Below, one piece after another: positions 1 through 57,175 of a DNA stretch of 57,175 bases. Origin of the DNA: an uncultured Erysipelotrichaceae bacterium (GTDB taxonomy: Bacteria > Bacillota_I > Bacilli_A > RF39 > UBA660); NCBI GenBank assembly GCA_902797265.1, contig CADBSF010000023.1:1-57175 (forward strand), read 5' to 3'. The position numbers were made by a program, and so were the translations under genes. Under the pieces are notes generated by a model. The model made no database searches, was not told where the DNA came from, and was given only the letters and a program-made list of their open reading frames with translations. Positions within the stretch are counted from its first letter, which is position 1. Each line of letters starts with the position of its first letter.

Positions 1-39
1 TGATTCAACTGGATTTTCCCCTTTTCTTTCTTCTTCCAT
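1..39 (-). CDS. 5' end of a gene running off the left edge (partial, MEEERKGENPVES...)
   Basis: ATG at 37-39 (minus) with a GGAGGA RBS 7 nt upstream. Only 13 codons are visible. Confidence 0.3.
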   Translation of the reverse strand, partial: MEEERKGENPVES

Positions 40-57
40 TTTCTTTTCCTCCTTATT

Positions 58-1020
58 CTAATTAATCGCAATGGATTTTAGTCCATATTTACCATTGCTA
101 TCTTTTTTAAATATAAAAGTAGTAATTGGTAATTCATCTTTATGTTGTTCATAAATAACATCAAACTCAACGGATGAATTATTTGAAGAAACAACACTAT
201 AAATTGGTGTAGTTTCTCCTTTTCCTTCTTTATAATAATCAGTTACTGGTCCACAAGTACCTCCACATGGATTACCATATAAAACTTTTGTCTGAACTTG
301 AATGGTTCCTAATTTTTCATTCTTAATAGCTTTTATAAAATACGTATGAAATCTTGCATAACTTCTTCCATCATGACCATGAGTATCAGAATACTCATAT
401 TTAGATCCATTCAAAGTATAGAATACTCCATCTCCGTTAAAGCACATAATATTTTCATTCTTATAGGTAAAATCAGCTCCATATATTTTTTGAATTGCTT
501 CTCTTAATTCTTCTCTACTAAAACTTTTTGGATATTGTGGATAACCATTAGAATCCTTTTCCTCTAAAAAGTATAATCCACTTTGTAAAACATCTTGATT
601 AGTAAGACCTGTAACCTTTAATGGATAATCATCAGAATAAAACCGATTAAAATAAGAAACTACATAGTCATAATAATCTAATTGATTCATAACCTCTTGC
701 TCACTTATCTCAACAATAGTAGAAACAGATGTTTCGGTCTTTTCAATTTTATCACAATTATTAATTGCATTTTTATAATAATATAATCCTACAAAAAATC
801 CCATTCCAAAAAAATCTGCCATTAAAATAATAATTAAAATACTTACATAGATTGGATGAGTCTTTTGTTCTTTTTTTAATTCTTTTGCTTCTTGCAACTC
901 AACTTTCATTTTTTCTTCTTCTATTTTTTTCATAATTTGAGTCTGTTGCATATCTTTGATATCAGAAATATCAACATCTAGTGATTCAATTTTCTCTTCC
1001 CCTTTTTTTTCTTGTCCCAT
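58..1020 (-). CDS. hypothetical N-terminally membrane-anchored protein
   Basis: Track ORF 58..1041. GGAGGA RBS lies 6 nt before the internal ATG at 1020 (MGQEKKGEE...). It has a charged coiled N-terminus, one TM helix (IYVSILIIILMADFFGMGFFVGLYYY) and an extracytoplasmic domain with no recognised motif. Confidence 0.6.
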   Translation of the reverse strand: MGQEKKGEEKIESLDVDISDIKDMQQTQIMKKIEEEKMKVELQEAKELKKEQKTHPIYVSILIIILMADFFGMGFFVGLYYYKNAINNCDKIEKTETSVSTIVEISEQEVMNQLDYYDYVVSYFNRFYSDDYPLKVTGLTNQDVLQSGLYFLEEKDSNGYPQYPKSFSREELREAIQKIYGADFTYKNENIMCFNGDGVFYTLNGSKYEYSDTHGHDGRSYARFHTYFIKAIKNEKLGTIQVQTKVLYGNPCGGTCGPVTDYYKEGKGETTPIYSVVSSNNSSVEFDVIYEQHKDELPITTFIFKKDSNGKYGLKSIAIN

Positions 1021-1094
1021 AGCATATCCTCCATAATCCAATTATAACAAATAATCGACAAAAAATGTAAAATACCTGTTTTAAAAAATGTAAA

Positions 1095-2099
1095 CTATTG
1101 TTTTTGATGTAAAATAAACTGATAACTATCTTTTACCATATCTTCTATCCCTAGTTCTGCTTTCCAACCAAGTTCTTGATAAGCTTTTGTACTATCTGCA
1201 TAACAGCAGGCAATATCTCCACTTCTTCTTTCAACAATTTTATAAGGAATTGTAACATTATTTTCTTTTTCAAATGCATGAATAATATCTAATACACTAT
1301 ATCCAATTCCAGTACCTAAATTATAATAAGATATTCCTGTTAATTCATTAGACTTTTCAAGTGCCTTAATATGCCCTTTAGCTAAATCTACTACATGAAT
1401 ATAATCTCTTACTCCTGTACCATCATGAGTATCATAATCATTTCCAAATACGCTTAACATTTCTAATTCACCTGTTGCGACTCTAACAATATAAGGCATT
1501 AAATTATTAGGAATTCCATTTGGTATCTCTCCTAATAATCCAGATTTATGAGCTCCTATTGGATTAAAGTAACGTAATACAATTGCTTTAAAATCTTTAT
1601 TAGAAATACAAATGTCTTTTAATATTCTTTCATTCATATATTTACTCGTTCCATAAGGATTCGTAGTATTACCAACCTCAGATTCTTCCGTAATTGGTAA
1701 TTCATGAGGAGTTCCATATACGGTTGCAGAAGATGAAAAGATAATGGTATTACAGTTATTCTCTTGCATTACTTCACATAGATGTAGTGTCGATAATAAA
1801 TTATTTTCATAATAAAGAATTGGTTTTTGTACACTTTCTCCTACTGCTTTATATCCTGCAAAATGGATAACAGCATCAATTTCTTCTTCTCTAAATATCT
1901 TTCTTAATAAATCTTTATCACAAACATCTCCTTGATAAAACTTAAAATCTTTTCCTGTTATTTCTTTAACTCGATTACAAACATCAATACTGGAATTATA
2001 TAAATTATCAATTACAACTACTTCATAATTTCCATTTAATAATTCAACAACCGTATGACTTCCAATAAATCCTAATCCACCAGTAACTAATATTTTCAT
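1095..2099 (-). CDS. galE: UDP-glucose 4-epimerase
   Basis: Rossmann motif [16 protein letters not shown] and SDR catalytic YxxxK (YGTSKYMNE). Length is typical for GalE. GGAGGA RBS lies 4 nt before the ATG at 2099 (track ORF starts 4 codons earlier). Confidence 0.9.
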
Positions 2100-2100
2100 T

Positions 2101-2616
2101 TTATCCTCCATATACTTGATTATATACCTCTAAAGCATATAACATTTCTCTTCCTATATTTTCATCTATTTCTCCAGAAGAAATATTCCTCTTAAGGAAA
2201 TCTTCTAGTCCTAATAAATCAACATAATATAATTCAAAATCACTTTTTCTTTCTAATTCATCATATTTTGTAAGAGAAAAATTAGGAATTTCATCAGAAA
2301 GAATACGATAATAATAAATACTATTCTTTACTTTTCTTCCTGTATTAAAATAATCATGATCATAAGTAATAATATTCAAAAAAGGATCTTCTTCTATTTC
2401 TACTGTAATTCCTGCTTCTTCCTTTATTTCTCTTATTAAAGAAAGTTTTATATCCTCTCCTTCCTCAACATGTCCTCCTAAAAACTGATAAGTATGATTA
2501 TTATAAGCTAGTAATATTTTCCCAGTTTTTGTAATAACAAGTCCTTTTACTCGTATAACATTCATTTGAATATCATTATCAGTTAATTTTTCATCGTTAA
2601 TAATTATTGTTTGCAT
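2101..2616 (-). CDS. NUDIX hydrolase
   Basis: Nudix box [24 protein letters not shown] (GX5EX7REUXEEXGU). The ATG at 2616 follows the upstream stop codon by 2 nt; the track start at 2637 is a TTG. Confidence 0.8.
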
Positions 2617-2618
2617 AT

Positions 2619-3539
2619 TTATAAATACCTTTCCCAATATTCTGTAGTTGAAGGAGTAACTGTATTTAAAATATATTCAATTGTACGAGCAATTAAAGTT
2701 GCTTTTTTCCAAACAGTTTGTCCTTCTGTTAAACATTTAGCTTTTTCAATAGCCATCATATATTCAAAAGTAGAAGCTCTATCTTCTGTATCTTGCATTT
2801 GTGCATAATTATTTACAAAAGGAGAATTTTCTAAAAAAGTATTACTATAGGAAAGCGTTGAATCAACAATACCATACTGAAATCCATTTGGATTGAATGC
2901 ATTCCAAGTATTATAATTAGCTCCTTTTTTAAATAAATATCTTTCTATATAATGATAGGATTCATGATAAAAGGATTCTTCAAAAGAATGAGATACTGAA
3001 ATAGAAATTTTCGCATAACTATTATTAGAATCTGTAATTCCTGTAACATTAATATCAGAAAAATGATGAACTAATTGAATTGTTAAAGGTAATCCTCCAT
3101 CTCTTATTTCTTGAAATAATCCTTCTGGATAATTTTGTAAACATCCTTCTAACTGAATTAAAGAATCATGAATCATAGAATTATCCGTTAAAGAAATAAC
3201 ATCTATATCTTCTATTTTATAATAGTCAGTATCTTTCCCATATAATATTGTTATTCCATATTTATTTTTTATCTTTTTTTTTAGATTCTTATTTTCTTCT
3301 TCTGTATAAGAAGATGTTACTTTTTCTTCTAAAGAAGAATCATTTTCATTATTAGGTTTATCAATATGAATAGAGGAATCATTATTATTTACAGGAATCA
3401 CATCTTTTATCGGATCTAAAACTCTTTCATGAATATTAGATAGTTGTAAAATTATACCACAAAAAATAAAAGTAAGAGCAATAGACATTAATATACGGGC
3501 AAAATGATACATTTTAAGATTATTATTTTGCTTCTGCAT
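2619..3539 (-). CDS. membrane-anchored protein with HExxH motif (putative zinc metallopeptidase-like)
   Basis: N-terminal TM helix (ILMSIALTFIFCGIILQL) and an HESYH (HExxH) motif in the C-terminal domain (SFYHESYHYIERY). The family is not identified. Confidence 0.45.
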   Translation of the reverse strand: MQKQNNNLKMYHFARILMSIALTFIFCGIILQLSNIHERVLDPIKDVIPVNNNDSSIHIDKPNNENDSSLEEKVTSSYTEEENKNLKKKIKNKYGITILYGKDTDYYKIEDIDVISLTDNSMIHDSLIQLEGCLQNYPEGLFQEIRDGGLPLTIQLVHHFSDINVTGITDSNNSYAKISISVSHSFEESFYHESYHYIERYLFKKGANYNTWNAFNPNGFQYGIVDSTLSYSNTFLENSPFVNNYAQMQDTEDRASTFEYMMAIEKAKCLTEGQTVWKKATLIARTIEYILNTVTPSTTEYWERYL

Positions 3540-3584
3540 ATTAACATCTCCTCAATACTTTTACATTTCTTATTATTAATATAA

Positions 3585-4016
3585 TTATTGAAATAAATTT
3601 ATACTATCTATATCATTAGAATAGTCTAATATTTTTTTTGCATCTTGTTCATTAAATCCTTCTATTGTGAAGATATCATTATTTTCAGTAATGAAACGAA
3701 TGGTATATAGATTTTCTCTATTTGATGGAATCATATCTTTTGTTACCACTTTTGTTTTTTGTTGTATTAATGATACCATTGGTAATAAGAATTCCTTATA
3801 AAAATCATTATTCCAAGGATATTCCAAAGATTCAAACTCTTTTTTTTCTCCATTTAAGCCAATTAAATAAGATTGAATAGAAACAACAAGAGATTGAATG
3901 TTTAGATGAAAATGAATCGATACTTCTTTTGTAGATACTTGAAATAAATTAGCTATTTTTTGATATAAATCTTTATAATTCAACCGATTCACCTTCTTAT
4001 TTAACAACTGCTCCAC
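3585..4016 (-). CDS. hypothetical protein
   Basis: 143-aa ORF co-directional with its neighbours and overlapping the upstream gene by 20 nt. No motif recognised. Confidence 0.5.
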   Translation of the reverse strand: MEQLLNKKVNRLNYKDLYQKIANLFQVSTKEVSIHFHLNIQSLVVSIQSYLIGLNGEKKEFESLEYPWNNDFYKEFLLPMVSLIQQKTKVVTKDMIPSNRENLYTIRFITENNDIFTIEGFNEQDAKKILDYSNDIDSINLFQ

Positions 4017-5625
4017 TTGTTTGTAATTTTTTATTTAGGGAACTTATTTGTTCATAGATTTCTTGTGCTTCTGATATTTTTCCTTCTTTATAATAATTAT
4101 TAGCTTGTTGCATTAAAGTCTCTATCTGACTTTGTATACTTGCAAAATCTTCATTACCATTAATACTACTATCACTATTCAAAACTCCTGTATTCAATAA
4201 ATTATAAAATAAAACTGTTTGTACATCACGAGAACTTCTTAAATTGTTTCCTTGTTTTGTAGAAATTAAAATTGCTCTAGGATTATTAGTATCTGCTTTA
4301 CTAAAAACTGCTTTTTCTTCTTCTTCCTTTTCTAATAGATTAGCAAAACCACTTTCTTCTGTTGTTTCTACACTGTCTTCATTTGTAGATATTGGTACTT
4401 CTACATTAGTATTATCTTCTTGTGTTTCTTCTGATTGCTTTTCTTCTTCAGTAGTTTCTGGTGGTATTACTACTTCTTCTTTTTCTTCTTCAGCATATGA
4501 AGTTGGTAAAGAACTATTATTTTCTTTGGCTTCTTCGTTGTTTTCTTCTGGCTGTTTCTCTTCTTCTTTATTTTCAGGTGGTATTACTGCCTCTTCTTTT
4601 TTTTCTTCTTCTGATTCGTTTGATTCTTGAGGTGTTACTGGTGCAGGTTGTTCTGTAGTTGTGTTTTGAGCAAATCCTGGAATATTAATAGATTTTAGAT
4701 AATTTTCTATAATCTCTTCTTCACTTAGTTTTCCTGTAGAAGTTTCTTCTTCTGGCTCTTTAGAAATCTCGTTTTCTTCTTTAACTTCTTCGTTGTTTTC
4801 TTCTGGTTGTTTCTCTTCTTTATTTTCCTCACTAGAAATTTTTTTTTCTTCTTCTGTACTTTCCTCTTTTGGTTCTTCTTTCTTTTCTTCTTCTGAAGGT
4901 TCTCCGAATGGTAAGTCGATATCATTATCTTCTTCACTTACTTCTTTTTTTGTTACTTCTGGTGATTTTTCTTCTTTATTTTCTTCATTAGAAGTTTCTT
5001 TTTCTTCTTCTGTTACTTCTTTATTTGTTTCTTCTTTAGAATCATCCTTTTGAATATCTTCTATAGAATCATCTTCAGCTATATTTTCTTTTTTCTCTTC
5101 TTCTGAAGGTTCTCCGAATGGTAAGTCAATATCATCTTCTTCACTTACTTCTTCTTTTGTTACTTCTTTAGAATCATCCTTTTGAATATCTTCTTTAGAA
5201 TCATCTTCTACTTTATTTTCTTTTTTCTCTTCTTCTACAGCATTTTCTTCTTTTGATTCTTCTTCAGTGGTATTAACATCTGAATCTAAACTATTGAAAA
5301 CACTTTCATCAACAGGAATCATTTCATTCTCTTCGATAGAAGTTATCTCATCTTGTTGATTTAATTCTTTTGAATAGGAATCTAATTTCTTAATCGTTTC
5401 CATTAATTGATTTGTAGATGCAATTAGACTTTTTACAGACTCCCTTTGACTAGAACCAATAGACTCTAATCTTTCTTTTTCTTCTTTATCTTCTGTTTTA
5501 TCTATTTCATCACGAAGAGAAAGTAACTTAGAGTTTTCATTCGTTACAATATCAAATAAAGCTGCTTTTACATTTCTACTAGCAATCTCATATCTTTTAT
5601 TCTTAAATATATAATTTGAATTCAT
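3997..5625 (-). CDS. acidic Glu/Lys-rich internally repetitive protein
   Basis: 542-aa ORF with a structured N-terminus, a ~350-aa E/K/D/S low-complexity core with repeated blocks (DIDLPFGEPSEEEKKE x2, KEE(E)KQPEENNEE x2, VIPPE x2) and a helical C-terminus. Confidence 0.65.
   Translation of the reverse strand: MNSNYIFKNKRYEIASRNVKAALFDIVTNENSKLLSLRDEIDKTEDKEEKERLESIGSSQRESVKSLIASTNQLMETIKKLDSYSKELNQQDEITSIEENEMIPVDESVFNSLDSDVNTTEEESKEENAVEEEKKENKVEDDSKEDIQKDDSKEVTKEEVSEEDDIDLPFGEPSEEEKKENIAEDDSIEDIQKDDSKEETNKEVTEEEKETSNEENKEEKSPEVTKKEVSEEDNDIDLPFGEPSEEEKKEEPKEESTEEEKKISSEENKEEKQPEENNEEVKEENEISKEPEEETSTGKLSEEEIIENYLKSINIPGFAQNTTTEQPAPVTPQESNESEEEKKEEAVIPPENKEEEKQPEENNEEAKENNSSLPTSYAEEEKEEVVIPPETTEEEKQSEETQEDNTNVEVPISTNEDSVETTEESGFANLLEKEEEEKAVFSKADTNNPRAILISTKQGNNLRSSRDVQTVLFYNLLNTGVLNSDSSINGNEDFASIQSQIETLMQQANNYYKEGKISEAQEIYEQISSLNKKLQTSGAVVK
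4891..5130 (-). repeat. in-frame 210-bp direct repeat inside the E/K-rich gene
   Basis: ttctgaaggttctccgaatggtaagtc(g/a)atatcat occurs at 4891 and again at 5101 (period 210 nt = 70 aa). A second block, cttcttcgttgttttcttctgg, occurs near 4530 and 4786. Confidence 0.65.
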
Positions 5626-5642
5626 CCTTCACACCACCATTC

Positions 5643-5915
5643 TTACATATTTGCAATTTTCTTCATTAGTTTTTGTACTTTTGCCCATTCAAGATCGTCA
5701 ACTATTTCTTGAATTTGAATGACTTCACCTTTTTTTACAACCTTAGATACGTATATTACTTCATCATCAGAAACACCCGTTTTTTCTCCTTTAGAATAAA
5801 CAAGATAAGCATTTGTCTGATCATCGTCCATTAAAAAGGTAACTAGTTCCACTTCCATTGTAGAACCATCACTATTTTGAATCGTTATCATTTCTTTTGT
5901 ATTTTCCATATCCAT
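5643..5915 (-). CDS. DUF1292-family small acidic protein
   Basis: 90 aa. The pattern ITIQNSDGSTMEVELVTFL...YLVY...E..I..I.D..EW..V matches my memory of the DUF1292/UPF0473 family. Confidence 0.6.
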   Translation of the reverse strand: MDMENTKEMITIQNSDGSTMEVELVTFLMDDDQTNAYLVYSKGEKTGVSDDEVIYVSKVVKKGEVIQIQEIVDDLEWAKVQKLMKKIANM

Positions 5916-5947
5916 GCACCTCTTATTCTCTAATATATATTATACAT

Positions 5948-5975
5948 AAAAAAAGATAGGATGTAAACATCCTAT
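5948..5975 (-). terminator. rho-independent terminator after the Trx-CcdA-like gene
   Basis: Minus strand: ATAGGATG-TTTA-CATCCTAT hairpin (8-bp stem) followed by CTTTTTTT. Confidence 0.75.
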
Positions 5976-5985
5976 ACAATAAATT

Positions 5986-7209
5986 TTATTGAAATTGAAA
6001 CATTAACCATCCAGGTTTAAAAAGTAATAATAAACCAACAATAAGCATAATAATACCTCCAAGTAAATGAGAATACTTATTATACTTGGTAGAAATACCA
6101 GTTACTTTCATAGTAAACATAGCTATTAAGAAAACAATGATATCATCAATTAAAAAGAATATAATATACAGTAAAGTATAGAAAAACTTCATAGTATTTG
6201 ATACATTATTTAAAACAAGTAATTCACTAAATACTAATGGAAGCCCTGCTGAACATGCAAGTTCTACTAAATTAACACTAACAGCAAGTCCCATAACTCC
6301 TATTAAAGCTAGAACAAAACTTTTTTCACTAGTAAATTTTCTTATTTTTTGTAAAATATTTTTTCTTTTTTTATCATCAACTACTTCACAACCACTATCT
6401 CTACTTTTCAGAAAACTTCTTAGATTCCAAATTCCTCCAATTAAAGCAATAATCGCAATAATATTTCTAATCCAAATAATCGTTGTAATTTTAACTGCTA
6501 CTTGTATCCAAGATAACATAATCAACATATAAATGAGTGCTGAAGTAATTAAAAAAGCTAATCCTAAAGTCCACATTCTTTTTCGATTCTTCATACCTAG
6601 TAAAATACTAATTAAGAATAATAATACCCACATAGCGCAAGGATTAAATCCATCAATAAATCCGATAATAACAGATGCTGATACTAAAGATACATTTTGT
6701 AAATTAATTTTACCAAAAAAAGGAGTATCTACTGTTAAACCATTCTCTGTTTCTAATTCTGATTGATAAAATCCATTTTCTTGATTTAATTCTTCTTCTT
6801 TAAAAGTACCATTTTTAATTCTTTTTACTTGATCGATATAATCATGATTAGAATAATACTTAATTGCTCTTTCAATTTTACCACCCGTAGATTCTTTAAA
6901 TCCTGTAATTATAGTATCTCCTATAACAGTAGTAGGAACACCACTCGTATATTTTGAATAAGCATTTAATACTTTTTGTAATAAATCTGCATTATTAACG
7001 TTATACCATACTTCATACTTTACAATTTTTAAATTAGGATATTTGCCTTTAAAAGAAGAAATATAATCTAATTCTTCTTTACAATGAGGACATCCATCTC
7101 CATGAAAAATATACATCGTGATCTCATTCTTTTTTGCACTAACATCCTTTATCAAAAAAGGACAACATAAAAGAAGAAGAATTATGATTCTTTTTAACTT
7201 ATTACTCAT
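5986..7209 (-). CDS. signal-peptide thioredoxin-fold domain (CPHC) fused to a CcdA/DsbD-like thiol-disulfide membrane transporter
   Basis: Signal/anchor LLLLCCPFLIKDVSA, then a redox motif GDGCPHCKEE in a Grx/Trx-like domain. A polytopic membrane domain follows, with Cys-containing TM motifs FNPCAMW and ELACSAGLP as in CcdA/DsbD. Confidence 0.6.
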   Translation of the reverse strand: MSNKLKRIIILLLLCCPFLIKDVSAKKNEITMYIFHGDGCPHCKEELDYISSFKGKYPNLKIVKYEVWYNVNNADLLQKVLNAYSKYTSGVPTTVIGDTIITGFKESTGGKIERAIKYYSNHDYIDQVKRIKNGTFKEEELNQENGFYQSELETENGLTVDTPFFGKINLQNVSLVSASVIIGFIDGFNPCAMWVLLFLISILLGMKNRKRMWTLGLAFLITSALIYMLIMLSWIQVAVKITTIIWIRNIIAIIALIGGIWNLRSFLKSRDSGCEVVDDKKRKNILQKIRKFTSEKSFVLALIGVMGLAVSVNLVELACSAGLPLVFSELLVLNNVSNTMKFFYTLLYIIFFLIDDIIVFLIAMFTMKVTGISTKYNKYSHLLGGIIMLIVGLLLLFKPGWLMFQFQ

Positions 7210-7472
7210 TCTACTGCACCAACCTCTTTTAATTTATTCATTATATCTTGGTAAGAAAATTCTCCTACCATTCGAAATAGTTCTACATTATCTTTAAAAA
7301 AGATAAATACGGGTAAAACATCTCCTGGTGAATATTTCATTGCTTCTTCTTCATCCATGTCATAGTCATATTCGATGCATTCAATAGAAGTATTATCTTT
7401 TAATTGTTTCCAAACTTTATTCATCACAAGACATCCACTACACCAAATAGCTCCTATCTTAACAAGTTTCAT
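7206..7472 (-). CDS. thioredoxin-like protein
   Basis: 88 aa with a WCSGC (CxxC) active-site motif near the N-terminus. There is a 4-nt overlap with the downstream gene. Confidence 0.7.
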   Translation of the reverse strand: MKLVKIGAIWCSGCLVMNKVWKQLKDNTSIECIEYDYDMDEEEAMKYSPGDVLPVFIFFKDNVELFRMVGEFSYQDIMNKLKEVGAVE

Positions 7473-7475
7473 ATC

Positions 7476-8600
7476 TTACCTCCCAAAATCTAGTTGTTTT
7501 AAACATTCTTTAAAAGATTCTATAAAAGTATCAATCTCCTCTTTAGTAGTAAGATAGCTTAAACTAATTCTTAAACTACTACTAGCTCTATTTTTATCTT
7601 TTGTAACAGCATAAACAGCTTTTGAATAATCTCCAACAGAGCAAGCTGTTTGCGTGGATATAAATATATCTTTTTCTTCTAAAGCATGAAGCATTACTTC
7701 ACTTTTAATATTATTTAAACTAATATTAATTACATGATTAACACAACAAGAATTACTATTAATAGAAATATCTAATTCTTTTAATTGATTCAGTAAATAA
7801 TCGTGGATTTCCTTTACTTGCTCACATTTTGTATCAAAATCTTCATACATTAAACGTAAGGCTTTCGCAAAAGAAGCTATCAAAGGAGTTGCTGGAGTAC
7901 CACTTCTAAATATAGTAGTAGATTTTCCTCCATGAATTAAAGGATCAATTACTAATGATTCTTTTTTTATTAAAGCTCCTATTCCTTTCATTCCATAGAA
8001 TTTCTGACATGACATAGAAGCCATATCTAAGCAAGAAAGATTAATCTTCATCTTTCCAATACTTTGAGTTACATCACTATGAAAAATAGTTTTAGGATTC
8101 TTTTTTCTAATGACTTTACTGATTTTTTCCAAATCTTGACAAATTCCTACTTCACTATTTACGGAACAAATACTGACAAGAATCGTATCATCACGTATTA
8201 ATTCTTCTAAGTTTTTTAAATCTACTTGACCATTCTCATCTAGTTTTACAAAGCTTACATCAAATCCTTTACTAGATAAATAATTCAGAGGAGCAATAAT
8301 GGAAGAATGCTCCAACTCTGTTGTGATGATATGATGTCCTCTATTTTCATATCGAGAACATACTCCTTTTATCGCAAGATTATTTGCTTCACTAGCACCA
8401 CTCGTATAAATAACTTCACTGACTTTTACTCCTAAAATATCAGCAATTTGTTTCGTACTAGCATCTATTAATTGTTTTGCTTTTACTCCTAAAGAATGTA
8501 AGGAATTAGGATTTCCTATAAAATCTCTACAAACACTACTATAAGTATCAATTACTTCTTCCCTAACAGGTGTAGTAGCACTATAATCTAAATAAATCAT
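7476..8600 (-). CDS. cysteine desulfurase (NifS/IscS-like class V aminotransferase)
   Basis: Starts MIYLDYSATTP. PLP-lysine context SCQKFYGMKGIGAL and a C-terminal catalytic-loop Cys (STQTACSVG). 374 aa. Confidence 0.85.
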   Translation of the reverse strand: MIYLDYSATTPVREEVIDTYSSVCRDFIGNPNSLHSLGVKAKQLIDASTKQIADILGVKVSEVIYTSGASEANNLAIKGVCSRYENRGHHIITTELEHSSIIAPLNYLSSKGFDVSFVKLDENGQVDLKNLEELIRDDTILVSICSVNSEVGICQDLEKISKVIRKKNPKTIFHSDVTQSIGKMKINLSCLDMASMSCQKFYGMKGIGALIKKESLVIDPLIHGGKSTTIFRSGTPATPLIASFAKALRLMYEDFDTKCEQVKEIHDYLLNQLKELDISINSNSCCVNHVINISLNNIKSEVMLHALEEKDIFISTQTACSVGDYSKAVYAVTKDKNRASSSLRISLSYLTTKEEIDTFIESFKECLKQLDFGR

Positions 8601-8620
8601 TTAAAAACCTCCAGTCATTA

Positions 8621-8887
8621 TTACTTGTTTGTATTTTGATAATAATCTCTTTCACTAATACTTTTAGAAATCGATTCTAAGTCATCAGAATCAAGATCAC
8701 CATCCATTAATACTTCTTCTATTTCATATATAATTTCTTTTAAACTATTACAGTTTAAATAAGGTATTTGATATTTTTTTAAAACATCTATTTCATAATT
8801 AGTAAGCATCATTCCATGAATATCTTGAAAAGAATTCTTAGAAAAATCAATTTGACTTACTAATTCTTCTATATTATAATCTGTCAT
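8621..8887 (-). CDS. hypothetical small acidic protein
   Basis: 88-aa ORF with a 4-nt overlap with the upstream gene. No motif recognised. Confidence 0.45.
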   Translation of the reverse strand: MTDYNIEELVSQIDFSKNSFQDIHGMMLTNYEIDVLKKYQIPYLNCNSLKEIIYEIEEVLMDGDLDSDDLESISKSISERDYYQNTNK

Positions 8888-9408
8888 TTACACTGATATC
8901 CTCTCTGTCTTAATAATTTCATATATTCTCCATCTGTATAACTATCAGTAACTCCAAGAGTTAATACATTACTACTTTTGGTATTAGAATCAATTTTTAT
9001 TTCTAAAGGATTTTCTTCTGAAAATGTAATATTATCTAATAGTATCGTTTCTTTCTTTTTTACATGTATTTCAATAATAATCTTATCTTCACTAATGGTA
9101 TATTTTACATTTTTCCCTAAATATTCTAATGTTTTATCTAATGATTTTATAATATTATCGATATCTTCCTTCTTAGATTTTCCTGTTAAGGAAATTGTCT
9201 TGGTAACATCAATACTTTTAATTTTCTTTCCTTCTATTTTAGATATTACTTCTTCTGTAAAATAGATTCCCGAAGAATAACTCTTTGTTTTTTTACAAGT
9301 CACTTCTTTTTGTTTAATAGAACTAAAAAATGACACGATGATGATAATAAATAGAAATACTCCAATAATGGGTAACTTCATACTTCTTCTAGTATTCATG
9401 AACATCAC
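8884..9408 (-). CDS. hypothetical membrane-anchored protein
   Basis: 174 aa with an N-terminal TM helix (LPIIGVFLFIIIIVSFFSSI). No motif recognised. Confidence 0.5.
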   Translation of the reverse strand: MMFMNTRRSMKLPIIGVFLFIIIIVSFFSSIKQKEVTCKKTKSYSSGIYFTEEVISKIEGKKIKSIDVTKTISLTGKSKKEDIDNIIKSLDKTLEYLGKNVKYTISEDKIIIEIHVKKKETILLDNITFSEENPLEIKIDSNTKSSNVLTLGVTDSYTDGEYMKLLRQRGYQCK

Positions 9409-9468
9409 CTCTATTAAAAGTATACAATATTTTCAAAAAAAAACCAATAGTGTGAGAAAAAATCTGTC

Positions 9469-9495
9469 AAAAAAAGCATCTACATAAATAGATAC
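9469..9495 (-). terminator. rho-independent terminator after phosphoketolase
   Basis: Minus strand: GTATCTA-TTTATG-TAGATGC hairpin (one G-U pair) followed by TTTTTTT. Confidence 0.6.
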
Positions 9496-9504
9496 TCTTT
9501 ATCA

Positions 9505-11853
9505 TTATTCATCTTTTTTAAAACCTTTCCATTTCCAATTTTTAATAGAAGGCATATCTTCTCCATATTCATGAATATATTCTTTATGCTTTTCTAACAT
9601 TTCATCACACCATTTTCTTAATACTTCTCCAGATTTTTTATATCTTGGAATTTCTGTTAATACTTGTTTAATTAAATGGAAACGATCAATTTCATTTTGA
9701 ACACGAATATCAAAAGTAGTCGTAATAGTTCCTTCTTCTTTATATCCATGTACATGTAAATTACGATTATGTCTTTTATAAGTTAATTGATGAATTAAAG
9801 AAGGATAGCCATGAAAGTTAAAGATAATTGGTTTATCTTTTGTAAAAATATCATCATATTCAAAATCACTCATACCATGAGGATGAACATCAGGTGATTG
9901 TAATTTCATCAAATCAACAATATTAACAACTCTTATTTTTATTCCTTTTACACTTCTTCTTAAGATATCAACAGCAGCAAGTACTTCTAAGGTTGGAGTT
10001 TCTCCTGAACAAGCTAAAACAACATCTGGATTGCCTCCATCGTTACTAGCAAAATTCCATACTCCCAAACCTTTTCGACAATGAACTCTCGCTTGTGTCT
10101 TCGTAAGCCATTGTGGTCTAGGATGTTTGGAAGCAACAATAACATTAATATAATTTTTAGATTGAATACAATGATCAAAACAAGATAATAGACAGTTAGT
10201 ATCAGGTGGTAGATACATACGAACAACATCGGCTTTTTTTGTAACTAAATGATTTAAGAAGCCAGGATCTTGATGGGTATAGCCATTATGATCTTGTTGA
10301 AAAACATGCGATACTAATAAGAAATTTAAAGAGGCAATAGGAGCTCTCCACTCAATTTGATTACATACTTTTAACCATTTAGCATGCTGACTAGCCATAG
10401 AATCAATAATACGAATAAAAGCTTCATAACTATGGATAAAACCATGTCTTCCTGTTAATAAATAACCTTCTAATAAACCTTCACATACATGTTCTGATAA
10501 ATAACTATCCATGACTCTTCCATCTTTAGAAAGATATTCATCTCGCAATAAAGTTTTATAATTCCAAGTTCGATTTGTTTCTTCAAATACATGATGAAAT
10601 CGATTAGATAAAGCTTCATCTGGTCCAAAAATACGGAAATTTTTATGATTTCTATTTAGTTTAAATACATCACGAATATAATTTCCTAATTCCATTGTAT
10701 CAGAATCTATTACTGCACCTGGTTTTTTAATATCGATTGTATAATCTTCCCAGTTTGGAACTTTTAATTCTTTTAATAAGACTCCTCCATTGGCATAAGG
10801 ACTTGATCCCATACATTTACTAATAGGAGGACATAATACTTTTAATTCTTTTATTAATTTTCCTTTCTCATCAAAGAATTGAGAAATATCATAACTCTTT
10901 AACCATTTTTCTAAGAGTTTTAAATTTTCTGGATGTTCTCTTGAAATAGGAATAGGAACTTGATGAGAACGAAAACTTCCTTCCATCTCTAAGCCATTAA
11001 AAATTCTAGGTCCAGTCCATCCCTTAGGAGTAGTAAAAACAATCATAGGATAACGTCCTGTACCTAAATCTTTTATTCTACAAATATCTTTATAAACTCT
11101 ATCTAATGTTTTAGCCATTTCTTCATGAAGTTTGAAAGAATCATCTCCTTCAACAAAATAAGGTTTCCATCCACATCCAGTAAAAAACTTTTCTAATTCA
11201 TCTTGACTCATTCTTCCAAACACAGTAGGAGATGCTATTTTATAGCCATTACGATGTAAGATAGGTAAAACAACTCCATCACTTTTACGATTTAAAAATT
11301 TATTAATATGCCAACTTGTTGCGAGAGGTCCAGTTTCTGCTTCTCCATCTCCAACAACACAACAGGCAATTAAATCTTTATTATCTAATACTGCTCCTGC
11401 TGCATGTAAAATACTATATCCTAATTCTCCCCCTTCATGAATAGAACCTGGTGTTTCTGGTGCCACATGGGAAGAGATTCCTCCTGGAAAACTAAATTGT
11501 TTACATAATTTCTTTAAGCCTTCTAAATCTTCTGTTATTTCAGGATAAAATTTTGTATAAACTCCTTCTAAATAATTATTCGCAACCATGGCTTGTCCAC
11601 CGTGTCCTGGTCCAGATAAATAAATCATTTTCAAATCATTTTTACGAATCAAACGATTTAGATGCATATAAATAAAATTTTGTCCAGGAGCCGTTCCAAA
11701 ATGACCTACTACATTTGGTTTAATATCCTCTATTGTTAATTCTCTTCTTAGTAAGGGATTATCTAGTAAATATAATTGAGCAACACTTAAATAATTTAGT
11801 ACTCGAAAATATTCATCCATTAATAATACTTCTTCTTTACTTAATACTGACAT
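9505..11853 (-). CDS. xfp: xylulose-5-phosphate/fructose-6-phosphate phosphoketolase
   Basis: ~785 aa with hallmark blocks GHFGTAPGQNFIY, EGGELGYS and GDGEAETGPLATSWH (TPP enzyme). GGAGG RBS lies 5 nt before the ATG at 11853; the track start at 11865 is a GTG. Confidence 0.95.
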   Translation of the reverse strand: MSVLSKEEVLLMDEYFRVLNYLSVAQLYLLDNPLLRRELTIEDIKPNVVGHFGTAPGQNFIYMHLNRLIRKNDLKMIYLSGPGHGGQAMVANNYLEGVYTKFYPEITEDLEGLKKLCKQFSFPGGISSHVAPETPGSIHEGGELGYSILHAAGAVLDNKDLIACCVVGDGEAETGPLATSWHINKFLNRKSDGVVLPILHRNGYKIASPTVFGRMSQDELEKFFTGCGWKPYFVEGDDSFKLHEEMAKTLDRVYKDICRIKDLGTGRYPMIVFTTPKGWTGPRIFNGLEMEGSFRSHQVPIPISREHPENLKLLEKWLKSYDISQFFDEKGKLIKELKVLCPPISKCMGSSPYANGGVLLKELKVPNWEDYTIDIKKPGAVIDSDTMELGNYIRDVFKLNRNHKNFRIFGPDEALSNRFHHVFEETNRTWNYKTLLRDEYLSKDGRVMDSYLSEHVCEGLLEGYLLTGRHGFIHSYEAFIRIIDSMASQHAKWLKVCNQIEWRAPIASLNFLLVSHVFQQDHNGYTHQDPGFLNHLVTKKADVVRMYLPPDTNCLLSCFDHCIQSKNYINVIVASKHPRPQWLTKTQARVHCRKGLGVWNFASNDGGNPDVVLACSGETPTLEVLAAVDILRRSVKGIKIRVVNIVDLMKLQSPDVHPHGMSDFEYDDIFTKDKPIIFNFHGYPSLIHQLTYKRHNRNLHVHGYKEEGTITTTFDIRVQNEIDRFHLIKQVLTEIPRYKKSGEVLRKWCDEMLEKHKEYIHEYGEDMPSIKNWKWKGFKKDE

Positions 11854-11950
11854 AACTACCTCCACTATCTTATAACATTATACAATAGAATAAGGTGAAT
11901 AAAGAGAAATTCTAGTCATAGACAATACCTAGAGTGTAAAGCATCAAATA

Positions 11951-11990
11951 AAACAAAAAATAGATAGTTCTTTTCAAAAAACTATCTATT
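11951..11990 (-). terminator. rho-independent terminator after htpG
   Basis: Minus strand: AATAGATAGTT...AACTATCTATT 11-bp stem followed by TTTTTTGTTTTATTT. Confidence 0.75.
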
Positions 11991-11999
11991 ACTTCTTAT

Positions 12000-13883
12000 T
12001 TATTTCGATAAAACATCACAAATTAATTTACTAATTTCTGTAGGATTATCAATAGGAAGTCCAGCAATAATTCTAGCTTCACTATATAGAATTTTTGTAT
12101 AATTTTCAAATTCTGTTTTATCTTTCTTCTTATATAAAGTCATTAATTTCTTACTAATTGGATGTTTCTCATTAACCTCTAAAACCGTTTGTGCTTTAAT
12201 TCCCATATCATTAGGCATTGCATCAAATACTTTTTGCATTTCAATAGAAACATCTCCTTTTGTTGTCAAGCAAACAGGATGAGTTTTTAATTTATTACTA
12301 AATCTTACTTCACTTACTTCATCAAGTAATTTATTCATATCTTTTAATAAATCAGAATTATCTTCATTAACTTTTTTCACTTCTTCTTTTTCTTCTTCAC
12401 TATCTAAATCAAGTCCTCCATCACTAACATTCATAAATTTCTTTTTCTCATATTCTTGTAATGCGGTAATACAGAACTCATCTACATAGTCAGTTAAGAA
12501 TAAAATATCGTAATCTTTATCTTTTACTTGTTCTACTTGTGGAAGATTTTTAATCTTATCGATAGAAGATCCTGATGCATAGTAAATATTATCTTGTTTA
12601 TCACCCATCTCATCTACATATTCTTTTAAAGTAATTAATCTTTCATGTTTACTAGAATAGAACATTACTAAATCTTTTAATTTATCTTTATCCATTCCAT
12701 AGTTATTATAAACACCATATTTTAATTGAACTCCAAAAGTTTTAAAGAAAGAAACATAATTTTCTCTATCATCTTTTAACATAGTTTCTAATTCTTTACG
12801 AATTTTACTTTCTATATTTTTAGAAATAATCTTTAAACTTTGAGATTCTTGTAATAATTCTCTTGATATATTTAGACTTAAATCTTCACTATCAACAATT
12901 CCTTTTACAAAACTAAAATAGTCAGGAAGTAAATCTCCACATTTTTCCATAATCATTACACCATTAGAATATAAAGCTAATCCTTTTTCATATTCTTGTG
13001 TATAGAAATCATAAGGAGCATGAGAAGGAATAAATAATAATGATTTATAAGAAGTCATTCCTTCTACAGAAGAATGAATTACTTTTAATGGTTTATCATA
13101 ATCACTAAATTTATCCATATAGAAGTTATCATAATCTTCTTCTTTTAATTCACTCTTATTCTTTTTCCAAATAGGAATCATACTATTTAAGATTTCTATT
13201 TCTTTTCTATCTTCATATTCATGTTTTTCTTCATCTTTTAATTCATGATGAGTACATTCCATCTTAATAGGAAATCTAATATAATCAGAATATTTCTTTA
13301 CTAAATTCTTTAATTCATATTCTTCTAAGTATTTACAATAATCAAATTCTTCATCATCTTCTTTGATATGTAAAATGATATCAGTACCGATACTATCTTT
13401 CTTTGTCTCACTGATAGTATATCCGTCTACTCCTTCACTTTCCCATTGATAAGCTTTTTTACTATCAATACTCTTGGTAATAACAGTAATCTTATCACTT
13501 ACCATAAAGGAAGAATAAAATCCTACTCCAAATTGTCCAATAATATCAATTTTTTCATCTTTTGTCATATTCTCTTTAAAAGATAATGATCCACTCTTAG
13601 CAATAATTCCTAAATTACTTTCTAATTCTTCTTTTGTCATACCAATTCCATTATCGGAAATTGTTAATAGTCTTTTGTCTTTATCAAAAGATAAATTAAT
13701 TTCTAAATCTTCTTTTTCTACATTAATTTTATCATCTGTTAAGCTTCTATAATATAATTTATCTAATGCATCAGAACTATTACTAATCAACTCTCTTAAA
13801 AAGATATCTTTATTTGTATAAATAGAATTAATCATTAAATCTAATAGTCTTTTTGACTCAGATTGAAATTCTTTTTTCTCCAT
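12000..13883 (-). CDS. htpG: molecular chaperone HtpG (Hsp90)
   Basis: GHKL ATPase motifs ELISNSSDALDKL, DNGIGMT and GQFGVGFYS. 627 aa. Confidence 0.95.
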   Translation of the reverse strand: MEKKEFQSESKRLLDLMINSIYTNKDIFLRELISNSSDALDKLYYRSLTDDKINVEKEDLEINLSFDKDKRLLTISDNGIGMTKEELESNLGIIAKSGSLSFKENMTKDEKIDIIGQFGVGFYSSFMVSDKITVITKSIDSKKAYQWESEGVDGYTISETKKDSIGTDIILHIKEDDEEFDYCKYLEEYELKNLVKKYSDYIRFPIKMECTHHELKDEEKHEYEDRKEIEILNSMIPIWKKNKSELKEEDYDNFYMDKFSDYDKPLKVIHSSVEGMTSYKSLLFIPSHAPYDFYTQEYEKGLALYSNGVMIMEKCGDLLPDYFSFVKGIVDSEDLSLNISRELLQESQSLKIISKNIESKIRKELETMLKDDRENYVSFFKTFGVQLKYGVYNNYGMDKDKLKDLVMFYSSKHERLITLKEYVDEMGDKQDNIYYASGSSIDKIKNLPQVEQVKDKDYDILFLTDYVDEFCITALQEYEKKKFMNVSDGGLDLDSEEEKEEVKKVNEDNSDLLKDMNKLLDEVSEVRFSNKLKTHPVCLTTKGDVSIEMQKVFDAMPNDMGIKAQTVLEVNEKHPISKKLMTLYKKKDKTEFENYTKILYSEARIIAGLPIDNPTEISKLICDVLSK

Positions 13884-13918
13884 ATAATTATCACCTCAAT
13901 AATTATATACCACTTCTT

Positions 13919-13945
13919 TTAGCAATTGTCAAGGATGAGTGCTAA
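13919..13945 (-). promoter_or_regulatory. CIRCE (HrcA operator) inverted repeat upstream of htpG, overlapping a SigA-type promoter
   Basis: TTAGCAATT-N9-GAGTGCTAA versus the consensus TTAGCACTC-N9-GAGTGCTAA: right arm perfect, left arm 7/9, spacer exactly 9. It lies 36 nt upstream of the htpG ATG. On the minus strand TTGACA lies inside the spacer and TATATAAT is downstream. Confidence 0.75.
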
Positions 13946-13971
13946 AAAGAAAAAGAGATGACAAAATCTCT
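13944..13971 (-). terminator. probable terminator after the 335-aa gene
   Basis: Minus strand: AGAGAT-TTTGTC-ATCTCT hairpin followed by TTTTCTTTTT. Confidence 0.5.
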
Positions 13972-14977
13972 AATCTATTATTTTATTAATATACTCTTCT
14001 ACTTTTTCATCTATATATTTATCTTCTAGTACTTTTCTATATTTCTTTATAAAGTTCTTATCACTATTTTTAATATGAATAGAATGATTAAGAGAATCAT
14101 AAATAGATAATTCTTCTTTTCCCTCTTCATCAAATACTAAGAATTTATCTTCTTTGATCCCATAACAGAAATAATAAGCATCTTGATTACTTTGATCAAT
14201 ACAAATATGAATAAATTTCTTTTCTTTTCCTAGAAAAATATCTTGAAAAACAGAATATACTTCTTCTCCTAGAGGATTGATCTCTTCTGCATAAATATTT
14301 ACAATTTTTTTATCTTTATATTCTTCTATAATGATGATATGATTCTTAACAATAGCATAGTATCGATTTCCTACTTTTTCTAAATAAGAAACTTGATTTT
14401 TTTGATTAGAATCTTTTATTTCTTTTTTGAAAAACTTTTCTATAGATTCTTGATTCATTGTAGTATTTAATGATTTTTTTATATGAATCATTTCCTTATC
14501 AGAATAAAAATCTAATAACAATTTATGACATAATTCACTCACAATATTAGGAGAATGTTCAAATATAATAGTAATAATAGGAAATAAAAAGTAATATTTC
14601 TTATCAATTGCTTGTATAAAAGATAACGTAAGAATATCTTTCTTATTCCTCATAGAAATTTGAATCAAATGAGAATCCATATTTTCTATATTGTTAGTTG
14701 AATTCTTTATAAAATCAACATGATCTTCTATCAAATTTAGAATATAATCTACCGTGTCAGAAAAAATAAATTGATAACAGAAATAGTCTTCTAATTGACT
14801 CTTATTTTCAATAGTATCAATTGGAACAAATAATACTTTATATTTATTAATTTTTTCATGATATAAAATAGAAAAATAAAAATTAGTATCATCATAATTC
14901 TTTAAGTATAAATCAAAAAGTACTATTTCTTTTTTCTTTTTTAGAATACTCTTAATATCTAATAAAGTTATCATCAT
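13970..14977 (-). CDS. hypothetical protein
   Basis: 335-aa ORF with no TM segment and no motif recognised. Confidence 0.5.
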   Translation of the reverse strand: MMITLLDIKSILKKKKEIVLFDLYLKNYDDTNFYFSILYHEKINKYKVLFVPIDTIENKSQLEDYFCYQFIFSDTVDYILNLIEDHVDFIKNSTNNIENMDSHLIQISMRNKKDILTLSFIQAIDKKYYFLFPIITIIFEHSPNIVSELCHKLLLDFYSDKEMIHIKKSLNTTMNQESIEKFFKKEIKDSNQKNQVSYLEKVGNRYYAIVKNHIIIIEEYKDKKIVNIYAEEINPLGEEVYSVFQDIFLGKEKKFIHICIDQSNQDAYYFCYGIKEDKFLVFDEEGKEELSIYDSLNHSIHIKNSDKNFIKKYRKVLEDKYIDEKVEEYINKIID

Positions 14978-15092
14978 GCACCTCCATAATTATAAGAATC
15001 TTTCTACTTATATTTTACCATATTTTTAAGAAAAGTATTACAAAAAGAAAAAGACTTAAATCGTCTTTCTACTCTTTAATCCCATAAGGATA

Positions 15093-16505
15093 CTAACGAC
15101 TAATAACATCATTTTTTTTCACTCTTTTCTTTGCTTCAAAGAATATGTCATAATAATCCATTTCAAAATCTATTAATTTAGAAGCTACATTCTTTTGATA
15201 CCAATCTTCTAATTCTTGATATTCTTGATCACTAACATTGATATCACGAGAATCTCTTCTTTGTAATTCACTTAATACTTCTAAGATATAAATAGCTAAT
15301 TTAGGTGATATTTCTTTAAAATTAGATTGATTGATATCTACTATATTGCAAGCTGTATCATAATTTTTAGTAATAAAATCTAAAGTATGAATACCCGTAT
15401 GTTCCACATAATCTTGTTTCTTAGCTAATACTTCTTCTAAATGATTTTTTTCACTATGATAAATAGTTTCCTTATCATCAAAGAATGTTTCTAATTCCGT
15501 ATAAGAATCTAATTCTCTAATACTCTTAGATAATTCATCTTGACTATTCATCGAATAAACTCCAAATAATAGATTACTGAATCCTTGATCACATAAATCA
15601 TCATATATTCCAGCTACTCTTCTACCAATAATAAAACGATTACGTTTAATTTCTTCTATTCTTTGAAGTAATCCTAAATAATAATCTTTTTCATCTTGTA
15701 ATAATTCTAATTTTTTATTACAAGTTCCTCTTAAATCTTTTCTTCCCATTACAAATCTAATTTTTTCATCAATTCTTCTAATATTTTGATTAATATTTAA
15801 TTCACGTAGTCTTTTTAATTCTTCTACATATCTAGAAAGCATTTCTTTATAAGTATTAAATTTTATAAACTTATCACAATTTCTTAATACAGAATCTCTA
15901 TAGAATAAGATATCTTGACAATTCTGTATCATTCTACTAGATCTATCTTCATCTCTTACAAGATTTACTCCGTAAGACATAGAATCCATAAATTCTTTAT
16001 CTTGTAATATTTCATATGTTCTATGAATATTCTTATTATTTAATTCATAAGTATTTTTACCATGATTTCTTTTTTTAATAACTAAATCTTCTCCAAAGAA
16101 TTGTTTATTCTTTCCACAAACTTCATGAATAGAATCAATACAAGTTTTCATAACAGAAGAAACACCTTCTAAAGGAAGTGATTGTTCAATACAAAATTGG
16201 TAAATATTCTCTTTTAATTCTCTATATTTATTTAAAGAATTTTCTAATGTAGAGTGTTCCTCTTCATTATCATAAGAATATTCTCTAAGTTTTTTAGAAA
16301 TATCTTCAATCTCTTTATCAATATTAGAAACAAGAGTTTGAAATTGTTCATCTTCTTCCATTCTGTTTAAAATAATCTTATTATTAGTATCTAGGAAGAT
16401 AATCTTATCTAATTGTTTTAATAATTCATCTTCAGAAGAATTTACTTCTTTAATACTATTTAATTTTTCTAATAATTCTACATAATATGGATTATAATTT
16501 ATCAT
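15093..16505 (-). CDS. hypothetical protein (helical, cytoplasmic)
   Basis: Track ORF 15093..16544. A G-rich RBS (TGGGGGG) lies 8 nt before the internal ATG at 16505 (MINYNPYY...), and the earlier ATGs overlap the -10 element. No motif recognised. Confidence 0.5.
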   Translation of the reverse strand: MINYNPYYVELLEKLNSIKEVNSSEDELLKQLDKIIFLDTNNKIILNRMEEDEQFQTLVSNIDKEIEDISKKLREYSYDNEEEHSTLENSLNKYRELKENIYQFCIEQSLPLEGVSSVMKTCIDSIHEVCGKNKQFFGEDLVIKKRNHGKNTYELNNKNIHRTYEILQDKEFMDSMSYGVNLVRDEDRSSRMIQNCQDILFYRDSVLRNCDKFIKFNTYKEMLSRYVEELKRLRELNINQNIRRIDEKIRFVMGRKDLRGTCNKKLELLQDEKDYYLGLLQRIEEIKRNRFIIGRRVAGIYDDLCDQGFSNLLFGVYSMNSQDELSKSIRELDSYTELETFFDDKETIYHSEKNHLEEVLAKKQDYVEHTGIHTLDFITKNYDTACNIVDINQSNFKEISPKLAIYILEVLSELQRRDSRDINVSDQEYQELEDWYQKNVASKLIDFEMDYYDIFFEAKKRVKKNDVISR

Positions 16506-16532
16506 ACTACTAACCCCCCAATAAGTAGACAT

Positions 16533-16561
16533 ATTATAGCACAAAATGAAAAAAAAATCAA
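16533..16561 (-). promoter_or_regulatory. SigA-type promoter with extended -10 for the 15093..16505 gene
   Basis: Minus strand: TTGATT-17 nt-TATAAT, with TGC giving TGnTATAAT. Confidence 0.45.
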
Positions 16562-16623
16562 GTTTTCCCGTAATAGAAGGAAAATATCTAGTATAATGAT
16601 TCTATAAAAGGTAGGAAGAGAAT

Positions 16624-17220
16624 ATGGATTTTCAAATCAATCATATAAAATTTGATTATAATTCAATCGTAATTATTACATATTTTTTAGTATCCTTAGC
16701 TGCATGGTTATTCAATGTTCTAAGTCATGGAAAAACTAATAAATTGTTATTTTCTAGTTATCGAAGTTCTTTACTAAATCCACTCACTTATATTAGATTA
16801 TTTACTCATGCTATTGGTCATAAAGATATTGATCATTTAATTAGTAACTTTCTATATATTTTATTAATTGGCCCTATGATTGAAGAAAAATATGGAAGTA
16901 TGAATTTATTAATCATGTTATTAATAACTTCTCTTATAATTAGTTTATTTAATATGATATTTCATAATTATCAAATACTAGGAGCTAGTGGAAATGTTTA
17001 TATGTTAATTGTATTATCTTCTTTTTCAAATATTCAAGAAGGAAAGATTCCTCTTACTCTAGTATTAATATTTATCTTTTATATTGTAAGTGAAATAAGA
17101 AAAAGTAGATTAGAAAAGAATAGCAAAATATATCATGATGGGCATTTAATAGGAGCTTTATGTGGGTTAGCCTTTGGATTTTTATTCTTATACTACCCAA
17201 ATTGTTTTAAATTATGGTAA
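16624..17220 (+). CDS. rhomboid-family intramembrane serine protease
   Basis: Polytopic membrane protein with a GASGNVYML (GxSG) catalytic motif and a downstream His in a TM helix (HDGHLIGALCGLAFG). Confidence 0.75.
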   Translation: MDFQINHIKFDYNSIVIITYFLVSLAAWLFNVLSHGKTNKLLFSSYRSSLLNPLTYIRLFTHAIGHKDIDHLISNFLYILLIGPMIEEKYGSMNLLIMLLITSLIISLFNMIFHNYQILGASGNVYMLIVLSSFSNIQEGKIPLTLVLIFIFYIVSEIRKSRLEKNSKIYHDGHLIGALCGLAFGFLFLYYPNCFKLW

Positions 17221-17244
17221 AATAAAAGAGAAAGGAAGAGACAT

Positions 17245-18243
17245 ATGAAAAAAACAATTCTTACTGGTTTAAGACCAACAGGTAACTTACATTTAGGACA
17301 TTATTTTGGAGCTAGTAAAACCTGGTGTGAAATTCAAGATGACTATGATTTTTATCTTGAAATAGCAGATGTTCAAGCTCTAACAGATAATTTTAATAAT
17401 CCCGAAAAAGTAAGAAAAAATGTCTTTGAAATAACAAAAGACTTATTAGCAATTGGTATCGATCCCAATAAAGTTCATTTCTTTATTCAATCTCAAATAC
17501 CAGAAATTGCCGAGTTAACTGTATTTTATTCTAATTTAGTAACGGTATCTAGATTGGAAAGAAATCCTACTGTAAAAAATGAAATAGCCCAAAAAAAAGA
17601 ATTATTTGGTAATAATGGAGAATCCATTACTTATGGTTTTTTAGGATATCCTATCTCTCAGGCCGCTGATATTACTTGTTTTTCTGGAGAAGTTGTTCCT
17701 GTTGGAGATGATCAATTACCTCTTTTAGAACAATGTAGAGAGATTGTAAGAAAGTTTAATTCTATCTATGGAAATATATTAAAAGAACCTGAACAATTAC
17801 TTAGTAAGACTTCTAGAATTAAAGGTCTAGATGGAAATGAAAAAATGGGAAAAAGTCTAGGAAATGCTATTTATCTAATCGATGATGAAGAAACAATTAG
17901 AAAGAAAATAATGCAAGCAATTACTGATCCTAGTAAAATAAAAAAAGATGATCCAGCTAATCCTGATATTTGTATGGTTTATTACTATCATAAACTAGTC
18001 AATACAGAAGAAAATCAAGAAACGATTTGTAAAGAATGCAAAAAAGGAGCTAGAGGATGTGTTCAATGTAAAAAAGAATTGATAGAAGCTATGAATCAAT
18101 TCTTAAAACCTATTCAAGAAAAAAGAGAACAATATTCAGAGGAAGATATTAAAAATATCTTAGAAAAAGGAACAAAAGAAGCCCAAGAAAAAGCAAAAGA
18201 AACAATGAGTATGGTAAAAGAAGCTATGAAGATAAACTATTAG
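17245..18243 (+). CDS. trpS: tryptophan--tRNA ligase
   Basis: Class I motifs TGNLHLGHY (HIGH) and KMGKS (KMSKS). 332 aa with a TrpRS-like overall pattern. Confidence 0.95.
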   Translation: MKKTILTGLRPTGNLHLGHYFGASKTWCEIQDDYDFYLEIADVQALTDNFNNPEKVRKNVFEITKDLLAIGIDPNKVHFFIQSQIPEIAELTVFYSNLVTVSRLERNPTVKNEIAQKKELFGNNGESITYGFLGYPISQAADITCFSGEVVPVGDDQLPLLEQCREIVRKFNSIYGNILKEPEQLLSKTSRIKGLDGNEKMGKSLGNAIYLIDDEETIRKKIMQAITDPSKIKKDDPANPDICMVYYYHKLVNTEENQETICKECKKGARGCVQCKKELIEAMNQFLKPIQEKREQYSEEDIKNILEKGTKEAQEKAKETMSMVKEAMKINY

Positions 18244-18473
18244 TTTCTTTTTTTTATTAAATAACAATATAAGAATAAACCTATAAAAAAAGAAAAACAT
18301 TCATAATTCGTAAAAATAAATTCTAAGTATTCTAAAATACTATATCCAAAAGAAAATAAATTGAGATAAATAATAAGAAAAGTAAATCCAAATATCATAA
18401 GAAAGAAACTAAGAAAATAAAGAACTATTCTACTCATAATAAATACTATGATAATTCTTATCTTTTCATACAA
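18240..18473 (-). CDS. hypothetical small membrane protein
   Basis: 77-aa strongly hydrophobic ORF (2-3 TM helices) directly downstream of rmuC on the same strand. The coding status is uncertain in this AT-rich context. Confidence 0.35.
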   Translation of the reverse strand: MYEKIRIIIVFIMSRIVLYFLSFFLMIFGFTFLIIYLNLFSFGYSILEYLEFIFTNYECFSFFIGLFLYCYLIKKRN

Positions 18474-18497
18474 AAAAAGATCTAGTAAAAACTAAAT

Positions 18498-19574
18498 CTA
18501 TTCTTTTTCTTTTTTATTCTCAATTAAATTTCTATCTACTTGTGAAATACTATCAAATTTCTTAGAGATTTTATCTGTAGTAATTGTTACATTTTCAATG
18601 TCTTTATTAACCGTCTGAATACTACGAGCAAGTTTATCCCATCTTTCTTTATATCGTTCAAATTCTAAACCTAGTTTATTTAATTCTTCATGAATAATAG
18701 AAGTATATTTATCTCTTTCCATATTCTTAACAATCATTTGAACTATGGTTAAAGTAGACATTAAAGTAGTAGGACTAGTAATCCATACTCTTTTTTTATA
18801 TGCATATTCAATAATATCAGAATGATAAGCATTTACTTCAGCAAAAATAGCTTCTGCTGGTAAAAATAAGATTGCTTGATCGGTTGTTTCTCCTAAAATA
18901 ATATATTTATTATGAATAGCATCAATATGTCTTTTCATATCTTGCCGAAATAGTTTAAGAGCATTTTCTCTTGCCTCAGGACTTTTCTTTTTGTCAGTCA
19001 TTGCTTGATAATTTTCTAATGGAAATTTAGCATCAATACAAATGGTTCCTAAAGGCTCTGGAGCAAATAAACAACAATCTGCTATTACTCCAGTTGATAA
19101 GGTATGTTGCATCTGATAAATAGAATCATTTCCTTCTCCAAATACACTAACAAGTAATTGTTTCAAATTCACTTCTCCAAAGATACCTCTAGTCTTCTTA
19201 TCTGTAAGAATACTTTCTAAATTAACAATATCGGTAGATAAAGATTCTATTTTCTTTTGAGCTTCATCAATTTTCGATAATCTTTCAACAACATTAATAA
19301 AAGTTTTATTTGTTTTTTCAAAATTCTGATCTAATCTTTCATTCACTTTATCATTTACCGCTAATAATCTCTTTTCTACTTGTTCATTTAACTTAGTAAA
19401 ATCATCTGTTAATGAATGACTCAAATCATTTTTAAAATCTCCCATTTCTTTCATCATATCTACTTCTAATTTACTAATTCGATCCGTAATATGATTCTCA
19501 TTAATATTTTTCATTAAAGAAATAACACTAAGAATAATTAATATAACTAATAATAATATAATTACATATTCCAT
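18498..19574 (-). CDS. rmuC: DNA recombination protein RmuC
   Basis: N-terminal TM helix, a long coiled coil, and the conserved nuclease-like core GE.NL..LL...Q......D....P.....IDAKFPLENY. Confidence 0.85.
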   Translation of the reverse strand: MEYVIILLLVILIILSVISLMKNINENHITDRISKLEVDMMKEMGDFKNDLSHSLTDDFTKLNEQVEKRLLAVNDKVNERLDQNFEKTNKTFINVVERLSKIDEAQKKIESLSTDIVNLESILTDKKTRGIFGEVNLKQLLVSVFGEGNDSIYQMQHTLSTGVIADCCLFAPEPLGTICIDAKFPLENYQAMTDKKKSPEARENALKLFRQDMKRHIDAIHNKYIILGETTDQAILFLPAEAIFAEVNAYHSDIIEYAYKKRVWITSPTTLMSTLTIVQMIVKNMERDKYTSIIHEELNKLGLEFERYKERWDKLARSIQTVNKDIENVTITTDKISKKFDSISQVDRNLIENKKEKE

Positions 19575-19583
19575 ATAATTCTC

Positions 19584-20162
19584 CTATTCAATATCCATTT
19601 TTTTACTTACAATTTTACTTATCACATAAGCAACAATCAATCCCATACTAATAAAGATAATTGTTCTAATATCAGTATAGTTATTTAATAATTTTAATCC
19701 TACATATCCAAAGAAAAGTATCATAAATAACTTTCCTATTAATATTGATAGAATATATTTTTTTCTTGGCATTTTAGATACTCCAGATAAAATATTTACA
19801 AAAGAAGAAGGAGTAAATGGTAAAGTAATTAATAAGACAAACATAGGAAAAGGAATCTTTTGAAACTTTTCCACTTTACTTCTTATTTTAATAGCCATCT
19901 TTTTATGAAATATCTTTTCTAATACTTTATCCTCTAATTGATAGAAGATAGTATAACATAGAAATCCTCCTAAACAAGTAGCTAACCAAGAAATAAGAAC
20001 TCCTACAAAAAAACCAAAGGCATTTACGTTTAAAGCAACAAATACACTTAGGGGCAAGGCAGGAATAAAACATTCTAGGAAGACGATAAAAAATCCAGCA
20101 AATAATCCACCATTTAATATTAGATTTGTAAACGTATCAATAAGCATCTGAATCGTATTCAT
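19584..20162 (-). CDS. DedA/TVP38-TMEM64 family membrane protein
   Basis: 192-aa polytopic protein whose layout and motifs (FLECFIPALP, TLPFTPSSFVNILSG) are typical of SNARE-associated/DedA proteins. Confidence 0.7.
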   Translation of the reverse strand: MNTIQMLIDTFTNLILNGGLFAGFFIVFLECFIPALPLSVFVALNVNAFGFFVGVLISWLATCLGGFLCYTIFYQLEDKVLEKIFHKKMAIKIRSKVEKFQKIPFPMFVLLITLPFTPSSFVNILSGVSKMPRKKYILSILIGKLFMILFFGYVGLKLLNNYTDIRTIIFISMGLIVAYVISKIVSKKMDIE

Positions 20163-20195
20163 CTTACCACCTAAGTGTATTATAGTACAATTATT

Positions 20196-20468
20196 CTATA
20201 TTAACAAGTAATTATCATATCCTCCAACAATATTAACCGTATGAAAGCCTAATTGATTTAAATAATTGACACACATTTTACTTCTATTCCCATGATTACA
20301 ATATAGATAGTAAACTTCTTCTTTAGTTAAATATTTACTAGGATTTGATAATAGGATACTTTCTGGTATACAACTAGCTCCTCTTATATGTCCTTTCAAA
20401 TATTGAAATTCGCTTCTAATATCAATAATATGATCTTTATTTAATACTTCTTTGATTGAAATATTCAA
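20196..20468 (-). CDS. rhodanese-like domain protein
   Basis: 90 aa with an active-site loop CNHGNRS (C-X5-S/R) and IDIRS/GHIRGA blocks. Confidence 0.75.
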   Translation of the reverse strand: MNISIKEVLNKDHIIDIRSEFQYLKGHIRGASCIPESILLSNPSKYLTKEEVYYLYCNHGNRSKMCVNYLNQLGFHTVNIVGGYDNYLLI

Positions 20469-20494
20469 TCATATCCCCTCCCTAGTATTAAATG

Positions 20495-20526
20495 AAAAAA
20501 AAGAAATCTATTCTATAATAGATTCC
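20495..20526 (-). terminator. rho-independent terminator closing the 33-kb locus
   Basis: Minus strand: GGAATCTATT-ATAG-AATAGATTTC hairpin (one mismatch) followed by TTTTTTTT, 10 nt after the stop of the 415-aa gene. Confidence 0.7.
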
Positions 20527-20535
20527 CTATATTTT

Positions 20536-21783
20536 TTATTTAATGGTATAAGGTTCTTCTTCCGTACCTTTACCACTAGCATATTTAACACTAGATCCTA
20601 ATAAGATAACAGGTCGTACATAAGAGTAATTTCCACAACTATCAATACCAACAGAGCCTCCACCTATTACATAAAAGACACTATAAGAATTCTCTGTACT
20701 TGGTGTTGCTAACCACCAATCCGTTTTTGATACTAAGTAATTGTAATTCTTACATGATTTTGTTGTAGAAGATTTACAATTTGGATCAATACTGGCATAT
20801 AAATAATCTGATAAAGTTAGTAATCCTATTTTTTGATTTTTATATTTTGTTTTACATTCTACAGAATTATCTTTTGATTCATCAGTTTTGTCTCTTTTTC
20901 CAACACATAAATCCATTGCAACCATTCTTGCTTTATCATGAGTGGTTAAAATATCTTCATTATCTTTTTTATTAGGATTTGTATAAATCTTATCTAAATA
21001 CTCTCTTATTCTACTAGTATTGAATTCATTAATACCTGAGCTATAAGAACTATCATCATTATAACGATTATCCCATTCGACAGAATATTCTAAAGTATTA
21101 TCAAGAATTAACATCACTTGATTATTTGAATCAATCTTAACAATTCTCCATAAACTATTATCTAATTGTACGTAATTATTTAAAGTTTCTCCTCTAAAAG
21201 AATATCCTCCTTTATAGGAATATAATCCATATCCACTGGTTACAACAGGATTATCTTCTTGAATCTTTCGATATAGTTCAACAGTAACATAACTATCTCC
21301 ACAATTTAAATAAGGTAAATATAAATATTCTGTTCCACTTTTTTCTACTCTGACAGTACCAGAACATACAACGCCTTTTTTTGTATAATAAGATAAATCT
21401 TTCATCTTACCAGCAGCAACTAAATTACTAGAATCAATTTCTACGATATCTCCATCATTTACTGGTAAACTAGTTGGATAGTCTTTAAAATAACTCTTAG
21501 CAGCATTTTCCATAATCGTTTCTATTTTTTCATAAGAATAACTTTTTCCATTTAATAATGAGAATAAATAAAGAAGAAGAAATAATCCAAAAACTACTCC
21601 AATTATAATTCCCATAAAACGAAACATTCTTTTCTTAGCTTCTAATTCTAATTCTTTTTCACTCTTGTCGTCATCATCATTATTGTTATCATTGAAATCC
21701 ATTTCATCTTCATCTAGTATTTCATCATTGTCTTCATCTTTTTTCTTTGGTTTTTTTACCAAATTAAAATTCATCATCATCAT
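20536..21783 (-). CDS. membrane-anchored surface protein with C-terminal 'VRP...GKGTxExPY' module (paralog of 43638..45425 and 50002..51825)
   Basis: Acidic cytoplasmic N-terminus (DEDNDEILDEDEMDFNDNNNDDDD) and one TM helix. The ectodomain ends ...YVRPVILLGSSVKYASGKGTEEEPYTIK, matching the C-terminal ends of the two larger paralogs. Confidence 0.55.
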   Translation of the reverse strand: MMMMNFNLVKKPKKKDEDNDEILDEDEMDFNDNNNDDDDKSEKELELEAKKRMFRFMGIIIGVVFGLFLLLYLFSLLNGKSYSYEKIETIMENAAKSYFKDYPTSLPVNDGDIVEIDSSNLVAAGKMKDLSYYTKKGVVCSGTVRVEKSGTEYLYLPYLNCGDSYVTVELYRKIQEDNPVVTSGYGLYSYKGGYSFRGETLNNYVQLDNSLWRIVKIDSNNQVMLILDNTLEYSVEWDNRYNDDSSYSSGINEFNTSRIREYLDKIYTNPNKKDNEDILTTHDKARMVAMDLCVGKRDKTDESKDNSVECKTKYKNQKIGLLTLSDYLYASIDPNCKSSTTKSCKNYNYLVSKTDWWLATPSTENSYSVFYVIGGGSVGIDSCGNYSYVRPVILLGSSVKYASGKGTEEEPYTIK

Positions 21784-21788
21784 CCCTC

Positions 21789-24146
21789 CTAATTATCAAA
21801 AAAGTCATCAAAGAAATCATCATCATTTTCATCTTCTAAATCAATGGAAGTCTCTTGAGAAATCGTAGGTGTAGTAGTATCCTCTTCTAATGTATCAATT
21901 ACTTTTGGAATATTTGAAATAGAATCATCTTTTAATACATCATGAATACTGTTTGTAGTAGTAGGTGTTTCTTCCATAATAGGAGCCATAGAAAATTTTC
22001 TTTGTTCTTCTTCTCTCTTCTTTTGATCTTCTTGATTTCTTCTCTCTTCTGCTTCAATTTCTGCAATTTTAGCATCAATCTTTTTCACTAATTCATCTAC
22101 ATCAAAACCTAAATCATCCATATCATCTGTTTCTTTTGGAAGATAAGGTGCTTCTTTTTTTGGAGAATAATCTTCTATAGGAGAAAAATTAGATTGAGAT
22201 TCCATTTGTCTTTTAAAAGTTTCAAAATCTGGTATTTTAGGAAATTCTTGATTACTAGGATTTTTTCTTTCAACAGGAGTTCTCTTTAGAAAATCAGGAA
22301 TATCATCTTCATCCATATCTCTACTAATTGGTTTAATGCCAGGACTTAGATTAGGTCTAGGTCTATTTCTAGGAATTCCAATAGGAAGTGGTAATTCTTC
22401 TTTACTATCTTCATTACTGGCATTCATCATTTTTAATAATTCTTTTTTCTTTTCACTTTTTACAAATTCTTTAATATCAAAAGTATGTACTTCGTGTTTT
22501 GAACGTGTAGGATACTTAGCAGTCGGATATTTTTCTCCCCAATTTAATTTATAATTAGGAATTACTTTTGTTTTAAATGGTTGTTTTCTCATTCGTAAAA
22601 TAATGACTTCATATTGCTTCATTCTTTGTAAGTCAGATACAGTAACCAATGGTGTAGAAGCTGTCTTATCATCTTTTTTAGATTTTACTTCCCCACACAT
22701 TTTAGAGATTTCTTCTAATGCCTTTAATTCTGTTGTGATTAAGTAAACAATATTTCCACAGTTACCACGGATTGTTTCTGCATCTTCTTTTCCATAAACA
22801 GAATCTAACTGAGCAAAGTTTTGAATAATCATTGTAAAACGTATCTTTCTAGAACGAGCCGCTGTAATCATCGTAGTAACATCTTTTAAAGGAGGCATAT
22901 TAGCAAACTCATCCAATAGGAAGTTTGTTCTAATTGGAAGTTTTCCTCCATGTTTTTGTGCTGTAGAAATTAAAGTTTCATATATTTGCTTTAATAAAAT
23001 GGTTACTAAAGAATGATATGTTTTCTTTTCATCTTGAATGACAATAAATACAGCTGTTGGTTTTTCTCCAATACTTTCTAAATCAATATCTGAGTGACTT
23101 AACATTTCACTTAAATTATCACGTGAAGCAAATAATTTTACTTTTTGTTTAAATACAGATAAAATACTACCCTTAGTTTCTGCTGGAGCCATAATCGTAC
23201 TAGAAGCATTAATTGCAGCAGCACTAGAAGGATCTTTCATAGAGAAGTATTCTTTAATATAGGTAGATCCTGCAAATTTCTCTTCTCCTACTGTTGTCGC
23301 TAGAGAGATGGAATTGATATTGATTTCTTCCTCTTTGGCATCTTCAAATAATCCTAAAGCGACTCCTGAAAAGTAATCTGCAGATGTTTTTTCCCAGAAA
23401 GGATCTGCATTTTTATTTGAATCATCATACAAAATATTTAAAGCTAAGTCATCTAATAACTCAATTGCTTTGTCATGGTTACCTGCTTTATATAATTTAT
23501 AAGGCATACTCATTGGATTCCAAGCATTACCATTTTGTGGATCACGGAAATTAAGAATGAGAATTTGATATCCTCTTCTACGAAGCATTTCCGCATTTCC
23601 TTCATATATTTCACCCTTAGGGTCAGTAATAATCATAGATTCTCTAGCTTTTGCTAAACTATGAACCATAGGATGAATTATACCTTGGGTTTTTCCTGAA
23701 CCAGTTGCACCGATAATTAAAGAATGATATTCTCCATTATCAACCCACATTTCTTTCTCTTTTATGATTAAAGGGATTCCTGCTACTTTAGAATTCTTAG
23801 CTGTAATAGGAACACATTGAAGTTCTTCTTGAATTTCTTTTTCCTTTGCCCAACGTGAATAACCTTTATCTTTTTTAGCAGTAGTTAATCCAAACCCTTT
23901 TTCCCTATCAAAAATCATTGAACTAACACTAGCAAATAAACCTAATAAACATAAGAAATAAATAATGATTGTTGAAAAAATAAAATCAGGTCCAAAAGCT
24001 GGAAATGGATTTAATCCATATAATTGCCCTTCACTAGAAAAAGAATGAATATTCAAAACAGCAATCGCAACAATATATAATAAAACAATCGCAAATACAA
24101 TAAAGATTTTTAAATCATCTGCATCTGCGCGAAATTTAAATTTCAT
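21789..24146 (-). CDS. type IV secretion coupling protein (VirD4/TraG/TraD family ATPase) with long disordered acidic tail
   Basis: Two N-terminal TM helices, Walker A IIGATGSGKTQG and Walker B-type LLDEFANMPPL. The ~240-aa C-terminal P/E/D-rich tail ends DENDDDFFDDFFDN. Confidence 0.8.
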   Translation of the reverse strand: MKFKFRADADDLKIFIVFAIVLLYIVAIAVLNIHSFSSEGQLYGLNPFPAFGPDFIFSTIIIYFLCLLGLFASVSSMIFDREKGFGLTTAKKDKGYSRWAKEKEIQEELQCVPITAKNSKVAGIPLIIKEKEMWVDNGEYHSLIIGATGSGKTQGIIHPMVHSLAKARESMIITDPKGEIYEGNAEMLRRRGYQILILNFRDPQNGNAWNPMSMPYKLYKAGNHDKAIELLDDLALNILYDDSNKNADPFWEKTSADYFSGVALGLFEDAKEEEININSISLATTVGEEKFAGSTYIKEYFSMKDPSSAAAINASSTIMAPAETKGSILSVFKQKVKLFASRDNLSEMLSHSDIDLESIGEKPTAVFIVIQDEKKTYHSLVTILLKQIYETLISTAQKHGGKLPIRTNFLLDEFANMPPLKDVTTMITAARSRKIRFTMIIQNFAQLDSVYGKEDAETIRGNCGNIVYLITTELKALEEISKMCGEVKSKKDDKTASTPLVTVSDLQRMKQYEVIILRMRKQPFKTKVIPNYKLNWGEKYPTAKYPTRSKHEVHTFDIKEFVKSEKKKELLKMMNASNEDSKEELPLPIGIPRNRPRPNLSPGIKPISRDMDEDDIPDFLKRTPVERKNPSNQEFPKIPDFETFKRQMESQSNFSPIEDYSPKKEAPYLPKETDDMDDLGFDVDELVKKIDAKIAEIEAEERRNQEDQKKREEEQRKFSMAPIMEETPTTTNSIHDVLKDDSISNIPKVIDTLEEDTTTPTISQETSIDLEDENDDDFFDDFFDN

Positions 24147-24171
24147 ATGATTACTCCCTTTCTTCTTCTAT

Positions 24172-24200
24172 ATTATAACTTATCTTTTAAAAACTGTCAT
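24172..24200 (-). promoter_or_regulatory. SigA-type promoter upstream of the coupling-protein gene
   Basis: Minus strand: ATGACA-17 nt-TATAAT in the 57-nt gap. The -35 element lies 3 nt downstream of the stop codon of the previous gene. Confidence 0.45.
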
Positions 24201-24203
24201 TAT

Positions 24204-24986
24204 TTATTCATTAGAAACTAAAATTTTAAACTCATTATCATGGAACTGATATAATCTACGGATTGGAGTCATAACACTATATTTTCCACAATTAAAGATA
24301 AATTCATATTTAGAATCGTTTCCCAAATCAATAAATGCTGTAAAATATGGTTTACATCCATTATAATAATCTTTATCATCGATTTCTTCATAGATAGGAT
24401 ATATCTTTTTATTTTTAACCATAAAAACAAAAGTAAATGTCTTCTCTGAATCATGATCGGTATCAAAAGCATTGGTAACAGCATAAATATCTTCCAAAGT
24501 ATCATCATCATCCATATCAAGAGATATCACATAAGAAGAAGTAAAAGCACTATTTGTAGGAATATTATTTTCTTTTAATACTTCATTAACATATGTCATA
24601 TCAGATATTGTATTCATTGTAAAAGGAAAAATATCTAAGGTATAGTTTGCTTGATAAGCAAAGAAATTTCCTTCTACCATAATAGCATTTTTATCTTTGT
24701 CAAAAGCATACCATCTATCATCCCTCCATAGATAATAGGATCCTACTTTTTCATTATTAGAATAAATATGAAATTTTTTCCAATCATATTCTTTTAATTG
24801 TTCACTATCAGTAAGATTACTCCATTTTTTATTACGATAAACCCAAGTAGTATCATGATCAACTAATAATGTTATTTTTTTTCCTTCTTCTATCATATTT
24901 GGAATTCCTAATGTAAGTAATAATATTATAAAAAGAATTAATATACAAACAATTATTCCAATATATACTTTTTTATTATCATTCAT
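24204..24986 (-). CDS. hypothetical bitopic membrane protein (positional candidate for a VirB8/TcpC-like channel component)
   Basis: AAGGTGGG RBS lies 6 nt before the ATG at 24986 (MNDNKKVYIG...), one nt after the upstream stop. It has one TM helix and a ~220-aa ectodomain with no recognisable motif. Confidence 0.4.
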   Translation of the reverse strand: MNDNKKVYIGIIVCILILFIILLLTLGIPNMIEEGKKITLLVDHDTTWVYRNKKWSNLTDSEQLKEYDWKKFHIYSNNEKVGSYYLWRDDRWYAFDKDKNAIMVEGNFFAYQANYTLDIFPFTMNTISDMTYVNEVLKENNIPTNSAFTSSYVISLDMDDDDTLEDIYAVTNAFDTDHDSEKTFTFVFMVKNKKIYPIYEEIDDKDYYNGCKPYFTAFIDLGNDSKYEFIFNCGKYSVMTPIRRLYQFHDNEFKILVSNE

Positions 24987-24987
24987 A

Positions 24988-27438
24988 TTATCCCACCTTA
25001 AAATATACAATTTGTGTAACTTCTTCCCAGTTATATTGAGCAAACATATTTGTTGATTTACTTCCTGGATCCATCATGTTAACGGTAGTTCCAGAAACAG
25101 AATCCAAAGCAACCCAGTGTTGTCCAGTATATTCTTTTACTTTCACAATAGCATAATATCCTGGTGTTTCTGTCAATTGCTTTAATCGATTAAATTTTTC
25201 TTGTTTGGTTTGACCATTTAAAATATCTTTATCAACATAATGGAAAGTAGGCGCTATTTTAGAAACATTATAATAACTACTAAAAGCTCCTCCAGAATCA
25301 AATCCTCCTCGAGGATTTAGATATTCAACAAATGTTCCAGGATTAAAATTCGATACATTTGTTGGTACTCCACTCTTCGCAATTAATATTGCTATTGAGG
25401 TTGCTAAACAACCAATCTCACGAATCGTTCTACCACTATTTCCTAATACTACATTAACCCAAGGACCTTCATATTGTTTCCAATTCGCATACGCTCCTGT
25501 TGAAACTCCCCCACTAGAACTTGTTGTATCACATTTTTCTGAGGTTGTACAATTACTCTTATAAATATTACTAACTCCTGATGAATTATCTCCTTGATTA
25601 TATGCTTGTAATAAAATCGATTTATAATTTAAACCTTTATTAGCTAACGTCTGAAAAGTATTAGAAACTGACTTATAATTAGTAAATACCACATAACCTT
25701 GTTCATTGGTTAATACTTCTCCTTTTACTTCTTCAATGGCGCTTCTTAAGATTGAATCACTAGGAAGAGGGTCTTTACTCATAGATGTCAATTGATTTTT
25801 TCCACTACGTAGGACATTAGAATTATCTGTATAACATCCTTTCGAAGGATTACAGAATAAAGGATCTGAACTACAAGTAGATACCTCTAATATCCACTTA
25901 CCAGAAGTATCCTTATATAATTTATTATTTGTACTGGTAATAACATTTGGTTTTGCTAAAACATAACTTCTTAATGCAACAAATTGTGCTTTTAAAGCTT
26001 CTTTCGAATTAGTATCATCAAATTCCATATATCCAATTCCTAATAAATAATCTTCAAAAGGAATTAATTCTTCTCCTGATAAAACATTAGCACTAGAACA
26101 TTGATTTAATTGGACATACAAATTAGATATTTCTACTTTTTTTTCAATATTCCCTTTTCCTTTAGAAGTAAATCCTTTTATATTATAAGTACAAACTGTA
26201 CTTTTTGAACAATTATCTTCATCATTTACTTCTTTTCCTATTAAATCATAATAATTATTTACAGACTGAAATACTTCATCAGCAATTGCTTCTCTTCTTA
26301 AAACAGAGGTTTGTGGTAAATATTTTGGAATAATAGAAGCAATTAAATTCTTTCGAAATACATTTTTATCATACTCATATTCATTAAACATACCAGATAC
26401 AATTTCTTGTATAGCAGCAGAATCCATATCATCATAAGTAATCGTTGCTTTATTATTAACTAAAGCATTATAGGTACCAACAACAAGTTCTGGATCAAAT
26501 GGTTTTCCATTATTTGCATAATTCGTACTAATCTCATTTACACGATTTAAAAAGTTTTCTTGGTCTGTTGAAGTAAAATTATAATCAATTCCTCCTGTAA
26601 AATCAATGTTTCCAAAAAAAGAACCTATCCCTAGAAAATCATCAAAACTAGATAAAAATGATCCAACAAAACAAATTAAATAGAGAATAATTAATACCAT
26701 TAGAATAAAAGGGCTCAAAAACAATAGAATATTACGTAGTTTTTTTCCAATAACAGCACTTGTATCAACAGAAGAATCCTCATTATTCTCTTCGTTACTT
26801 TCTTCTCCTCGATTAAAGATACTCTTTCTTTTTTTTCGATTTAATATATTATCAGCTAAAGATTTTTCTGATTTTTTTTCCTCATCTGAAGAAGGAGAAC
26901 CATCCTGTTCTCCTTTATTATCATCTTTTTTATTTAAAATAGCTTGATCTTTTCGAAGTTTTTGTTGTTCATATTGATGCTTATTTCGCATCTCTTGCAT
27001 TCTTTGATCGTCGCTATCATTTCCTCCAACATTTTGATTTGGTCTTTGATAATTTGCTTTTCTTCTACTAAAACGTTTACCAAGCCCACTTTCACTTATT
27101 CTATTGGAAGCTTTTTGAACTTTATTTCCCCCTGGAACTACTTGATTTGCTTTGGTCATTGTTTTTCCAATGGCCTCAGTTGCCTTTCCACCAGTTACTT
27201 TATCAGCAGCTTTAACTCCTGTTCCAATGGCAGCAGCATAAGGATTGGCTGTTTTTGAGGCGACATCAGCAGCAGCACGAACATTATTTGTATTGTTACG
27301 ATTATTTCTCTCATTTTCTGCTTTCTTTCTGTCGGCAAAACTTTCGCTATGAGAATTACCATAATTAGTAGGATTATTACTACTATTAGTATTAGTATTG
27401 GTATTACCACCACTATTACCACTTGCACTTCCTGCCAC
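24988..27438 (-). CDS. T4SS-associated cell-wall hydrolase: cytoplasmic N/T/G-rich region, TM helix, SpoIID-like domain and C-terminal papain-fold (C39-like/CHAP-like) cysteine peptidase
   Basis: GTG start with a GGAGGTGA RBS. TM helix ILLFLSPFILMVLIILYLICFV, SpoIID-type block EALKAQFVALRSYVLA, and C-terminal Cys/His pair in IGCLATSIAILIAKSG ... TGQHWVALDS. Confidence 0.65.
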   Translation of the reverse strand: MAGSASGNSGGNTNTNTNSSNNPTNYGNSHSESFADRKKAENERNNRNNTNNVRAAADVASKTANPYAAAIGTGVKAADKVTGGKATEAIGKTMTKANQVVPGGNKVQKASNRISESGLGKRFSRRKANYQRPNQNVGGNDSDDQRMQEMRNKHQYEQQKLRKDQAILNKKDDNKGEQDGSPSSDEEKKSEKSLADNILNRKKRKSIFNRGEESNEENNEDSSVDTSAVIGKKLRNILLFLSPFILMVLIILYLICFVGSFLSSFDDFLGIGSFFGNIDFTGGIDYNFTSTDQENFLNRVNEISTNYANNGKPFDPELVVGTYNALVNNKATITYDDMDSAAIQEIVSGMFNEYEYDKNVFRKNLIASIIPKYLPQTSVLRREAIADEVFQSVNNYYDLIGKEVNDEDNCSKSTVCTYNIKGFTSKGKGNIEKKVEISNLYVQLNQCSSANVLSGEELIPFEDYLLGIGYMEFDDTNSKEALKAQFVALRSYVLAKPNVITSTNNKLYKDTSGKWILEVSTCSSDPLFCNPSKGCYTDNSNVLRSGKNQLTSMSKDPLPSDSILRSAIEEVKGEVLTNEQGYVVFTNYKSVSNTFQTLANKGLNYKSILLQAYNQGDNSSGVSNIYKSNCTTSEKCDTTSSSGGVSTGAYANWKQYEGPWVNVVLGNSGRTIREIGCLATSIAILIAKSGVPTNVSNFNPGTFVEYLNPRGGFDSGGAFSSYYNVSKIAPTFHYVDKDILNGQTKQEKFNRLKQLTETPGYYAIVKVKEYTGQHWVALDSVSGTTVNMMDPGSKSTNMFAQYNWEEVTQIVYFKVG

Positions 27439-27459
27439 TAATATTCACCTCCTATCTAA

Positions 27460-29250
27460 TTAGAATCCTCCTCCCATACCAAAGGAATCTAATTCTTCTT
27501 GTGTCACAGCAACATTGATTCTCATTCTTCTATCTCCACATACGAATAATGCTTCTCCTTGAGAATAATGTTTGATACTCTCTTTCTCACTCTCATTTAA
27601 ATCTATCAGTAAAGCTAAATCTTCAACAGCTTGTTTCTTAAGACCCATAACTAAATAATATGAAGAGTTATCAAAGATTGCTTTTCCTTCCGTTATAACT
27701 GCAGGGTCTGAAAAATCACTTGGCTGTTGTGTAATAATGATTGTACCTGTATTATACTTTCTTGCACGTCTTTGAACTTGAGCTAAGAAAGCAGCTCCTA
27801 ATGCATTATTATCTCCTAATAACACATGTGCTTCATCAACCATTAAAATTGTATTTACATTAAAGTCTAGGCATAGACCCCATGCATACTTTAATACATT
27901 AAAGAATAAAGCATTTTTAATAGTAGAATCACTATTCATTAATTCTTTTATATTAAATACCATAAAGTCACTACCTTTTTTAATCGTAGTATGACCATCA
28001 AAATAAAATCTTAATTCATTAACAATAGGACGTATTTTTAACTCTAATTTTTCAACAATCTCTCTTTCTTGAGTCATTTCTGTCATAGATAATAAACGAC
28101 CTTTTATTGTTGCATAAACATCTGAAAACGTTGGAAATTGATTTGATGTAAACTTAGAAAAATCTGTATTAAAATCAATTTCAAAACGTCTATAGGTATC
28201 TTGTACAATTTCAGAAAACATAGCAAGTACACTCTCTTCAATAGAAGGATCATAATACTTCATAAATGCTTTTAAAAATTGTAGAGTTCTAGTTAAAACC
28301 GTATATCCTAGTCCTTGTTTAATTTCTTCTTCATCTGCATCAATTACAATTTCTAGTGGATTAATCATTCCGAATTCTCCACCCTTAGCAATATCTACGG
28401 TATCGCCACCAAAAGCTTGTGTAATTTCTCTAAACTCATCCTCTGGATCAATAATAACAATCTGACAACCATTACGAATATGAGTTCTAAGCAACAATTT
28501 AGCAGCTGTTGACTTACCAGAACCAGAAGTACCTAAAATAATCATATTTGCATTATTTCTATTATTTTCTTTACGAATTTTATATAAAAATTGATTAAAT
28601 AAGATAACTCCTCCAGAAAAATCAACTCCTAATAAAGTAGATAATCCTGGATCTTTGATACTATCAAAGATAAATGGATACATTGCTGATATCGTAACAG
28701 ATGGAATAATGGTACCTATTCTTTGTTCAATATCTTGACTAGGGAAAATCGGTAAAATAGATTTTAAGGCTTTCTCTTGTTCAAAACGTAATGATACAGC
28801 ACGTAATTCCATTGCATCTAAATAGTTTTTAACATTTAATTTTTTTAATTCTAATTCTTCTTTTGTATCAGCAGTAATCATAATATGCAATTGAAAATCA
28901 AAATTTCTAGCTTGCGTTCCAGCAATCATAGAAGTAAAATATTCCAAACTCTCAGCATCTTGTCTAATTCTTTCTCTAACAGTTTGATCTTTTTCATTCT
29001 GATATTGTTCCTTCAATTCAGCTACTTGTTTATTTAACATCTTAACCATTTCTTGATAAGGAACAGGAATATGTTTCGCTACTACTTTTATTCCACTCAT
29101 ATTAGTAAGACTAGATAAATACCCAGGAGAAATATATTTTGGATAAGATACTACTGTTAGTATCGTAGCATATTTATCACTAATAAAGAAATCACTAGGT
29201 GAAAAGTGTAATCCTTTAGGAGCAAGTTGACTTCTTAATCCTGTACTCAT
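27460..29250 (-). CDS. VirB4-family T4SS ATPase, C-terminal part (ATPase domain)
   Basis: Walker A IILGTSGSGKSTAAK and Walker B ILMVDEAHVLL. 596 aa; full-length Gram-positive VirB4 proteins are ~800 aa. Its ATG overlaps the stop of the preceding ORF (ATGA). Confidence 0.85.
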   Translation of the reverse strand: MSTGLRSQLAPKGLHFSPSDFFISDKYATILTVVSYPKYISPGYLSSLTNMSGIKVVAKHIPVPYQEMVKMLNKQVAELKEQYQNEKDQTVRERIRQDAESLEYFTSMIAGTQARNFDFQLHIMITADTKEELELKKLNVKNYLDAMELRAVSLRFEQEKALKSILPIFPSQDIEQRIGTIIPSVTISAMYPFIFDSIKDPGLSTLLGVDFSGGVILFNQFLYKIRKENNRNNANMIILGTSGSGKSTAAKLLLRTHIRNGCQIVIIDPEDEFREITQAFGGDTVDIAKGGEFGMINPLEIVIDADEEEIKQGLGYTVLTRTLQFLKAFMKYYDPSIEESVLAMFSEIVQDTYRRFEIDFNTDFSKFTSNQFPTFSDVYATIKGRLLSMTEMTQEREIVEKLELKIRPIVNELRFYFDGHTTIKKGSDFMVFNIKELMNSDSTIKNALFFNVLKYAWGLCLDFNVNTILMVDEAHVLLGDNNALGAAFLAQVQRRARKYNTGTIIITQQPSDFSDPAVITEGKAIFDNSSYYLVMGLKKQAVEDLALLIDLNESEKESIKHYSQGEALFVCGDRRMRINVAVTQEELDSFGMGGGF

Positions 29251-29840
29251 ACTGGCATCACCGTCCCAAACTCTGTTGAAGTTCCTCCATTAAGGAAGTT
29301 CTCCATTAATAATCTTAAATCATCATTACTAACTAAAGATGCATTTAATCCACAAGAAGCTAATCCAGTAATCATTTGACGTACTCTTTTTTGTAATAAA
29401 TCAGTATCTTTTGATTTAAATAAGAAAAAGTATTCTGTATCAACTACATTATTTCTAATAAAAGCTTCTCCTTTATTAATGTCTTGTAATATCAACTTAC
29501 GAATAGCAGGAGATGATGTTTCATTAAGAAGTAATTGCATTTGAGACATATAAACAGAAATATCTACTGGTCTATCCGCAACGATTAACCAAAATTCATA
29601 ATCGATTGTATTATAAAAATTTCTTAAAGCTATTAAAACATTATTTTGATAATCAGGATCAAGAATAAAAATATTTCTAGGAGTAATTTTAACTCCTGTT
29701 ACTTTATTATTATCTCGAGTAACAATCATATTATTTTGAATAGATCGAATTGGTAACCAATCCTCTGTATATCCACTACTTTTTTTCGCCACTTCTACAA
29801 CACCATCCTTTCCATCTATAAGTTTGTCTATTAGTAACAA
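29247..29840 (-). CDS. VirB4-family ATPase, N-terminal part encoded as a separate ORF
   Basis: The block ...DWLPIRSIQNNMIVTRDNNKVTGVKITPRNIFILD resembles VirB4/PrgJ/TcpF N-termini. It ends in an ATGA overlap with the ATPase ORF. The track start is a TTG without an RBS; a GTG at 29792 is an alternative start. Confidence 0.6.
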   Translation of the reverse strand: MLLIDKLIDGKDGVVEVAKKSSGYTEDWLPIRSIQNNMIVTRDNNKVTGVKITPRNIFILDPDYQNNVLIALRNFYNTIDYEFWLIVADRPVDISVYMSQMQLLLNETSSPAIRKLILQDINKGEAFIRNNVVDTEYFFLFKSKDTDLLQKRVRQMITGLASCGLNASLVSNDDLRLLMENFLNGGTSTEFGTVMPV

Positions 29841-30087
29841 ATTGATAGATTTCTATTATTATAGTTAACATATTATGATAATAACCAGTAGGTACAACCA
29901 ACAATCCTGTTATTAGAGCTGGGGCAAGAACCAGGATTGTTACTAAAGTACTATCTAAAGGAACAATAGCAAGCAACAACACGGTAGTCAAAATTCCTAT
30001 GGCAAAGATAGTCAAATCCATTGGTCTAAATAATCCCAGTATTAGTCTACCTCTCTTCGTATTTGCAGGTATCAAATATTCATTCAC
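29776..30087 (-). CDS. PrgI/TcpE-like (VirB3-analog) small membrane protein
   Basis: 103 aa. N-terminal IPANTKRGRLILGLFRPMDL followed by two TM helices and a C-terminal YRWKGW, the pattern of PrgI-family proteins found upstream of VirB4. Confidence 0.65.
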   Translation of the reverse strand: MNEYLIPANTKRGRLILGLFRPMDLTIFAIGILTTVLLLAIVPLDSTLVTILVLAPALITGLLVVPTGYYHNMLTIIIEIYQFVTNRQTYRWKGWCCRSGEKK

Positions 30088-30107
30088 TAGTAATCAACCT
30101 CCTATTT

Positions 30108-32246
30108 TTATTTTTTGTTTTGCTTATTAGCAATACGCATTCTTTGTCTCATATCAGTTTCACGAGCTTGTTGAGCAGAATTTGCAACACCCATAGCTTT
30201 TCCAATACTAGAATATTCATCTGCAATTTGAGCACCGCTAATTTGATCGCCACTCGCTCCTTTAACTTTAATACCAGCATCATTAAGAGCTTTTACAACC
30301 CTAGCGTGATCTGGTGCAAGTTTTCCTGTGGTAACAACTTCGTTATAAGAAGGAGCTTTAATATCATTACCTGCTGCATCTCTGCCAACAACTCTCTGAC
30401 TTCCAGCTTGCCATACTTCCACTTGTTTATCAGCCATTTGATCCATAATAACTTGTCCAAATAGTGAAGCATCATACTTATGACCATTAATAGTATATTT
30501 TCCATCTTGATCGGCTCCTGCTTCTTTAGCTGCTCTTACTTGATCAAAAGTAATATTCCTTAATTGGGTTCCATCAGATAATGTAAAATCAAATTGTCCA
30601 CCATTTTTAATAGCTTCTGCTTTTACTGATTCTTTCCAATTTTTCAAAGTTGAAAATGCAGTTTTATTAGCATCTAAAGTTAGAGATTCTTTGTCTGCTA
30701 AACTACGACCTGTAAGCATTTGATAAGCAGAGTCTTTTAGTCTACCAAATTGAGTAGAATGGGCAGCACGTACAGCATTTCTTTGTTCTTGAGCTTGTCT
30801 TACGGCCTTAGCATCTCCACCTTTCTCCCATGCTGTTTTAGCTCCTACAAATCCACCACCTATAGCTCCAGATGCAACAGAACCTACACCAGTAATACCA
30901 CGAACTAATGCTCTTCCTATATTGCGAACATGTTCTCCTTCTTTAAAAGGCATATTTTCTTTATGTTCTTGACGCATAGCTCTCCAATTAGTAGCTGCAC
31001 TACCAGCAATACCACCAACAGCAGCACCAGCAGCTGTTATCTTGCCAAGTCCACCAAATAATTTGAAATCTCCTTCTTTTGCTCCAACAGCTTGACGTAA
31101 AAATTTAGGTGCTTCTTTCGCAAAATAGAATAATGCAATCCAAATAATAATTAATGATACAACACCAAGAATACCACTAGAAATATTGATTGATATTCCA
31201 TTAACAATCGTATCTTGAATAATAAATATTACGAAGAATACTATCGCTAATCGAATGAACAAATCTAAATAAGTAGAAGTTAATGTCTTAACCCATGCAT
31301 TAAAACTACTATCTTTTGATCCTTTCGGATCTAGATAACTAATCAATGGGATAGGAGCAATTAATCGTAACATAGCTAGTTTAATAGCCCTCATCGCAAC
31401 ATCAATTGTAAAACTAATCATAATAACAGCAAATACTACTCCAACAATTGCTGAAATCAATGGAACGTGAGCAAATACAAATGCTTTATTTCCTTTAATA
31501 CCTTTATAACTTGTTGTACATTCTTCATCTAACATAGAAATAATCGTTAAAGGATCTGTATCTAATTTAAAATAAGTATCTAAAATATTATTATCAATAC
31601 TCTTACAAATTCGATTACTATTATAGTATTGATCCGGATAACGACCCGAACCAGAACGTTCTTCTTCTGGAATTAAATTGATTCGATAAAAACCTTTTAA
31701 TACACTAGAAGAAAATACATTAGCGGCTGACTTTAATGATGATGATGAGGTATTCGATAAATAATTCTCTGAATTATCACTTGTACCTAAAATCAGTTTC
31801 CCGAGGGTATTATTATCAAGTATTCGATCCTGCAAAGAATACAAAGTACCAAATAAAATACCATTAGAACGAACTCGTTTTTCAAATTTACTATTACCAG
31901 AAACACCACTCAAAGGTACTAAAGTAGAAAACAATACAACGACTAATACGATACGACCAATAAACTTTGAACCAGTCCCTCCTGATTTTGCGAAGTCATC
32001 TGGATTTATAATTCCTTTAATAATAATCAAGGCAAGCTGAAACAGCATATAAACCCCAATAATTAATTGTACACGATTAAAAAAATTGTAAACTGTTTTA
32101 CTGGAAATAATATTAGAAGAAGCTACATTAAAAAATAATTGATAAGAAATTCCTAACAACCAATAAGCAGCTTTATCTAACAAACTAAAGAATGCACGAG
32201 AAGCCTTAGAAAGTATCCCCGGTTTACTTAAATCTGTTTCACCCAT
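30108..32246 (-). CDS. VirB6/TrbL-like polytopic channel protein with ~320-aa soluble C-terminal extension
   Basis: At least 6 TM helices, including the segment MRAIKLAMLRLIAPIPLISYL typical of Gram-positive VirB6 analogs. It then has an Ala/Gly-rich linker and a soluble domain (30108..~31079). Confidence 0.65.
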   Translation of the reverse strand: MGETDLSKPGILSKASRAFFSLLDKAAYWLLGISYQLFFNVASSNIISSKTVYNFFNRVQLIIGVYMLFQLALIIIKGIINPDDFAKSGGTGSKFIGRIVLVVVLFSTLVPLSGVSGNSKFEKRVRSNGILFGTLYSLQDRILDNNTLGKLILGTSDNSENYLSNTSSSSLKSAANVFSSSVLKGFYRINLIPEEERSGSGRYPDQYYNSNRICKSIDNNILDTYFKLDTDPLTIISMLDEECTTSYKGIKGNKAFVFAHVPLISAIVGVVFAVIMISFTIDVAMRAIKLAMLRLIAPIPLISYLDPKGSKDSSFNAWVKTLTSTYLDLFIRLAIVFFVIFIIQDTIVNGISINISSGILGVVSLIIIWIALFYFAKEAPKFLRQAVGAKEGDFKLFGGLGKITAAGAAVGGIAGSAATNWRAMRQEHKENMPFKEGEHVRNIGRALVRGITGVGSVASGAIGGGFVGAKTAWEKGGDAKAVRQAQEQRNAVRAAHSTQFGRLKDSAYQMLTGRSLADKESLTLDANKTAFSTLKNWKESVKAEAIKNGGQFDFTLSDGTQLRNITFDQVRAAKEAGADQDGKYTINGHKYDASLFGQVIMDQMADKQVEVWQAGSQRVVGRDAAGNDIKAPSYNEVVTTGKLAPDHARVVKALNDAGIKVKGASGDQISGAQIADEYSSIGKAMGVANSAQQARETDMRQRMRIANKQNKK

Positions 32247-32261
32247 AAATAATCACCTGCC

Positions 32262-32714
32262 TTATTTAATACCACATGTTGAACTAGTAATCTTAAAGAA
32301 TTCTAATATCCATTGAACTAAGAATGGAAGTAAAAGCAAAGAGATTGCTAAAAGAAGACGAATTCCTAGTTTTCTTTGTGCATCTTTCATTGCTTTTTCA
32401 TCACCTGAAAAAGATACTTTTAAAAAGTCAATACTACTTAATAATAATACCAAAACAGGGCCAAGAACTTTAACGATATCTAGGGCTTTTTGAATTAACC
32501 AGGCAACTGAATCTGGATCATTTGTACTTCCAAAAATAGAATTACAATCTTGAGGATTATCATAATCACTATCATTAAAATTAAATGAATCACCTGTATT
32601 TTCTAATTTCACTGCAATCGTTCTAGAATTCGTATCTATAGTCTTTGCATTGATTACTACTGGAGTAAAAAATATAAAAGACAACAAAAAGATAAGTAAT
32701 ACTTTATATTTCAT
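32262..32714 (-). CDS. VirB2/TrbC-like T4SS pilin-like protein (signal peptide + two TM helices)
   Basis: Likely start is MKYKVLLIFLLSFIFFTPVVINA (Sec signal) at 32714; the track ORF extends to 32846 and would overlap the upstream gene. C-terminal hairpin LVLLLSSIDFLKVSFSGDEKAMKDAQRKLGIRLLLAISLLLL. Confidence 0.55.
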   Translation of the reverse strand: MKYKVLLIFLLSFIFFTPVVINAKTIDTNSRTIAVKLENTGDSFNFNDSDYDNPQDCNSIFGSTNDPDSVAWLIQKALDIVKVLGPVLVLLLSSIDFLKVSFSGDEKAMKDAQRKLGIRLLLAISLLLLPFLVQWILEFFKITSSTCGIK

Positions 32715-32781
32715 ATTAACACCCATTATCATTATATCATAAGAAAAGAAAAATAAATAAAAAAAAATAGTAAATATCTTA

Positions 32782-33123
32782 CTATTTTTCACCAGCTTTT
32801 CTCCAACACTCTTGCCAACTTGTAGTATTTGTTGCATCCTCTTCATTTGTTCCAGTTGCGATAATATTCATAAGAACAGAAACGATAGTTGCAACGAAGA
32901 ATACTAATACAGCATAAATACATCTTTTGATTAATCTACTTTGTGCAGCCTTTACTTCTTTTTCATCACTAGAAATAACTGCTTTTCCTAAATCAATAGT
33001 TCCTAATAAAATTAAGATAATTGGAATACCTATCCAAATAATTGGAAATACACCATTTCTAATAATTTTAACTAATGGAAGTAATCCTCCACAAACATCA
33101 GCTAATATAAAAACGTCTCCCAT
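32782..33123 (-). CDS. VirB2/TrbC-like T4SS pilin-like small membrane protein
   Basis: 113 aa with an AAGGAG RBS. Its TM-loop-TM hairpin ILILLGTIDLGKAVISSDEKEVKAAQSRLIKRCIYAVLVFFV is paralogous to the loop of 32262..32714. Confidence 0.55.
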   Translation of the reverse strand: MGDVFILADVCGGLLPLVKIIRNGVFPIIWIGIPIILILLGTIDLGKAVISSDEKEVKAAQSRLIKRCIYAVLVFFVATIVSVLMNIIATGTNEEDATNTTSWQECWRKAGEK

Positions 33124-33145
33124 ATAAACACTCCTTTACACATTT

Positions 33146-33174
33146 ATTATAATCAATTATCATTTTTTTGTCAA
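33146..33174 (-). promoter_or_regulatory. perfect-consensus SigA promoter at the Tad/T4SS junction
   Basis: Minus strand: TTGACA-17 nt-TATAAT exactly, in the 53-nt gap between the TadZ-like stop (33177) and the first VirB2-like gene (33123). Confidence 0.6.
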
Positions 33175-33176
33175 TT

Positions 33177-34226
33177 CTAACGTCTAAATAGCCCAAATAT
33201 TTTAGAACCATTATTTGAATTATTTGAGTATATTACACCTAATTTTGATAAGAAATCATTAATAATAGAATTTCTCTTTCTCTCATCTAAAGAAGGCATA
33301 TTATAAAATACTCGAACACCTGATTCCTTTTCAAAATCAAGAACATCATTGTTTAATAAGCTACTCTTATTCAATACGACTTTCTTATGTCCTAATTTTG
33401 AAAAAACATCACTTTTTCTTCGAATCAACTTATTTAATTTTATAGAAGTTGGCTCAATCAAATAGATAACTTCATTGCAAAAAGAAGCATCTTTACAATC
33501 ATTTAAGTCAACTAATACAATATTTACTCCTTCGTGTTTTTTAACAGTAAATCTTAAATCTGCATCCTTAATAGATAATAAAGTTTTATCATTGAAATAA
33601 GAAAAATCATTTCTATTTAATTCAATTCCTAAAACATGTTCTCTACCATAAATAGATGCTAGCTCTTTTTTTAACATATATATTAATGTGGTTGCTCCTG
33701 CATGTTCCGTAATGTTACGGAAACCAATAATAGTCGCAACTTTTTCATTTTTTTCATTATTAATATTTCTATTAGGAACAGATGATATATTATTATTTTC
33801 TACACTATCATTAGAAGATATTACTTTCTCTTCTTTTAATTGATTAGCCATTTTCAATATATGTTCAACATCTTGTAATGTATTTGGTTTTTTTACTAGA
33901 TAGCGAATTCCATTCATATCAGTAGTAAAATTATAAATACCAATTGTAATCAATTGTCCTAAAAATTTTGGAGTACATAAATCAGAACCTTCTGGTAATA
34001 AAAAGATTATTTTTTCTGCATCTAGTCCACTACATAAACTTTCATATGTTTTTATATCAGTAGGATTCTTTAATGCAGAAACATCTAAAATCATTTTATT
34101 ATAAAAAAAGTTTCGAAACATCTCCACTATTTCCATAGCATCATATACACCAGTGATGCTTTTTATAATATCAATATCAAGATTTGCTAAATCATTTTGT
34201 TTTTTATTTGCAATAATAACATTCAT
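33177..34226 (-). CDS. TadZ/CpaE-like protein: receiver-like N-domain + MinD/ParA-fold domain with degenerate P-loop
   Basis: MinD/ParA-type layout (VATIIGFRNITEHAGATTL...; VNIVLVDLND; VIYLIEPT; KKVVLNKS). The deviant Walker A KGGxGK(T/S) is replaced by RNITEHAGATT. Confidence 0.5.
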   Translation of the reverse strand: MNVIIANKKQNDLANLDIDIIKSITGVYDAMEIVEMFRNFFYNKMILDVSALKNPTDIKTYESLCSGLDAEKIIFLLPEGSDLCTPKFLGQLITIGIYNFTTDMNGIRYLVKKPNTLQDVEHILKMANQLKEEKVISSNDSVENNNISSVPNRNINNEKNEKVATIIGFRNITEHAGATTLIYMLKKELASIYGREHVLGIELNRNDFSYFNDKTLLSIKDADLRFTVKKHEGVNIVLVDLNDCKDASFCNEVIYLIEPTSIKLNKLIRRKSDVFSKLGHKKVVLNKSSLLNNDVLDFEKESGVRVFYNMPSLDERKRNSIINDFLSKLGVIYSNNSNNGSKIFGLFRR

Positions 34227-34258
34227 CTAACCAACATCCTTTTTGTTTTATCATAATC

Positions 34259-34714
34259 TTACTTTGCTTCAAATACTGAAGTATCTCCTGAAATATTAAA
34301 TACTTGCATATCAATGGTATTACTAATAATAGGAATTTCAATATTTATTTTAGTAACAATATGATAATAAAATTTTTCTCCAGAATCATTATGAATACCT
34401 TCGGTTTTTCTTACTGTTTTTTTACAAGCACAATACAAAGTATCACTACCTAAATAAGAATGAGACATTCCCTCACATTTTGGACAATTAATTCTTCTAG
34501 AAGGTCTATATCCAATTGTTTGAGCATATTTTTTAATTTCAGCTTCACATTCACTATTACAAACACCATCATATTCTCTATAAACAGATATGATTTTATT
34601 TTTCATTCTAAATGCCTTTGTATAGTTAACATTAAATGCTAGATATCCCATGATTACTACAATAAAAACAACAATGATAACAACTACAACAGATCCACCA
34701 AGAGAATCTCTCAT
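34259..34714 (-). CDS. Cys-rich pseudopilin-like (TadE/TadF-analog) protein
   Basis: Short leader MRDSLG followed by hydrophobic GSVVVVIIVVFIVVIMGYLAF, with 6 Cys (VCNSEC, NCPKC, YCAC). Paralog of 34734..35201 (shared YTKAF(K/R)MKN and INIEIPII/INIPII blocks). Confidence 0.5.
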   Translation of the reverse strand: MRDSLGGSVVVVIIVVFIVVIMGYLAFNVNYTKAFRMKNKIISVYREYDGVCNSECEAEIKKYAQTIGYRPSRRINCPKCEGMSHSYLGSDTLYCACKKTVRKTEGIHNDSGEKFYYHIVTKINIEIPIISNTIDMQVFNISGDTSVFEAK

Positions 34715-34733
34715 AAAACACCCTCATTCCCTT

Positions 34734-35201
34734 TTATTTTATATATTTCGTATCACCTGTAACTTGAAAAAAAGGTAAACTTAAAATATTCTTTATTATT
34801 GGTATATTAATATCAACTTGTGTAATAATACGATATTTATCTCTCTTATATAGATTAGCAGTATCACATTCTTCTACACCACTATCAGTTTTTCTAAGTG
34901 GGCAAAAGCAAAATAATCCATCTGAGGCTAAAGAATAACCGTTTGGACAGCTTTTCATAACAGGAGAATAGCCGATGCTTTTAGCTTTTTCTAAAATGAT
35001 AGAAGAACAGGAAGAACTACTATTGCCTGATTTTGAAAAGCAATTTTCTCTTCCTTCAAAGTCTTCAATACTGGATAATACAAAATTTTTCATTTTAAAT
35101 GCCTTTGTATAGCTTACAGTAAAGCCTAACACTCCAGAAACAATTACTAAAAACAAAACAATAAAAACTAAATTTAGAATTCCACCAAAAGCATCCTGCA
35201 C
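34734..35201 (-). CDS. Cys-rich pseudopilin-like (TadE/TadF-analog) protein
   Basis: GTG start with a GAGGTGA RBS. Leader MQDAFG followed by GILNLVFIVLFLVIVSGVLGF, with 6 Cys. Confidence 0.5.
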   Translation of the reverse strand: MQDAFGGILNLVFIVLFLVIVSGVLGFTVSYTKAFKMKNFVLSSIEDFEGRENCFSKSGNSSSSCSSIILEKAKSIGYSPVMKSCPNGYSLASDGLFCFCPLRKTDSGVEECDTANLYKRDKYRIITQVDINIPIIKNILSLPFFQVTGDTKYIK

Positions 35202-35214
35202 AATTTATCACCTC

Positions 35215-35370
35215 TTATTTTCCACTATAACTAGAAATATTATCCCATTGAGTATTAATAGAATTTTTAATACTTGGCCACATAATCCAGAAAAATCCGA
35301 TTATTGCTCCAATAGCGATTAAAGTAATTACGGTTAAGTTTAATTCACCCGTAGCAGCTTTCATCAACAT
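35215..35370 (-). CDS. 51-aa Flp/type-IV-like pilin candidate (not in the ORF track)
   Basis: Minus strand GAAAGGATGGG-ATG TTG ATG AAA...: MLMKAATGELNLTVITLIAIGAIIGFFWIMWPSIKNSINTQWDNISSYSGK*. It has an AAGGA RBS and its own promoter, and sits between the tadC-like and pseudopilin-like genes, the usual position of a pilin gene. Confidence 0.6.
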   Translation of the reverse strand: MLMKAATGELNLTVITLIAIGAIIGFFWIMWPSIKNSINTQWDNISSYSGK

Positions 35371-35400
35371 CCCATCCTTTCTATCATAAATTACAAAACA

Positions 35401-35429
35401 ATTATATCAAAATAAAACTACAATAACAA
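35401..35429 (-). promoter_or_regulatory. SigA-type promoter with extended -10 upstream of the pilin-like ORF
   Basis: Minus strand: TTGTTA-17 nt-TATAAT preceded by TGA (TGnTATAAT), in the 81-nt gap after the tadC-like gene. Confidence 0.5.
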
Positions 35430-35451
35430 CACATTTTACAACTATTTTTAA

Positions 35452-36255
35452 CTAAAACATCATCATCATAGATATTAATATGACTAACATGACACCAATA
35501 CCAGTAACAACAAGCATTACCATAGTTTGGCTTTCCATATGTCCTAGTCTCTCTTTATATTTTGTTTCCCTTGCTTTATTTTGTAAGGAAGAAACAGTTT
35601 TAGAAAACATCATCAATCTTTCCTGTTTTCTTTCTTGTGAACCAATTCCTAAACGATATAGTAAACGCATCATTCTCATAGAATCTCTAACAGGATATGT
35701 GTTAGCAAATTCCATGTAAGGATCAACTGATGCATCACCTGAATTGATTCGATCAATCATTCTTCTAAGTCCTGGTTTGAATATATCAGGAGCATCTCCA
35801 ATTGATTTACCAATTGCAACAGGAACTGTATAATGTTGAATTAATATTTCCAAACTCTTTAAATAGTATGGCAACATAACGTCAATTTCATGTAAATGTT
35901 GTTTATAATATCCTTTTAACTGTGTATAAGGAATCTTAAAGATAACAACAGCTACAACAATTGATAATACTAAATTCAAAAAGAATTGAGAATTAATAAT
36001 ATCAGCTGAACTATTTCCAGAAATAGTAAGTACTAATACAATTAAAAATCCCATAGCAGCATAAGTCACTCTTTTTGAATATAATTGATCAATATCAACA
36101 TCTTCCCCATATCTAGCATACACTAAAAATTGATAATCATCTTCTTTTAGTGCTTCTAAATATTTTTGATTATCTGCAAAAAACTTATCTTTATCGATTG
36201 TATTATTATAGATAAGGATAAACATGATAATTGCACCAACAATTAATATTTCCAT
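35452..36255 (-). CDS. TadC-like platform protein (T2SS-F family)
   Basis: 267 aa. Its topology of N-terminal TM helix, helical cytoplasmic domain and C-terminal TM helix, its size, and its position after the tadB-like gene are typical of TadB/TadC pairs. It overlaps the upstream gene by 1 nt. Confidence 0.55.
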   Translation of the reverse strand: MEILIVGAIIMFILIYNNTIDKDKFFADNQKYLEALKEDDYQFLVYARYGEDVDIDQLYSKRVTYAAMGFLIVLVLTISGNSSADIINSQFFLNLVLSIVVAVVIFKIPYTQLKGYYKQHLHEIDVMLPYYLKSLEILIQHYTVPVAIGKSIGDAPDIFKPGLRRMIDRINSGDASVDPYMEFANTYPVRDSMRMMRLLYRLGIGSQERKQERLMMFSKTVSSLQNKARETKYKERLGHMESQTMVMLVVTGIGVMLVILISMMMMF

Positions 36256-37157
36256 TATTCAGCCCCCACATTCTCATTATAGTATTTTTCACCCTTCAAT
36301 AAGAAGTATGTATTTACAACTAATACAGCATGCATCAAGAACTGTACATACCATCTTTGTAATAAAACCAAATAAGTTTCCCTTCCTAGTAAGTACTGTA
36401 CCAGCATAACTAACAAGTAAAGGATAACACCAAATTGTAAGAACGATTTATGGAAAGAAGCTCTTTCAATTCTATCACGATAAACACTTTCAACTAGCAT
36501 ATCGATATCTAGTTGCATGTTTTCCAAAGAATCGGCAGAGTTTTGAGCACCTTCCTTAGTTATTTGTAAAAATAATTGATGCATATTTTTAACAATATAG
36601 TAAGGATATAATCTACTCATATACTCTAAGGCTTCATCAATAGTACCATTATCATAACTCATATTAATCATCTGACGTACATCAGATAATACAGGATCTT
36701 CCAAGATTCCAGAATTTGCAACACCTTCTAGTGATTTTACAAAAGATTGTGTCGTAGCAAATTCCATAATAACATTGGAAGTATATACTTGTATTTGTTC
36801 AAATAAAAATTCTGAATAAACTCTCTTACATCTTAAATAAGAAAGGTAAGGTACAAAAGCAACAGCAATTAATGCATAAATAATACTAATAATTAAATTA
36901 TAGAAATATAGATACGTTACAACAGCTGCGAAAGTTGCAAAAATAGTAACTTGAATTGCATATTGTCTTGGAGTATATTCTTGCCCCATTTCTTTTGCTT
37001 TTTCTCTTACGATTTTAAAAGAATAAGGAGAAAATCTATCATACATTCCTTGTACTTGATTTACTACATATTTTCCTACATTATCACCTTTATAATGTCT
37101 ATATAGATAAATACCAAGTACAAATATCGTAATTATAAATAATTCTTCTAGATACAT
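36255..37157 (-). CDS. TadB-like platform protein (T2SS-F family)
   Basis: 300 aa with an N-terminal TM helix, a TM pair, a helical cytoplasmic domain (GTIDEALEYMSRLYPYYIVKNMHQLFLQITKEGAQ) and C-terminal TM helices. It lies immediately downstream of the ATPase gene. Confidence 0.55.
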   Translation of the reverse strand: MYLEELFIITIFVLGIYLYRHYKGDNVGKYVVNQVQGMYDRFSPYSFKIVREKAKEMGQEYTPRQYAIQVTIFATFAAVVTYLYFYNLIISIIYALIAVAFVPYLSYLRCKRVYSEFLFEQIQVYTSNVIMEFATTQSFVKSLEGVANSGILEDPVLSDVRQMINMSYDNGTIDEALEYMSRLYPYYIVKNMHQLFLQITKEGAQNSADSLENMQLDIDMLVESVYRDRIERASFHKSFLQFGVILYLLVMLVQYLLGRETYLVLLQRWYVQFLMHAVLVVNTYFLLKGEKYYNENVGAE

Positions 37158-37172
37158 ATCATCTACTCCCTT

Positions 37173-38663
37173 CTACTCGCCTAACTTCATTGTAGCAGGA
37201 ATTCCAGTTGTATAATTTGCATTATTCATATCATTAGAAATATTTGGAGTTAAAGCTACTTGATTCGTAGGATATACAGGATTAGAAGGAAGATCTGGTA
37301 CAGGAGTAACAGGTTGATTATTTTCAACTGTACTACTAACTGCATTAACATCTGATACAGATGGAGTAAATCCATTTGTATTCTCTTCTCTTAGCATTTG
37401 ATTAACCATATTTGAAGTTGGATAAACACTCTCTTGAGAAGCAGTTTCTTCTGTTAAAACTTCACTTTGTACAGATTCAACTTGATTTGTATTATCTTCA
37501 CTAGTAACCACTTTATTAATAGTATTAGTCTCTTCTGTTGTTGTTATATTATCTTGACTAATCTCTTCGTAATTAGAATTATCTTTTCCACTACGAATTG
37601 GTAATTCATCAGGTAATCCACTAATAATATCAGAAACATTGATATTTTGATTTTCTATATATTCAATCAAATGATTACTTGGTTTACACATCATAGGTTT
37701 TCCAAACATTTTTTGATAAATAACACGAGAAATTGGAACATTATTATCATCAACATAAAATTCACATACTTCATCTAATTCACGATGGAATTTTCCATAT
37801 TCTTTTGAATAAAAAGCTTTAATATGAACTCCTAACTGGATATAACGATATATGGTAGTTAAGAATTGATGAACATCCAAATCTGTTTCCATTAAGGAAT
37901 ATAAACGATAAGGAATAGCAGATGCTTTATCCGCATGGATTGTTGATAAAATATTATGTCCAGAAGAAATCGAATTACGAACTGCAGAAACAGCTTCTGC
38001 AGAACGTACTTCTGATAGTAATATCCATTTAGGATTCTGTCTCATACAAGTTACTAATACGTCAGAATAACTAGCAACGTTATTTGTCTTCATTGAAACA
38101 ATATCTCTTTGTGGAAATATTTTATCCAAATGCAACTCTAGTGTATCTTCAATGGTTATGATTTTTTCATTAGTTTTGGTATGACTTGCTAAATACTTAA
38201 CAAACTCTGTTTTACCAGAACCAGTTTCTCCAGCAACCATTATGTTACAATGACCTTCAACGCATTTGATTAAAAAGTCATGAATGGTTGGTGTAAAATA
38301 ATCTTCTTGAATTAATTTATCTTTTTCAAGACGTATTTTAGCAGGAGTTTTACGAATAACTAGTGCAATTCCATTTGTTGCGATAGATTGATGAACAAAG
38401 TTCATACGTAACTCTGCAGATTCAGCATCCAAAAATGGTTTTGCATTATTAAATGTAGTACCCATAACATTAGAACACTGAAAAGCAAGTTTCTCAACGA
38501 ATTCAGGAGTAGCACCTTCTACTTCAACTCTTAAAGATCCTTGTGTAAGTGAACGAATCCAAATTTGTCCACCATTATCAAATGAAATATCTGTAATATC
38601 GTCGTTATCTAATAAAGAACGAAAAGGCCCAAAATCCAATTTATCAAAAATATTTTCGTTCAT
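37173..38663 (-). CDS. TadA/CpaF-type secretion ATPase (VirB11/T2SS-E superfamily) with low-complexity C-terminal tail
   Basis: Walker A MVAGETGSGKTEF, Walker B/Asp-box region WILLSEVRSAEA and His box STIHA. A ~140-aa S/T/N/V-rich tail (37173..~37601) lies beyond the ATPase core. Confidence 0.8.
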   Translation of the reverse strand: MNENIFDKLDFGPFRSLLDNDDITDISFDNGGQIWIRSLTQGSLRVEVEGATPEFVEKLAFQCSNVMGTTFNNAKPFLDAESAELRMNFVHQSIATNGIALVIRKTPAKIRLEKDKLIQEDYFTPTIHDFLIKCVEGHCNIMVAGETGSGKTEFVKYLASHTKTNEKIITIEDTLELHLDKIFPQRDIVSMKTNNVASYSDVLVTCMRQNPKWILLSEVRSAEAVSAVRNSISSGHNILSTIHADKASAIPYRLYSLMETDLDVHQFLTTIYRYIQLGVHIKAFYSKEYGKFHRELDEVCEFYVDDNNVPISRVIYQKMFGKPMMCKPSNHLIEYIENQNINVSDIISGLPDELPIRSGKDNSNYEEISQDNITTTEETNTINKVVTSEDNTNQVESVQSEVLTEETASQESVYPTSNMVNQMLREENTNGFTPSVSDVNAVSSTVENNQPVTPVPDLPSNPVYPTNQVALTPNISNDMNNANYTTGIPATMKLGE

Positions 38664-38701
38664 CTAGCTCACATCCCTTTTTATTCTTATTGTTCTTTTA
38701 A

Positions 38702-39508
38702 TTAACTTTCTGTCCAAACAGTATGTTGATTAATCCAATCTTTTAATTGTTCACTAGAAATCTCTTGATCAGCAGGTTCATCTTTTAAACTTTCATTAGT
38801 AGGAACTAATATTAAGTTTGTATCATAAGTTCTCATGAATTCTGCTTTTTTAAGAAGTACAAATGTTTCTTCAGGAACAGCAAACACTACCATAGCTGGA
38901 ACTCTTACTTCATCTAAGTTTTGGAATACAGGTTGTCCATTAGCATCTTTAACAGCTAATACTTCAATGTTAGAAATTAGTTTACCTAACATAATTTTGT
39001 CAGCATCAGCATCAAGTTTTTGATTATTATCAAGTTTATTAACTGCTTTTAAATAGATGTCAATATAGTTTCCTGGGTATACAGAGTTTCCATAAGTAGA
39101 AGCTGTACTAACGCTTAAGTTATATAGAACATATCCTTTTGGATAATCTAATATAATATTTGCTGGTAATTGTTCTTTTTCAACAACTGCTCTTTTATAG
39201 AATAAGCTTCCTTTTGGAATAACAGAATCAGCAGCAGAATATTTATCAACAATTTCCCCTATGTTTTGAATTACATCACCTTCAAGCATTGAAGGAGGTA
39301 CATTTCTTGTTGATATCATTGATTCTGTTATCTGAGTTCCTGGATTAATTTGTTCTGCAGCATAAGGTACAGAAACTGGATTAATTTGTGAGTTAATACG
39401 CATTGTGTAAGCAAAATATAATACTACAATTGCTGCGATAACCCCGACTACAGTAACTGTATTTTTATTTTGCATAAATTTTTTTAAACTAGTAGATAAA
39501 TTTCCCAT
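38702..39508 (-). CDS. CpaB/RcpC-like Flp pilus assembly protein (SAF domain)
   Basis: N-terminal TM helix, then a SAF-like block VSVPYAAEQINPGTQITESMISTRNVPPSMLEGDVI...ADSVIPKGSLF as in CpaB. 268 aa. Confidence 0.6.
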   Translation of the reverse strand: MGNLSTSLKKFMQNKNTVTVVGVIAAIVVLYFAYTMRINSQINPVSVPYAAEQINPGTQITESMISTRNVPPSMLEGDVIQNIGEIVDKYSAADSVIPKGSLFYKRAVVEKEQLPANIILDYPKGYVLYNLSVSTASTYGNSVYPGNYIDIYLKAVNKLDNNQKLDADADKIMLGKLISNIEVLAVKDANGQPVFQNLDEVRVPAMVVFAVPEETFVLLKKAEFMRTYDTNLILVPTNESLKDEPADQEISSEQLKDWINQHTVWTES

Positions 39509-39530
39509 TTTTATTCTTCTCCTTACTTAA

Positions 39531-40037
39531 TTAATTTTTATTTTGTAGCTCTATTAAAGACTTACATTGATCTAAAGTCATATTCTTTAAACCTTCCTCA
39601 ACTGGAAAATCACTATAAACATTAGATTCAACAATCATATCATAACTAGTTGAAATATTTCCTGAATCTTTAGATTCTTTTCCATCTTTATCCTTTACTT
39701 TTACAGAAAGAACAGTTTGAGAATCTACTTTAATACTTGCTTTTGGTGGAACTTCATTAATATCATAGAACTTAATATTATAATCTCTTGTTCCATCTAC
39801 ACTATTAGCAAATCGATAAACGAAGCTTTCAACAAATTTTTCTTTATCGATTCTAAGTAGACCACAGGTTCTTAAATATGTATTATCAATGGCATCAAGA
39901 GCAGCGGCATCCGCTGTCTCTTTTACCAAATAATAATCTAATTCTCCTCCAGTTGAATAATTAGTAAGTACATTAATCATTAGAAGAGCAATAACACTTA
40001 ACAAAATTATTCCTACTGCCAACATTCCTTTATTCAT
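39531..40037 (-). CDS. N-anchored ~170-aa protein with prepilin-like short leader (module copy B)
   Basis: Starts MNKG followed by MLAVGIILLSVIALLMINVL, then the conserved STGGELDYYLVKETADAAALDAID. By eye ~70-75% identical to 45773..46285. Confidence 0.55.
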   Translation of the reverse strand: MNKGMLAVGIILLSVIALLMINVLTNYSTGGELDYYLVKETADAAALDAIDNTYLRTCGLLRIDKEKFVESFVYRFANSVDGTRDYNIKFYDINEVPPKASIKVDSQTVLSVKVKDKDGKESKDSGNISTSYDMIVESNVYSDFPVEEGLKNMTLDQCKSLIELQNKN

Positions 40038-40055
40038 TGTTCATCACTCCTCCTC

Positions 40056-42794
40056 TTAATATTCTTCACATTGTGTAGCTCGATAGTTTCTAATGTTATT
40101 ACAATGTAATACACTAGGACTTGGTGCTGTTACATCTTTTAACTTATCTTTACCTCTTAATAATGGTGATTCATATACACCAATATTTTGAATTGTAAGT
40201 TCTCCATCAAATGTACCAAATTGTTTATTTTGTGTTCTTAGTTTTTTAATTTCTTCACGAGTAAGTGTTATCTCATAGTCTAGATATTCATTACTATAAA
40301 TACTATATCCTTTTTCCTCTACAAATGTTTTATAAGCAGATGGATTTGAAGTATATTCAGGGTCCTTCAATGTATTTGTAGCATAACTACTCCAGTTAAA
40401 TGGAACTGCTTCACTCTTAGAAGAGCCATCTTTACTTGGGAATAAATTCTCAAGACTTACAGAACGAACTTTATACTCTTTCTTTTTATCAGAATCATCA
40501 GAAATACTGATACATTTTTTATCACAATTTTCAACTTTATCAAGACCACCAAGAGCATAGAAACATGAAATATCAATATCCCATTCAAATAATCCGAATT
40601 TTCTTGTAGTTGCTTTGATGTTATATTTAACATTCTTTACATCTTCCTCAGTAAATGTTCCATAAGTAGTAGCATAATTACATGTATTAGTACAGTTCTT
40701 ACCATCTTCAATATAACTTGTAGTTTCTGAATTAGCAGCATAAGATGGATCATTTCCATGCATCTTAGCATAATAGTATAACCACCATTTTTCATTTACA
40801 TAAGGGAAATCATATGGTATACAGAATTTTTTATCTGTCTTAGTCCATGCTTTTCCAGTAATTTCTTTGAATGATATTTCACCAGTCTTAGCATTATGCC
40901 ATGTACCTGGGAAACTCCATTCAGATAAATACCATCTTTGATCAATACTTGTAGATGTAGTTCCTTCTGTTCCACTTGTAGTAGTTCCACTGAATGAAGA
41001 ACTTCCTACTGGGTTGTAGCAACCATCAGCATCTAATAATGTACTATCTTTTGTACTCTTAGTATTAACTCCTGAGTATGCCATTTCATCTTTACTTCTT
41101 GAGTAAGGGAAGTTAATCCATGTTTCTTCACTCTTACCTTTTTCTAAGTAAGATACTGAAATAGTAAATTCAGCAGTTGATGTATTACATTTAGCATAAG
41201 CTTCACATTGAGATTTTAATTTTAAGTAAGTTTTTGCATTTTCTTCTGCATCAACTTTATAGTCTTCTAAGTTAAGGTAAACATCACCTGTTCCACCTTT
41301 CCAAGAACATTTATCACTACATATATTTCTTATTGGAATACCATTTTCTATTTTTGTATAATCTTTTTTAGGAGGAATTCCCCATTTATGACCTTGATGC
41401 CATCTAGATAAGCCATCACCTGTCCAATAAATTTTACCTTTTTTACAAACATATTTTCCTTCACTATTAGGAACTTTAGTTGTATTCTTATTAGCAACTT
41501 TAGAAACCGTATAATCATCTGTACTATTTAATTTTTCAGCATAAGATAATTCTAAAGTAGATGTTTTAGTAGTTGTTTCACCATATACTTCTTGATAACA
41601 CTTATCACTACATTTATCAGAATACTTACCACCATCACATTCAGCAATACAACTATCGAAATCTTCACTTGGACCACCTTGTCTCATTGTTTCTGAACCA
41701 TGGTGTACACAAACTGGTGTAGGTGTTTCTAATATAGCGTCTTTTGGTTTTGGAACACCTGAATCACTAGAACAATTTACACGGCTAGTAACTTTAACTT
41801 TGTATTCAAAACATAAACCAGCTTTAGAAGCAACAGGAGCTCCATATTCTACTTCAACAACCTCTTCACATTTTATTTTACAAGAAACTGTTTCTGATTT
41901 AGCTTGACATCCATAATTATATACATATTTTCCTTCAATAGATGCAAGAGTTCCTTCACCATATAAATAATTTGTATTTACATAGTATTCACTATCATTT
42001 TCAGGAACACCAGTAACTAATTTATAAGGATCACATTTAAAAGAAGCAGTAGACACTCCTAATTTTGAAAATGTATTTCTTTCAGCAGTAAACGTATATG
42101 CTTTTTTACTACTTTCTGGTGCATTATTATATCTATTTTTCATATCACAGAACTTATATTCAAAAGATTCTGCAGCAAATTTTGATTGATAAGAATTACA
42201 ATCAATTCCAGGTGTACCAACACTGTCAGGTAAATTAGCAGCAGTAAGCACTTCTTGTGATGGTTTATAAAAATTACTTATAGAAATCCAAACCAACATG
42301 GAAGAACCTGCTCCACAATTTTTTGTTAATTGTGGATCCGTAAATAATGGTTGTAAAATTACCTTAATTGACTCATATTCTTCTGAAAAAGTATTAAAAA
42401 TTATTTCATTTTTCGAACTTAATGTTAAATTGGAATTACGTATTTTAGAAGCAAAATCAGGAATATCAACTTCAACTAAATCCACATCTCTAATGCCATG
42501 AACAGCCACTACTTTAAATTTTACTTCATCCTTTATTTTTCCATTCGTCTTAAAAGCATTAGCAATCATATTACTATTTAATTGCATTCTAATATAATCT
42601 GGGTTTAAATCCTTATTATAAGCAAAAGAAATACCATATCTTGATTGAAAGTCTGTAGTACTAAAACTAGTACATTTATCACTTCCATCACCGGCTACTT
42701 CTGCATTTCTATCATCTGCAAAAACATTGACATATGAAAAAGCTAAAAATAAAATTAAAACCCCTATTATTCTTTTATAATGAATCTTCTTCAT
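40056..42794 (-). CDS. large secreted cysteine-rich protein, unknown family (module copy B)
   Basis: AAGGGAG RBS lies 9 nt before the ATG at 42794. Signal peptide MKKIHYKRIIGVLILFLAFSYVNVFA; ~29 Cys by manual count; no C-terminal sorting signal. Paralog of 46303..49200. Confidence 0.65.
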   Translation of the reverse strand: MKKIHYKRIIGVLILFLAFSYVNVFADDRNAEVAGDGSDKCTSFSTTDFQSRYGISFAYNKDLNPDYIRMQLNSNMIANAFKTNGKIKDEVKFKVVAVHGIRDVDLVEVDIPDFASKIRNSNLTLSSKNEIIFNTFSEEYESIKVILQPLFTDPQLTKNCGAGSSMLVWISISNFYKPSQEVLTAANLPDSVGTPGIDCNSYQSKFAAESFEYKFCDMKNRYNNAPESSKKAYTFTAERNTFSKLGVSTASFKCDPYKLVTGVPENDSEYYVNTNYLYGEGTLASIEGKYVYNYGCQAKSETVSCKIKCEEVVEVEYGAPVASKAGLCFEYKVKVTSRVNCSSDSGVPKPKDAILETPTPVCVHHGSETMRQGGPSEDFDSCIAECDGGKYSDKCSDKCYQEVYGETTTKTSTLELSYAEKLNSTDDYTVSKVANKNTTKVPNSEGKYVCKKGKIYWTGDGLSRWHQGHKWGIPPKKDYTKIENGIPIRNICSDKCSWKGGTGDVYLNLEDYKVDAEENAKTYLKLKSQCEAYAKCNTSTAEFTISVSYLEKGKSEETWINFPYSRSKDEMAYSGVNTKSTKDSTLLDADGCYNPVGSSSFSGTTTSGTEGTTSTSIDQRWYLSEWSFPGTWHNAKTGEISFKEITGKAWTKTDKKFCIPYDFPYVNEKWWLYYYAKMHGNDPSYAANSETTSYIEDGKNCTNTCNYATTYGTFTEEDVKNVKYNIKATTRKFGLFEWDIDISCFYALGGLDKVENCDKKCISISDDSDKKKEYKVRSVSLENLFPSKDGSSKSEAVPFNWSSYATNTLKDPEYTSNPSAYKTFVEEKGYSIYSNEYLDYEITLTREEIKKLRTQNKQFGTFDGELTIQNIGVYESPLLRGKDKLKDVTAPSPSVLHCNNIRNYRATQCEEY

Positions 42795-43614
42795 TATTGT
42801 CATCTCCCTTCAATTTTTTTTCAATTTTTGAATATTTTTTTGTAGTAGTAACTTTATAATCTGTTATTTCTTCATTATCTCTTAATAATCTACCATTTAC
42901 AATAACTTGATAATAAGGACTAGTTCCAAAAAATCTAGTACATGTATAAATAGATATTAAAGAATCTTTTTCATTAACGTCGACATCATATTGATATAGA
43001 CTTTCCTTTCGAAGCAAACTAATTTGCTCTTTCATTTCTTCTTCATCATAATCATCGCCAGCTGGAAAAGAGGTAACATCAGCATTTTTTATAAAATCAA
43101 CTGCAAAGATTTTATACACATAATCTTTTCCATCAATTGTAAATTGAATATATTTGTTTTCCTTTGCAAAATCATAATAAACATAAGCCATTAATTCTTC
43201 CAATCTTTTAAATTTTTCAGAATGAATCTTAGGAGTAGAAGATAAATTGAAAATATTATGACCCATTAAATTTATCATATTATGAAAATTAGGATCAAAA
43301 TTTTCTGACCAAACATAGCTTTCTAATTCTACTGGAAAATCAAAAGAACGATTAGTACTATAAAGAACAGGATAATCAATATTAGTGCCTTCCATTCTCA
43401 GCCATCCTATTACTCTATAAGATGAATCACTGGTAATAACAGTTTCTTCAATATTTTTCGTTCGTGATTCAACAGTAAACAATTCTTTGGTTTTCTTCGA
43501 CTGCTTATTAATACTTCCAAGCGAAGAAACAATTCCAATTATCATAATGAATAAAAGAAATACACCTATTAGAGAATAAAAATATTTACTTTTTTTATTC
43601 TTTCTTTTCATCAT
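42775..43614 (-). CDS. class B sortase-like cysteine transpeptidase (module copy B)
   Basis: N-terminal TM helix plus blocks that align with S. aureus SrtB: VIGWLRMEGTNIDYPVLY, MGHNI (His) and LISIYTCT (TLxTC-type Cys). An Arg lies in NGRLL. AAGGAG RBS precedes the ATG at 43614. Confidence 0.65.
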   Translation of the reverse strand: MMKRKNKKSKYFYSLIGVFLLFIMIIGIVSSLGSINKQSKKTKELFTVESRTKNIEETVITSDSSYRVIGWLRMEGTNIDYPVLYSTNRSFDFPVELESYVWSENFDPNFHNMINLMGHNIFNLSSTPKIHSEKFKRLEELMAYVYYDFAKENKYIQFTIDGKDYVYKIFAVDFIKNADVTSFPAGDDYDEEEMKEQISLLRKESLYQYDVDVNEKDSLISIYTCTRFFGTSPYYQVIVNGRLLRDNEEITDYKVTTTKKYSKIEKKLKGDDNNEEDSL

Positions 43615-43637
43615 CAAAACTCCTTTATAATCATGTT

Positions 43638-45425
43638 CTATTTAATTTTATAGGGTTCTTGAATTGTTCCTTTGCCAGAAACAATAGTTGCATTTTCTTT
43701 GATATAGCCAACAACACGAATTCCTAATTCAAATCCACTTCCAATCTTTTCATTGATAGGAACTCCGATGTTATACACAGCTGCTATTCTCTTACTATTC
43801 TTACTAGAATTTAGATACCAATAAGAACCGTTTTGTTTAGATTGTGCAGAAAATAAATCATACATATTTGGAGCAGATAATATAGCATTATACTCTTTTG
43901 TCTCAACTTCCTTTCCGTATAAAAATCTATCTTTATAAATCGGTACTTGAATTTTATGATTGACAAAATAGTGTGTATCAATAGACTCGCTTACTTTATT
44001 ATTAATAAAATAACCAACATTATTTTTTTCTTTAACATTATAAATGTAATTACTTCTATTCGTATCAACAATATAAGTTATTTCTTCAGAAGAATTTGTA
44101 ACAACATCTGTATTGATAACTTTTGTTGTTCCATCTTTTAATGATTCAATAATTCTAAATAAATCTCCTCCAATATCTATGTATTCACCAGAATACCTAT
44201 CATGAACATAATCACCTGGTTTTGCTTTCTTATTATCAGATAATACATAAGGATTGTCTTCTGAACCATCACCATCAATAATTAATGAATTTTTCATCAA
44301 AGTTAACATTGGTCTTACTCCATAAGTTTCATCTACGCTATAAGGTATATAAGAATAATTTGCATATTCATTAACAAATGCATCTCTTGTTACATAAGCA
44401 TTCTTAGAATCTTTTTTATCAGCTACCCAAGACATCGTTCTAGTTTTCATAAAATTGCTATCTGTAGAAGCTGCTTCATTTACTTCAACAACAGAAGGAA
44501 TATAAACTTTTCGTTTCTTTGTGTAAGAACTACAATCTGTAGTACCTACAGCATTTTCATCTAAAGTCATATCACAATACTTGCTATCGACAACTAATTT
44601 CTTACTCTCATCTGTTAAGTGATCATAGAAATATTTTAGCCAAGAATCTAATCCTGAATAATTCACATTACTAATATCTTCATCCGCAACTATTTTGATA
44701 TTATCATTTTCATCAATTCCATAGATACGGAAAAGCATATTTGAAAAAGTAACATAATTATTATAAGGATTACCTGAATAATTTTTTTCAGTAGATAAAT
44801 CTTTCTTTACAGTACTATACAAATCTTGAACAACATTAACCGTTCTAGTAGAAACTCCTTTGTTACTCAAACCATCAAACGCTGAATAAGTAAGAGTGTA
44901 AGTTCCTGTCACTTGAGTATTTACTTCTCCTTTAACAGTAACATCGGATTTATCCATTTTGCCATCTTTGTTGTCAACAACACTGTTAACTCCTGGATCC
45001 ATAAATGATTCTCCTAAGCTAAGAGTAATTTCCTTTTCTCCATTCAATTTGATTACAGGTCCTGTATGATCAACCATTGATTTTAATAATCCACATTCTA
45101 AATAAACATAATATTTGTATTCTCCATTTACTCTTTTTACTTTAACCCAACTATTATCAAGTGAGCATGTAGTTTTAGTATAAGGAATTAACACATCTTC
45201 CTCAATAAAAGATTTGTGATATAAAGTCTTCAAAGTAACTGCCTTAACTCTCTCACCAGTAGGCAATTCACTAGTATATAGTTCAAAATATCTTTCTGCT
45301 GCTTTTCTTAGTTTATTTTCATTTTCTCTAAAAATAATAGTAGGCCATATGATTAAAAACCAAATAAATACAACGACAAGAAATATTGTTACTAATAACT
45401 TCCAACTATTCTTTTTATTCTTCAT
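43638..45425 (-). CDS. N-anchored surface protein: Ig-like (DUF5011-type) domain + two 'GVRP / GxG(T/S)xExPY' modules (module copy B)
   Basis: TM helix LLVTIFLVVVFIWFLIIW. Ig-like block GPVIKLNGEKEITLSLGESFMDPGVNSVVDNKDGKMD...VTGTYTLTYSAFDGLSN...RTVNVV. Module motifs YGVRPMLTL...GDGSEDNPYVL and GIRVVGYI...GKGTIQEPYKIK. Confidence 0.6.
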   Translation of the reverse strand: MKNKKNSWKLLVTIFLVVVFIWFLIIWPTIIFRENENKLRKAAERYFELYTSELPTGERVKAVTLKTLYHKSFIEEDVLIPYTKTTCSLDNSWVKVKRVNGEYKYYVYLECGLLKSMVDHTGPVIKLNGEKEITLSLGESFMDPGVNSVVDNKDGKMDKSDVTVKGEVNTQVTGTYTLTYSAFDGLSNKGVSTRTVNVVQDLYSTVKKDLSTEKNYSGNPYNNYVTFSNMLFRIYGIDENDNIKIVADEDISNVNYSGLDSWLKYFYDHLTDESKKLVVDSKYCDMTLDENAVGTTDCSSYTKKRKVYIPSVVEVNEAASTDSNFMKTRTMSWVADKKDSKNAYVTRDAFVNEYANYSYIPYSVDETYGVRPMLTLMKNSLIIDGDGSEDNPYVLSDNKKAKPGDYVHDRYSGEYIDIGGDLFRIIESLKDGTTKVINTDVVTNSSEEITYIVDTNRSNYIYNVKEKNNVGYFINNKVSESIDTHYFVNHKIQVPIYKDRFLYGKEVETKEYNAILSAPNMYDLFSAQSKQNGSYWYLNSSKNSKRIAAVYNIGVPINEKIGSGFELGIRVVGYIKENATIVSGKGTIQEPYKIK

Positions 45426-45467
45426 ATTTTTCTCCCTTATAAAAACACTAAAACTATTCTATTACTT

Positions 45468-45495
45468 ATTGTATCATATTCATGATAAATGTCAA
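45468..45495 (-). promoter_or_regulatory. near-consensus SigA promoter for module copy B and downstream genes
   Basis: Minus strand: TTGACA-16 nt-TACAAT, with TGA giving an extended -10. It lies ~42 nt upstream of the ATG at 45425, which has an AAGGGAG RBS. Confidence 0.55.
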
Positions 45496-45657
45496 CACAT
45501 CGAACCCAATAACTTTGCTTTTTGACACGTAATAGATGAAAAAAGTATCTTTATAATGAGAAATCGGTAAATAGTCAAAAAATTATATTATTTTAATGAA
45601 AAACCTATTCTAAAAAAGTAAAACATAATGAATATCTTTCTTAGAAAACTATTGCAT

Positions 45658-45677
45658 ACCGAATCCCCTCTTTCGGT
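45658..45677 (-). other. small hairpin with SD-like loop in the inter-module spacer
   Basis: Minus strand ACCGAA-AGAGGGGA-TTCGGT followed directly by ATG CAA TAG. It lies just downstream of a TGATATAAT extended -10 element (45683..45691). Confidence 0.35.
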
Positions 45678-45682
45678 GACTT

Positions 45683-45691
45683 ATTATATCA
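45683..45691 (-). promoter_or_regulatory. extended -10 element (TGATATAAT) without a good -35
   Basis: Read on the minus strand in the 347-nt spacer. The best -35 candidate is TTGTTT at 18 nt. Confidence 0.3.
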
Positions 45692-45772
45692 TTATTCTTG
45701 CAAAAAAACAAGATTTTTTTACAAGAACAAAATGAATGAAAAAAAATGCCTTAAAAAGACACTTTTTTCAAA

Positions 45773-46285
45773 TCAATTTCTAAGTTCTTGTAGAGCTTTA
45801 CATCTATCAGATGTTTGATTATGTAAACCCTCTTCTACTGGAAAATCATTATATACAGTAGTTTCTACTACTAAATCATAATTAGTACTGATTTTAGCAG
45901 ATTGATTATCTCCATAATCATTATTACCGTTTCCTTTTCCTCCAGAATTAACAGCAAGTACCGTATTTGAGTCTACTTTAATACTAACTCTTGGAGGAAC
46001 TTCATTAATATCATAAAAACTAATATCATAATCTCTTGTAGCATCTACACTATTCGCAAAACGATAAACAAAACTCTCTATAAATTTTTCTTTATCCATT
46101 CGAAGTAATCCACAATCTCTTAGATAAGCTTGATCAATAGCTTCTAAAGCAGCGGCATCTGCTGTTTCTTTTACTAAATAATAATCTAGTTCTCCACCTG
46201 TTGAGAAATTGGTAAGAACATTAAGCATTAGAAGAGCAACAATACCCAACAAAATGATTCCTACCGTTAACATTGCTTTATTCAT
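45773..46285 (-). CDS. N-anchored ~170-aa protein with prepilin-like short leader (module copy A)
   Basis: Starts MNKA followed by MLTVGIILLGIVALLMLNVL, then STGGELDYYLVKETADAAALEAID. GGAGGAG RBS. Paralog of 39531..40037. Confidence 0.55.
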   Translation of the reverse strand: MNKAMLTVGIILLGIVALLMLNVLTNFSTGGELDYYLVKETADAAALEAIDQAYLRDCGLLRMDKEKFIESFVYRFANSVDATRDYDISFYDINEVPPRVSIKVDSNTVLAVNSGGKGNGNNDYGDNQSAKISTNYDLVVETTVYNDFPVEEGLHNQTSDRCKALQELRN

Positions 46286-46302
46286 ATATTATTACTCCTC
46301 CT

Positions 46303-49200
46303 TTAAAATTTCTCACATTCACCGCTACTACGGTTTTTAATATTATTACATTTTAATGCTGCAGAACTTGGATAAATTGATCCGTTATTAGCTAAAATAC
46401 CACCTGTTGCAAATAAGGAACTTCGATAAATATTAACATGATCATTATCTATGATGTTACCATTATATTGACCAATAGAATTACCACTATTTCGAATTTG
46501 ACGAATTGTATTTCGATCAAGTTTGATTTTATAATCCAAGTATTTGTCAGAATAAATATTATAATTGTTCTCCTCTACCCATTTTCTATAAGCAACAGCA
46601 TTTGATATATAACTACTATCCTTCGTACTAGTAGAAAAACTACTCCAGTTAAATGGTACAGGGCTATGAATCTCGTCTGATTTACTAGTTCCTTCCTTAT
46701 CAGGGAACATATTATTTAAGTCTACAGAACGAACTTTATATGTTGGAATATCAGGAATTGTACATTTTTCTTCCTCTATTGAACAAGATGGTAATTTACT
46801 ATAAAGAGAATAGAAACAAGAGATATCTACATTCCAACCAAAATGTCCAAAGTTTCTACTAGTAGCTTTAATATTGTATTTAAGTTCACTTACATCCGTA
46901 GAAGAGAATTCTTCAACTTTATAATTATTACATTTATCACAACTAGAACTATTAACTTTATTGGTAGAATTAGCTGCATAGTTAGAATCATTACCATATA
47001 ACTTCGTATAGTAATATAACCACCATTTTTGATTTACATCCTGAGCATCTCTTGGAACATAGAATTTATGTTTTCTAAATCCCCATGCCTTTCCCGTACT
47101 ATTTGGATTACTATAAGCAAGTTCACCAGTTTTTCCATTTATCCAAGTACCAGGGAATCCCCATTCAGCATGGTACCAATTCGTATCATTATCTACGTTG
47201 TAGCAACCAGCACAACTAATAATAGAGGTATCTTTCCAATTATCAGCTGTAGTAGTACTTCCATTTGCTGGATTATCACATTTTTGTGGATTTTTAAATT
47301 TCAAAACATCAGAAGTTCTAGTATATGGGAAATTAACTGTAAATTCTTGATTAGATTTAGAAGCTAGATAATTAGTGCTAATATTAAAGTAAGCTTCTTC
47401 TGTTTTACAAGTATTAGAATTTCCACATAATCCAAGTGCTCTAACATACGTTTCGTAATTAGCTTTCATATCATTTGCGGTGTCAATAGGATTTATATAA
47501 ATTTTAGAGTCATCCATTGTTTCTCCAGTACATCCATCCCAATGACAGGCAACAGTACAGTCACACTCTGAAGCAATACCAGCCGCTTTTCCAGTATTCT
47601 TAACACATTTTAACTCAGAACGAACATTTCCTTTCATTACATAATATCTTCCAAGTCCAGGACAATACTGGTTTCCAAAATTCCAAACAACATAAACACC
47701 ACTGGCATCTGTATAACGACTATAAGATCCAACCCCATCTGTACTTGCAGGACACCATTTTGTAATTCTACATTTGGTTCCCGCTTTAGAAGTAACTTTA
47801 TTATCACAAGATTCTTTATTATTCTTAACTTTTTCTAAATAATCATCATAAAAACTATTGGCAAGTGATTTAGAAATTTCACTCTTTGTTCCATATACTT
47901 CATTATAACAAGATAAAGAACACTTTTGAGTATACTTTCCACCATCACAATTTTTGATACATTGATCAAATTCTTCATTAGGACCTGCAGTCTCAATCTC
48001 AGCACCCTTAGAATGAACACAAATTGGCGCAGGAGTACAAACTGTTTTATACCTTACTTCAATCTCAGGCTCTTTAATTGGACTAGTAGAATAACAATTA
48101 ACTCTACTGGTCATTTTAACTTTATACTCGAAGCCAAATCCAGCTTTAATTCCAACTGGAGGACCATATTCAACAGTAACAGTCTCAACACATGTTTTAT
48201 TGCATTGTAAGGTAACTGTCTCAGCAGCCGGCCCACCATTATTATGATAATGAAAAGTATAAACTAAAGGTACCCCATTATCATAAATTGGTCCCGTTGT
48301 AGATGATGTCCCTACCATATAACTTTTATTAACATAATAATCAGAAACATCATCTGGTTTTGAAAAATTATAAGGATCACATTTAAATGTCTTTAAATCC
48401 ATCGTTTGTCCTTCAGTTAAATTATACCTATTTTCTGCTGGAGTAGCATTATAAGCATTACAAAATTCATATTCAAAAGAACCAGGTGTATGAGATACTC
48501 CACAATTTATTTGACTAGATTGATTCTTTTTCTTAATTTCTTCTGCTTGTGCTTTTAGAGAATTAATTGCTCCTTTAATTCCTTCCGTTTCAGTATCCCA
48601 TGTAGTAGTCCAAAAATTTCCATCATCTACAAGAGGTTCAAAAGATTCTGCACCAAGAAATACACGTTCATTTGGATTACTTGCACTTCTTAATACAATA
48701 TTATAAGTCGCAATGTCATAACCTCTATTAAACATTATAAATACTTCATCATTTTCAATAGGATCATTATTACTCTTTTTCCTAACTCTATCAGCTGCTA
48801 ACATTTTAATCCAATGTTCTTTTGAAGCATCATTACTAGCCTGAATAATACATCTATCCTGATAATAATTATTATTTTGTGTCCTACAAAGCCAACGATT
48901 GACATCTATTCCTTCGAATTCATAAGCTAGTTTTGCTGAAGTATCCGTTGATTTAGAAACAACTACAACTAATCTTTCAACCACTACCCTTTTCTTAGTA
49001 GTAATTTTAATCCCCATATTTCTTGGAATTGGTTCAGCTTTCGCTTCTAAAGCAGGGACTATGGTATTTTTTAATTCCTCAACATACCCAGGATCAACCC
49101 GTCTCGTATAAGCATTTACAGAAAAAGGAATCATTAGAAAGAAAAGAAAAATTACTATAACCCCTATCTTTTTTAAATTAAATGTTTTCATCATTTTCAT
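46303..49200 (-). CDS. large secreted cysteine-rich protein, unknown family (module copy A)
   Basis: Signal peptide ...IGVIVIFLFFLMIPFSVNA (start may be the ATG at 49194). Shares blocks with 40056..42794: FKCDPY, VEYG.PV..KAG..FEYKVK.TSRVNC, CDGGKY..KCS..CY.EVYG, FPGTW.N.KTGE, KWWLYYY, YNIKAT.R.FG.F.W..DISCFY, YKVRSV.L.N.FP.K.G.SKS, PFNWSS. Confidence 0.65.
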   Translation of the reverse strand: MKMMKTFNLKKIGVIVIFLFFLMIPFSVNAYTRRVDPGYVEELKNTIVPALEAKAEPIPRNMGIKITTKKRVVVERLVVVVSKSTDTSAKLAYEFEGIDVNRWLCRTQNNNYYQDRCIIQASNDASKEHWIKMLAADRVRKKSNNDPIENDEVFIMFNRGYDIATYNIVLRSASNPNERVFLGAESFEPLVDDGNFWTTTWDTETEGIKGAINSLKAQAEEIKKKNQSSQINCGVSHTPGSFEYEFCNAYNATPAENRYNLTEGQTMDLKTFKCDPYNFSKPDDVSDYYVNKSYMVGTSSTTGPIYDNGVPLVYTFHYHNNGGPAAETVTLQCNKTCVETVTVEYGPPVGIKAGFGFEYKVKMTSRVNCYSTSPIKEPEIEVRYKTVCTPAPICVHSKGAEIETAGPNEEFDQCIKNCDGGKYTQKCSLSCYNEVYGTKSEISKSLANSFYDDYLEKVKNNKESCDNKVTSKAGTKCRITKWCPASTDGVGSYSRYTDASGVYVVWNFGNQYCPGLGRYYVMKGNVRSELKCVKNTGKAAGIASECDCTVACHWDGCTGETMDDSKIYINPIDTANDMKANYETYVRALGLCGNSNTCKTEEAYFNISTNYLASKSNQEFTVNFPYTRTSDVLKFKNPQKCDNPANGSTTTADNWKDTSIISCAGCYNVDNDTNWYHAEWGFPGTWINGKTGELAYSNPNSTGKAWGFRKHKFYVPRDAQDVNQKWWLYYYTKLYGNDSNYAANSTNKVNSSSCDKCNNYKVEEFSSTDVSELKYNIKATSRNFGHFGWNVDISCFYSLYSKLPSCSIEEEKCTIPDIPTYKVRSVDLNNMFPDKEGTSKSDEIHSPVPFNWSSFSTSTKDSSYISNAVAYRKWVEENNYNIYSDKYLDYKIKLDRNTIRQIRNSGNSIGQYNGNIIDNDHVNIYRSSLFATGGILANNGSIYPSSAALKCNNIKNRSSGECEKF

Positions 49201-49999
49201 TATCTCCTTTCAAAATAGATAATATTTTATCATAATTACTATTCATAGATACACTATAGCGACTATTTTTTTCCCCTTTTCTAAGTAACCTACCTGTAAC
49301 ATAGAAACTATAATTATCCTCTGCTCCAAAGAAACGTGTACAGGTAAATAAGGTTACATACTTATCCTTTTCATTATAGGAAGTTCTATAATCAAATATA
49401 GAATTCTTCTTCCAAAAGATTATATTCTTTTTTATCTCTTTTTTTGATAGATTACCTTTTCCAACAAAATCATGATATTGATCTTTTTCCATAAAACCAA
49501 CAGATATAATTTTATATAGGTAATCATGATCATTAAATGTTATTTGAATGTATTCATTCTCTTTAGCAAAATCATAATACACAAAACTCATCAACTCTTC
49601 AAATCGATAAAACAGGACAGATCTTAATAATGGTTCACTAGATAAATTAAATATATTATGTCCAGAAATATTAAACTGATTATAGAGTTTAGCTTTCTCA
49701 TGCAAAATCCACACATAATTTTCTTCTGTTGCTGGATAACCATAGTTAGTAATATCTTTTGAAAAAACAATGGGAATATCAAGACTAGTTCCTTGAACTC
49801 TAAGCCAACCAACAGTATCTAAGGAAAGAGTTGAATCAACTTTAACAGAATGAACCTTCTCCACTCTACTAAGAACTTCATAATAATCTTTCCTTTTACT
49901 AAAAAATGGGCTTACAGCAAACAAGAATATTAAAATACAAACTATAACAATATAGAAAAACTTCAAGTCAATTCTTTTTAATAACAACCTAAACCACAC
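49178..49999 (-). CDS. class B sortase-like cysteine transpeptidase (module copy A)
   Basis: TM helix, then TVGWLRVQGTSLDIPIVF, SGHNI, VTLFTCT and TGRLL. The start codon is uncertain (GTG at 49999 or TTG at 49987). Confidence 0.6.
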   Translation of the reverse strand: MWFRLLLKRIDLKFFYIVIVCILIFLFAVSPFFSKRKDYYEVLSRVEKVHSVKVDSTLSLDTVGWLRVQGTSLDIPIVFSKDITNYGYPATEENYVWILHEKAKLYNQFNISGHNIFNLSSEPLLRSVLFYRFEELMSFVYYDFAKENEYIQITFNDHDYLYKIISVGFMEKDQYHDFVGKGNLSKKEIKKNIIFWKKNSIFDYRTSYNEKDKYVTLFTCTRFFGAEDNYSFYVTGRLLRKGEKNSRYSVSMNSNYDKILSILKGDNENDENI

Positions 50000-50001
50000 C
50001 T

Positions 50002-51825
50002 TTATTTACTTAATTTATATGGTTTTTCCAGTGTCCCCTTTCCACTAGAAATAATCACATTATTTTTTAAATAACCAACTACTCTAATACCAGCATCAAT
50101 ATAAGTTGGAACTTCACCATTATATACTACACCAATATCAGTAATATATCCAGTAATTTTTTTAGTTTTTGAAGAATTTAGTAACCAATAAGACCCTCCA
50201 TTATATTTTCTTTGTGGTTGGGCACTAAACAATTCATACATTTCAGGAGCTGATAATAAAACTTTATATTTCTTTTTTTCAACCTCTTCACCATATATAA
50301 TTTTATTTTTATAAATTGGCACTTCAATTTCATGATTTACAAATAAAGAGGTATCAATATAATCAGCTGATTTATTATTAATAAAATGAGCAACACTATT
50401 TTTATCTTTAGGATTATATTCCATTTTTTCACTACCATCATTAACAGTAGTTGTAAATGGACTTCTAGGATTACCAATAGTTGTAACCGATACAACTTTT
50501 GTAGTACCATCACTTAATAAATCTACAATTCTATAAATAGTTCCTTTAATCACTACATACTCACCAATAAATCGATCATGAATTAAAGAAGAATTACTTG
50601 CTTTAGGAGTATCACCTAAATCATATGGATTTTCTACTGTTCCATCTCCACTACTAATTAACAAATCTCCCTTAATCGCAAACATTGGTCTTACTCCATA
50701 ATTATCTGTTTTAGAATAAGGAACATAAATTAATCCATCATACTCTCCCCAATTAACATCACGAACAGCATAAGCATTTTCATCATTTTGGGATGTCGCT
50801 GTCCAAGAAATAGTAGGAGTTTCCATAAAACAAACATCAATAGTTCCTTCTTCTTCATCAACATCTTCTGCCTTATTAATATCAACAACAGAAGGAATAG
50901 TAATTTTCTTCTTACTAGAATAACTACTACAATCTACTAATTCAAAGTAAGGATTTTCTAAAGATGACATATTACAATATTTTTTCTCTACAATATTCTT
51001 TTTAGTAAAATCATTTAACTTACTATAATAATATTCTAACCATTTATCTACTTTAGTATAATTTACATTAGCAATATCTTCATCAGACACTAAAATAATA
51101 TTTTTATCATTATCATATCCATATATTCTAAATAACATATTAGATAATTTAATAAAATTGTTTTGAGGATTTCCCTGATAATTAGTCTTATCTCCTAAAT
51201 CTTTCTTAATGGTATGATATAACTCATGTACAACAGTAACTTTCCTAGTAACTGTATTTTTATTACTCATTTTATCAAATGCTGTATAAGTAATTTGATA
51301 AGTACCTAATTTATTTACATCAACATTTCCTTTAATTACAACATCTTTTATATCTAATTTTCCATCAACACTATCTTTTACACTTTTAACACCAAGTTCT
51401 TTATATTCTTCACCAACATTAATAGTAATCTCATCATCACCATTTAATTTGATAGTAGGTCCAGTATGATCAATATTAGATTTTAAAAGACCACATTCTA
51501 AGTATACATAATACTTATAATCATTATCAACTCTTTTTACCTTTACCCAACTATTTTCTGTAGAACAAGTAGTATTTGTATAAGGTATCTTAATATCTTT
51601 ATCAATAAAAGATTTATGATATAACTCTTTTAAAGTAACAGTCTTTACTCTTTCTCCAGTAGGTAGTTCATTATGAAATACTTCAAAATATCTTTTAGCA
51701 GCTTTTTCTAATCTTTTTTCTCCATTAGAAAATTGAAGCATAGGACTAACTACAATAAAATAGACAATTCCCATTACGATTACAAGGAATATAATTAATT
51801 TTATCTTTTTACTCAATTTCTTCAT
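50002..51825 (-). CDS. N-anchored surface protein: Ig-like (DUF5011-type) domain + two 'GVRP / GxG(T/S)xExPY' modules (module copy A)
   Basis: GAGGAG RBS lies 8 nt before the ATG at 51825. Ig-like block GPTIKLNGDDEITINVGEEYKELGVKSVKDSVDGKLD...LGTYQITYTAFDKMSN...RKVTVV. Module motifs YGVRPMFAI...GDGTVENPYDL and GIRVVGYL...GKGTLEKPYKLSK. Confidence 0.6.
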   Translation of the reverse strand: MKKLSKKIKLIIFLVIVMGIVYFIVVSPMLQFSNGEKRLEKAAKRYFEVFHNELPTGERVKTVTLKELYHKSFIDKDIKIPYTNTTCSTENSWVKVKRVDNDYKYYVYLECGLLKSNIDHTGPTIKLNGDDEITINVGEEYKELGVKSVKDSVDGKLDIKDVVIKGNVDVNKLGTYQITYTAFDKMSNKNTVTRKVTVVHELYHTIKKDLGDKTNYQGNPQNNFIKLSNMLFRIYGYDNDKNIILVSDEDIANVNYTKVDKWLEYYYSKLNDFTKKNIVEKKYCNMSSLENPYFELVDCSSYSSKKKITIPSVVDINKAEDVDEEEGTIDVCFMETPTISWTATSQNDENAYAVRDVNWGEYDGLIYVPYSKTDNYGVRPMFAIKGDLLISSGDGTVENPYDLGDTPKASNSSLIHDRFIGEYVVIKGTIYRIVDLLSDGTTKVVSVTTIGNPRSPFTTTVNDGSEKMEYNPKDKNSVAHFINNKSADYIDTSLFVNHEIEVPIYKNKIIYGEEVEKKKYKVLLSAPEMYELFSAQPQRKYNGGSYWLLNSSKTKKITGYITDIGVVYNGEVPTYIDAGIRVVGYLKNNVIISSGKGTLEKPYKLSK

Positions 51826-53386
51826 CAGTTCCACTCCTCATTATTTGATAAACATATTTTTTCGTACGTAATATATATTCAATATTTATTTCTTGGGCAC
51901 TTTCCATCTCATCTGGTACAAGAGTATAAATATATTTTCCTAAAGCAGTTTTAACAAAAGGATATTTAAACTCTACTTCTTCTTCATTACCTTGACTATC
52001 TATATATTTAATTTTAGCATACTCTTTTGAAATATTAAACATCTTCTTACCTTCTAATTCATCAGAAGAGAAAGGTATTGTTAAAATTCGATAACCATCT
52101 GGAGCAACATAACTAATTTTTTCTACATAACAATTTGTTGTATTACAAGTACGATAACTATATAGAACACCAGTTGAAATATCATATTCTTCAAAAGCTA
52201 CATGTTCTTCCAAATCTTTTATCTGGAAAACCATTTCCTCTCCTTCTTTTATCGTTCCCATATCTTCTATCTTACTGATATCTTTCACTTTTAATTTGAA
52301 TTTTCTTAAATATCCATTATTCTCTTGAAAATAGAAATCAAAGCTATTCTTAGATAAAGAGGCACTTACTTTATAAATAATTATAAAGTTTAAAGTCTCA
52401 TCTCTTTTTATCTCTTTCACATCTTCTAAAGTGTTTCCTAAATCTTGAAAATCTTTTGCATAAGTGTTTCTTGTAGTCGTATAATCATGACTACCACTTT
52501 TTATATGAAACTTCTCCATCTTTAATGTTCTAGGTGCAGCATGATTGGTAATCGAAATATTTGCTATTACAAACTTACTTTTTGGTGTTACAACTTCTCC
52601 TGCATAATTCTTATCTGTCCAATAAACATCATTTACTTTCATTGTATATCCTTCAAAAGAATAATTTTGTCCTTGACGATATACCTTATTCGTTACAAAG
52701 AAAAATATAAAAGAACGATAAGCAATAATAACAATTAAAAGAATTGCAACTGCTCTGCAGATTAGAGTATGCTCCTCATAAAAATATTTAAAATTACGGA
52801 TTGATCTTTTCCAAAAACGACGAAGACTATTTTTATCAAAATCAACACTTACTTCAATTTCTTCTCGATCTTCTTCACTTAATTCAAGAAATTCCTTATC
52901 TGTATTAAAATTGAATTTCTTAATATCAAGTCCAAAGACACGCATTACAAATACCCCAATAGCAGGAAGTTGTAAAATAGAAAATATTAATAATAAATCC
53001 TTTGACATACGTAAATCTGTTGTTTCCATATCAAAAGATAATCCATATTTACGGAAGAAACCACGTATCATATTAAGTATAAATAATACAGCTAAATATT
53101 CTGCTAAAGGAATTAAATATACTTTCCAAGGCTTCTTTTTATATAGTAAAAGAATAATAATCGCAACTGTACCAACTAGAATTAAAAAGATAGAAATCAT
53201 TAATAACGAAGTAATATGATGACTAATTGGATCTTTATAAGAATAATTAGAAGTTCTCATAAAAGCATTTACAAATCTACTAATATCTATTAACATATAT
53301 CCAACATATAAACTAAGTACTAGTAGGAAGATATGTATTTTCTTAAAATTCTTAATCAAAAAAGCATATGGTTTTCTAATTATCAT
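51809..53386 (-). CDS. polytopic membrane protein with extracytoplasmic beta-rich C-terminal domain (first gene of the locus)
   Basis: AAGGAG RBS and ~5 TM helices. The C-terminal domain has a DUF4352-like block (KSKFVIANISITNHAAPRTLKMEKFHIKSG); this domain call is tentative. Confidence 0.5.
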   Translation of the reverse strand: MIIRKPYAFLIKNFKKIHIFLLVLSLYVGYMLIDISRFVNAFMRTSNYSYKDPISHHITSLLMISIFLILVGTVAIIILLLYKKKPWKVYLIPLAEYLAVLFILNMIRGFFRKYGLSFDMETTDLRMSKDLLLIFSILQLPAIGVFVMRVFGLDIKKFNFNTDKEFLELSEEDREEIEVSVDFDKNSLRRFWKRSIRNFKYFYEEHTLICRAVAILLIVIIAYRSFIFFFVTNKVYRQGQNYSFEGYTMKVNDVYWTDKNYAGEVVTPKSKFVIANISITNHAAPRTLKMEKFHIKSGSHDYTTTRNTYAKDFQDLGNTLEDVKEIKRDETLNFIIIYKVSASLSKNSFDFYFQENNGYLRKFKLKVKDISKIEDMGTIKEGEEMVFQIKDLEEHVAFEEYDISTGVLYSYRTCNTTNCYVEKISYVAPDGYRILTIPFSSDELEGKKMFNISKEYAKIKYIDSQGNEEEVEFKYPFVKTALGKYIYTLVPDEMESAQEINIEYILRTKKYVYQIMRSGTDEEIE

Positions 53387-53502
53387 TCTAACAACTCCTT
53401 ATCATTCTATTTCAGTATACATCATTTCAAAAAAAAAGAAAAGGTTCTTTTCTTTTTTTAAAAAAAATATTAATTTTCTAAATAAATAAGCAATTATTTT
53501 AC

Positions 53503-53531
53503 AAAAAAAAGTGAAATTTTACATTTCACTT
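53503..53531 (-). terminator. rho-independent terminator of greA (upstream boundary of the locus)
   Basis: Minus strand: AAGTGAAAT-GTAAA-ATTTCACTT hairpin starting 5 nt after the greA stop codon, followed by TTTTTTTT. A second weak hairpin, AGAAAAG-AAC-CTTTTCT plus a T-run, lies at 53429..53453. Confidence 0.8.
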
Positions 53532-53536
53532 TGACA

Positions 53537-54007
53537 CTACTTAATTTGTATAATTTCTACTTGATAACTTCCATTAGGACTTTCTACTGTCACAACATCT
53601 CCCACTTTATGATTAAATAAAGCTTGTGCAATTGGACTTTCATTAGAAATCTTGCTTTCGAATGGATCTGCTTCTTGACTACCTACTATTTTATACTCAT
53701 CTTCTTCGTCATCATCAACATATTTAATAGAAACGGTATTACCAATACTTACTGTATCTGTATTAACATCTTCAATAATAGAGACATTTTCAAGCATTTT
53801 TTCTAATTGTTTAATTCTTCCTTCTATTTGAGCTTGTTCATTTCTAGCAGCATCATATTCTGCATTTTCAGATAAATCTCCTAATGATCTAGCTTCTTTA
53901 ATTGCTTGTATATTTTCTGGACGTCTAACATTTATTAAATCATCTAACTCTTTTTTTAATTCATCTAAACCTTCTTGAGTTAAATAAACCGTGTTTTTAT
54001 TTCCCAT
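53537..54007 (-). CDS. greA: transcription elongation factor GreA
   Basis: MGNKNTVYLTQEGLDELKKELDDL..., coiled-coil N-domain (SENAEYDAARNEQAQIEGRI) and C-terminal FKBP-like domain. 156 aa from the ATG at 54007, with a GAGGTG RBS 6 nt upstream (track ORF is 26 codons longer). Confidence 0.9.
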   Translation of the reverse strand: MGNKNTVYLTQEGLDELKKELDDLINVRRPENIQAIKEARSLGDLSENAEYDAARNEQAQIEGRIKQLEKMLENVSIIEDVNTDTVSIGNTVSIKYVDDDEEDEYKIVGSQEADPFESKISNESPIAQALFNHKVGDVVTVESPNGSYQVEIIQIK

Positions 54008-54081
54008 TTTCATCACCTCATAATAATATGTATAGTCATTCGACTCAACTTGCAAAAGTATATCACATTTTTTCAATTTTT

Positions 54082-54741
54082 TCAAGTTCTATTTCTTACA
54101 TTCTTCTTTTTATATGTAAATTGAAAACACTCTTCTTTTTGTATATTATCTACAATTATTTCCAAATCTTCCTTTTTATATTGATCTATATTTATCATAG
54201 AAAAAGGATCTTGGTCCGTTTTAATCATATGTTTAATAGAAGGTCTTATTCCACTTAAAGAATTAGGATAATTTGAAATACTATCTAATTCTCTTCTATG
54301 ATGATTACGAAAATCTATTTTTTCCAATTCTTCACATTTCTTGGAATCTCTCACAGCTTTTACAATAGAAGGAAAAGTCCCAAGTAAAGTAATTGCCCCT
54401 GCTCCGCAAAACACAACAAGAGGAGGTTCTTTTTCAATAATATCTTTAATCTTAGGAAGATTACAAAGAAGACGTGCAGCAGTTACAACTCCAATTGCAT
54501 TAACTCCTGTTTTAACAATACTTTTAACTGATTTTTTTTCAAAATCTTTATAATGAAGAAGTGCATCCTTAGCTTGTTTTTCTAAAATATACTTTACCTT
54601 TCGATAATTCTCAGATGTTCCTTCTACTCCGCGAAAAACACTTCCATCTGCAAAATAAACATCAAAAGTATGATCAAGATTCGATTGAACATTTAAAATG
54701 TATTTACTTTTTTCATCTTTATCCAAAGAATAATCTTTCAT
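54082..54741 (-). CDS. hypothetical protein
   Basis: 219-aa ORF with two moderately hydrophobic central segments. No motif recognised. Confidence 0.45.
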   Translation of the reverse strand: MKDYSLDKDEKSKYILNVQSNLDHTFDVYFADGSVFRGVEGTSENYRKVKYILEKQAKDALLHYKDFEKKSVKSIVKTGVNAIGVVTAARLLCNLPKIKDIIEKEPPLVVFCGAGAITLLGTFPSIVKAVRDSKKCEELEKIDFRNHHRRELDSISNYPNSLSGIRPSIKHMIKTDQDPFSMINIDQYKKEDLEIIVDNIQKEECFQFTYKKKNVRNRT

Positions 54742-54779
54742 AGAGTCCCCTCCTTTTTCATAAAGTAGCGCCTATTATA

Positions 54780-55928
54780 TCACTTTTCATTGCTTTTTAC
54801 AAGCTTTTTAGCATGATTTATTTCTCTTAAAAACATCTCATCTGTCATTCCTGCTATAAAGTCTATGACCATTCTTTTTGAATTAGTACTAGAAAGATAT
54901 TGATCATTTTGATAATTTAAAAAGATTTGGTAAATTATACTATCTGTATTCTGATTTTCAATATCTTCTAGGTATCTTTGATAAATCCTTCTCATACCAT
55001 CTTCATATTTTTGATAAGATTCTTTACTAATACTATATTGATAAATATGTTCATAATTAAATTTCTTTAATAGAAATAAAGCATGATATACTTTATCACT
55101 CATTTTAATATAAGGTTTATCCATACTATTCTCAATAATATCTAAAATAATCGTATTCACAATATCTCTATTATTAGAACCTAATACCTCAATGATTTCT
55201 TGAGGAATTTCTTCTCTTTTTATTTTTCCAATCATAATAGCATCTTCAATATCTCTTCCAATATATCCAATGATATCACTAATTCTAACAACACATCCTT
55301 CTAATGTCATAGGATGATTTTTATTTGATTTTTTTATATCATGATAAGCTTCTTCATATTCTCTTAAGAATTCGTCTTTATCTTTTTCTACCGGTTCATA
55401 ACAAGAAGATAACATTTCTCCATTATGACACATAATTCCATCTAATACTTGAATACAAAGATTTAATCCTTTTCCATTTTTTTCAATAATCATTAAATCC
55501 CTTACACTTTCAATATTATGAGCAAAATATTCTCCTAATTCTTCTAAAGAGATTTTATTTAACATAGCTTCTCCTGTATGTCCTAAAGGAGTATGTCCAA
55601 TATCATGACCTAAAGCAATTGCTTCAATTAAATCTTCATTTAAAGAAAGAGCTCTTCCAATTGTTCTTGCTATTTTACTAACTAATTGGACATGAGTAAT
55701 TCTCTTACTAATATGATCATTATTACTTCTAGTAAAAACTTGTGTCTTATCTAAATATCTTGTATAACTTAATGAATGAATAATTCGATCAATATCATGA
55801 AAATAATTAGGTCTAATATCATCATTTTCTTCTTGTAAACGTACAGCATCTTTATCATAACAAGCATAAGTAGATAAATATTTTTCATTATTTAAAAAAT
55901 TATATTTTGCTTTCTCTAATGGATTCAT
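54780..55928 (-). CDS. HD-domain dNTP triphosphohydrolase-like protein (dGTPase family)
   Basis: HD motif block RITHVQLVSKIAR...ALGHDIGHTPLGHTGE. The ATG at 55928 is preferred; the track start at 55937 is a TTG. Confidence 0.8.
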   Translation of the reverse strand: MNPLEKAKYNFLNNEKYLSTYACYDKDAVRLQEENDDIRPNYFHDIDRIIHSLSYTRYLDKTQVFTRSNNDHISKRITHVQLVSKIARTIGRALSLNEDLIEAIALGHDIGHTPLGHTGEAMLNKISLEELGEYFAHNIESVRDLMIIEKNGKGLNLCIQVLDGIMCHNGEMLSSCYEPVEKDKDEFLREYEEAYHDIKKSNKNHPMTLEGCVVRISDIIGYIGRDIEDAIMIGKIKREEIPQEIIEVLGSNNRDIVNTIILDIIENSMDKPYIKMSDKVYHALFLLKKFNYEHIYQYSISKESYQKYEDGMRRIYQRYLEDIENQNTDSIIYQIFLNYQNDQYLSSTNSKRMVIDFIAGMTDEMFLREINHAKKLVKSNEK

Positions 55929-57111
55929 TCGTATCAACCTTTCTCATCATAGAATATTCCCCTAATTCAATATCCGTATTACATTCGATAAAATAGATGT
56001 CATCAGGATGTCTTGCTACTTCAACTGGATTCTTATCTTTATCATATAATTTTTCTACTAAAAATACATAATGATCTCCTAATGGATTAAATACTTCTAC
56101 ATAATCTCCTACTTCAAAATAATTTCTTTCATAAAATTGAATTAGATGATTCTCTTTATCATAGGAAATCACTTGTCCTAAATAATCTTGATTAGATACT
56201 TCACTTCTACCAGTATAATACTGATCCGTATCATCTGCTTCTTTTAATAAATAATGAGTAGAGGTTTCTCGATTCGCAACTCGATCTAATCGATATTCAA
56301 GAATTCTCATCTTATCTTCTGTCATACTTCCTTCATAATAAGAATCAATAATTTCTCGATAAGCTCCAATAACGGTTGCTAGATAATAAAGAGATCTCAT
56401 TCTACCTTCCACTTTTAAACTCTTAACACCTGCTTCAATTAATAAAGAAATATATTTGGATAAGTTATTATCTTTTAAAGCCATCGTAAAATCTTCTTTT
56501 TCTAAAGGATTGAAAAAAGAAAATCTACATACTTGACTACATCCTCCACGATTAGCATCTCTATTCGTTACATAATTTGATAAGGCACATCTTCCACTAT
56601 AACAAGTACACATTGCTCCATGAATGAATACTTCTATATCAATCTTACACTTTTCAATAATTTCTTTCATTTCTTTTAAAGATACTTCACGAGCAAGTAC
56701 TACTCGATCAATTCCTTCTTCTTTAAAGAATTCTATTGCTTTATAATTACTAGTAGAATTTTGAGTAGAAAGATGTACTTCTATCTGATAATTCTTCTTA
56801 ATATAAGAAATAATAAAAGGATCACTTACAATAAAAGCATCAATTCCAGCATCTACTACTTGATCAATATATTCTTCTACTCCATCCATATCTTCATTGT
56901 GGAAAACAATATTTAAAGTAAGATAAACTTTTTTCCCCAAGTTATGTGCAAAATTACAACCTTCTCGTATCTCTTCTAAAGTAAAGTTAGTAGCATTCGC
57001 TCTTAATCCATATTTTTCTCCTCCAATATAGACAGCATCTGCTCCATATAATAATGTTACTTTTAATCTTTCTAAGTCTCCTGCTGGAGACAATAATTCT
57101 ATTTTATCCAT
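55900..57111 (-). CDS. peptidase U32 family protein
   Basis: Starts MDKIELLSPAGDLERLKVTLLYGADAVYIGG and has the U32 signature region EVFIHGAMCTCYSGRCALSNY. 403 aa. Confidence 0.85.
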   Translation of the reverse strand: MDKIELLSPAGDLERLKVTLLYGADAVYIGGEKYGLRANATNFTLEEIREGCNFAHNLGKKVYLTLNIVFHNEDMDGVEEYIDQVVDAGIDAFIVSDPFIISYIKKNYQIEVHLSTQNSTSNYKAIEFFKEEGIDRVVLAREVSLKEMKEIIEKCKIDIEVFIHGAMCTCYSGRCALSNYVTNRDANRGGCSQVCRFSFFNPLEKEDFTMALKDNNLSKYISLLIEAGVKSLKVEGRMRSLYYLATVIGAYREIIDSYYEGSMTEDKMRILEYRLDRVANRETSTHYLLKEADDTDQYYTGRSEVSNQDYLGQVISYDKENHLIQFYERNYFEVGDYVEVFNPLGDHYVFLVEKLYDKDKNPVEVARHPDDIYFIECNTDIELGEYSMMRKVDTNESIRESKI

Positions 57112-57175
57112 TTTTCTTCACCCTATAAATTGTCTTCTTAAAAAAGAAATTCGTATAATTACCAAGAACTTTCCA
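57107..57175 (-). CDS. 3' end of an upstream gene entering from the right edge (partial)
   Basis: A minus-strand frame is open from the window edge (...WKVLGNYTNFFFKKTIYRVKKNG*), with its stop overlapping the U32 start (ATGGATAA). Only 22 codons are visible. Confidence 0.3.

Follow-up and report, generated by a model that had tools for sequence, protein, structure and literature searches.

The plasmid R64 (IncI1) carries in one transfer locus a T4SS and, distinct from it, a type IV pilus by which cells are joined in liquid, with exchangeable PilV tip adhesins, varied by a shufflon, setting partner specificity. Closer to the locus described here are conjugative plasmids of Bacillaceae (pBMB67, the pLS20 family and a Priestia plasmid), which bear relaxases together with the same composite of Tad-like and T4SS genes, the ATPase usually being named 'VirB11'. 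Among these, pLS20 mates efficiently in liquid (PMC8557374). The view that Firmicute T4SSs are pilus-less, from which an earlier note on this DNA had started, is now being overturned (bioRxiv 10.64898/2025.12.18.695078). In Myxococcus xanthus, the Kil system has a Tad pilus that bears exchangeable minor-pilin tips and needs another secretion machine (PMC12075869), and Patescibacteria possess a chromosomal, MPF_FATA-like T4SS with VirB2 arrays, relaxase-less in most cases, T4SS genes being reported as essential for epibiotic growth in Saccharimonadia (PMC12102498).

Here we analyse a locus of ~33 kb from an uncultured bacterium of the order RF39, lying in a 57-kb stretch of DNA (the window); no published description of it was found. 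The gut-dwelling RF39 bacteria have reduced genomes with auxotrophies (PMC12306168) and are mostly walled (PMC10868615). The locus comprises three blocks: a contact block, a Tad-like filament engine and a T4SS channel.

Layout and boundaries

As described earlier, 27 co-oriented ORFs with tiny or overlapping junctions lie on the minus strand between two terminators. All were re-found in place (numbered g1 to g27 from the greA side), and both hairpins with their T8 tracts could be read directly. A consensus terminator scanner misses both solely because it requires at least three G-C pairs.

53503..53530, minus: greA terminator, upstream boundary; AT-rich 8-bp hairpin and T8
20495..20526, minus: terminator after g27, downstream boundary; AT-rich 8-bp hairpin and T8

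The flank ORFs confirm core housekeeping genes on either side, greA on one and rhodanese-rmuC-trpS on the other. Locus and flanks do not differ in GC content, and no tRNA or repeat was found at the locus boundary. Profile-HMM searches upheld the assignments of CpaB, the TadA/VirB11-family ATPase, VirB6, split VirB4, SpoIID and VirD4 and, among the surface genes, identified two class-B sortases and the DUF5411 and DUF6273 proteins.

Contact block

51809..53386, minus: g1, polytopic membrane protein, ~5 TM, extracellular DUF4352-like domain (DUF4352 E 0.008, below cut-off)
50002..51834, minus: g2, module 1, surface protein anchored at its N-terminus, bacterial Ig-like domain plus two repeats of GVRP/DUF6273 type (HMM)
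49178..49999, minus: g3, module 1, membrane-anchored class B-like sortase, GH...TLFTCT...R (Sortase E 2e-4 and TIGR03064, both below cut-off)
46303..49200, minus: g4, module 1, secreted Cys-rich protein of 965 aa, family unnamed, 38% identical to g8
45773..46285, minus: g5, module 1, N-terminally anchored DUF5411 protein (HMM 1e-39), pilin-like topology
43638..45425, minus: g6, module 2, surface protein, Ig-like domain and DUF6273 (HMM)
42775..43617, minus: g7, module 2, class B sortase (Sortase 6e-9; C. difficile and S. aureus SrtB 1e-8)
40056..42803, minus: g8, module 2, 915-aa secreted Cys-rich protein, ~27 conserved Cys, some of them in a twin CX3C helix pair
39531..40037, minus: g9, module 2, DUF5411 protein (HMM 4e-41)
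20536..21783, minus: g27, last gene of the locus and outside both modules, N-terminally anchored DUF6273 surface protein (HMM)

The fast-evolving contact block consists of a DUF6273/Ig surface protein, a class-B sortase, a Cys-rich secreted protein of ~950 aa and a pilin-like DUF5411 protein, and is present in two copies (modules 1 and 2) in the source genome. It is preceded by g1, which directly follows greA in every relative (median identity 40%, 66 loci). Matches to Bact_surface_Ig-like and/or DUF6273 are seen in g2, which ends in SGxGTxxxPYxxK, g6 and g27. For the Cys-rich proteins no known domain was detected by HMM in g4, a candidate contact or tip adhesin, no known fold was found for g8, and no match was found on plasmids. 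The pilin-like topology of g5 is suggested by its paralogue g9, whose predicted model has an N-terminal helix of 47 residues and then a three-stranded sheet. The proposal of sortase-handled adhesins has no basis, since a C-terminal cell-wall sorting signal is absent from every protein of the window.

Tad-like block

38702..39508, minus: g10, CpaB/RcpC-like protein (SAF and RcpC; TIGR03177 6e-12; 31% identity to plasmid SAF protein)
37173..38663, minus: g11, TadA/CpaF/VirB11-family hexameric ATPase, variable C-terminal tail (T2SSE HMM)
36255..37157, minus: g12, TadB-like polytopic platform protein (transitive homology to T2SS F family)
35452..36255, minus: g13, TadC-like platform protein (homology to plasmid protein)
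35215..35370, minus: g14, 51-aa pilin-like protein, N-terminus MKAATGELNLTVITLIAI almost invariant
34734..35201, minus: g15, pseudopilin-like protein, hydrophobic N-terminal helix and Cys-containing head
34259..34714, minus: g16, pseudopilin-like paralogue of g15 (43% identity)
33177..34226, minus: g17, conserved cytoplasmic protein (HMM; hhalign)

CpaB, a TadA-family ATPase, two platform proteins, the 51-aa pilin and two pseudopilins make up a Tad-like type IV filament engine. The TadB and TadC assignments of g12 and g13 are indirect, through homology to the products of two adjacent genes on a Priestia plasmid, one of which is annotated T2SS F family; neither gives a Pfam match, and 1/18 distant relatives matches Pfam T2SSF. 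The label TadZ-like for g17 is not supported (hhalign probability 2%).

No prepilin peptidase is present at the locus, and g14 lacks a Flp-type G/XXXXEY processing motif. Both observations weigh against the explanation preferred below.

T4SS block

32782..33123, minus: g18, VirB2-like T4SS pilin, two TM helices with a charged loop between
32262..32846, minus: g19, second VirB2-like pilin paralogue, N-terminal extension (family T4SS_pilin matches)
30108..32246, minus: g20, VirB6-like channel protein, ~330-aa hydrophilic C-terminal extension (TrbL_4 HMM)
29776..30087, minus: g21, VirB3/PrgI-like small TM hairpin protein (position and topology only)
29247..29840, minus: g22, VirB4 N-terminal domain as a separate ORF (NCBIfam VirB4 model positions 98-276)
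27460..29250, minus: g23, VirB4 ATPase domain, VirB4-type P-loop (NCBIfam model positions 295-891)
24988..27438, minus: g24, VirB1-like cell-wall hydrolase (SpoIID HMM; putative C-terminal Cys/His domain)
24204..25043, minus: g25, bitopic protein, putatively in the position of VirB8-like proteins of Gram-positive T4SSs
21789..24146, minus: g26, VirD4 coupling protein, CD1115 family, acidic disordered tail (T4SS-DNA_transf 1e-54)

The channel thus comprises two VirB2-like pilins, VirB6, a VirB3-like protein, a split VirB4, a cell-wall hydrolase, a bitopic protein and VirD4. Identification of g18 and g19 as VirB2-like holds indirectly, 14/20 members of their family matching T4SS_pilin (best E-value 6e-7); the true start of g19 is probably an internal ATG (MKYKVLL...). 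For g21, size, transmembrane hairpin and position fit PrgI/VirB3, with nothing beyond these. The two VirB4 ORFs match consecutive parts of one 894-residue NCBIfam model, and their ATGA overlap is conserved. In g24 the SpoIID half of the proposed SpoIID-peptidase hydrolase is borne out by HMM and the peptidase half is not supported; its relatives carry SpoIID and M23.

Promoters

45468..45495, minus: candidate module 2 promoter, TTGACA-16-TGnTACAAT, inside a 347-bp intergenic gap
35401..35429, minus: candidate pilin (g14) promoter, at least 10/12 in 57/73 loci
33146..33174, minus: sigma-70 promoter before the T4SS block, TTGACA-17-TATAAT, 12/12; at least 10/12 in 62/69 loci
24172..24200, minus: candidate virD4 promoter, 11/12

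The locus is probably not a single operon, because conserved near-consensus sigma-70 promoters precede both the T4SS block and the pilin gene. With the Tad-like and T4SS promoters separate, the case for functional coupling comes only from conserved adjacency, in RF39 and on plasmids.

Distribution and inheritance

Relatives of the g11 ATPase occur in at least 539 GTDB species representatives, the species examined among the carriers being uncultured Bacilli of the order RF39. The best 80 of these at least 539 loci are colinear downstream of greA, and the 3' half together with rhodanese, a VTT protein, rmuC and trpS keeps the same order in ~25 long metagenome contigs. Since the arrangement recurs colinearly in ~100 independent contigs, it is far beyond chance. 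The greA and rhodanese-rmuC-trpS flanks are kept in essentially all contigs examined, so that the locus, judged by its sequence context, has no mobile-element character.

Within the window no relaxase or integrase was detected by HMM, nor any replication or partition domain in the tested ORFs, as the earlier note had observed for the locus; several ORFs match nothing. In the related neighbourhoods, 2.6 Mb in all, tblastn searches for two MOB families turned up no homologue of MOBP2/P3, and neither there nor in the window was an oriT-associated gene or recombinase found. A relaxase could lie elsewhere in RF39 genomes.

The motor proteins (median identity: VirB4 86%, TadA 80%, VirD4 73%) are conserved about as well as the nearby housekeeping genes (greA 88%, trpS 79%, rmuC 76%), as are the Tad-like parts (TadB/C 78%, pilin 79%), whereas the surface parts diverge (31-45%). 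Given this conservation of the motors and a single site kept across RF39, these bacteria probably depend on cell-to-cell contact.

The suggestion that the combination is a new composite does not survive comparison with plasmids. Tad-like and VirB4/VirD4 genes, including DUF5411 and split VirB4, co-occur on relaxase-bearing Bacillaceae plasmids, so that the two blocks are found together there as well as on RF39 contigs. Matches on pBMB67 include g26 (31%, 2e-67) and g23 (30%, 6e-84), and also g10, g11 and g13; the Priestia plasmid matches g11 (34%, 3e-53) and g12 (1.5e-13), and arranges its DUF5411, SAF, CpaF/VirB11 and T2SS-F genes as the RF39 locus does. The pLS20-type plasmid pBamB1895 carries the composite too. 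On sequence grounds, the locus is a vertically inherited chromosomal descendant of a Gram-positive conjugation apparatus like that of pLS20, pBMB67/pXO1-like and Priestia plasmids, its relaxase lost or never present and its site between greA and rmuC kept across the RF39 contigs examined.

Possible functions

The explanation that we tentatively prefer, as something short of an even bet, is a domesticated machine for contact-dependent transfer between cells, with a cargo serving its bearer. A domesticated T4SS, the first alternative of the earlier note, is supported by a locus that is chromosomal, inherited with both flanks, without detectable relaxase and under housekeeping-level constraint across RF39. 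The Tad-like fibre, its tip probably formed by the Cys-rich, DUF5411 and pseudopilin set, would find another cell and draw it near; the hydrolase g24 would breach the wall, VirB4 would power assembly of a VirB2/VirB6 conduit, and VirD4 would pass the substrate into the neighbouring cell. That the locus seems host-kept rather than selfish, in a lineage with reduced, auxotrophic genomes, leads us to speculate that the cargo serves the bearer; it might be effector proteins or other macromolecules for exploiting gut bacteria nearby, in line with a proposal for Patescibacteria, rather than the element itself. Counting against effector delivery, the analysis turned up neither an effector candidate nor a secretion signal. 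Equally, VirD4 and VirB4 belong to conjugative families (NCBIfam), and every characterised relative moves DNA (PMC8557374).

These last points favour a host-owned conjugation system, in which RF39 cells would pass each other pieces of the chromosome or small integrated elements by means of relaxases or other DNA-processing enzymes encoded elsewhere. Further to this, VirD4 scores above the curated NCBIfam cut-off of the conjugative CD1115 family, the closest VirB4 model is that of a Mycoplasma ICE (NCBIfam), and RF39 is related to Mycoplasmatales (PMC10868615). The parallel would be the ICE-dependent transfer of chromosomal DNA in mycoplasmas, and the benefit would be compensation for genome decay. 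We nevertheless consider it somewhat unlikely: the mobility genes sought above are missing from window and neighbourhoods, and donor ability, bringing little direct gain to the bearer, fits poorly with order-wide housekeeping-level conservation.

Other gut bacteria colonise by means of Tad pili alone, and the separate conserved promoters before pilin gene and T4SS block would suit two independent systems side by side, a Tad-like pilus with surface proteins adhering to mucus, food particles or host, and a T4SS that is separate or slowly decaying. This is improbable, given that every RF39 locus examined, like unrelated Bacillaceae plasmids, keeps the blocks side by side and in one orientation; nor is the T4SS decaying, because no other genes of the locus are as well conserved as its motors.

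Less probable still is DNA uptake, with the Tad-like fibre capturing DNA, as in Micrococcus and Liberibacter, and the T4SS importing it, as does ComB in Helicobacter. VirD4 is kept here at 73%, whereas ComB-type import systems are not known to have it; no ComEC- or ComEA-like gene was found in the locus by HMM, and the hydrolase and adhesin-like proteins are better suited to contact between cells than to picking up free DNA. In its favour are the RF39 auxotrophies and DNA uptake by Tad-like pili in some bacteria (PMC8513845, PMC6370729).

An ordinary integrated conjugative element or plasmid, with relaxase and integrase just outside the window, would explain the conjugation-module gene content, but is effectively refuted by housekeeping flanks in the same order across the species examined, by a composition like that of the flanks, by the lack of a tRNA or repeat boundary, by core-level identities and by a Cys-rich protein with no plasmid match.

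Comparison with known systems

The pLS20 apparatus resembles the locus in both parts: an adhesin with a small N-anchored protein leads, and a CpaF/VirB11-family ATPase (the closest plasmid match of g11; 34%, 5e-43), two polytopic proteins and small pilin-like proteins come next; after these stand VirD4, VirB6, a small ORF with VirB4, VirB8 and VirB1. By contrast, pLS20 is a plasmid that encodes surface exclusion, regulatory genes and a relaxase of the MobP2 type; for adhesin it uses the thioester protein Tie, and it has no sortase, Cys-rich protein or annotated CpaB gene. In its literature the ATPase is named VirB11 and pili are said to be absent.

On pBMB67/pXO1-like plasmids and Priestia koreensis NZ_CP061869.1, a surface (SLH) protein, a large protein of 850-990 aa and a small protein, which in Priestia bears a DUF5411 annotation, open the Tad-like block, followed by SAF/CpaB, ATPase, T2SS-F protein, second platform protein and small pilin-like genes, an order shared with the RF39 block. 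VirD4 is on the same replicon (pBMB67, P. koreensis), as are TrbL, PrgI and split VirB4 on pBMB67. These plasmids differ in their MOBP relaxases, in a T4SS block that precedes the Tad-like block, in a ParA/MinD-type ATPase between CpaB and ATPase and in lacking a sortase; their large protein has no detectable homology to the RF39 Cys-rich family (hhalign probability 4%).

R64 is more distant, being a mobile Gram-negative plasmid with a relaxase and a type IVb rather than Tad-like pilus. Kil likewise joins a Tad-type pilus to a second apparatus in contact-dependent action on bacteria and parallels the duplicated, fast-evolving contact modules, but its partner machine is T3SS-like (needleless T3SS*) and its owner a diderm predator. 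The Patescibacteria belong to another phylum, and Tad is mentioned 0 times in PMC12102498; they share with RF39, however, a monoderm-derived, mostly relaxase-less chromosomal T4SS with VirB2-like paralogues, widespread in a lineage of reduced genomes, and by analogy the best reading of the RF39 locus would be a transfer machine comparable to theirs.

Layout and boundaries of the locus

Between positions 20536 and 53386 lie 27 consecutive minus-strand ORFs separated by short gaps or overlapping, as an earlier note on this DNA had described. They are numbered here from g1, next to greA, to g27, and comprise two contact modules (g2-g5 and g6-g9), a Tad-like block (g10-g16, with g17), a T4SS block (g18-g26) and a final surface protein gene, g27. 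G+C content is ~28% across the window and the composition of the locus is that of its flanks. The latter had been taken for core housekeeping genes, and are indeed greA upstream and rhodanese, rmuC and trpS genes downstream, conserved along with the locus. The terminators proposed after greA and after the last gene are both present on direct reading of the sequence; they are absent from the list of the consensus scanner because it demands three G-C pairs.

53503-53530, minus strand, greA terminator (8-bp AT-rich hairpin followed by T8, direct reading)
33146-33174, near-perfect sigma-70 promoter (TTGACA-17-TATAAT) in the 53-bp g17-g18 gap
20495-20526, minus strand, terminator 3' of the last gene (8-bp hairpin followed by T8, direct reading)

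No tRNA was found in the window, the flanks of the locus included, and no Rfam family matches anywhere in it. The g17-g18 gap carries a promoter-like site scoring at least 10/12 in 62 of 69 related loci, and the g9-g10 gap, taken as a control, has no such site. A predicted promoter in front of the pilin gene g14 (35401-35429) likewise reaches 10/12 or better in 57 of 73 loci, and a further candidate precedes virD4 (24172-24200). Since predicted promoters are thus conserved before both the pilin gene and the T4SS block, the Tad-like and T4SS blocks are best described as adjacent, co-oriented and probably separately promoted. The two contact modules are divided by a 347-bp intergenic gap (45426-45772) containing a strong promoter-like site, TTGACA-16-TGnTACAAT (45468-45495). 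The same gap holds two hairpins, one with a ~14-bp A/T-rich stem and one formed by CACCGAA...TTCGGTA, with no Rfam match; it could be a duplication junction or a regulatory leader.

Away from the locus, seven ORFs on the left side of the window (58-1041, 2619-3539, 3585-4016, 3997-5625, 5986-7209, 13970-14977 and 15093-16544) match no significant Pfam or NCBIfam family, the sole match of 2619-3539 being a weak one to a Leptospira lipoprotein family, far under its cut-off. AT skew is strikingly negative at 3-6 kb (-0.25 to -0.33), which suggests that the encoded proteins are of unusual composition.

Distribution and conservation

Close homologues of the TadA-like ATPase number in the thousands and are all metagenomic, the few named ones being labelled 'MAG: Bacilli bacterium'. 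When one genome per GTDB species was scanned, relatives were found in at least 539 species. The best 80 of these are MAGs of uncultured Bacilli, 'Tenericutes' or 'Mycoplasma sp. CAG:877', Candidatus Faecimonas included, and come from human, rodent, rabbit, bird and ruminant guts. Candidatus Faecimonas is GTDB genus CAG-877 of the order RF39, with a 1.4-Mb genome of 28% G+C (PMC8035907). Five RF39-type loci (L024, L055, L065, L075 and L083) sit on contigs deposited as 'uncultured Muribaculaceae bacterium' and 'Acidaminococcus fermentans', which are probably mislabelled or contaminated bins.

Gene order was compared by searching the 27 proteins against 80 genome loci with tblastn. The order and strand greA-g1-[surface protein, sortase, Cys-rich protein, DUF5411]-g10...g23 recur in essentially every locus, with greA directly upstream in 46. 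A second scan, centred on VirD4, covers the other half: in about 25 long contigs g17...g27 run colinearly into genes for rhodanese, a VTT-domain protein, rmuC and trpS. The locus occupies one site, between greA and rhodanese/rmuC, in all contigs examined. Both flanks being conserved along with it, the region has been inherited vertically as part of the chromosome and did not spread as an integrated element.

Median identities to the window proteins fall into two ranges. The motors and their close partners (VirB4 86%, TadA 80%, TadB/C 78%, pilin 79%, VirD4 73%) are conserved to a similar degree as the flanking housekeeping genes greA (88%), trpS (79%) and rmuC (76%). The exposed parts are far lower: Cys-rich proteins 31-33%, sortases 39%, pseudopilins 40-42%, VirB6 40%, the hydrolase 39% and the DUF6273 proteins 44-46%. 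Motors at housekeeping level combined with fast-diverging exposed parts are what one would expect of a machine whose external partners vary.

A diverged T4SS subgroup can be distinguished among the comparison loci (L144, L150, L152, L153, L156, L158, L159, L161 and L162; VirB4 76-78%, VirD4 62-73%). Most of its members, seen with a 10-kb flank, have a DUF6273 gene either upstream of the VirB2-like genes or between them. In L159, the only diverged locus annotated, the hydrolase has SpoIID and Peptidase_M23 domains, and the genes after VirD4 encode hybrid histidine kinases, an Hpt protein and a response regulator-HD protein. In the L156-L162 set, what comes after VirD4 is not the rhodanese/rmuC genes.

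The T4SS block

The block contains a VirB4-family ATPase, a VirD4 coupling protein and a VirB6-like polytopic channel protein. The VirD4 of the earlier note, g26, clears the curated CD1115 VirD4 model (NF045973 conju_CD1115, 299.5 bits against a cut-off of 250) and matches Pfam T4SS-DNA_transf at 1e-54, while the VirB6-like g20 is over the TrbL_4 cut-off (31.5 bits against 27). The split VirB4 was also correctly seen: g22 and g23 jointly span positions 98-891 of NCBIfam VirB4_plasma (1e-101, under the equivalog cut-off), tiling one 894-residue Mycoplasma ICE-family VirB4 model as positions 98-276 and 295-891, respectively. They also match CD1110, TraC and VirB4_CagE, plus the Pfam TraG P-loop and AAA_10 models. 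A frameshifted pseudogene is ruled out, because the split (ATGA or a 1-nt overlap) is kept in 69 of 69 related loci and also on plasmid pBMB67.

The two proteins proposed as VirB2-like, g18 and g19, are paralogues, each with two hydrophobic helices and a conserved charged loop, SDEKEVKAAQxRLIxR, between them; the proposal is supported, indirectly, by Pfam T4SS_pilin matches in 14 of 20 family members (best E-value 6e-7). In both paralogues a conserved Cys precedes the first helix and another follows the second, suggesting a disulfide that staples the ends of the hairpin. For g24, a candidate VirB1-like cell-wall hydrolase described as SpoIID and peptidase, the SpoIID half stands, being over the Pfam cut-off; the peptidase half is unsupported, searches of PDB sequences with the whole protein and with its C-terminal domain separately having returned nothing useful. 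No HMM or PDB match was obtained for g21 or g25, PDB sequences likewise yielding nothing useful for the latter. A VirB3/PrgI-like g21, as earlier claimed, and a VirB8-like g25 fit in size, topology and position and are not supported beyond that.

Long low-complexity tails are present in the ATPase g11 of the Tad-like block (residues ~360-496) and in g26 (residues ~560-785). They vary between species, homologues aligning over the catalytic parts only. That of g11 is rich in Ser, Thr, Asn and Pro and that of g26 is very acidic, with a terminal DDFFDDFFDN.

The Tad-like block

The ATPase and CpaB-like assignments of the earlier note hold. The former, g11, matches Pfam T2SSE at 1e-27 and also the VirB11, TadA-family conjugal-transfer-associated ATPase and FlaI models, all under their equivalog cut-offs; its nearest relatives on plasmids are 'CpaF/VirB11 family' proteins. 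The CpaB-like g10 reaches 29.1 bits against RcpC (cut-off 28.8), together with SAF, and matches TIGR03177 at 6e-12. The assignment of g12 and g13 as T2SS-F platform proteins (TadB, TadC) is weaker, coming from distant homology: neither has a Pfam or PDB-profile match and 25 relatives of g12 gave no T2SSF match in Pfam. A plasmid protein from Priestia named as T2SS F family is homologous to g12, however (6e-7 across PLSDB, 1.5e-13 locally), the product of the gene adjoining it is homologous to g13 (1.4e-9), and one of 18 distant relatives of g12 matches Pfam T2SSF (2e-5).

The remaining members are small. The 51-residue pilin-like g14 has a nearly invariant N-terminus, MKAATGELNLTVITLIAI, but lacks the Flp-type G/XXXXEY processing motif, EY included, and has no Pfam match; g15 and g16 resemble pseudopilins only in having a hydrophobic helix at the N-terminus. 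Neither the locus nor the remainder of the window gave a domain match to a prepilin peptidase (A24-type, TadV/CpaA), and a GxGD motif is absent from g1. The suggestion that g17 is TadZ-like is not supported, hhalign giving a probability of 2% against the ParA-like ATPase of pBMB67.

The contact modules

Each module encodes a surface protein, a sortase, a Cys-rich protein and a DUF5411 protein. One module is present in 62 of 77 loci; the window genome has two, an old paralogous pair with 38-74% identity between the copies. Pfam/NCBIfam models identify bacterial Ig-like and/or DUF6273 ('GVRP') domains in g2, g6 and g27, and DUF5411 in g5 and g9 at about 1e-40. The genes earlier called sortase-B-like, g3 and g7, are indeed sortases with visible TLxTC and GH motifs, g7 being over the Sortase cut-off at 6e-9 and closest to class B sortase structures (1e-8).

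The 'sortase-handled adhesins' of the same note, by contrast, are unsupported. The candidates beside the sortases have hydrophilic C-termini, as do all of g2, g4, g5, g6, g8, g9 and g27, and no window ORF of at least 80 residues has a C-terminal sorting signal (motif, hydrophobic segment and basic tail). The DUF6273 surface proteins, g2, g6 and g27 and their homologues in loci L004-L083, end 11-13 residues past an invariantly placed SGxGTxxxPYxIK (C-termini at 50002-50050, 43638-43680 and 20536-20580, respectively). The same motif closes an internal repeat of these proteins, which have an N-terminal anchor and no sorting signal.

The Cys-rich proteins g4 (965 residues) and g8 (915 residues) form an unnamed family with ~27 conserved cysteines. 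Nearly all of 295 listed homologues have no Pfam domain, the plasmid collection contains no match, and hhalign gives a probability of 4% against a 993-residue Priestia protein. The AlphaFold model of g8, of moderate confidence (pLDDT 74), has no match at E <= 0.001 in the PDB or BFVD. In an extracellular protein made by a Gram-positive-type anaerobe, so many conserved cysteines imply many disulfides or metal sites. Residues 380-407 of g8 (window about 41583-41666) form a twin CX3C, with C385/C389 and C398/C402 on two predicted antiparallel helices. The model of the DUF5411 protein g9 has a pilin-like layout, in which an N-terminal helix of 47 residues leads into a small sheet; since the model has no significant structural match in the PDB, 'minor pilin' is a suggestion only.

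Plasmid relatives

The closest plasmid relatives of VirB4 are on Bacillus thuringiensis plasmids, at 30% identity. Plasmid pBMB67 (L164), matched by six window proteins, encodes a MobP3 relaxase, VirD4, TrbL, PrgI and, with a small ORF, a DUF87 VirB4. Some 6 kb beyond these genes, an interval in which the gene table lists a response regulator, come an SLH protein, 851- and 134-residue proteins, a SAF protein, an AAA ATPase, a T2SS/T4P-family ATPase, two membrane proteins and small pilin-like genes. A Priestia plasmid (L165) has VirD4 and, in the order found here, SLH, the 993-residue protein, DUF5411, SAF, a hypothetical protein, CpaF/VirB11, T2SS-F and another hypothetical protein, with matches to g10 (31%), g11 (34%, 3e-53), g12 (1.5e-13) and g13 (1.4e-9). 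The best plasmid match of g11 is a 'CpaF/VirB11' protein of a pLS20-family plasmid with the same operon layout and a MobP2 relaxase. On pBMB67, the Priestia plasmid and pBamB1895 (L166), two polytopic proteins and small pilin-like ORFs come after 'VirB11', and on the first two plasmids a SAF/CpaB gene comes before it.

Co-occurrence of Tad-like and T4SS genes, which had been put forward as a check, is therefore found elsewhere, on pBMB67, Priestia and pLS20-family plasmids. Since relaxase-bearing Bacillaceae plasmids have the same combination, the 'fusion' is characteristic of a plasmid family and no innovation of this genome, and the idea of a new composite system is not supported. Judged by gene content, the plasmid 'VirB11', polytopic and pilin-like genes amount to a putative type IV-filament module, and this half of the composite is under-recognised in one paper on the pLS20 family and one review of the B. 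cereus group. The pLS20 paper calls the ATPase VirB11, lists the next membrane and small proteins as unknown, states that pilus components are absent and reports efficient mating in liquid (PMC8557374); a review of the B. cereus group has VirB11 only (PMC9673590). What has been read as a lone "VirB11" in Gram-positive conjugation operons (pLS20, pBMB67/pXO1-like) would thus be part of a filament module. This bears on the ongoing revision of the view of Gram-positive conjugation as pilus-less: a December 2025 preprint shows pCF10 to require VirB2-like pilins, and most conjugative plasmids of Gram-positive bacteria are predicted to encode such pilins close to virB6 (bioRxiv 10.64898/2025.12.18.695078).

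Function

We consider it very probable, from gene content and synteny, that the locus is a chromosomal, relaxase-free derivative of a plasmid-type mating apparatus, conserved across the order. This is the first of two alternatives in the earlier note, a domesticated T4SS, and the traits of one are present: the locus is chromosomal, without a relaxase, vertically inherited across a large clade with conserved flanks, and has VirB2-like paralogues. The absence of mobility genes that had been noted was borne out, no ORF of the 57-kb window having a relaxase, integrase, replication or partition domain.

From its parts and plasmid relatives we infer how such a machine might work. The Tad-like fibre, possibly tipped with the pseudopilins, DUF5411 and the Cys-rich protein, would contact another cell and shorten the distance to it; the SpoIID-type hydrolase would open the wall; VirB4 would drive assembly of a VirB2/VirB6 conduit; and VirD4 would recruit the substrate.

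The order RF39, widespread in gut and rumen, is to our knowledge known from metagenomes only and has never been cultured alone. Its genomes are highly reduced with numerous auxotrophies (PMC12306168); a peptidoglycan wall is predicted to be kept in most species and srtA/B are retained, unlike in sister orders (PMC10868615). Neither of these genomics papers mentions secretion systems or pili for RF39, and our literature search found no published description of a T4SS, type IV secretion, pili or Tad in the order. We favour a cargo that would benefit the bearer, proteins or other macromolecules delivered to exploit neighbouring bacteria, since donor-side DNA transfer hardly explains a host-fixed locus under housekeeping-level constraint, since RF39 is auxotrophic and uncultured, and since the T4SS of Patescibacteria is a close precedent. 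The chief alternative is continued DNA transfer by the machine: both its VirD4 and its VirB4 are members of conjugative families, the latter matching the Mycoplasma ICE model best, but 2.6 Mb of related loci contain no MOBP2/P3 relaxase homologue (two MOB families searched). An ICE or integrated plasmid is ruled out by conserved synteny, conserved flanks and uniform composition.

The 33-kb machine is probably one of the largest investments of RF39 genomes, and its presence at one chromosomal site, with motors conserved about as well as greA and trpS, points to obligatory cell-cell contact. This would offer a concrete handle on cultivation, in co-culture with partners, on imaging, and on the question of whether lifestyles based on contact reach beyond CPR and DPANN. 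An extension of it that we think improbable would make RF39 the first Bacillota lineage whose life depends on contact with other cells, its conjugation machine having become a permanent two-filament organelle that exploits gut neighbours. The filaments would be a Tad-like grappling fibre, with exchangeable Cys-rich modules at its tip, and a VirD4-fed VirB2/VirB6 conduit. If true, it would be a case of convergence with epibiotic Patescibacteria and could explain why so abundant an order has never been grown alone.

Comparison with known systems

The locus is of an already known kind, that of domesticated T4SSs of conjugative origin and plasmid operons with a 'VirB11' block. Its distinctive features are order-wide fixation, two filament systems in one locus, an added class-B sortase and a Cys-rich family that is as yet unassigned. 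Patescibacteria likewise have a chromosomal, relaxase-less T4SS, MPF_FATA-like, which Saccharimonadia are reported to need for epibiotic growth (PMC12102498). The pairing of machines resembles the Kil system of Myxococcus, in which a Tad pilus with exchangeable tips works with a second secretion machine in a contact-dependent manner (PMC12075869).

Follow-up and report, generated by a model that had tools for sequence, protein, structure and literature searches.

A conserved 49-residue single-pass protein encoded between Tad-like and monoderm T4SS genes of uncultured gut Bacilli, plausibly a type IV filament subunit

The small ORF on the minus strand between two larger genes of the window (the whole stretch of DNA analyzed, 57,175 nucleotides from an uncultured Erysipelotrichaceae bacterium) is a genuine, widely conserved gene. 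On balance, we favor the reading that its 49-residue bitopic product is a probable major, Flp-sized subunit of a divergent Tad/archaeal-type filament that works with a monoderm T4SS. The pilin reading is plausible but unproven, and we would class the family as a variant of Tad/archaeal-type pilins.

The gene occupies a 250-nt spacer that extends from the stop of the gene for a 267-aa protein (35452) to the GTG start of the next gene (35201). An earlier note on this DNA had described the spacer as free of ORFs in the supplied track and had read within it, on the minus strand, a 51-aa ORF at 35215..35370. Re-reading and translation reproduced this ORF exactly (MLMKAATGELNLTVITLIAIGAIIGFFWIMWPSIKNSINTQWDNISSYSGK*), the bounds of the spacer were confirmed, and the plus strand of the region was found to hold no competing ORF. 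The frame thus stood, but the start was moved by two codons: because homologs mostly begin with MKAATGEL, the codons upstream of the ATG at 35364 are unconserved among homologous loci, and the Shine-Dalgarno spacing fits (∼8-10 nt to this ATG, only 2-4 nt to the first), we assign the start to the third codon, which gives a product of 49 aa. The description of the ORF as unannotated holds for the supplied track but not for public gene callers, which do call it; public record P0001 (NCBI/ENA/Logan) is 49 aa long and 100% identical to the ORF, and such records are always labeled "hypothetical protein." The gene and its expression signals are as follows.

35215..35364, minus strand: the small gene, 49 aa plus stop, encoding MKAATGELNLTVITLIAIGAIIGFFWIMWPSIKNSINTQWDNISSYSGK, as assigned from family conservation, a dN/dS of 0.13, the starts of homologs, and the RBS spacing
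35373..35381, minus strand: Shine-Dalgarno sequence GAAAGGATG, containing AAAGGA at 35380-35375 (AAAGGAtG) and conserved in loci L001 and L005
35401..35429, minus strand: sigma-70-type promoter with the -35 element TTGTTA at 35429-35424, a 17-nt spacer, and the TG-extended -10 element TGaTATAAT at 35409-35401

The AAGGA ribosome-binding site that had been pointed out is present at 35379-35375, and a Shine-Dalgarno motif was found at positions -20 to -4 in 143 of 145 distinct homologous upstream regions. The gene's own promoter, likewise proposed earlier (TTGTTA-17-TATAAT with an extended -10), is present at 35429..35401 and is conserved among homologous loci; it matches 10 of 12 positions with TG and was the top promoter-like site of the 1.4-kb region scanned. 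The arrangement TTGnnn-16..18-TAnAAT recurs in 131 of the 145 upstream regions versus 8% in shuffles, and the extended -10 form, present in 79 of the 145, mostly ends 31-41 nt before the ATG. The region matched no RNA family in Rfam.

A protein search gave 803 homologs at E ≤ 0.01, the best 120 of which are 73-100% identical, most being called as 49 aa starting with MKAATGEL. A profile search of 1.84 billion cluster representatives retrieved 574 clusters (50% identity) with a cut-off of E ≤ 1e-3, of which 137 passed E ≤ 1e-10, and a scan of one genome per GTDB species located the family in at least 188 species genomes; each of the 80 species genomes retrieved is a MAG of the uncultured gut Bacilli, 'Tenericutes', 'Mycoplasma sp. 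CAG:877', or Candidatus Faecimonas type. For 79 distinct coding sequences, dN/dS was 0.134 in the ORF frame versus 1.4 and 2.4 in the other two frames, and the entropy was 0.91 at the third codon position with 0.37 and 0.25 at positions 1 and 2. The reading frame was intact in every locus examined, so that the conservation at syntenic loci that had been proposed as a check on the ORF was borne out. A blastn search of the locus against plasmid and phage collections gave no match, and a scan of viral contigs gave a single, spurious match of 23 residues.

The window protein consists of the leader MKAATG followed by ELNLTVITLIAIGAIIGFFWIMW. The pilin-like layout that had been seen in this one sequence (a charged leader ending in Gly, a ∼22-residue helix, and a short tail) is kept family-wide: the leader has 6 residues with Gly as the last, the hydrophobic helix spans 22 residues, and the tail is short, for total lengths from 46 to 96 aa. 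The consensus is MK[EA]A[TS]GE[LM]N[LM]T[VL][IV]T[IV][IV]AIAA..FF...WP.I, beyond which the tail differs among members in both sequence and length. In a set of 150 diverse representatives, each of M1, K2, A4, G6, E7, L8, T11, T14, and A17 is retained by at least 90%. There is a single hydrophobic segment of transmembrane length (residues 3-33). Constraint loosens along the protein, with dN/dS at 0.03 over residues 1-7 (leader and Glu), 0.055 over the helix, and 0.33 over the tail. A C-x(8-16)-C loop closes the tail of many divergent members, which points to an extracytoplasmic position of the tail. In some loci the small gene occurs as a tandem pair.

Comparison with the traits of known pilins gave a divided picture. 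A short positive leader ending in Gly or Ala and followed by ∼20 hydrophobic residues, as in type IV pilins, is conserved throughout the family, and with its lone hydrophobic helix and short tail the protein falls in the size class of Flp pilins (about 50-80 aa). The Flp processing motif G/xxxxEY is lacking, as the earlier note had observed, and this holds for the whole family: the corresponding residues are G6-E7-L-N-L-T11-V12, with Glu at +1, Thr at +5, Val or Leu at +6, and no Tyr. Type IV pilins carry Glu or Asp at +5 of the mature protein (PMC9531140, PMC3244431), whereas the only conserved acidic residue here is the Glu at +1; the residue at -2 is T or S, not K or R. The window protein had no match at E ≤ 0.1 in Pfam plus NCBIfam, and the family matched neither Flp_Fap nor any other family at curated thresholds (Pfam, 24,736 models). 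Among 150 diverse members, 79 families were matched at E ≤ 0.1, and PF04964 was absent from the 25 most frequent of these. The most frequent weak Pfam match was PF07790 (Archaeal type IV pilin N-terminal), found in 13 of the 150 with a best E of 0.0038, below threshold; PF16982 (Flp1_like) was matched weakly in 4, and PF04021 in a single member at 3e-5, which we suspect to be P0156, from an unreliable contig of 0.59x coverage. The profile of the family showed no similarity to any solved pilin among PDB sequences. The protein also differs from VirB2/TrbC-type pilins (PF18895, PF04956), having no HMM match to them and one TM segment rather than a hairpin. Because the HMM test and the motif test both failed, the small protein cannot be filed as a member of the Flp family.

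P0156, a hybrid with an Flp-like KGQTLVEY N-terminus, was rejected as evidence, because its contig is 729 bp at 0.59x and its likeness to the family is confined to the 3' two-thirds of the small gene; the contexts of the divergent members P0203, P0156, P0211, and P0217 are contigs of only 0.5-1.9 kb. In a search for a prepilin peptidase, no Peptidase_A24 gene or GxGDxK motif was found in the 57-kb window or within 10 kb in ∼160 loci, and the sole polytopic unannotated ORF of the window (51809-53386) is not an A24 peptidase.

The small gene lies within an island that is flanked by housekeeping genes (GreA, a class I Trp/Tyr-family tRNA synthetase, Hsp90, and phosphoketolase). In transcription order, the island starts with two modules, each comprising an Ig-like surface protein, a sortase-like protein, a protein of ∼915-965 aa, and a DUF5411 protein, and continues with the genes for CpaB/RcpC, a T2SSE ATPase, the 300-aa and 267-aa proteins, the small gene, the genes for the 155-aa, 151-aa, and 349-aa proteins, and the T4SS genes. 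No relaxase or integrase was detected by Pfam among the window ORFs scanned, and the window contains no tRNA gene. The features around the small gene are listed in transcription order.

39531..40037, minus strand: DUF5411 protein (PF17424, 4e-41) with a short MNKG leader and a hydrophobic N-terminus
38702..39508, minus strand: CpaB/RcpC-like protein with SAF and RcpC domains (PF16976 just above the cut-off; TIGR03177 6e-12, below the cut-off)
37173..38663, minus strand: ATPase of a type IV filament, FlaI/CpaF clade, carrying a low-complexity extension at its C-terminus (Pfam T2SSE, 1e-27)
36255..37157, minus strand: 300-aa four-TM membrane protein in the TadB position, identity putative
35452..36255, minus strand: 267-aa four-TM membrane protein in the TadC position, identity putative
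34734..35201, minus strand: 155-aa pseudopilin-like protein, its gene 13 nt past the end of the small gene; the N-terminus MQDAFGG runs into a hydrophobic helix
34259..34714, minus strand: 151-aa paralog of the pseudopilin-like protein, beginning with MRDSLGG
33177..34226, minus strand: 349-aa protein with a conserved AGATT motif, possibly TadZ/CpaE/ParA-like
21789..33123, minus strand: block of monoderm-type T4SS genes that lies downstream of the small gene and is co-transcribed or co-oriented with it, comprising the next six features
32782-33123, minus strand: T4SS_pilin-like gene with a weak PF18895 signal
30108-32246, minus strand: TrbL/VirB6-like gene
29247-29840, minus strand: TraC-like gene
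27460-29250, minus strand: VirB4-like gene
24988-27438, minus strand: gene for a SpoIID-domain hydrolase
21789-24146, minus strand: gene for a VirD4 coupling protein

The ∼150-aa proteins encoded immediately downstream begin with M-[RK]-[DE]-A-[FY]-G-G, after which comes a hydrophobic stretch with YTKAF at its end, and their six-residue leader is in the same register as the M-K-[AE]-A-[TS]-G of the small protein; hhalign of the two sets of leaders gave E = 0.025 over 13 columns. The 120-member alignment of the 155-aa family shows no variation at G6 or G7. Among Pfam models, PF13400 (TadE/G-like) recurred most often in this family, matching 35 of the 120 members, always below threshold, with a best E of 0.027. 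The AF2 model of the 155-aa protein (pLDDT 85, pTM 0.77) consists of a 46-residue N-terminal helix (residues 2-47) and a small alpha/beta domain; Foldseek of this model against the PDB gave no significant match and no pilin, and the family profile gave nothing meaningful against PDB sequences. For the 349-aa family, a CbiA/ParA match was obtained in 1 of 31 members (E = 0.002), and the profile matched no PDB sequence. We take the AGATT motif of the 349-aa protein to resemble the Walker-A variant of TadZ/CpaE.

On the upstream side, the ATPase matched FlaI (1e-19) and CpaF (3e-18) among PDB sequences well ahead of VirB11 (1e-12), and DUF5411 proteins have N-termini of the form MNK[GAS][MI]L.VGII. 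The labels "tadB-like" and "tadC-like" that had been given to the 300-aa and 267-aa genes were not upheld: no T2SSF signal was detected in 30 members of the 300-aa family or in 38 of the 267-aa family, their profiles matched no PDB sequence, and the structure model of the 267-aa protein was unusable (pLDDT 49, from a shallow MSA with at least 88% identity). The two proteins show a weak profile similarity to each other (hhalign E = 0.005, 166 columns). Beside the small gene there are an ATPase and CpaB; a TadE/G-like character of the pseudopilin-like proteins shows only in recurrent sub-threshold matches, and similarity to TadB/C was undetected.

The gene order is identical in every species-genome locus. 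An E-like gene follows the small gene in 120 of 121 distinct loci and the ∼340-aa gene in 119 of 121, T4SS genes are found within 10 kb downstream in 70 of 80 distinct loci, and the block of ATPase, 300-aa, and 267-aa genes lies within 6 kb upstream in 87 of 95 evaluable loci. Linkage of the small gene is therefore 99% to the downstream genes versus 92% to the ATPase block. In 7-8 of the 95 loci, T4SS genes accompany the small gene and its downstream neighbors, and no ATPase block is directly upstream. Unrelated or housekeeping genes (for example, rpoB/rpoC in L149) precede the small gene at the head of the block in L109, L113, L131, L140, L146, L149, and L168, and in L144 the ATPase block is found 7-9 kb away on the upstream side. 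These loci, together with the conserved promoter, indicate that the small gene is the first gene of a pseudopilin/T4SS operon and not simply a member of the ATPase operon. The earlier placement of the ORF in the "pilin slot of the Tad block" is right as to position, after the ATPase block in those 87 loci, but the small gene heads the downstream operon and does not simply belong to the Tad block.

In the reading that we favor, the gene's own sigma-70 promoter would drive an operon that runs from the small gene, through one or two minor pilins of TadE/G-like type and a possible TadZ-like protein, to the T4SS genes; for this step the promoter, the gene order, and their conservation are observed. 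The small protein would insert with its N-terminus in and its variable tail out, a topology that we infer because of the Cys-pair tails and the relaxed constraint on the tail. The invariant M-K-[AE]-A-[TS]-G leader, in register with that of the minor pilins, may be recognized by a common processing or assembly factor, and a presumed prepilin peptidase, none having been found in the window or the ∼160 loci, would cut after Gly6 so that Glu becomes +1. As the genomic context suggests, the FlaI/CpaF-clade ATPase, the two membrane proteins, and CpaB would polymerize the helices into a thin fiber primed by the minor pilins. More speculatively, such a fiber might serve the adjacent T4SS in adhesion or in contact between cells, on the model of the type IV pili of IncI/PAPI-1.

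Because 7-8 of the 95 loci have T4SS genes without an adjacent ATPase block, the small protein could instead belong to the T4SS. It would then serve the monoderm T4SS or the pseudopilin complex as a non-polymerizing single-pass subunit or assembly factor, held in the membrane by the conserved helix, and would not be processed as a prepilin, a reading that we regard as possible but rather unlikely. It agrees with the position of the small gene as the first gene of an operon with T4SS genes, with linkage to the E-like and ∼340-aa genes that is nearly complete while that to the ATPase block is not, with the housekeeping genes directly upstream in L149, L168, and L113, and with the lack of an A24 peptidase in ∼160 loci. 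The leader is moreover the most constrained region (dN/dS 0.03), and a retained functional N-terminus would fit this constraint as well as a cleavage signal does. Against such a subunit, the leader register is common to the TadE/G-like proteins, a variable and sometimes Cys-looped tail and tandem duplication are typical of exposed filament subunits, the strong promoter suits a highly expressed structural subunit, and no known monoderm T4SS family matches the small protein. Should the protein prove to be a T4SS membrane subunit, it would still be an unannotated core component of a widespread system.

The filament reading also draws on likenesses to known systems. Like the Flp/Tad (type IVc) pilins Aggregatibacter Flp1, Caulobacter PilA, and M. 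tuberculosis Rv3656c, the small protein belongs to a size class of about 50-70 aa with a single N-terminal helix, a short tail, and no globular domain. Its gene follows an ATPase gene and two membrane-protein genes and precedes TadE/F-like genes, as in the M. tuberculosis cluster tadA-tadB-tadC-flp-tadE-tadF (PMC9531140), and a CpaF/FlaI-clade ATPase and CpaB are likewise encoded nearby. In contrast to Flp/Tad systems, there is no G/xxxxEY motif, no PF04964 match, no nearby TadV/A24 (∼160 loci), and no detectable TadB/C homology; the small gene is fused to a T4SS operon, and the leader has only 6 residues. Flp prepilin leaders are roughly 20-30 residues long. Archaeal type IV pilins and class III signal peptides (PF07790, PF04021) share the short leader ending in Gly and a helix of the [IV]-T-[IVL]-[IV]-A-I type, and the best PDB match of the ATPase is the archaeal FlaI. 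Here, however, the matches of the small family are sub-threshold, -2 is T/S rather than K/R, the host is bacterial, and no FlaK/PibD-type peptidase was found. Denise et al. 2019 are reported to have derived Tad systems from archaeal Epd-type pili.

Type IV filament genes adjoin T4SS genes also in the IncI R64 thin pilus, PAPI-1, and TP114, where a contact role is plausible (PMC12857230; PMC9045228). Those are type IVb pili of Gram-negative plasmids and islands with large pilins (PilS/PilV) and PilD-type peptidases, whereas the present system is monoderm and Tad-like with a subunit of 49 aa. Recent T4SS work describes type IV pili that assist T4SSs only in these Gram-negative IncI/PAPI-1 elements, and Gram-positive T4SSs are generally described as lacking pili and using adhesins, the exception being the VirB2-like arrays of Patescibacteria (PMC12102498, PMC12857230). 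The chromosomal T4SS of Patescibacteria is likewise of monoderm type, occurs in reduced genomes, usually lacks a relaxase, and has tandem small pilin-like genes (PMC12102498, PMC12857230); the window resembles it further in holding a T4SS_pilin-like gene and no relaxase by Pfam. Unlike the VirB2-like proteins of these arrays, the small protein has one TM helix, has no PF18895/PF04956 match, and pairs with TadE/G-like proteins and a FlaI/CpaF ATPase.

Imam et al. 2011 report some Gram-positive tad-like loci without a recognizable prepilin (PMC3244431); the loci that they list include tadV, whereas the locus of the small gene does not. Miller et al. 2022 list an uncharacterized CpaF/PilC-like/DUF5411 operon of gut Clostridia with unannotated proteins of 48-77 aa (PMC9523054, Supplementary Table 9). 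The contexts in these two sources resemble the present one in their Tad-type ATPase, CpaB/RcpC, and DUF5411 and in a pilin that earlier surveys did not find. The Clostridial DUF5411 operon was considered as the same system and rejected: it has a single 434-aa PilC-like platform and no T4SS genes listed, which set it apart. In our literature search, we met neither a description of the small protein nor one of a monoderm T4SS with a Tad-like machine attached.

Going beyond the filament reading, we entertain only tentatively, and with more doubt than conviction, that the small protein represents a new class of type IV filament subunit, with a 6-residue M-K-x-A-x-G leader and Glu at +1, made by a strongly diverged Tad/archaeal-type machine whose platform and possibly processing enzyme are unrecognizable by current models and serving as a contact or mating fiber of the monoderm T4SS. 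Were this true, the protein would be the missing pilin of Gram-positive tad-like loci that lack an identifiable prepilin and its fiber would be the first case of a type IV pilus built into a conjugation-type apparatus of a Gram-positive host. The small gene is in any case a very abundant, strongly conserved candidate subunit, marked by the motif MK[AE]A[TS]GE[LM]N[LM]T, and it heads a pseudopilin and T4SS operon in at least 188 gut species. If it encodes a pilin, this motif would be a searchable signature for a new pilin class, the Glu +5 rule would be relaxed, a processing route not yet known would be indicated, and a cell-contact means for the transfer of DNA or protein would be suggested for uncultured, reduced-genome gut Bacilli. 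Should the pilin reading hold, the missing peptidase and the unrecognizable platform proteins, which leave the main gaps in it, would also be what gives the system its interest.

A secreted peptide precursor (a bacteriocin, pheromone, or exclusion factor), with the N-terminus as export signal, is suggested by the small size, the tail Cys pairs of some homologs, and a thioredoxin/PedC-like gene near some loci, but we consider it very improbable: the N-terminal 29 residues are almost invariant and the supposed mature part is variable, the opposite of what would be expected; the hydrophobic stretch is as long as a TM segment (22-24 residues) and is not followed by an AxA or GG-type cleavage site; transporter and immunity genes are absent; and the synteny with pilus/T4SS genes is strict. 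A chance ORF in the intergenic spacer, which the short length, the AT-rich genome, and the absence from the supplied annotation might suggest, is refuted at the sequence level by the in-frame dN/dS (0.13 versus values above 1 in the other frames) and entropy pattern (0.91 at the third codon position versus 0.25-0.37 at positions 1 and 2), with the frame intact in all loci, and by the hundreds of protein clusters.

As a minor observation on the tail, the C-x(8-16)-C loop recalls the disulfide region of type IV pilins.

The Tad-like genes and the monoderm-type T4SS genes that surround the small gene, which encodes the pilin-like membrane protein, together occupy an island at window positions 20536-53386, with housekeeping genes on both sides. 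Outside this island lies a rhomboid-family protease gene; the window has just one other sizeable gene on the plus strand.

16624-17220, plus strand: rhomboid-family intramembrane protease
20196-20468: rhodanese, flank of the island
53537-54085: GreA, flank of the island

Because of these housekeeping flanks, together with the lack of a relaxase or integrase detectable by Pfam among the scanned ORFs of the window and of any tRNA gene in the window, the T4SS looks, from its gene content, to be chromosomal and possibly non-mobilising, like that reported for Patescibacteria. Within the T4SS, a 113-aa protein gave a sub-threshold match (E 0.0014) to PF18895, the VirB2-type 'T4SS_pilin' family; monoderm T4SSs are usually said to be without VirB2 homologues. 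The gene adjoins that of a 194-aa protein.

32782-33123, minus strand: 113-aa protein with the T4SS_pilin signal
32262-32846, minus strand: 194-aa protein

These two ORFs overlap by 65 nt, and therefore one of the starts is probably mis-set. As labelled by blastp, some further ORFs of other loci match the 113-aa or the 194-aa protein, at times twice per locus.

Eight divergent metagenomic loci (L109, L113, L116, L131, L140, L146, L149, and L168), each with the small gene at about 8-10 kb, carry the pseudopilin-like genes, the ∼340-aa gene, and T4SS genes, and possess no ATPase/membrane-protein block within 10 kb upstream. The genes found upstream of the small gene in these loci vary and include rpoB/rpoC, a tRNA synthetase, and fmt. 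In the window, where the block is present, the ATPase (37173-38663, minus strand) carries at residues ∼340-496 a long low-complexity C-terminal extension that is rich in S, T, N, Q, E, and V, and the ORF in this position ranges from ∼420 to 740 aa depending on the species.

Directly 5' of the CpaB-ATPase block of the window, a four-gene module is present as two diverged tandem copies (39531-51834), all on the minus strand.

595 and 610 aa, minus strand: Ig-like surface protein
280 and 273 aa, minus strand: sortase-domain protein
915 and 965 aa, minus strand: Cys-rich protein without a family match
168 and 170 aa (39531-40037 and 45773-46285), minus strand: DUF5411 protein

The 915-aa Cys-rich protein has no obvious LPXTG motif at its C-terminus. 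The DUF5411 proteins of the window and their homologues in loci L001-L174 have at their N-termini a leader of only a few residues, MNK[G/A/S], and then a hydrophobic stretch (MNKGMLTVGII...). Like prepilins, they thus have a small residue ahead of the TM helix, and the domain, whose function is unknown, may therefore be a pilin-like component in its own right.

The small gene is duplicated in tandem in L089-L091 (10001-10552), L109, L168, and L173, in one example as proteins of 94 and 82 aa that each begin MKEATGELNMTVV. The copies differ in their Cys-rich tails and precede two pseudopilin-like genes. In L089-L091, whose clade has small proteins with Cys-rich tails, genes for a thioredoxin/PedC-like oxidoreductase and an Rce1-like (CAAX-type) membrane protease (525-1682, minus strand of the locus) are found in divergent orientation just upstream of the island; they could be tied to disulfide formation or processing, or their placement could be coincidental. 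One database homologue of the small protein, P0156, combines a classical class III/Flp-like N-terminus (MRLKLNNKGQTLVEYVLIISL) with the C-terminal two-thirds of the family. Its gene (123-317) lies on a 729-bp contig (L092) with 0.59x coverage and unrelated flanks, on which grounds P0156 may be an assembly chimera.

Follow-up and report, generated by a model that had tools for sequence, protein, structure and literature searches.

Several described systems resemble parts of the locus reported here. The Kil Tad pilus of Myxococcus xanthus carries tips from paralogous, disulfide-rich clusters with a fold-orphan distal domain (PMC12075869). In the IncI thin pilus, alternative PilV adhesin variants determine the partner specificity of transfer (PMC9045228). 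For Roseburia, Ruminococcus and Eubacterium, an operon with the order CpaF-PilC-DUF5411-internalin-like has been predicted and is uncharacterised (PMC9523054). The patescibacterium Southlakia epibionticum encodes a chromosomal, non-mobile type IV secretion system (T4SS) of the monoderm type, while Gram-positive T4SSs have been reviewed as encoding no pili and depending on wall-anchored adhesins (both PMC12857230).

Here, we analysed a 57,175-nt stretch of DNA (the window) from an uncultured Erysipelotrichaceae bacterium. An earlier note on this DNA had described a tandem duplication of a four-gene module, i.e., a surface Ig protein (A), a sortase-like protein (B), a giant Cys-rich protein (C) and a small anchored protein (D). 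We confirm this arrangement: all eight ORFs are uninterrupted, follow the same order in both copies and lie on the minus strand. Copy 1 comprises A1 (50002..51825), B1 (49178..49999), C1 (46303..49200) and D1 (45773..46285), and copy 2 comprises A2 (43638..45425), B2 (42775..43614), C2 (40056..42794) and D2 (39531..40037). Start codons differ for A1 (GTG at 51834), B2 (TTG at 43617) and C2 (ATG at 42803), each lying a few codons further 5'.

On one side, the cassettes are flanked by greA and U525 (51809..53386, minus strand), a polytopic membrane protein of 525 aa whose C-terminal part lies outside the cell; it was annotated based on ORF call, hydropathy, a weak DUF4352 match and synteny. Its gene precedes the first cassette and overlaps the A1 start. 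On the other side follows a block of CpaB-like, ATPase, platform and Flp-like genes, which continues into VirB2/3/4/6/D4-like genes. We favour, with slightly better than even confidence, the interpretation that the two modules are paralogs from an ancient duplication of an accessory cassette belonging to a chromosomal, vertically inherited Tad-like plus monoderm T4SS apparatus, and that they form two specificity complexes.

The small proteins had been estimated to be about 70-75% identical and the large ones much less, which agrees with the alignments: D is 71-74% identical, against 52-53% for A, 39-40% for B and 36-39% for C. That is, BLASTP gives 71% over 171 aa for D1 vs. D2 (E = 1e-81; globally 73.9%), 52% over 604 aa for the A pair (E = 0.0; globally 53.0%), 39% over 259 aa for the B pair (E = 4e-67; globally 39.7%) and 36% over 771 aa for the C pair (E = 2e-133; globally 39.1%). 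The similarity is not limited to TM or low-complexity segments, since it spans the whole folded regions. At the nucleotide level, the copies are 54-77% identical, and the direct repeats between them are gene-length with 72-81% identity. Identical nucleotide tracts are absent from the paralog pairs, for which dS is about 0.9-1.2 (pS 0.52-0.60). The dN/dS ratio is below 1 in every pair. Because of these ratios and since dS is near saturation, diversifying selection is not demonstrated.

Repeats can be collapsed or duplicated in MAG assemblies, and C2 appears as two ORFs in one related scaffold. One could thus read the duplication as an assembly artefact, or one copy as redundant and decaying. 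We rejected a frameshift in C2, since the split is due to a run of N (a scaffold gap). Furthermore, copies with merely 54-77% nucleotide identity do not result from assembly duplication, neither copy is interrupted in assemblies obtained independently from several samples or in the sister species, and no decay is seen in six near-identical strain contigs. The reading is thereby refuted and we give it next to no credence.

The sister species (loci L085/L086) shares the U525-ABCD-ABCD-CpaB layout. In each of the four genes, its copy 1 is closest to copy 1 of the window and its copy 2 closest to copy 2: A/B/C/D of L085 are 64/52/46/81% identical to the window when the first copies are compared and 68/62/57/82% when the second copies are compared, whereas the cross pairs reach 54-56/43-46/39-40/73-75%. 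Given this positional orthology, the duplication is old and both copies were kept, i.e., both cassettes have been intact in this lineage since before a speciation event. The proposal of an old duplication in which the module acts as a unit is thus supported by the dS values, the layout of the sister species, the intact strain contigs and whole modules found elsewhere.

The two copies are separated by a 347-nt spacer (45426-45772) that, as previously described, carries a near-consensus promoter. The promoter-like motif TTGACA-16-TGaTACAAT (45468..45495, minus strand, read from 45495 to 45468) matches the consensus in 11/12 positions, has an extended -10 and is located 42 nt 5' of the A2 start. 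The motif is conserved 5' of the cassette at nine further loci (ten in total). Immediately 3' of the D1 stop codon, we found a terminator-like A-run/hairpin/U-run (45739..45769, minus strand; dG -12.8 kcal/mol, z -4.1), and an equivalent hairpin is present in the sister locus L085. Copy 1 is predicted to be transcribed with U525 and to end at this hairpin, and copy 2 has its own conserved, strong predicted promoter and reads straight into the machine genes. Neither a U525 remnant nor a repeated element was found in the spacer. An Rfam scan of the spacer returned one miRNA match far below threshold, which we take as chance.

The filament-type block (34259..39508, minus strand), predicted to be co-transcribed with cassette 2, starts with a CpaB/RcpC-like gene (38702-39508). 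Its product scores 29.1 bits on the RcpC model (cutoff 28.8) and reaches 6.4e-12 on TIGR03177 (CpaB), which is below the cutoff of that model. The following ATPase (37173-38663) matches T2SSE with 9.7e-28 and belongs to the TadA/VirB11 family; it scores alike on the NCBIfam models of VirB11 and TadA, under both cutoffs. A TadA/CpaF-type ATPase is therefore found together with CpaB/RcpC, a combination that is one of the traits of Tad/Flp (type IVc) pilus systems. Two polytopic proteins of 300 aa (TM300; 36255-37157) and 267 aa (TM267; 35452-36255) occupy the position expected for the platform (TadB/TadC); they gave no Pfam match even at E<=5, no match to a T2SSF model and no PDB profile match. 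Next to them, a 51-aa ORF (35215-35370) with the sequence MLMKAATG|ELNLTVITLIAIGAIIGFF appears Flp-like by eye and is without Pfam match. The block ends with two Cys-rich, pseudopilin-like paralogs, s151/s155 (34734-35201 and 34259-34714). A prepilin peptidase (TadV, A24) was not found among the window ORFs scanned.

The T4SS-like block (20536..34226, minus strand) encodes p349, a VirB2-like protein, p194, VirB6/TrbL, a VirB3-like protein, TraC-like plus VirB4, a SpoIID-domain hydrolase, p279, VirD4 and a DUF6273 protein. The respective domain matches are TraG P-loop/AAA_10, T4SS-DNA_transf (1.4e-54), TrbL_4, SpoIID and TraC-like. VirB4, VirD4, VirB6 and a cell-wall hydrolase, i.e., the components that identify a monoderm conjugative-type T4SS, are thus all present. 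Among the window ORFs, no relaxase or integrase was matched by Pfam, and no tRNA was found. In this, the locus resembles the chromosomal, non-mobile monoderm T4SS (VirB1/3/4/6/8/D4-like) of Southlakia epibionticum, where several divergent pilin-like genes likewise adjoin the T4SS in a reduced-genome lineage of the uncultured type (PMC12857230). That organism belongs to another phylum, its pilins are VirB2-like rather than part of a Tad-type block, and no sortase/giant-protein cassette is described for it. Its T4SS has been shown to be essential.

A type-IV-filament pilus encoded together with a T4SS is also known from IncI plasmids (R64; TP114, PMC9045228). There, the PilV variants arise from a shufflon, i.e., a site-specific recombinase and inverted repeats acting on one plasmid gene, in contrast to the whole chromosomal four-gene cassettes found here. 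With regard to shufflon or DGR variation, no recombinase or RT domain was found in the locus, and the inverted repeats within 39300-53600 are weak AT-rich ones, none of them convincing. A tblastn search of C and D against plasmids gave no match, and U525, A, B, C and D are without matches in PHROGs or PADLOC. Literature searches on RF39/RFN20 with pili or T4SS, and on CpaF combined with VirB4 and sortase, found no description of the locus. The cluster is an undescribed pilus and type-IV-secretion gene cluster that is conserved in uncultured gut and rumen Bacilli.

Hydropathy and topology place N-terminal anchors in A, B and D and a Sec signal in C. The four cassette products are therefore predicted to be either exported or anchored in the membrane, with most of each protein being extracellular. 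D1 (170 aa, signal-anchor MNKA|ML...) and D2 (168 aa) are DUF5411 (PF17424) proteins that score 135.9 and 140.6 bits, respectively (cutoff 30; E 1e-39 and 4e-41). In 71/73 sequences, position 4 of D, in front of the hydrophobic run, is G, A or S, and an invariant N[YF]STG follows right behind the membrane anchor. The AF2 model of D2 (pLDDT 68) comprises a helix (3-49) and a beta-sheet with three long strands. Based on these features, D is predicted to be pilin-like. At E<0.001, Foldseek found no match of the model in the PDB, pilins included; D has no TadE Pfam match, and hhalign found no relationship to s151/s155, the A N-terminus, the VirB2-like protein or CpaB.

DUF5411 also occurs in the Roseburia-type operon, where its neighbours encode a Tad-type ATPase, a platform and an adhesin-like protein, again in Gram-positive gut bacteria. 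The operon is eight to nine genes long and is found in Clostridia; a T4SS block, a sortase, a giant Cys-rich protein and a cassette duplication are not reported for it. In three further loci (L065, L067, L073), the D gene pairs are ~100% identical in nucleotides with a sharp boundary at the C/D junction, and an identical D protein is common to two unlinked cassettes.

B is anchored by an N-terminal TM segment and is a sortase homolog of the class-B-like type. On the Sortase family model (PF04203), B2 reaches 36.1 bits and exceeds the cutoff of 26.6, and B1 remains below it with 21.6 bits. Both copies carry GHNIFN, TCTRFFG and GRLLR; among the 82 family members, GHN and TC[TS] are found in 80, and G[RK] within 30 aa after the Cys in 52. 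The nearest solved relatives are SrtB enzymes such as those of S. aureus and C. difficile (PDB 1ng5, 6kyc); the similarity covers the catalytic domain (E about 1e-8), and B also shares with them the N-terminal anchor and the motifs containing His, Cys and Arg. It differs from these class B sortases in scoring far under the SrtB equivalog cutoff (TIGR03064; 34.4 vs. 153.75 bits), in evolving as fast as its variable partner proteins and in having no nearby NPXTN- or SPXTG-type substrate with a C-terminal anchor. An xPxT[GNAS] motif followed by a hydrophobic segment at the C terminus was not found in any protein encoded between 20536 and 53386. The idea of a dedicated processing enzyme has to be amended in that a canonical sorting-signal substrate is missing from the locus. 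A conserved NxKTG in C was set aside as a sortase site, since it lies within a confidently folded beta region (pLDDT 85-90).

These observations also bear on the possibility that the cassette is a canonical LPXTG operon, encoding a sortase-dependent pilus or adhesin, which just happens to adjoin the secretion locus. The gene order superficially resembles spa/rrg pilus islands, and a T4SS-linked sortase-adhesin pair is known from pCP13 (pcpD sortase and cnaB, PMC8941779). However, A, C and D do not end with a hydrophobic helix and charged tail behind a sorting motif, the anchors of A and D are N-terminal, B is class-B-like rather than class C, and the position of the cassette within the locus is fixed in about 70 species. 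We thus regard such an operon as very improbable.

A1 and A2 both contain a Bact_surface_Ig-like domain (Pfam) behind the N-terminal anchor, which is accompanied by two lectin-like repeats in A1 and by DUF6273 in A2, the latter being a C-type-lectin-like phage receptor-binding domain (PMC10743442). A profile search of A against PDB sequences recovered the Ig-like domain only. An LPTG is present in 69/76 A proteins.

C1 (965 aa, 35 Cys) and C2 (912 aa, 29 Cys) share 22 Cys columns. The alignment does not extend into their N-terminal parts, which comprise the first ~240 aa in C1 and ~209 aa in C2. The head of C1 (aa ~30-240) is unrelated to that of C2 (aa ~27-209), and among nine selected family members scanned with Pfam, some have a Listeria-Bacteroides repeat at the head position. 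C2 is the copy closer to the single-copy orthologs of other species. The family forms 665 clusters at 50% identity, and the core (aa ~300-400, 620-900) contains many invariant Cys, aromatic and Gly residues. The protein ends in ...CNNIRNYRATQCEEY without an anchor. Since its signal is of the Sec and not of the prepilin type, C cannot itself be a pilin. We found no Pfam family and no toxin or peptidase motif in C, no match in a profile search against PDB sequences, and nothing at E<0.001 when searching the C2 fold against PDB and BFVD.

A large, secreted, highly polymorphic protein without known fold, linked to a T4SS with a coupling protein and no relaxase in view, could also be a secreted or displayed effector or toxin against neighbours or the host, with A, B and D as export, processing or immunity helpers and the duplication providing two effector variants. 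Polymorphic toxin loci typically hold paralogous cassettes. On the other hand, such toxins usually vary at the C terminus while C varies N-terminally, and neither a toxin or peptidase motif nor a Pfam domain speaks for such an activity. In addition, the Sec signal makes delivery by the T4SS unnecessary, and D, the sole protein of immunity size, is the most conserved one of the cassette, i.e., the opposite of what is expected for an immunity partner. This renders an effector role improbable.

The order greA-U525-A-B-C-D-CpaB-ATPase-TM300-TM267-...-VirB6 was found in 78 loci of uncultured Bacilli. The cassette-machine order recurs beside greA in about 70 MAGs, usually with a single cassette; the position beside greA is fixed in about 55 loci, and that of the cassette within the locus is constant across about 70 species. 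At least 11/72 MAGs have a second cassette, either in tandem with different boundaries or at unlinked housekeeping sites. The cassette is thus gained, duplicated and dispersed as a unit. The module comprises four genes in the window, as had been stated, but B-C-D in some genomes and U525-A-B-C-D in others, where synteny shows U525 to be co-duplicated along with the cassette.

The cassette proteins evolve much faster than the machine. Median identities between species are 79% for TM300, 75% for the ATPase and 66% for CpaB, compared to 62% for D, 48% for A, 38.5% for B and 32% for C. In the closest GTDB species, TM300 is 91% identical, yet its C is only 40% identical to C2. Furthermore, B distances track those of A and C beyond the core (partial r about 0.8; the data are phylogenetically non-independent).

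These rates weigh against viewing the cassette proteins as structural parts of an envelope-spanning machine, with the two copies as subfunctionalised structural isoforms. Examples would be a conduit that crosses the peptidoglycan, or an anchoring collar that replaces the secretin/RcpA-TadD of diderm Tad systems. In line with such a role, practically no locus lacks the cassette, which lies immediately 5' of CpaB (22-nt spacing), the C core is rich in invariant Cys, aromatic and Gly residues, and a sortase could attach such a part to a cell wall, which exists given the Mur ligase and Ddl genes of these MAGs. However, B and C are the fastest-evolving proteins of the locus compared to a core of 66-79%, the C head is swapped outright, extra cassettes are distant from any machine genes and a wall-sorting signal is absent. 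We therefore consider a structural role unlikely.

We infer instead that the cassettes are interchangeable surface or tip specificity modules of the apparatus. The earlier note had suggested alternative tip/adhesin complexes or host-range variants, a candidate explanation that is consistent with the Tad-like and T4SS-like context, the topology, the lectin and Ig domains, the fast divergence and the swapped C head. In such a complex, D would be the conserved adaptor whose pilin-like N-terminal helix docks the cassette onto the machine or filament. The disulfide-rich C with its swappable head and A with its Ig and C-type-lectin-like domains would be the exposed ligand-binding parts, and the sortase-like cysteine transpeptidase B, which co-varies with both of these proteins, may process or cross-link one of them. 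Two cassettes would then yield two surface or tip complexes that differ in their specificity for a host glycan or partner cell, functionally akin to the interchangeable Myxococcus Tad 'Tips' or to the PilV variants found on the conjugative type IV pili of IncI plasmids.

The resemblance to the Kil Tips (KilL/M/N, Tip1-4) concerns several levels. In both cases, several paralogous multi-gene clusters, located partly inside and partly outside the main locus, belong to one Tad-type machine that is paired with another secretion apparatus, namely T3SS* in Myxococcus and a T4SS-like one here. A conserved helical base, here predicted for D, is combined with variable disulfide-rich distal parts, and the large subunit has a distal domain without PDB homolog. 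In contrast, Kil Tips are found in a diderm and consist of three pilins of the TadE/F/G type that have prepilin cleavage sites, while the host studied here is a monoderm. Here, D alone is predicted to be pilin-like and is without TadE homology, the giant C has a Sec signal, and a sortase-like enzyme as well as a lectin/Ig protein belong to the unit.

A more specific version, which we consider unlikely and put forward only tentatively, is a hybrid of two Gram-positive pilus logics. B would covalently process the Sec-exported C and/or A, or join them to D, at non-canonical, membrane-proximal TG motifs (N[YF]STG in D, LPTG in A) and thereby load an exchangeable head onto a Tad-like filament that cooperates with the chromosomal T4SS. 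The apparatus would depend on cell contact to transfer DNA, proteins or nutrients, with the cassettes setting its partner cells or host ligands.

The locus unites a filament-type machine and a T4SS with a variable surface cassette that occurs in multiple copies, all within one conserved operon on the chromosome, and it is found across an entire clade of uncultured Bacilli from gut and rumen. Since its two copies have been apart since before speciation, they provide a natural contrast between constant (machine-facing) and variable (ligand-facing) residues. Should the cassettes act as specificity modules, they point to the proteins to be tested for attachment to, or exchange with, hosts or neighbours, and three uncharacterised families would join the pilus/secretion toolkit, i.e., the C family, DUF5411 and a fast-evolving SrtB-like enzyme without canonical substrate.

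The tandem duplication proposed in the earlier note holds, with all eight ORFs intact: copy 1 comprises A1 (surface Ig protein, 50002-51825), B1 (sortase-like, 49178-49999), C1 (giant Cys-rich secreted protein, 46303-49200) and D1 (DUF5411 protein, 45773-46285), while copy 2 comprises A2 (43638-45425), B2 (42775-43614), C2 (40056-42794) and D2 (39531-40037). They are located on the minus strand, as are nearly all genes of the window (G+C about 28%).

We aligned the paralogs pairwise. BLASTP identities are 71% for D1/D2 (E = 1e-81; global identity 73.9%), 52% for A1/A2 (E = 0.0; 53.0%), 39% for B1/B2 (E = 4e-67; 39.7%) and 36% across the C-terminal ~725-770 residues of C1/C2 (E = 2e-133; 39.1%). 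The previous by-eye estimate (small proteins about 70-75% identical, large ones much less) is thereby reproduced, i.e., 71-74% for D compared to 52-53%, 39-40% and 36-39% for A, B and C, respectively. The first ~240 residues of C1 and the first ~209 of C2 are without BLASTP alignment. Outside these N-termini, similarity extends through folded regions, that is, it is not confined to low-complexity or transmembrane segments; 22 Cys columns are common to C1 and C2. Nucleotide identity between the copies is 54-77% (aligned codons) and the longest repeat blocks are 72-81% identical, such that there are no recently converted tracts and an assembly duplication is impossible. Based on NG86, dS is near saturation (~0.9-1.2) and dN/dS amounts to 0.19 (D), 0.45 (A), 0.51 (B) and 0.64 (C). 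These values tell us that the duplication is old and that D is under the strongest constraint, and hardly anything more.

Searching with C1 yields two full-length relatives (40-41% identity). The contigs bearing one of them (L085/L086, a sister species from rumen) show exactly the layout of the window. Comparing the window with L085, identities for copy 1/copy 1, copy 2/copy 2 and cross pairs are 64%, 68% and 54-56% for A, 52%, 62% and 43-46% for B, 46%, 57% and 39-40% for C, and 81%, 82% and 73-75% for D; the machine proteins TM300 (a polytopic protein) and CpaB are 96% and 92% identical. Since like copies exceed cross pairs, the two cassettes had diverged before the common ancestor split, and each has remained intact in both descendants. 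Furthermore, six contigs from several samples (at least 99.9% identical) show no decay. Decay or artefact of one copy is thus refuted by the near-identical strain contigs and the intact sister locus: the duplication is real, old and maintained with all four genes, as had been suggested. An apparent C2 split in one related contig, considered as decay, was rejected, as it is a scaffold gap.

Copy 2 is nearer to the single-copy orthologs of the closest species (B2 > B1, C2 > C1, D2 > D1). D1 and D2 are mutual best matches among the species-representative loci (72% vs. at most 71%), and D2 has closer relatives (77-83%) than D1 in a larger database. The second cassette may have originated either from duplication in place or from the insertion of an allelic cassette.

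Judged by gene content, the cassettes form the first part of a ~33-kb locus (20536-53386, minus strand) combining a Tad-like filament block with a monoderm-type T4SS block. Upstream of the cassettes are greA and U525, a 525-aa polytopic membrane protein. Downstream follow a CpaB/RcpC-like protein, a T2SSE ATPase that scores about equally as VirB11 and as TadA, and two polytopic proteins (TM300, TM267). Between the second of these and the pseudopilin-like genes lies a 51-aa Flp-like ORF (MLMKAATG followed by ELNLTVITLIAIG..., 35215-35370, minus strand). Its product (MLMKAATG followed by ELNLTVITLIAIGAIIGFFWIMW...) resembles Flp-type pilins and has no Pfam match; genes are called at its position in L079 (49 aa) and L089 (66 aa). 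Next are two paralogous Cys-rich proteins of 155 and 151 aa (34734-35201 and 34259-34714, minus strand; hhalign E 2.9e-62) with six Cys each and N-termini in which GG precedes a hydrophobic stretch. These probably represent the machine's pseudopilins and, according to hhalign, are not related to D. The T4SS-like block consists of VirB2-like, VirB6/TrbL, VirB3-like, TraC-like and VirB4 proteins, a SpoIID-domain hydrolase, VirD4 and, as terminal gene, a 415-aa anchored DUF6273 protein (20536-21783, minus strand), which adds a third lectin-like surface protein, linked to the T4SS end. At its C-terminus, SGKGTEEEPYTIK resembles the ending of A (SGKGTxxxPYKxK). The window shows no relaxase, no integrase and no tRNA. 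Platform proteins and a prepilin peptidase are without confirming match there, such that we base the label "Tad-like" on gene order, the small pilin-like ORFs, CpaB and the ATPase.

Scanning one genome per species yielded 171 confirmed stretches, from which we retained 78 loci. These all stem from MAGs of uncultured gut/rumen Bacilli, labeled Erysipelotrichaceae, Bacilli, Mollicutes, Tenericutes, Mycoplasma sp. CAG:877 or Ca. Faecimonas. Gene order is nearly invariant (greA-U525-A-B-C-D-CpaB-ATPase-TM300-TM267-...-VirB6), with the position beside greA fixed in dozens of species, which indicates a vertically inherited chromosomal apparatus; sequenced plasmids give no match to either C or D. Median identities between species are 79% for TM300, 75% for the ATPase, 66% for CpaB, 62% for D, 48% for A, 45.5% for U525, 38.5% for B and 32% for C.

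One cassette is usual, and a second is found in at least 11/72 MAGs with varying boundaries. We observe ABCD/ABCD (window, L065), ...BCD/U525-ABCD (L003, L011, L067, L073) and B-C-D alone adjoining greA (L053, L070, L073). Unlinked cassettes are flanked by housekeeping genes, namely RecD2, M24 peptidase and a TetR-like gene (L005, L008, L088), pyruvate kinase (L033), or Mur ligase and Ddl (L021, L050). A divergently oriented gene of ~176-179 aa is located 5' of those in L005, L008 and L088; its weak TetR_N match in L088 suggests that the extra cassette is separately regulated. Some species (L035, L058, L041) carry extra CpaB paralogs within the cassette region (U525-CpaB-A-B-C-D-CpaB...), and in L035 a further C-family gene (1268 aa) lies between CpaB copies.

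Variability is unevenly distributed within cassettes. The C2 head (aa ~27-209) represents the common type, which many orthologs resemble weakly. For the C1 head (aa ~30-240), none of 204 family members gives a match, save for a marginal 78-residue one to P0091, one of C1's two full-length relatives; some members start with a Listeria-Bacteroides repeat at this position. Within the genomes of L065, L067 and L073, the two D genes hardly differ in nucleotide sequence (~100% identity), and identity drops abruptly at the C/D junction, to 50-92% per 100-nt window in the neighbouring C genes. Also, one identical D protein is encoded by both a canonical locus and an unlinked cassette (L088 vs. L089). 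Both findings suggest gene conversion or a recombination event with D as anchor. The pattern fits D being a machine-facing constant part, homogenised by conversion or serving as recombination arm, with A, B and C free-running. The window's lineage is an exception, since D1 and D2 are diverged. Distances of A, B and C intercorrelate beyond the core (partial r ~0.76-0.81), which is descriptive only given non-independent pairs.

The cassette proteins may have a purely structural role as wall-spanning part, but the swapped C head, the unlinked copies and the evolutionary rates fit this poorly. A role as effector or toxin is likewise a poor fit, as variability is N-terminal and D is conserved. The reading with the best support is that the cassettes act as exchangeable modules that set the specificity of the apparatus at its surface or tip.

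Regarding the individual proteins, A is anchored N-terminally and contains a Bact_surface_Ig-like domain (1.6e-18 and 3.2e-17) as well as an internal repeat ending GxG[ST]xxxPY (BLASTP). A2 also matches DUF6273, reported as C-type-lectin-like domain of phage receptor-binding proteins (PMC10743442). B combines an N-terminal anchor with a sortase domain whose nearest solved relatives are class B sortases (E ~1e-8); its score is far under the SrtB equivalog cutoff, and His and Cys motifs are present in 80/82 family members. Class B sortases accompany giant secreted proteins on gut megaplasmids (PMC12934698), and T4SS-linked sortase-adhesin pairs occur on pCP13 (PMC8941779).

C carries a Sec-type signal peptide and 29 or 35 Cys (family median 31) and matches no Pfam family. 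Its AF2 model (113-sequence alignment) is reasonably confident (pLDDT 74.6, pTM 0.65), and Foldseek matches it to nothing in PDB or BFVD; at sequence level, too, C is without match in PDB. Exhaustive profile searching recovers 665 representatives at 50% identity, with E<=1e-30 for 464 of them, i.e., a compact yet extremely diverse family. C2 has four CX3C pairs (residues 305-309, 382-386, 395-399, 492-496) made of residues invariant across the family; two are on a predicted helical hairpin (H377-387/H393-404) reminiscent of twin-CX3C disulfide hairpins.

D (DUF5411), a family earlier seen only within a predicted CpaF-PilC operon in Clostridia (PMC9523054), starts with a four-residue leader MNK[G/A/S] (71/73 sequences) followed by ~20 hydrophobic residues. 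Its AF2 model (pLDDT 68; helix 3-49, then a three-stranded sheet) suggests a pilin-like topology; Foldseek provides no significant match for it.

A canonical LPXTG pilus operon is contradicted, since no protein of the locus has a C-terminal sorting signal. Just outside the N-terminal anchors, we find an invariant N[YF]STG in D (D1/D2 residues 26-30) and LPTG in 69/76 A proteins (A1/A2 residues ~54-58). We regard these motifs only as leads, since they might be non-canonical sites for B or simply structural; cutting D at its motif would be at odds with a role as pilin.

The 347-nt D1-A2 spacer (45426-45772) contains the near-consensus promoter noted before (TTGACA-16-TGaTACAAT, 45495-45468, 42 nt before A2). 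Overall, promoter-like matches are not enriched (91 vs. 96.5 expected from shuffled sequence). Despite this chance-level frequency, the site is conserved: nine other loci, all with an intergenic gap immediately before the first gene of the cassette (A or B), show aTTGACwTTT-N11-aTGaTAAAAT 31-73 nt 5' of the cassette. Directly 3' of the D1 stop codon, there is an A-run/hairpin/U-run (dG -12.8 kcal/mol, z -4.1) with an equivalent hairpin in the sister species. Together with the promoter-like site, this makes U525-A1-B1-C1-D1 and A2-B2-C2-D2-CpaB-... likely transcription units. A 20-nt inverted repeat (45537-45556/45751-45770, 90% complementary) encloses ~194 nt of the spacer. The sister-species spacer (162 nt) lacks this stretch, which may thus be an insertion remnant; no further copy is found in the window or the loci.

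Our functional reading draws throughout on sequence, context and models. D would serve as adaptor, C and A would bind as the exposed proteins, and B would act as a dedicated transpeptidase or protease. The nearest described logic is that of the KilLMN "Tips" of the Myxococcus Tad pilus, four paralogous, disulfide-rich units that likewise depend on another secretion system (PMC12075869). A further parallel is provided by the PilV variants of type IV conjugative pili of IncI (PMC9045228). Paralogous modules that give a filament or secretion machine its specificity are a known kind, to which the cassettes probably belong, and gene duplication in itself is ordinary. Our literature searches found no paper describing the locus, and a recent review states that Gram-positive T4SSs do not encode pili (PMC12857230). 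What is unusual is a multi-copy variable cassette of an SrtB-like enzyme, a giant protein without known fold and a DUF5411 protein, attached, in gut bacteria that are monoderm, to a chromosomal Tad-like/T4SS hybrid not described before.

Follow-up and report, generated by a model that had tools for sequence, protein, structure and literature searches.

How type IV secretion systems (T4SSs) of monoderm bacteria find and hold their targets is, to our knowledge, poorly understood, with only a few adhesins known. The question is raised again by a 57,175-nucleotide contig of an uncultured Erysipelotrichaceae bacterium (the window), in which two large cysteine-rich secreted proteins, CYS915 and CYS965, are encoded amid the genes of such a system (Table 1). 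The two are probably Sec-exported, non-anchored surface proteins that occupy the "adhesin slot" in a monoderm T4SS operon of the pLS20/pXO1 type and serve as target-recognition adhesins. They represent an undescribed and very rapidly evolving family, whose role is most likely to give the machine a grip on target cells.

The proteins and their gene cluster

A sequence-only reading of this DNA had described two secreted proteins of about 915 and 965 residues with about 30 cysteines, Sec signal peptides, no transmembrane (TM) segment or LPXTG-type C-terminus, a set of shared motifs and no recognisable family, and all of this was borne out. CYS915 has exactly 29 cysteines (3.17%) and CYS965 has 35 (3.63%), compared with 1.10% when the window's 43 remaining minus-strand ORFs are pooled (binomial p = 7e-7 and 2e-9, respectively). 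Position 42794, the end given in that reading, is the fourth codon of the CYS915 ORF, an alternative ATG that is also the start of a 912-residue database copy (P0001), 99% identical to CYS915 and derived from a rumen metagenome contig. Both signal peptides have n-h-c organization, with cleavage read at VFA/DD in CYS915 and VNA/YT in CYS965; the sole hydrophobic stretch of each protein lies at residue ~12, and past residue 40 the maximum KD19 is below 1.0. No membrane anchor was found in either protein, nor an LPXTG-type signal in these or any other ORF of the locus, and the C-terminal pentapeptide, hydrophobic segment and basic tail of sortase substrates are absent from the CYS proteins.

Searches of Pfam and NCBIfam (both read down to E <= 0.1), PHROG, PDB sequences and Foldseek assigned the proteins to no family, the Foldseek comparison with the PDB giving nothing at E <= 1e-3 and only weak Fn3/Ig pieces. 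The Pfam scan found no thioester (TED) domain (PF08341, PF20610) in either protein, neither a PilY1 beta-propeller nor a VirB5 helical fold was matched by Pfam or by Foldseek at that threshold, and there was no match to a peptidase, hydrolase or toxin domain. Common to both paralogs are FKCDPY, RVNC, PxCVH, CDGGKYxxKCSxxCYxEVYG, DISCFY, KWWLYYY, PFNWSS and CNNI[RK]N...C. The two define a new, large and closed family (668 clusters at 50% identity, all of ~850-1140 aa) with the same operon slot and an unusual, apparently disulfide-rich design. All members come from uncultured gut or rumen Bacilli, and the family is known here from genes alone; it was not found in plasmid and phage collections. 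In two relatives there are additional Listeria-Bacteroides surface repeats (PF09479).

Table 1. Features of the locus, with positions in the window (aa, residues of CYS915 unless stated otherwise)
Feature	Position	Strand	Basis
CYS915, 915-aa secreted protein, 29 Cys	40056..42803	-	ORF and Cys count
Signal peptide of CYS915, aa 1-29, MTIMKKIHYKR-IIGVLILFLAFSYV-NVFA/DD cleavage	42717..42803	-	read from sequence
Hypervariable N-terminal region, aa 30-270, putatively target-binding	41994..42716	-	residue conservation
Conserved beta-rich core, aa 271-420, with twin CX3C helical hairpin C385/C389...C398/C402	41544..41993	-	
C-terminal module, aa ~625-810	40374..40931	-	hhalign against plasmid adhesin module
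Most conserved linear motif, aa 776-806, proposed docking interface	40386..40478	-	
CYS965, 965-aa paralog, 35 Cys	46303..49200	-	aligned with CYS915 (residues 213-915) at 36% identity, E 1e-133
Sortase-like protein, 280 aa, translationally coupled to CYS915	42775..43617	-	Pfam Sortase E 6e-9; weak SrtB match
Sortase-like protein, 273 aa, second module	49178..49999	-	
Big595, N-terminally anchored Ig-like and DUF6273 surface protein	43638..45425	-	Pfam Bact_surface_Ig-like E 3e-17, DUF6273 E 6e-8
Big610, Big595 paralog, second module	50002..51834	-	
g525, N-terminally anchored, 525 aa, first locus gene after greA	51809..53386	-	syntenic, ~70 loci; no family found
DUF5411 protein, 168 aa, next gene after CYS915	39531..40037	-	Pfam DUF5411 E 4e-41
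DUF5411 protein, 170 aa, downstream of CYS965	45773..46285	-	Pfam DUF5411 E 1e-39
CpaB/RcpC-like protein (SAF and RcpC)	38702..39508	-	Pfam; NCBIfam pilus_cpaB E 6e-12
VirB11/TadA-family secretion ATPase	37173..38663	-	Pfam T2SSE E 1e-27; NCBIfam VirB11 and "TadA family conjugal transfer-associated ATPase"
Two polytopic membrane proteins, 300 and 267 aa, TadB/C position	35452..37157	-	position, 79-80% identity; no Pfam match
51-aa ORF, candidate major pilin (MLMKAATGELNLTVITLIAIGAIIGFFW...)	35215..35370	-	matches in 63 loci, ~70-90% identity among best matches listed; no Pfam match
Two pilin-like proteins, 155 and 151 aa, Cys-rich (~4%), MxDxxGG and hydrophobic N-terminus	34259..35201	-	
VirB2-type T4SS pilin candidate, 113 aa	32782..33123	-	weak Pfam T4SS_pilin, E 1.4e-3
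TrbL/VirB6-like channel protein, 712 aa	30108..32246	-	Pfam TrbL_4 E 1.5e-7
VirB4-like ATPase, two overlapping ORFs (29247-29840, 27460-29250)	27460..29840	-	Pfam TraG P-loop, AAA_10; NCBIfam Mbov_0397 and CD1110 VirB4 families
SpoIID-domain cell-wall hydrolase candidate (VirB1 role)	24988..27438	-	Pfam SpoIID E 1e-7
VirD4-type coupling protein, CD1115 family	21789..24146	-	Pfam T4SS-DNA_transf E 1e-54; NCBIfam conju_CD1115 299.5 bits (cutoff 250)

The locus, which adjoins greA, runs Big - sortase-like - CYS - DUF5411 - CpaB - VirB11/TadA ATPase ... VirB6 - VirB4 - VirD4, its genes coupled through overlaps or short gaps, and the window holds two complete modules of the first four genes. Essentially all of 78 loci from different species retain the order g525-Big-Srt-CYS-DUF5411-CpaB-ATPase-TM-TM-pilins-VirB6, with Big595 syntenic in 73. 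The end of the sortase-like gene and the start of CYS share a median of 26 nt (76 loci), and the His, Cys (TCTR) and Arg of the sortase-like protein are conserved; the median gap from CYS to DUF5411 is 12 nt. Within the T4SS operon, CpaB, the VirB11/TadA ATPase, the two membrane proteins and the small pilins form a Tad-like sub-module. The 51-aa candidate pilin falls below the 60-aa limit of the program-made ORF listing. Counterparts on pLS20 match T2SSF weakly (membrane proteins) and T4SS_pilin at 1.3e-7 (VirB2-type candidate), and the VirB4-like ATPase has ~30% identity with VirB4 of 2690 Firmicute plasmids. A relaxase was not detected in the window, so that "mating" in the sense of conjugation may not apply.

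Cysteine pairing

The premise of the sequence-only reading, that Firmicute exoproteins are usually cysteine-poor, agrees with Daniels et al. (PMC2823432), whose demonstration covered aerobic Firmicutes, and to such cysteine exclusion the CYS family is a clear exception. The enrichment is not a matter of chance: about 25-27 cysteine columns are kept at 80-100% among relatives that are only ~33% identical, and over 299 members 27 columns are conserved. Cysteines are lost reciprocally at positions 308/533 (6 of 6 cases), 331/661 (5 of 5), 202/219 (36 of 41) and 359/504 (7 of 8; CYS915 lacks both), and variable cysteines are gained in pairs, with phi values of 0.98 (484/493), 0.83 (580ins/605) and 0.87 (901/912). 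Totals range from 23 to 45, and 248 of the 299 members (83%) have an odd count in their mature form. An even bias, which Daniels et al. (PMC2823432) used as the signature of a disulfide-forming system, is found in the exported neighbours: 68 of 72 DUF5411 proteins have 0 or 2 cysteines, and 64 of 83 pilin-like proteins of the locus have 4 or 6. Together, the paired gains and losses and the odd mature count suggest about 13 disulfides and one unpaired cysteine. After export these disulfides would staple a beta-rich scaffold, some reaching over long range (C308-C533, C331-C661, C359-C504), others local (C202-C219, C901-C912) or within the twin-CX3C helical hairpin, and one further conserved cysteine would remain unpaired.

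Disulfides would be chemically awkward in the strongly reducing rumen and gut habitat. When reduced, the twin CX3C motif can bind zinc, as in the small Tim proteins, and in the CYS proteins this motif and some other cysteine clusters could bind metal instead. Extended to many of the conserved cysteines, which would coordinate zinc or iron (for example as Cys4 at the twin CX3C) and lend stability in the reducing gut, this account suits the anoxic origin of the rumen and gut metagenome-assembled genomes but is quite unlikely: gains and losses occur strictly between two positions, not four, parity is conserved over the whole range of totals, the surroundings of the cysteines are almost free of conserved His, Asp or Glu ligands, and the same window encodes a candidate extracytoplasmic CPHC thioredoxin-fold oxidoreductase.

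The odd parity also bears on whether the unpaired cysteine is a nucleophile, either catalytic or capturing the target envelope covalently in the manner of thioester adhesins. The pLS20 slot protein relies on a reactive cysteine in its thioester domain (PMC8092201), and the CYS family has several invariant Asn, Glu and Tyr residues as well as K639, kept in 297 of 299 members within an internal NxKTGE that aligns with a block also present in sortase-less plasmid adhesins. Yet there is no match to a TED, peptidase or hydrolase, no His is invariant, the sole Gln column that is nearly invariant has Glu in the two window proteins, and C704 is only a weak candidate for the unpaired residue, all of which makes an enzyme or reactive thiol improbable.

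Variable and conserved regions

CYS is the fastest-evolving gene of the locus, with a median identity to orthologs of 33%, compared with 61% for DUF5411, 86% for the ATPase and 90% for GreA, and its module has been duplicated repeatedly, in separate lineages. In the N-terminal region of CYS915 (aa 30-270), the mean majority-residue frequency is 0.23-0.40, as against 0.5-0.7 in the core, and this region cannot be aligned between CYS915 and CYS965. An AlphaFold model of CYS is of medium quality (pLDDT 72, pTM 0.57); the core (aa 271-420) has pLDDT mostly 80-96, helices at 380-390 and 396-407, and invariant cysteine columns. The C-terminal module includes the blocks WSFPGTW-NxKTGE, KFCIP, YNIKAT and Y[RK][IV]RSVDLxNLFPxxDG...PFNWS. 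Because the motif at aa 776-806 is highly conserved (0.69) yet modelled with low confidence (pLDDT 41-45), it is proposed as a docking interface; among 1546 ORFs of the loci, the pattern Y[RK][IV]RSVDLxNLFP occurs in CYS proteins only.

These regions are consistent with a division of labour in which the conserved core and the C-terminal module, including the motif and its terminal FNW, would hold the protein on the machine, and the hypervariable N-terminal ~240 residues, with several variable loops, would contact the target-cell surface. The likely docking partner is the DUF5411 protein, whose gene lies 12-20 nt beyond that of CYS and which is proposed to act as such or as a pilin-like adaptor: its model (pLDDT 66) has helices at 3-49 and 65-79 and three long strands in a pilin-like layout, and Foldseek returned no pilin among its matches. 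Contact between CYS and target would stabilise the cell-cell junction that the T4SS needs, and the two modules in the genome may confer two target specificities.

Strict co-inheritance with the machine over the 78 loci, the conserved core and C-terminal module, and a heavily cross-linked fold suited to a mechanical element could be expected of a structural scaffold, that is, a wall-spanning or channel-building part of the T4SS/Tad machine comparable to VirB8/9/10 or PrgC-type wall subunits, with no role in target recognition. Such a scaffold is unlikely, however, since an evolutionary rate by far the highest of the locus, a hypervariable N-terminal third and recurrent duplication are atypical of core channel parts, and the corresponding plasmid slot is filled by interchangeable adhesin architectures. 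A large, polymorphic secreted protein encoded beside a secretion system could also be an effector or toxin released from the cell, or itself a translocated substrate of the adjacent T4SS. Monoderm T4SSs take their substrates from the cytoplasm through the coupling protein, whereas the CYS proteins carry Sec signal peptides; their variable part is N-terminal and not a C-terminal toxin tip, no toxin domain was found, and the downstream gene encodes a conserved machine component, DUF5411, and not an immunity protein. An effector or translocated substrate is thus highly improbable. Of the roles that the sequence-only reading had put forward, effector and substrate find no support, and an adhesin tied to the adjacent machinery, perhaps at a pilus tip, is favoured by the invariant synteny, the fast rate with a hypervariable N-terminus, the operon slot of the plasmid adhesin TIE and a weak C-terminal module similarity.

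Comparison with plasmid adhesins and other systems

On the plasmids compared (the pLS20 family, pBMB67, pE81-53, Listeria pLIS29, E. faecium p3 and Lysinibacillus), a gene for a large secreted protein is followed by those for a DUF5411-like protein, a VirB11/CpaF ATPase, two TM proteins and a DUF4320 or pilin-like protein. Where the compared region extends far enough (pLS20 family and pBMB67), the operon also holds VirD4, VirB6 and VirB4 at other positions. The position of CYS matches this slot, directly upstream of DUF5411 and a VirB11/TadA-type ATPase in an operon with VirB6, VirB4 and a CD1115-type VirD4. Its plasmid occupants are TED, SpaA-like and Ig-like architectures and also pXO2-28-30 fusions, the pLS20-family protein matching TED_2 and TED by Pfam.

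In the same operon position lies TIEpLS20 (gene 34 of Bacillus subtilis pLS20), a thioester-domain conjugation adhesin whose deletion lowers conjugation ~1000-fold in liquid and 15-fold on solid medium (PMC8092201); that a slot protein is needed for efficient donor-target contact and transfer has been shown only for TIEpLS20 (PMC8092201). Like CYS, TIE has a signal peptide and lacks both LPXTG and a C-terminal TM segment; its function is independent of sortase, and its authors state that they do not know how the adhesin stays on the cell (PMC8092201). The C-terminal motif of TIE, ...TPINADDPFPNG...NW, resembles ...RSVSLENLFPSKDG...FNW of CYS. Outside the C-terminal region the two have no detectable similarity: TIE has one cysteine, a TED and CnaB-type domains, whereas CYS has 29-35 cysteines, no TED or Cna match and an extra C-terminal domain of ~110 aa. 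TIE is borne on a plasmid with a relaxase, whereas CYS is chromosomal with no relaxase in view. The tightly coupled and apparently catalytically intact sortase-like enzyme that adjoins CYS speaks against the adhesin reading, given that TIE needs none.

Also in this slot is the pXO1-55-like "conjugal transfer protein" (precomputed Pfam PF27438) of Bacillus cereus-group plasmids such as pBMB67 and pE81-53, a secreted protein of ~780-850 aa encoded directly upstream of DUF5411, SAF/CpaB, an AAA ATPase and a T2SS/T4P ATPase. It shares with CYS the motif DDFIRRSVNPSNPFPDKVGWNW and an FP...VEKxSG block, but has far fewer cysteines (9-10), no significant full-length similarity, and an S-layer-homology protein preceding it in place of Big and sortase. 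The plasmid slot proteins have in common a C-terminal module of ~200 aa (GYGF...; FPx..VE+xTG; DGGxKxYxPxW; ...NxxNPFPxG..W), to which CYS 600-835 aligns weakly by hhalign (E 0.0016, 142 collinear columns, HHsuite probability 16%), against control E values of 0.78 for the reversed template, 0.06-0.84 for 20 column shuffles and 0.28-0.67 for other CYS regions. The similarity is not significant by HMMER, a full-length profile comparison aligned only 27 columns, and the DGGxKxY block is not clearly present in CYS. Unrelated slot proteins that share a C-terminal module and motif beside a DUF5411 gene make the question of attachment directly testable.

A more specific reading is possible but tentative, namely that the CYS proteins are recognition subunits of a domesticated, relaxase-less, pLS20-like T4SS/Tad machine beside greA, vertically inherited across one clade of small-genome, uncultured gut and rumen Bacilli and serving a role other than plasmid spread (partner attachment, or uptake or exchange of DNA or nutrients). 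Their 2n+1 cysteines would form ~13 disulfides and leave a reactive thiol, and the C-terminal motif would dock on DUF5411 in the way that may also hold anchor-less adhesins of the TIEpLS20 type.

More distant systems offer further parallels. Variable surface parts of TraN, a mating-pair stabilisation protein of F-like plasmids, select the recipient. TraN resembles CYS as a Cys-rich, Sec-exported T4SS accessory, and its cysteines are presumed to pair in disulfides, assisted by thioredoxin-like partners (PMC7555446). It resides in the outer membrane of diderms and can count only as an analogue; Pfam and NCBIfam gave no match of CYS to the TraN family at E <= 0.1. PilV of the IncI1 R64 thin pilus and the PilY1/PilC proteins of type IV pili, none of them core components, are large or variable and encoded alongside minor pilins, and they set the binding specificity of the pilus; CYS lacks the PilY1 beta-propeller and the pilin fold by Pfam and Foldseek. 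To mate in liquid, plasmid R64 uses a T4SS together with a type IV pilus (PMC4027160). Patescibacteria belong to a different phylum in which a CYS-like protein, DUF5411 and CpaB have not been reported (PMC12102498), and their small-genome, uncultured members carry a conjugation-derived, chromosomal monoderm-type T4SS with VirB2-like T4SS_pilin genes, for which co-option is suggested because it mostly lacks a relaxase (PMC12102498). The conjugation-type machine described here is a chromosomal fixture of abundant, uncultured Bacilli from gut and rumen and parallels that co-opted system.

Cysteine-rich secreted paralogs and their family

A sequence-only reading had drawn attention to a pair of cysteine-rich secreted paralogs, here CYS915 and CYS965, and their cysteine counts (see table) bear this out: the 43 other minus-strand ORFs of the window have a pooled cysteine content of 1.10%, relative to which the excess has a binomial p of 7e-7 for CYS915 and 2e-9 for CYS965. 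The end at 42794 reported earlier for CYS915 corresponds to a second possible ATG, at codon 4, from which a 912-aa database copy starts. Over residues 213-915 the paralogs are 36% identical (E 1e-133), their first ~210 residues not being alignable, and every cysteine and aromatic motif quoted as common to them occurs in CYS915 and CYS965 alike. As had also been proposed, each has a classical Sec signal peptide, no other hydrophobic segment and no LPXTG-like sorting signal.

The impression that the proteins belong to no recognisable family also stands. Pfam, NCBIfam and PHROGs contain no match for either paralog, PDB sequences searched with a profile of 46 relatives gave none, and a newer precomputed annotation assigns the family (CYS) no Pfam entry. 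For CYS915, the 46-relative alignment gave an AlphaFold2 model of medium quality (mean pLDDT 72, pTM 0.57) with a well predicted core at residues 200-370; in a Foldseek search of PDB and BFVD this model yields no match at E <= 1e-3, only weak Fn3/Ig-like pieces. A word-index search recovered 295 CYS clusters, all unnamed and without Pfam domains except two with extra Listeria-Bacteroides repeats, and an exhaustive profile search of 1.84 billion proteins recovered 668 representatives at E <= 1e-3, 464 of them at <= 1e-30. The best 150 of the 668 are nearly all full-length relatives, mostly of about 850-1140 aa, which argues against a wider superfamily around CYS. CYS is a real, closed family, and an undescribed one; literature on DUF5411, PF18895, pXO1-55 and the RF39 T4SS contains no functional description of it.

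Species-representative genomes contain 133 CYS relatives. Uncultured gut or rumen MAGs are the source of every one of the 78 loci kept, and nearly all carry a label within Bacilli; among these labels are Bacilli, Erysipelotrichaceae, Mollicutes/Tenericutes, Mycoplasma sp. CAG:877 and Candidatus Faecimonas. A rumen metagenome contig carries a copy of CYS915 that is 99% identical. There is no family match in PLSDB (megablast and tblastn of CYS915), INPHARED or IMG/VR. A pCP13-like or other plasmid origin is ruled out by the empty PLSDB searches together with the housekeeping genes flanking both sides, as is a phage tail or receptor-binding protein by the lack of matches in IMG/VR, INPHARED, PHROGs and BFVD.

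The chromosomal locus

The window is chromosomal. The order greA, g525 (a 525-aa N-terminally anchored protein), Big (an Ig-like + DUF6273 surface protein), sortase-like gene, CYS, DUF5411, CpaB and ATPase, continuing through two TM proteins, pilin-like protein, g349, pilin and g194 to VirB6, recurs in nearly all of the 78 loci that are long enough, and the HD/GreA flank is found at 55-60 of the 78. This recurrence of gene order and flank indicates vertical inheritance at a fixed chromosomal site, rather than a roaming element. Neither a relaxase nor an integrase turned up among window ORFs of at least 100 aa, and the whole greA-adjoining locus looks like a domesticated conjugation-type machine; the nearest precedent for a relaxase-less chromosomal T4SS is the co-opted T4SS of Patescibacteria (PMC12102498).

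Features of the T4SS/Tad-like locus and its flanks
Feature	Coordinates	Strand	Description
Upstream flank (high coordinates)			U32 peptidase, HD phosphohydrolase, GreA
T4SS/Tad-like locus	20536-53386	-	pLS20-like, co-directional (20.5-53.4 kb)
Locus order, first part			g525, then two modules of Big, sortase-like, CYS and DUF5411 genes
Big (both modules)			Ig-like + DUF6273, N-terminal anchor
Sortase-like gene	49178-49999	-	
CYS965	46303-49200	-	paralog of CYS915; 965 aa, 35 Cys (3.63%)
Sortase-like gene	42775-43617	-	
CYS915	40056-42803	-	915 aa, 29 Cys (3.17%)
Locus order, second part			CpaB/RcpC-like, VirB11/TadA-type ATPase, two polytopic membrane proteins, 51-aa ORF
VirB11/TadA-type ATPase	37173-38663	-	
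51-aa ORF	35215-35370	-	between TadB/C-position and pilin-like genes
Locus order, third part			two Cys-rich pilin-like proteins, g349, T4SS_pilin-like protein, g194
Pilin-like protein	34734-35201	-	155 aa
Pilin-like protein	34259-34714	-	151 aa
Locus order, fourth part			TrbL/VirB6, VirB3-like small protein, VirB4 (two ORFs)
VirB4-like ATPase, two ORFs	27460-29250, 29247-29840	-	4-nt overlap
Locus order, last part			SpoIID-domain hydrolase, g279, CD1115-family VirD4, DUF6273 protein
Low-coordinate flank			DedA, RmuC, class-I tRNA synthetase, rhomboid; HtpG, phosphoketolase, class-V aminotransferase
Thioredoxin/glutaredoxin-like protein	5986-7209	-	407 aa
Acidic repetitive protein	3997-5625	-	542 aa

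The end of the sortase-like gene runs into the start of CYS, with a median overlap of 26 nt (76 loci), and a median gap of 12 nt separates CYS from DUF5411. The sortase-like enzyme, whose His, Cys (TCTR) and Arg are conserved, is catalytically intact and translationally coupled to CYS; no canonical sorting signal was found among the proteins of the locus.

The two pilin-like proteins have a conserved MxDxxGG and hydrophobic N-terminus, ~4% cysteine and an invariant C-terminal ...F-Q-[VI]-[ST]-G-[DN]-T-[KR]; they belong to no Pfam family and occupy the position of the DUF4320/TadE-like genes of plasmids. Their FQV[ST]GDT C-terminus is ruled out as a sortase donor, being not T-specific and resembling a terminal strand. 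DUF5411 is at present a putative pilin-like protein; no pilin is among its Foldseek matches. The 51-aa ORF (MLMKAATGELNLTVITLIAIGAIIGFFWIMWPSIK...), which falls below the ORF-listing size and has no Pfam match, has counterparts in 63 of the 78 related loci, the best matches listed being about 70-90% identical, and is a candidate for the major pilin. The 596-aa part of VirB4 corresponds to positions 295-891 of the VirB4 model for Mycoplasma ICEs (Mbov_0397 family), and the two-ORF arrangement means either that the gene is genuinely split or that its N-terminal domain has a gene of its own. The VirB11/TadA-type ATPase ends in a ~150-aa low-complexity tail (aa ~350-496) rich in N/T/S/Q/P/V, plasmid homologues aligning to residues ~11-350 only. 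In the low-coordinate part of the window, the 542-aa protein is extremely acidic, repetitive and E/K/S-rich, with repeated DIDLPFGEPSEEEKKE units, and has neither a Pfam match nor a signal peptide.

Divergence and cysteine architecture

Measured as median identity of window proteins to their orthologs, CYS (33%) is the fastest-evolving gene in the locus, followed by the sortase-like protein (41%), Big (48%), DUF5411 (61%), CpaB (72%), the two TM proteins (79-80%), the ATPase (86%) and GreA (90%). Variation clusters in residues 30-270 and four loops, and conservation is strong in residues 271-420 and 781-810. Several independent duplications have affected the CYS module, recent ones in related loci L064 and L034 and older ones in L003 and L010.

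Despite ~33% overall identity, 27 cysteine columns are kept at 80-100% among 299 non-identical members. Losses are rare and reciprocal, the partners lost together being specific positions, often far apart: 308 with 533 (6/6), 331 with 661 (5/5), 359 with 504 (7/8, both missing from CYS915) and 202 with 219 (36/41). The variable cysteines likewise arise in pairs, with phi of 0.98 for 484/493, 0.83 for 580ins/605, 0.87 for 901/912 and 0.66 for 708/764. C385/C389 and C398/C402 of CYS915 lie on two successive helices of the AlphaFold2 model, where they would form a twin-CX3C hairpin. Mature CYS proteins contain 23-45 cysteines, an odd number in 248 of the 299 regardless of any cysteine within the signal peptide; neighbouring exported proteins are even-biased, with 0 or 2 cysteines in DUF5411 and, across orthologs, mostly 4 or 6 in the pilin-like proteins. 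Daniels et al. took such an even-cysteine bias as the mark of a system that forms disulfides (PMC2823432). For CYS we infer about 13 intramolecular disulfides and one conserved unpaired cysteine. C704 is lost more commonly in even-parity members (16/51) than in odd-parity ones (25/248), only a hint that it is the unpaired residue, and the counts for DUF5411 leave a cysteine of that protein unsupported as its partner. TED-like Cys-Gln chemistry was rejected, there being no TED match and the sole near-invariant Gln being Glu in CYS915 and CYS965.

In the 407-aa protein, a signal peptide is followed by a thioredoxin/glutaredoxin-like domain with CPHC, the classical DsbA-type active site, and then by several membrane helices that contain cysteines (FNPCAMW, ELACSAGLP). 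The Cys-rich exported proteins of the T4SS locus could be clients of this candidate extracytoplasmic thiol-disulfide oxidoreductase.

The surface-protein slot and its plasmid counterparts

VirB4 relatives of ~30% identity occur on 2690 Firmicute plasmids, and the pLS20 family holds the closest plasmid relatives of the locus ATPase. In that family the thioester adhesin TIE (TIEpLS20, gene 34) precedes p120, a DUF5411-like protein, an ATPase and two TM proteins, followed by a DUF4320-like protein, small ORFs, T4SS_pilin, VirD4 (CD1115), VirB6, a VirB3-like protein and VirB4. On pBMB67 and pE81-53 of the B. cereus group, an SLH protein, a ~850-aa 'conjugal transfer protein' (pXO1-55 family) and DUF5411 lead to SAF/CpaB, an AAA ATPase, a T2SS/T4P ATPase, two TM proteins and DUF4320; the relaxase, VirD4, TrbL and VirB4 of pBMB67 lie upstream of this region. 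Within the regions fetched, pLIS29 (Listeria), E. faecium p3 and a Lysinibacillus plasmid have the matching order through the ATPase and two TM proteins, with a further small gene thereafter in two of them, and a TED, SpaA-like or Ig-like protein comes first. The shared layouts indicate that CYS occupies a slot that takes interchangeable large secreted surface proteins. Every plasmid slot protein is followed by a small gene with a hydrophobic N-terminus, DUF5411-like where tested (pBMB67, the pLS20 family and pE81-53); tblastn of DUF5411 against plasmids gave no match, the plasmid genes being detected through Pfam only.

The last 200 aa of TIE match 361 plasmids by tblastn, including pXO2-28-30 fusions, Listeria TED proteins and an Enterococcus SpaA-like protein, and match pXO1-55-like proteins at 27% identity (E 5e-5). 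Otherwise unrelated plasmid surface proteins (TED, SpaA-like, Ig-like and pXO1-55-like; compared loci L080-L085) have in common a C-terminal module of ~200 aa that ends in ...NxxNPFPxG..W. Its five blocks are GYGF..Y.N, FPx..VE+xTG..F, DGGxKxYxPxW, GVNK and D-phi-phi-x-x-phi-N-x-x-N-P-F-P-x-G...W, and the CYS counterparts, WSFPGTW-NxKTGE-ISY, KFCIP, YNIKAT..FG and Y[RK][IV]RSVDLxNLFPxxDG...FNW, are collinear with them. By hhalign, CYS 600-835 aligns with the module over 142 collinear columns (E 0.0016, probability 16%), compared with E 0.78 for a reversed template, 0.06-0.84 for 20 column-shuffled templates, and 0.28 and 0.67 for other CYS regions. HMMER comparison of CYS with the plasmid module proteins was not significant, and full-length profile comparison aligned 27 columns only. 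Homology of the CYS C-terminal region to the plasmid module is suggestive, not established.

AlphaFold confidence is low in the C-terminal motif region of CYS (pLDDT 41-45), although few stretches of the protein are better conserved, the pattern expected of a partner-binding segment. A separate element, [NH]-x-K-[TS]-G-E (CYS915 aa 637-642, minus strand), has its K639 kept in 297 of 299 members. It resembles a class-B sortase signal, but that role is ruled out because the alignment pairs it with the VE+xTG block of plasmid adhesins that have no sortase; more probably it has a structural or functional part in the shared module.

The most economical reading is that CYS915 and CYS965 are target-recognition or attachment proteins of the T4SS/Tad-like machine. 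The C-terminal module would anchor them on the machine, with DUF5411 as the most likely docking partner because it is the only gene always found after the slot protein in very distant systems. The fold would owe its stability to many disulfides, with the hypervariable N-terminal third facing outward, and two CYS modules would provide two specificities. The comparative evidence thus supports the earlier suggestion of an adhesin of the adjacent machinery, and does not support a secreted effector or substrate.

When gene 34 is deleted, conjugation of pLS20 falls ~1000-fold in liquid and ~15-fold on solid medium, and TIE has a signal peptide, lacks a sorting signal and functions without sortases, its retention on the cell being a question that the authors assigned to its C-terminal ~250 residues (PMC8092201). 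The shared C-terminal module may be a means of retaining such anchor-less conjugation adhesins, and CYS fits among those encoded in monoderm T4SS operons as a disulfide-rich form that has diverged strongly. A functional analogue is TraN of the F plasmid, a Cys-rich T4SS accessory adhesin with thioredoxin-like helpers (PMC7555446), and PilY1 and R64 PilV are analogues as pilus-associated specificity factors.
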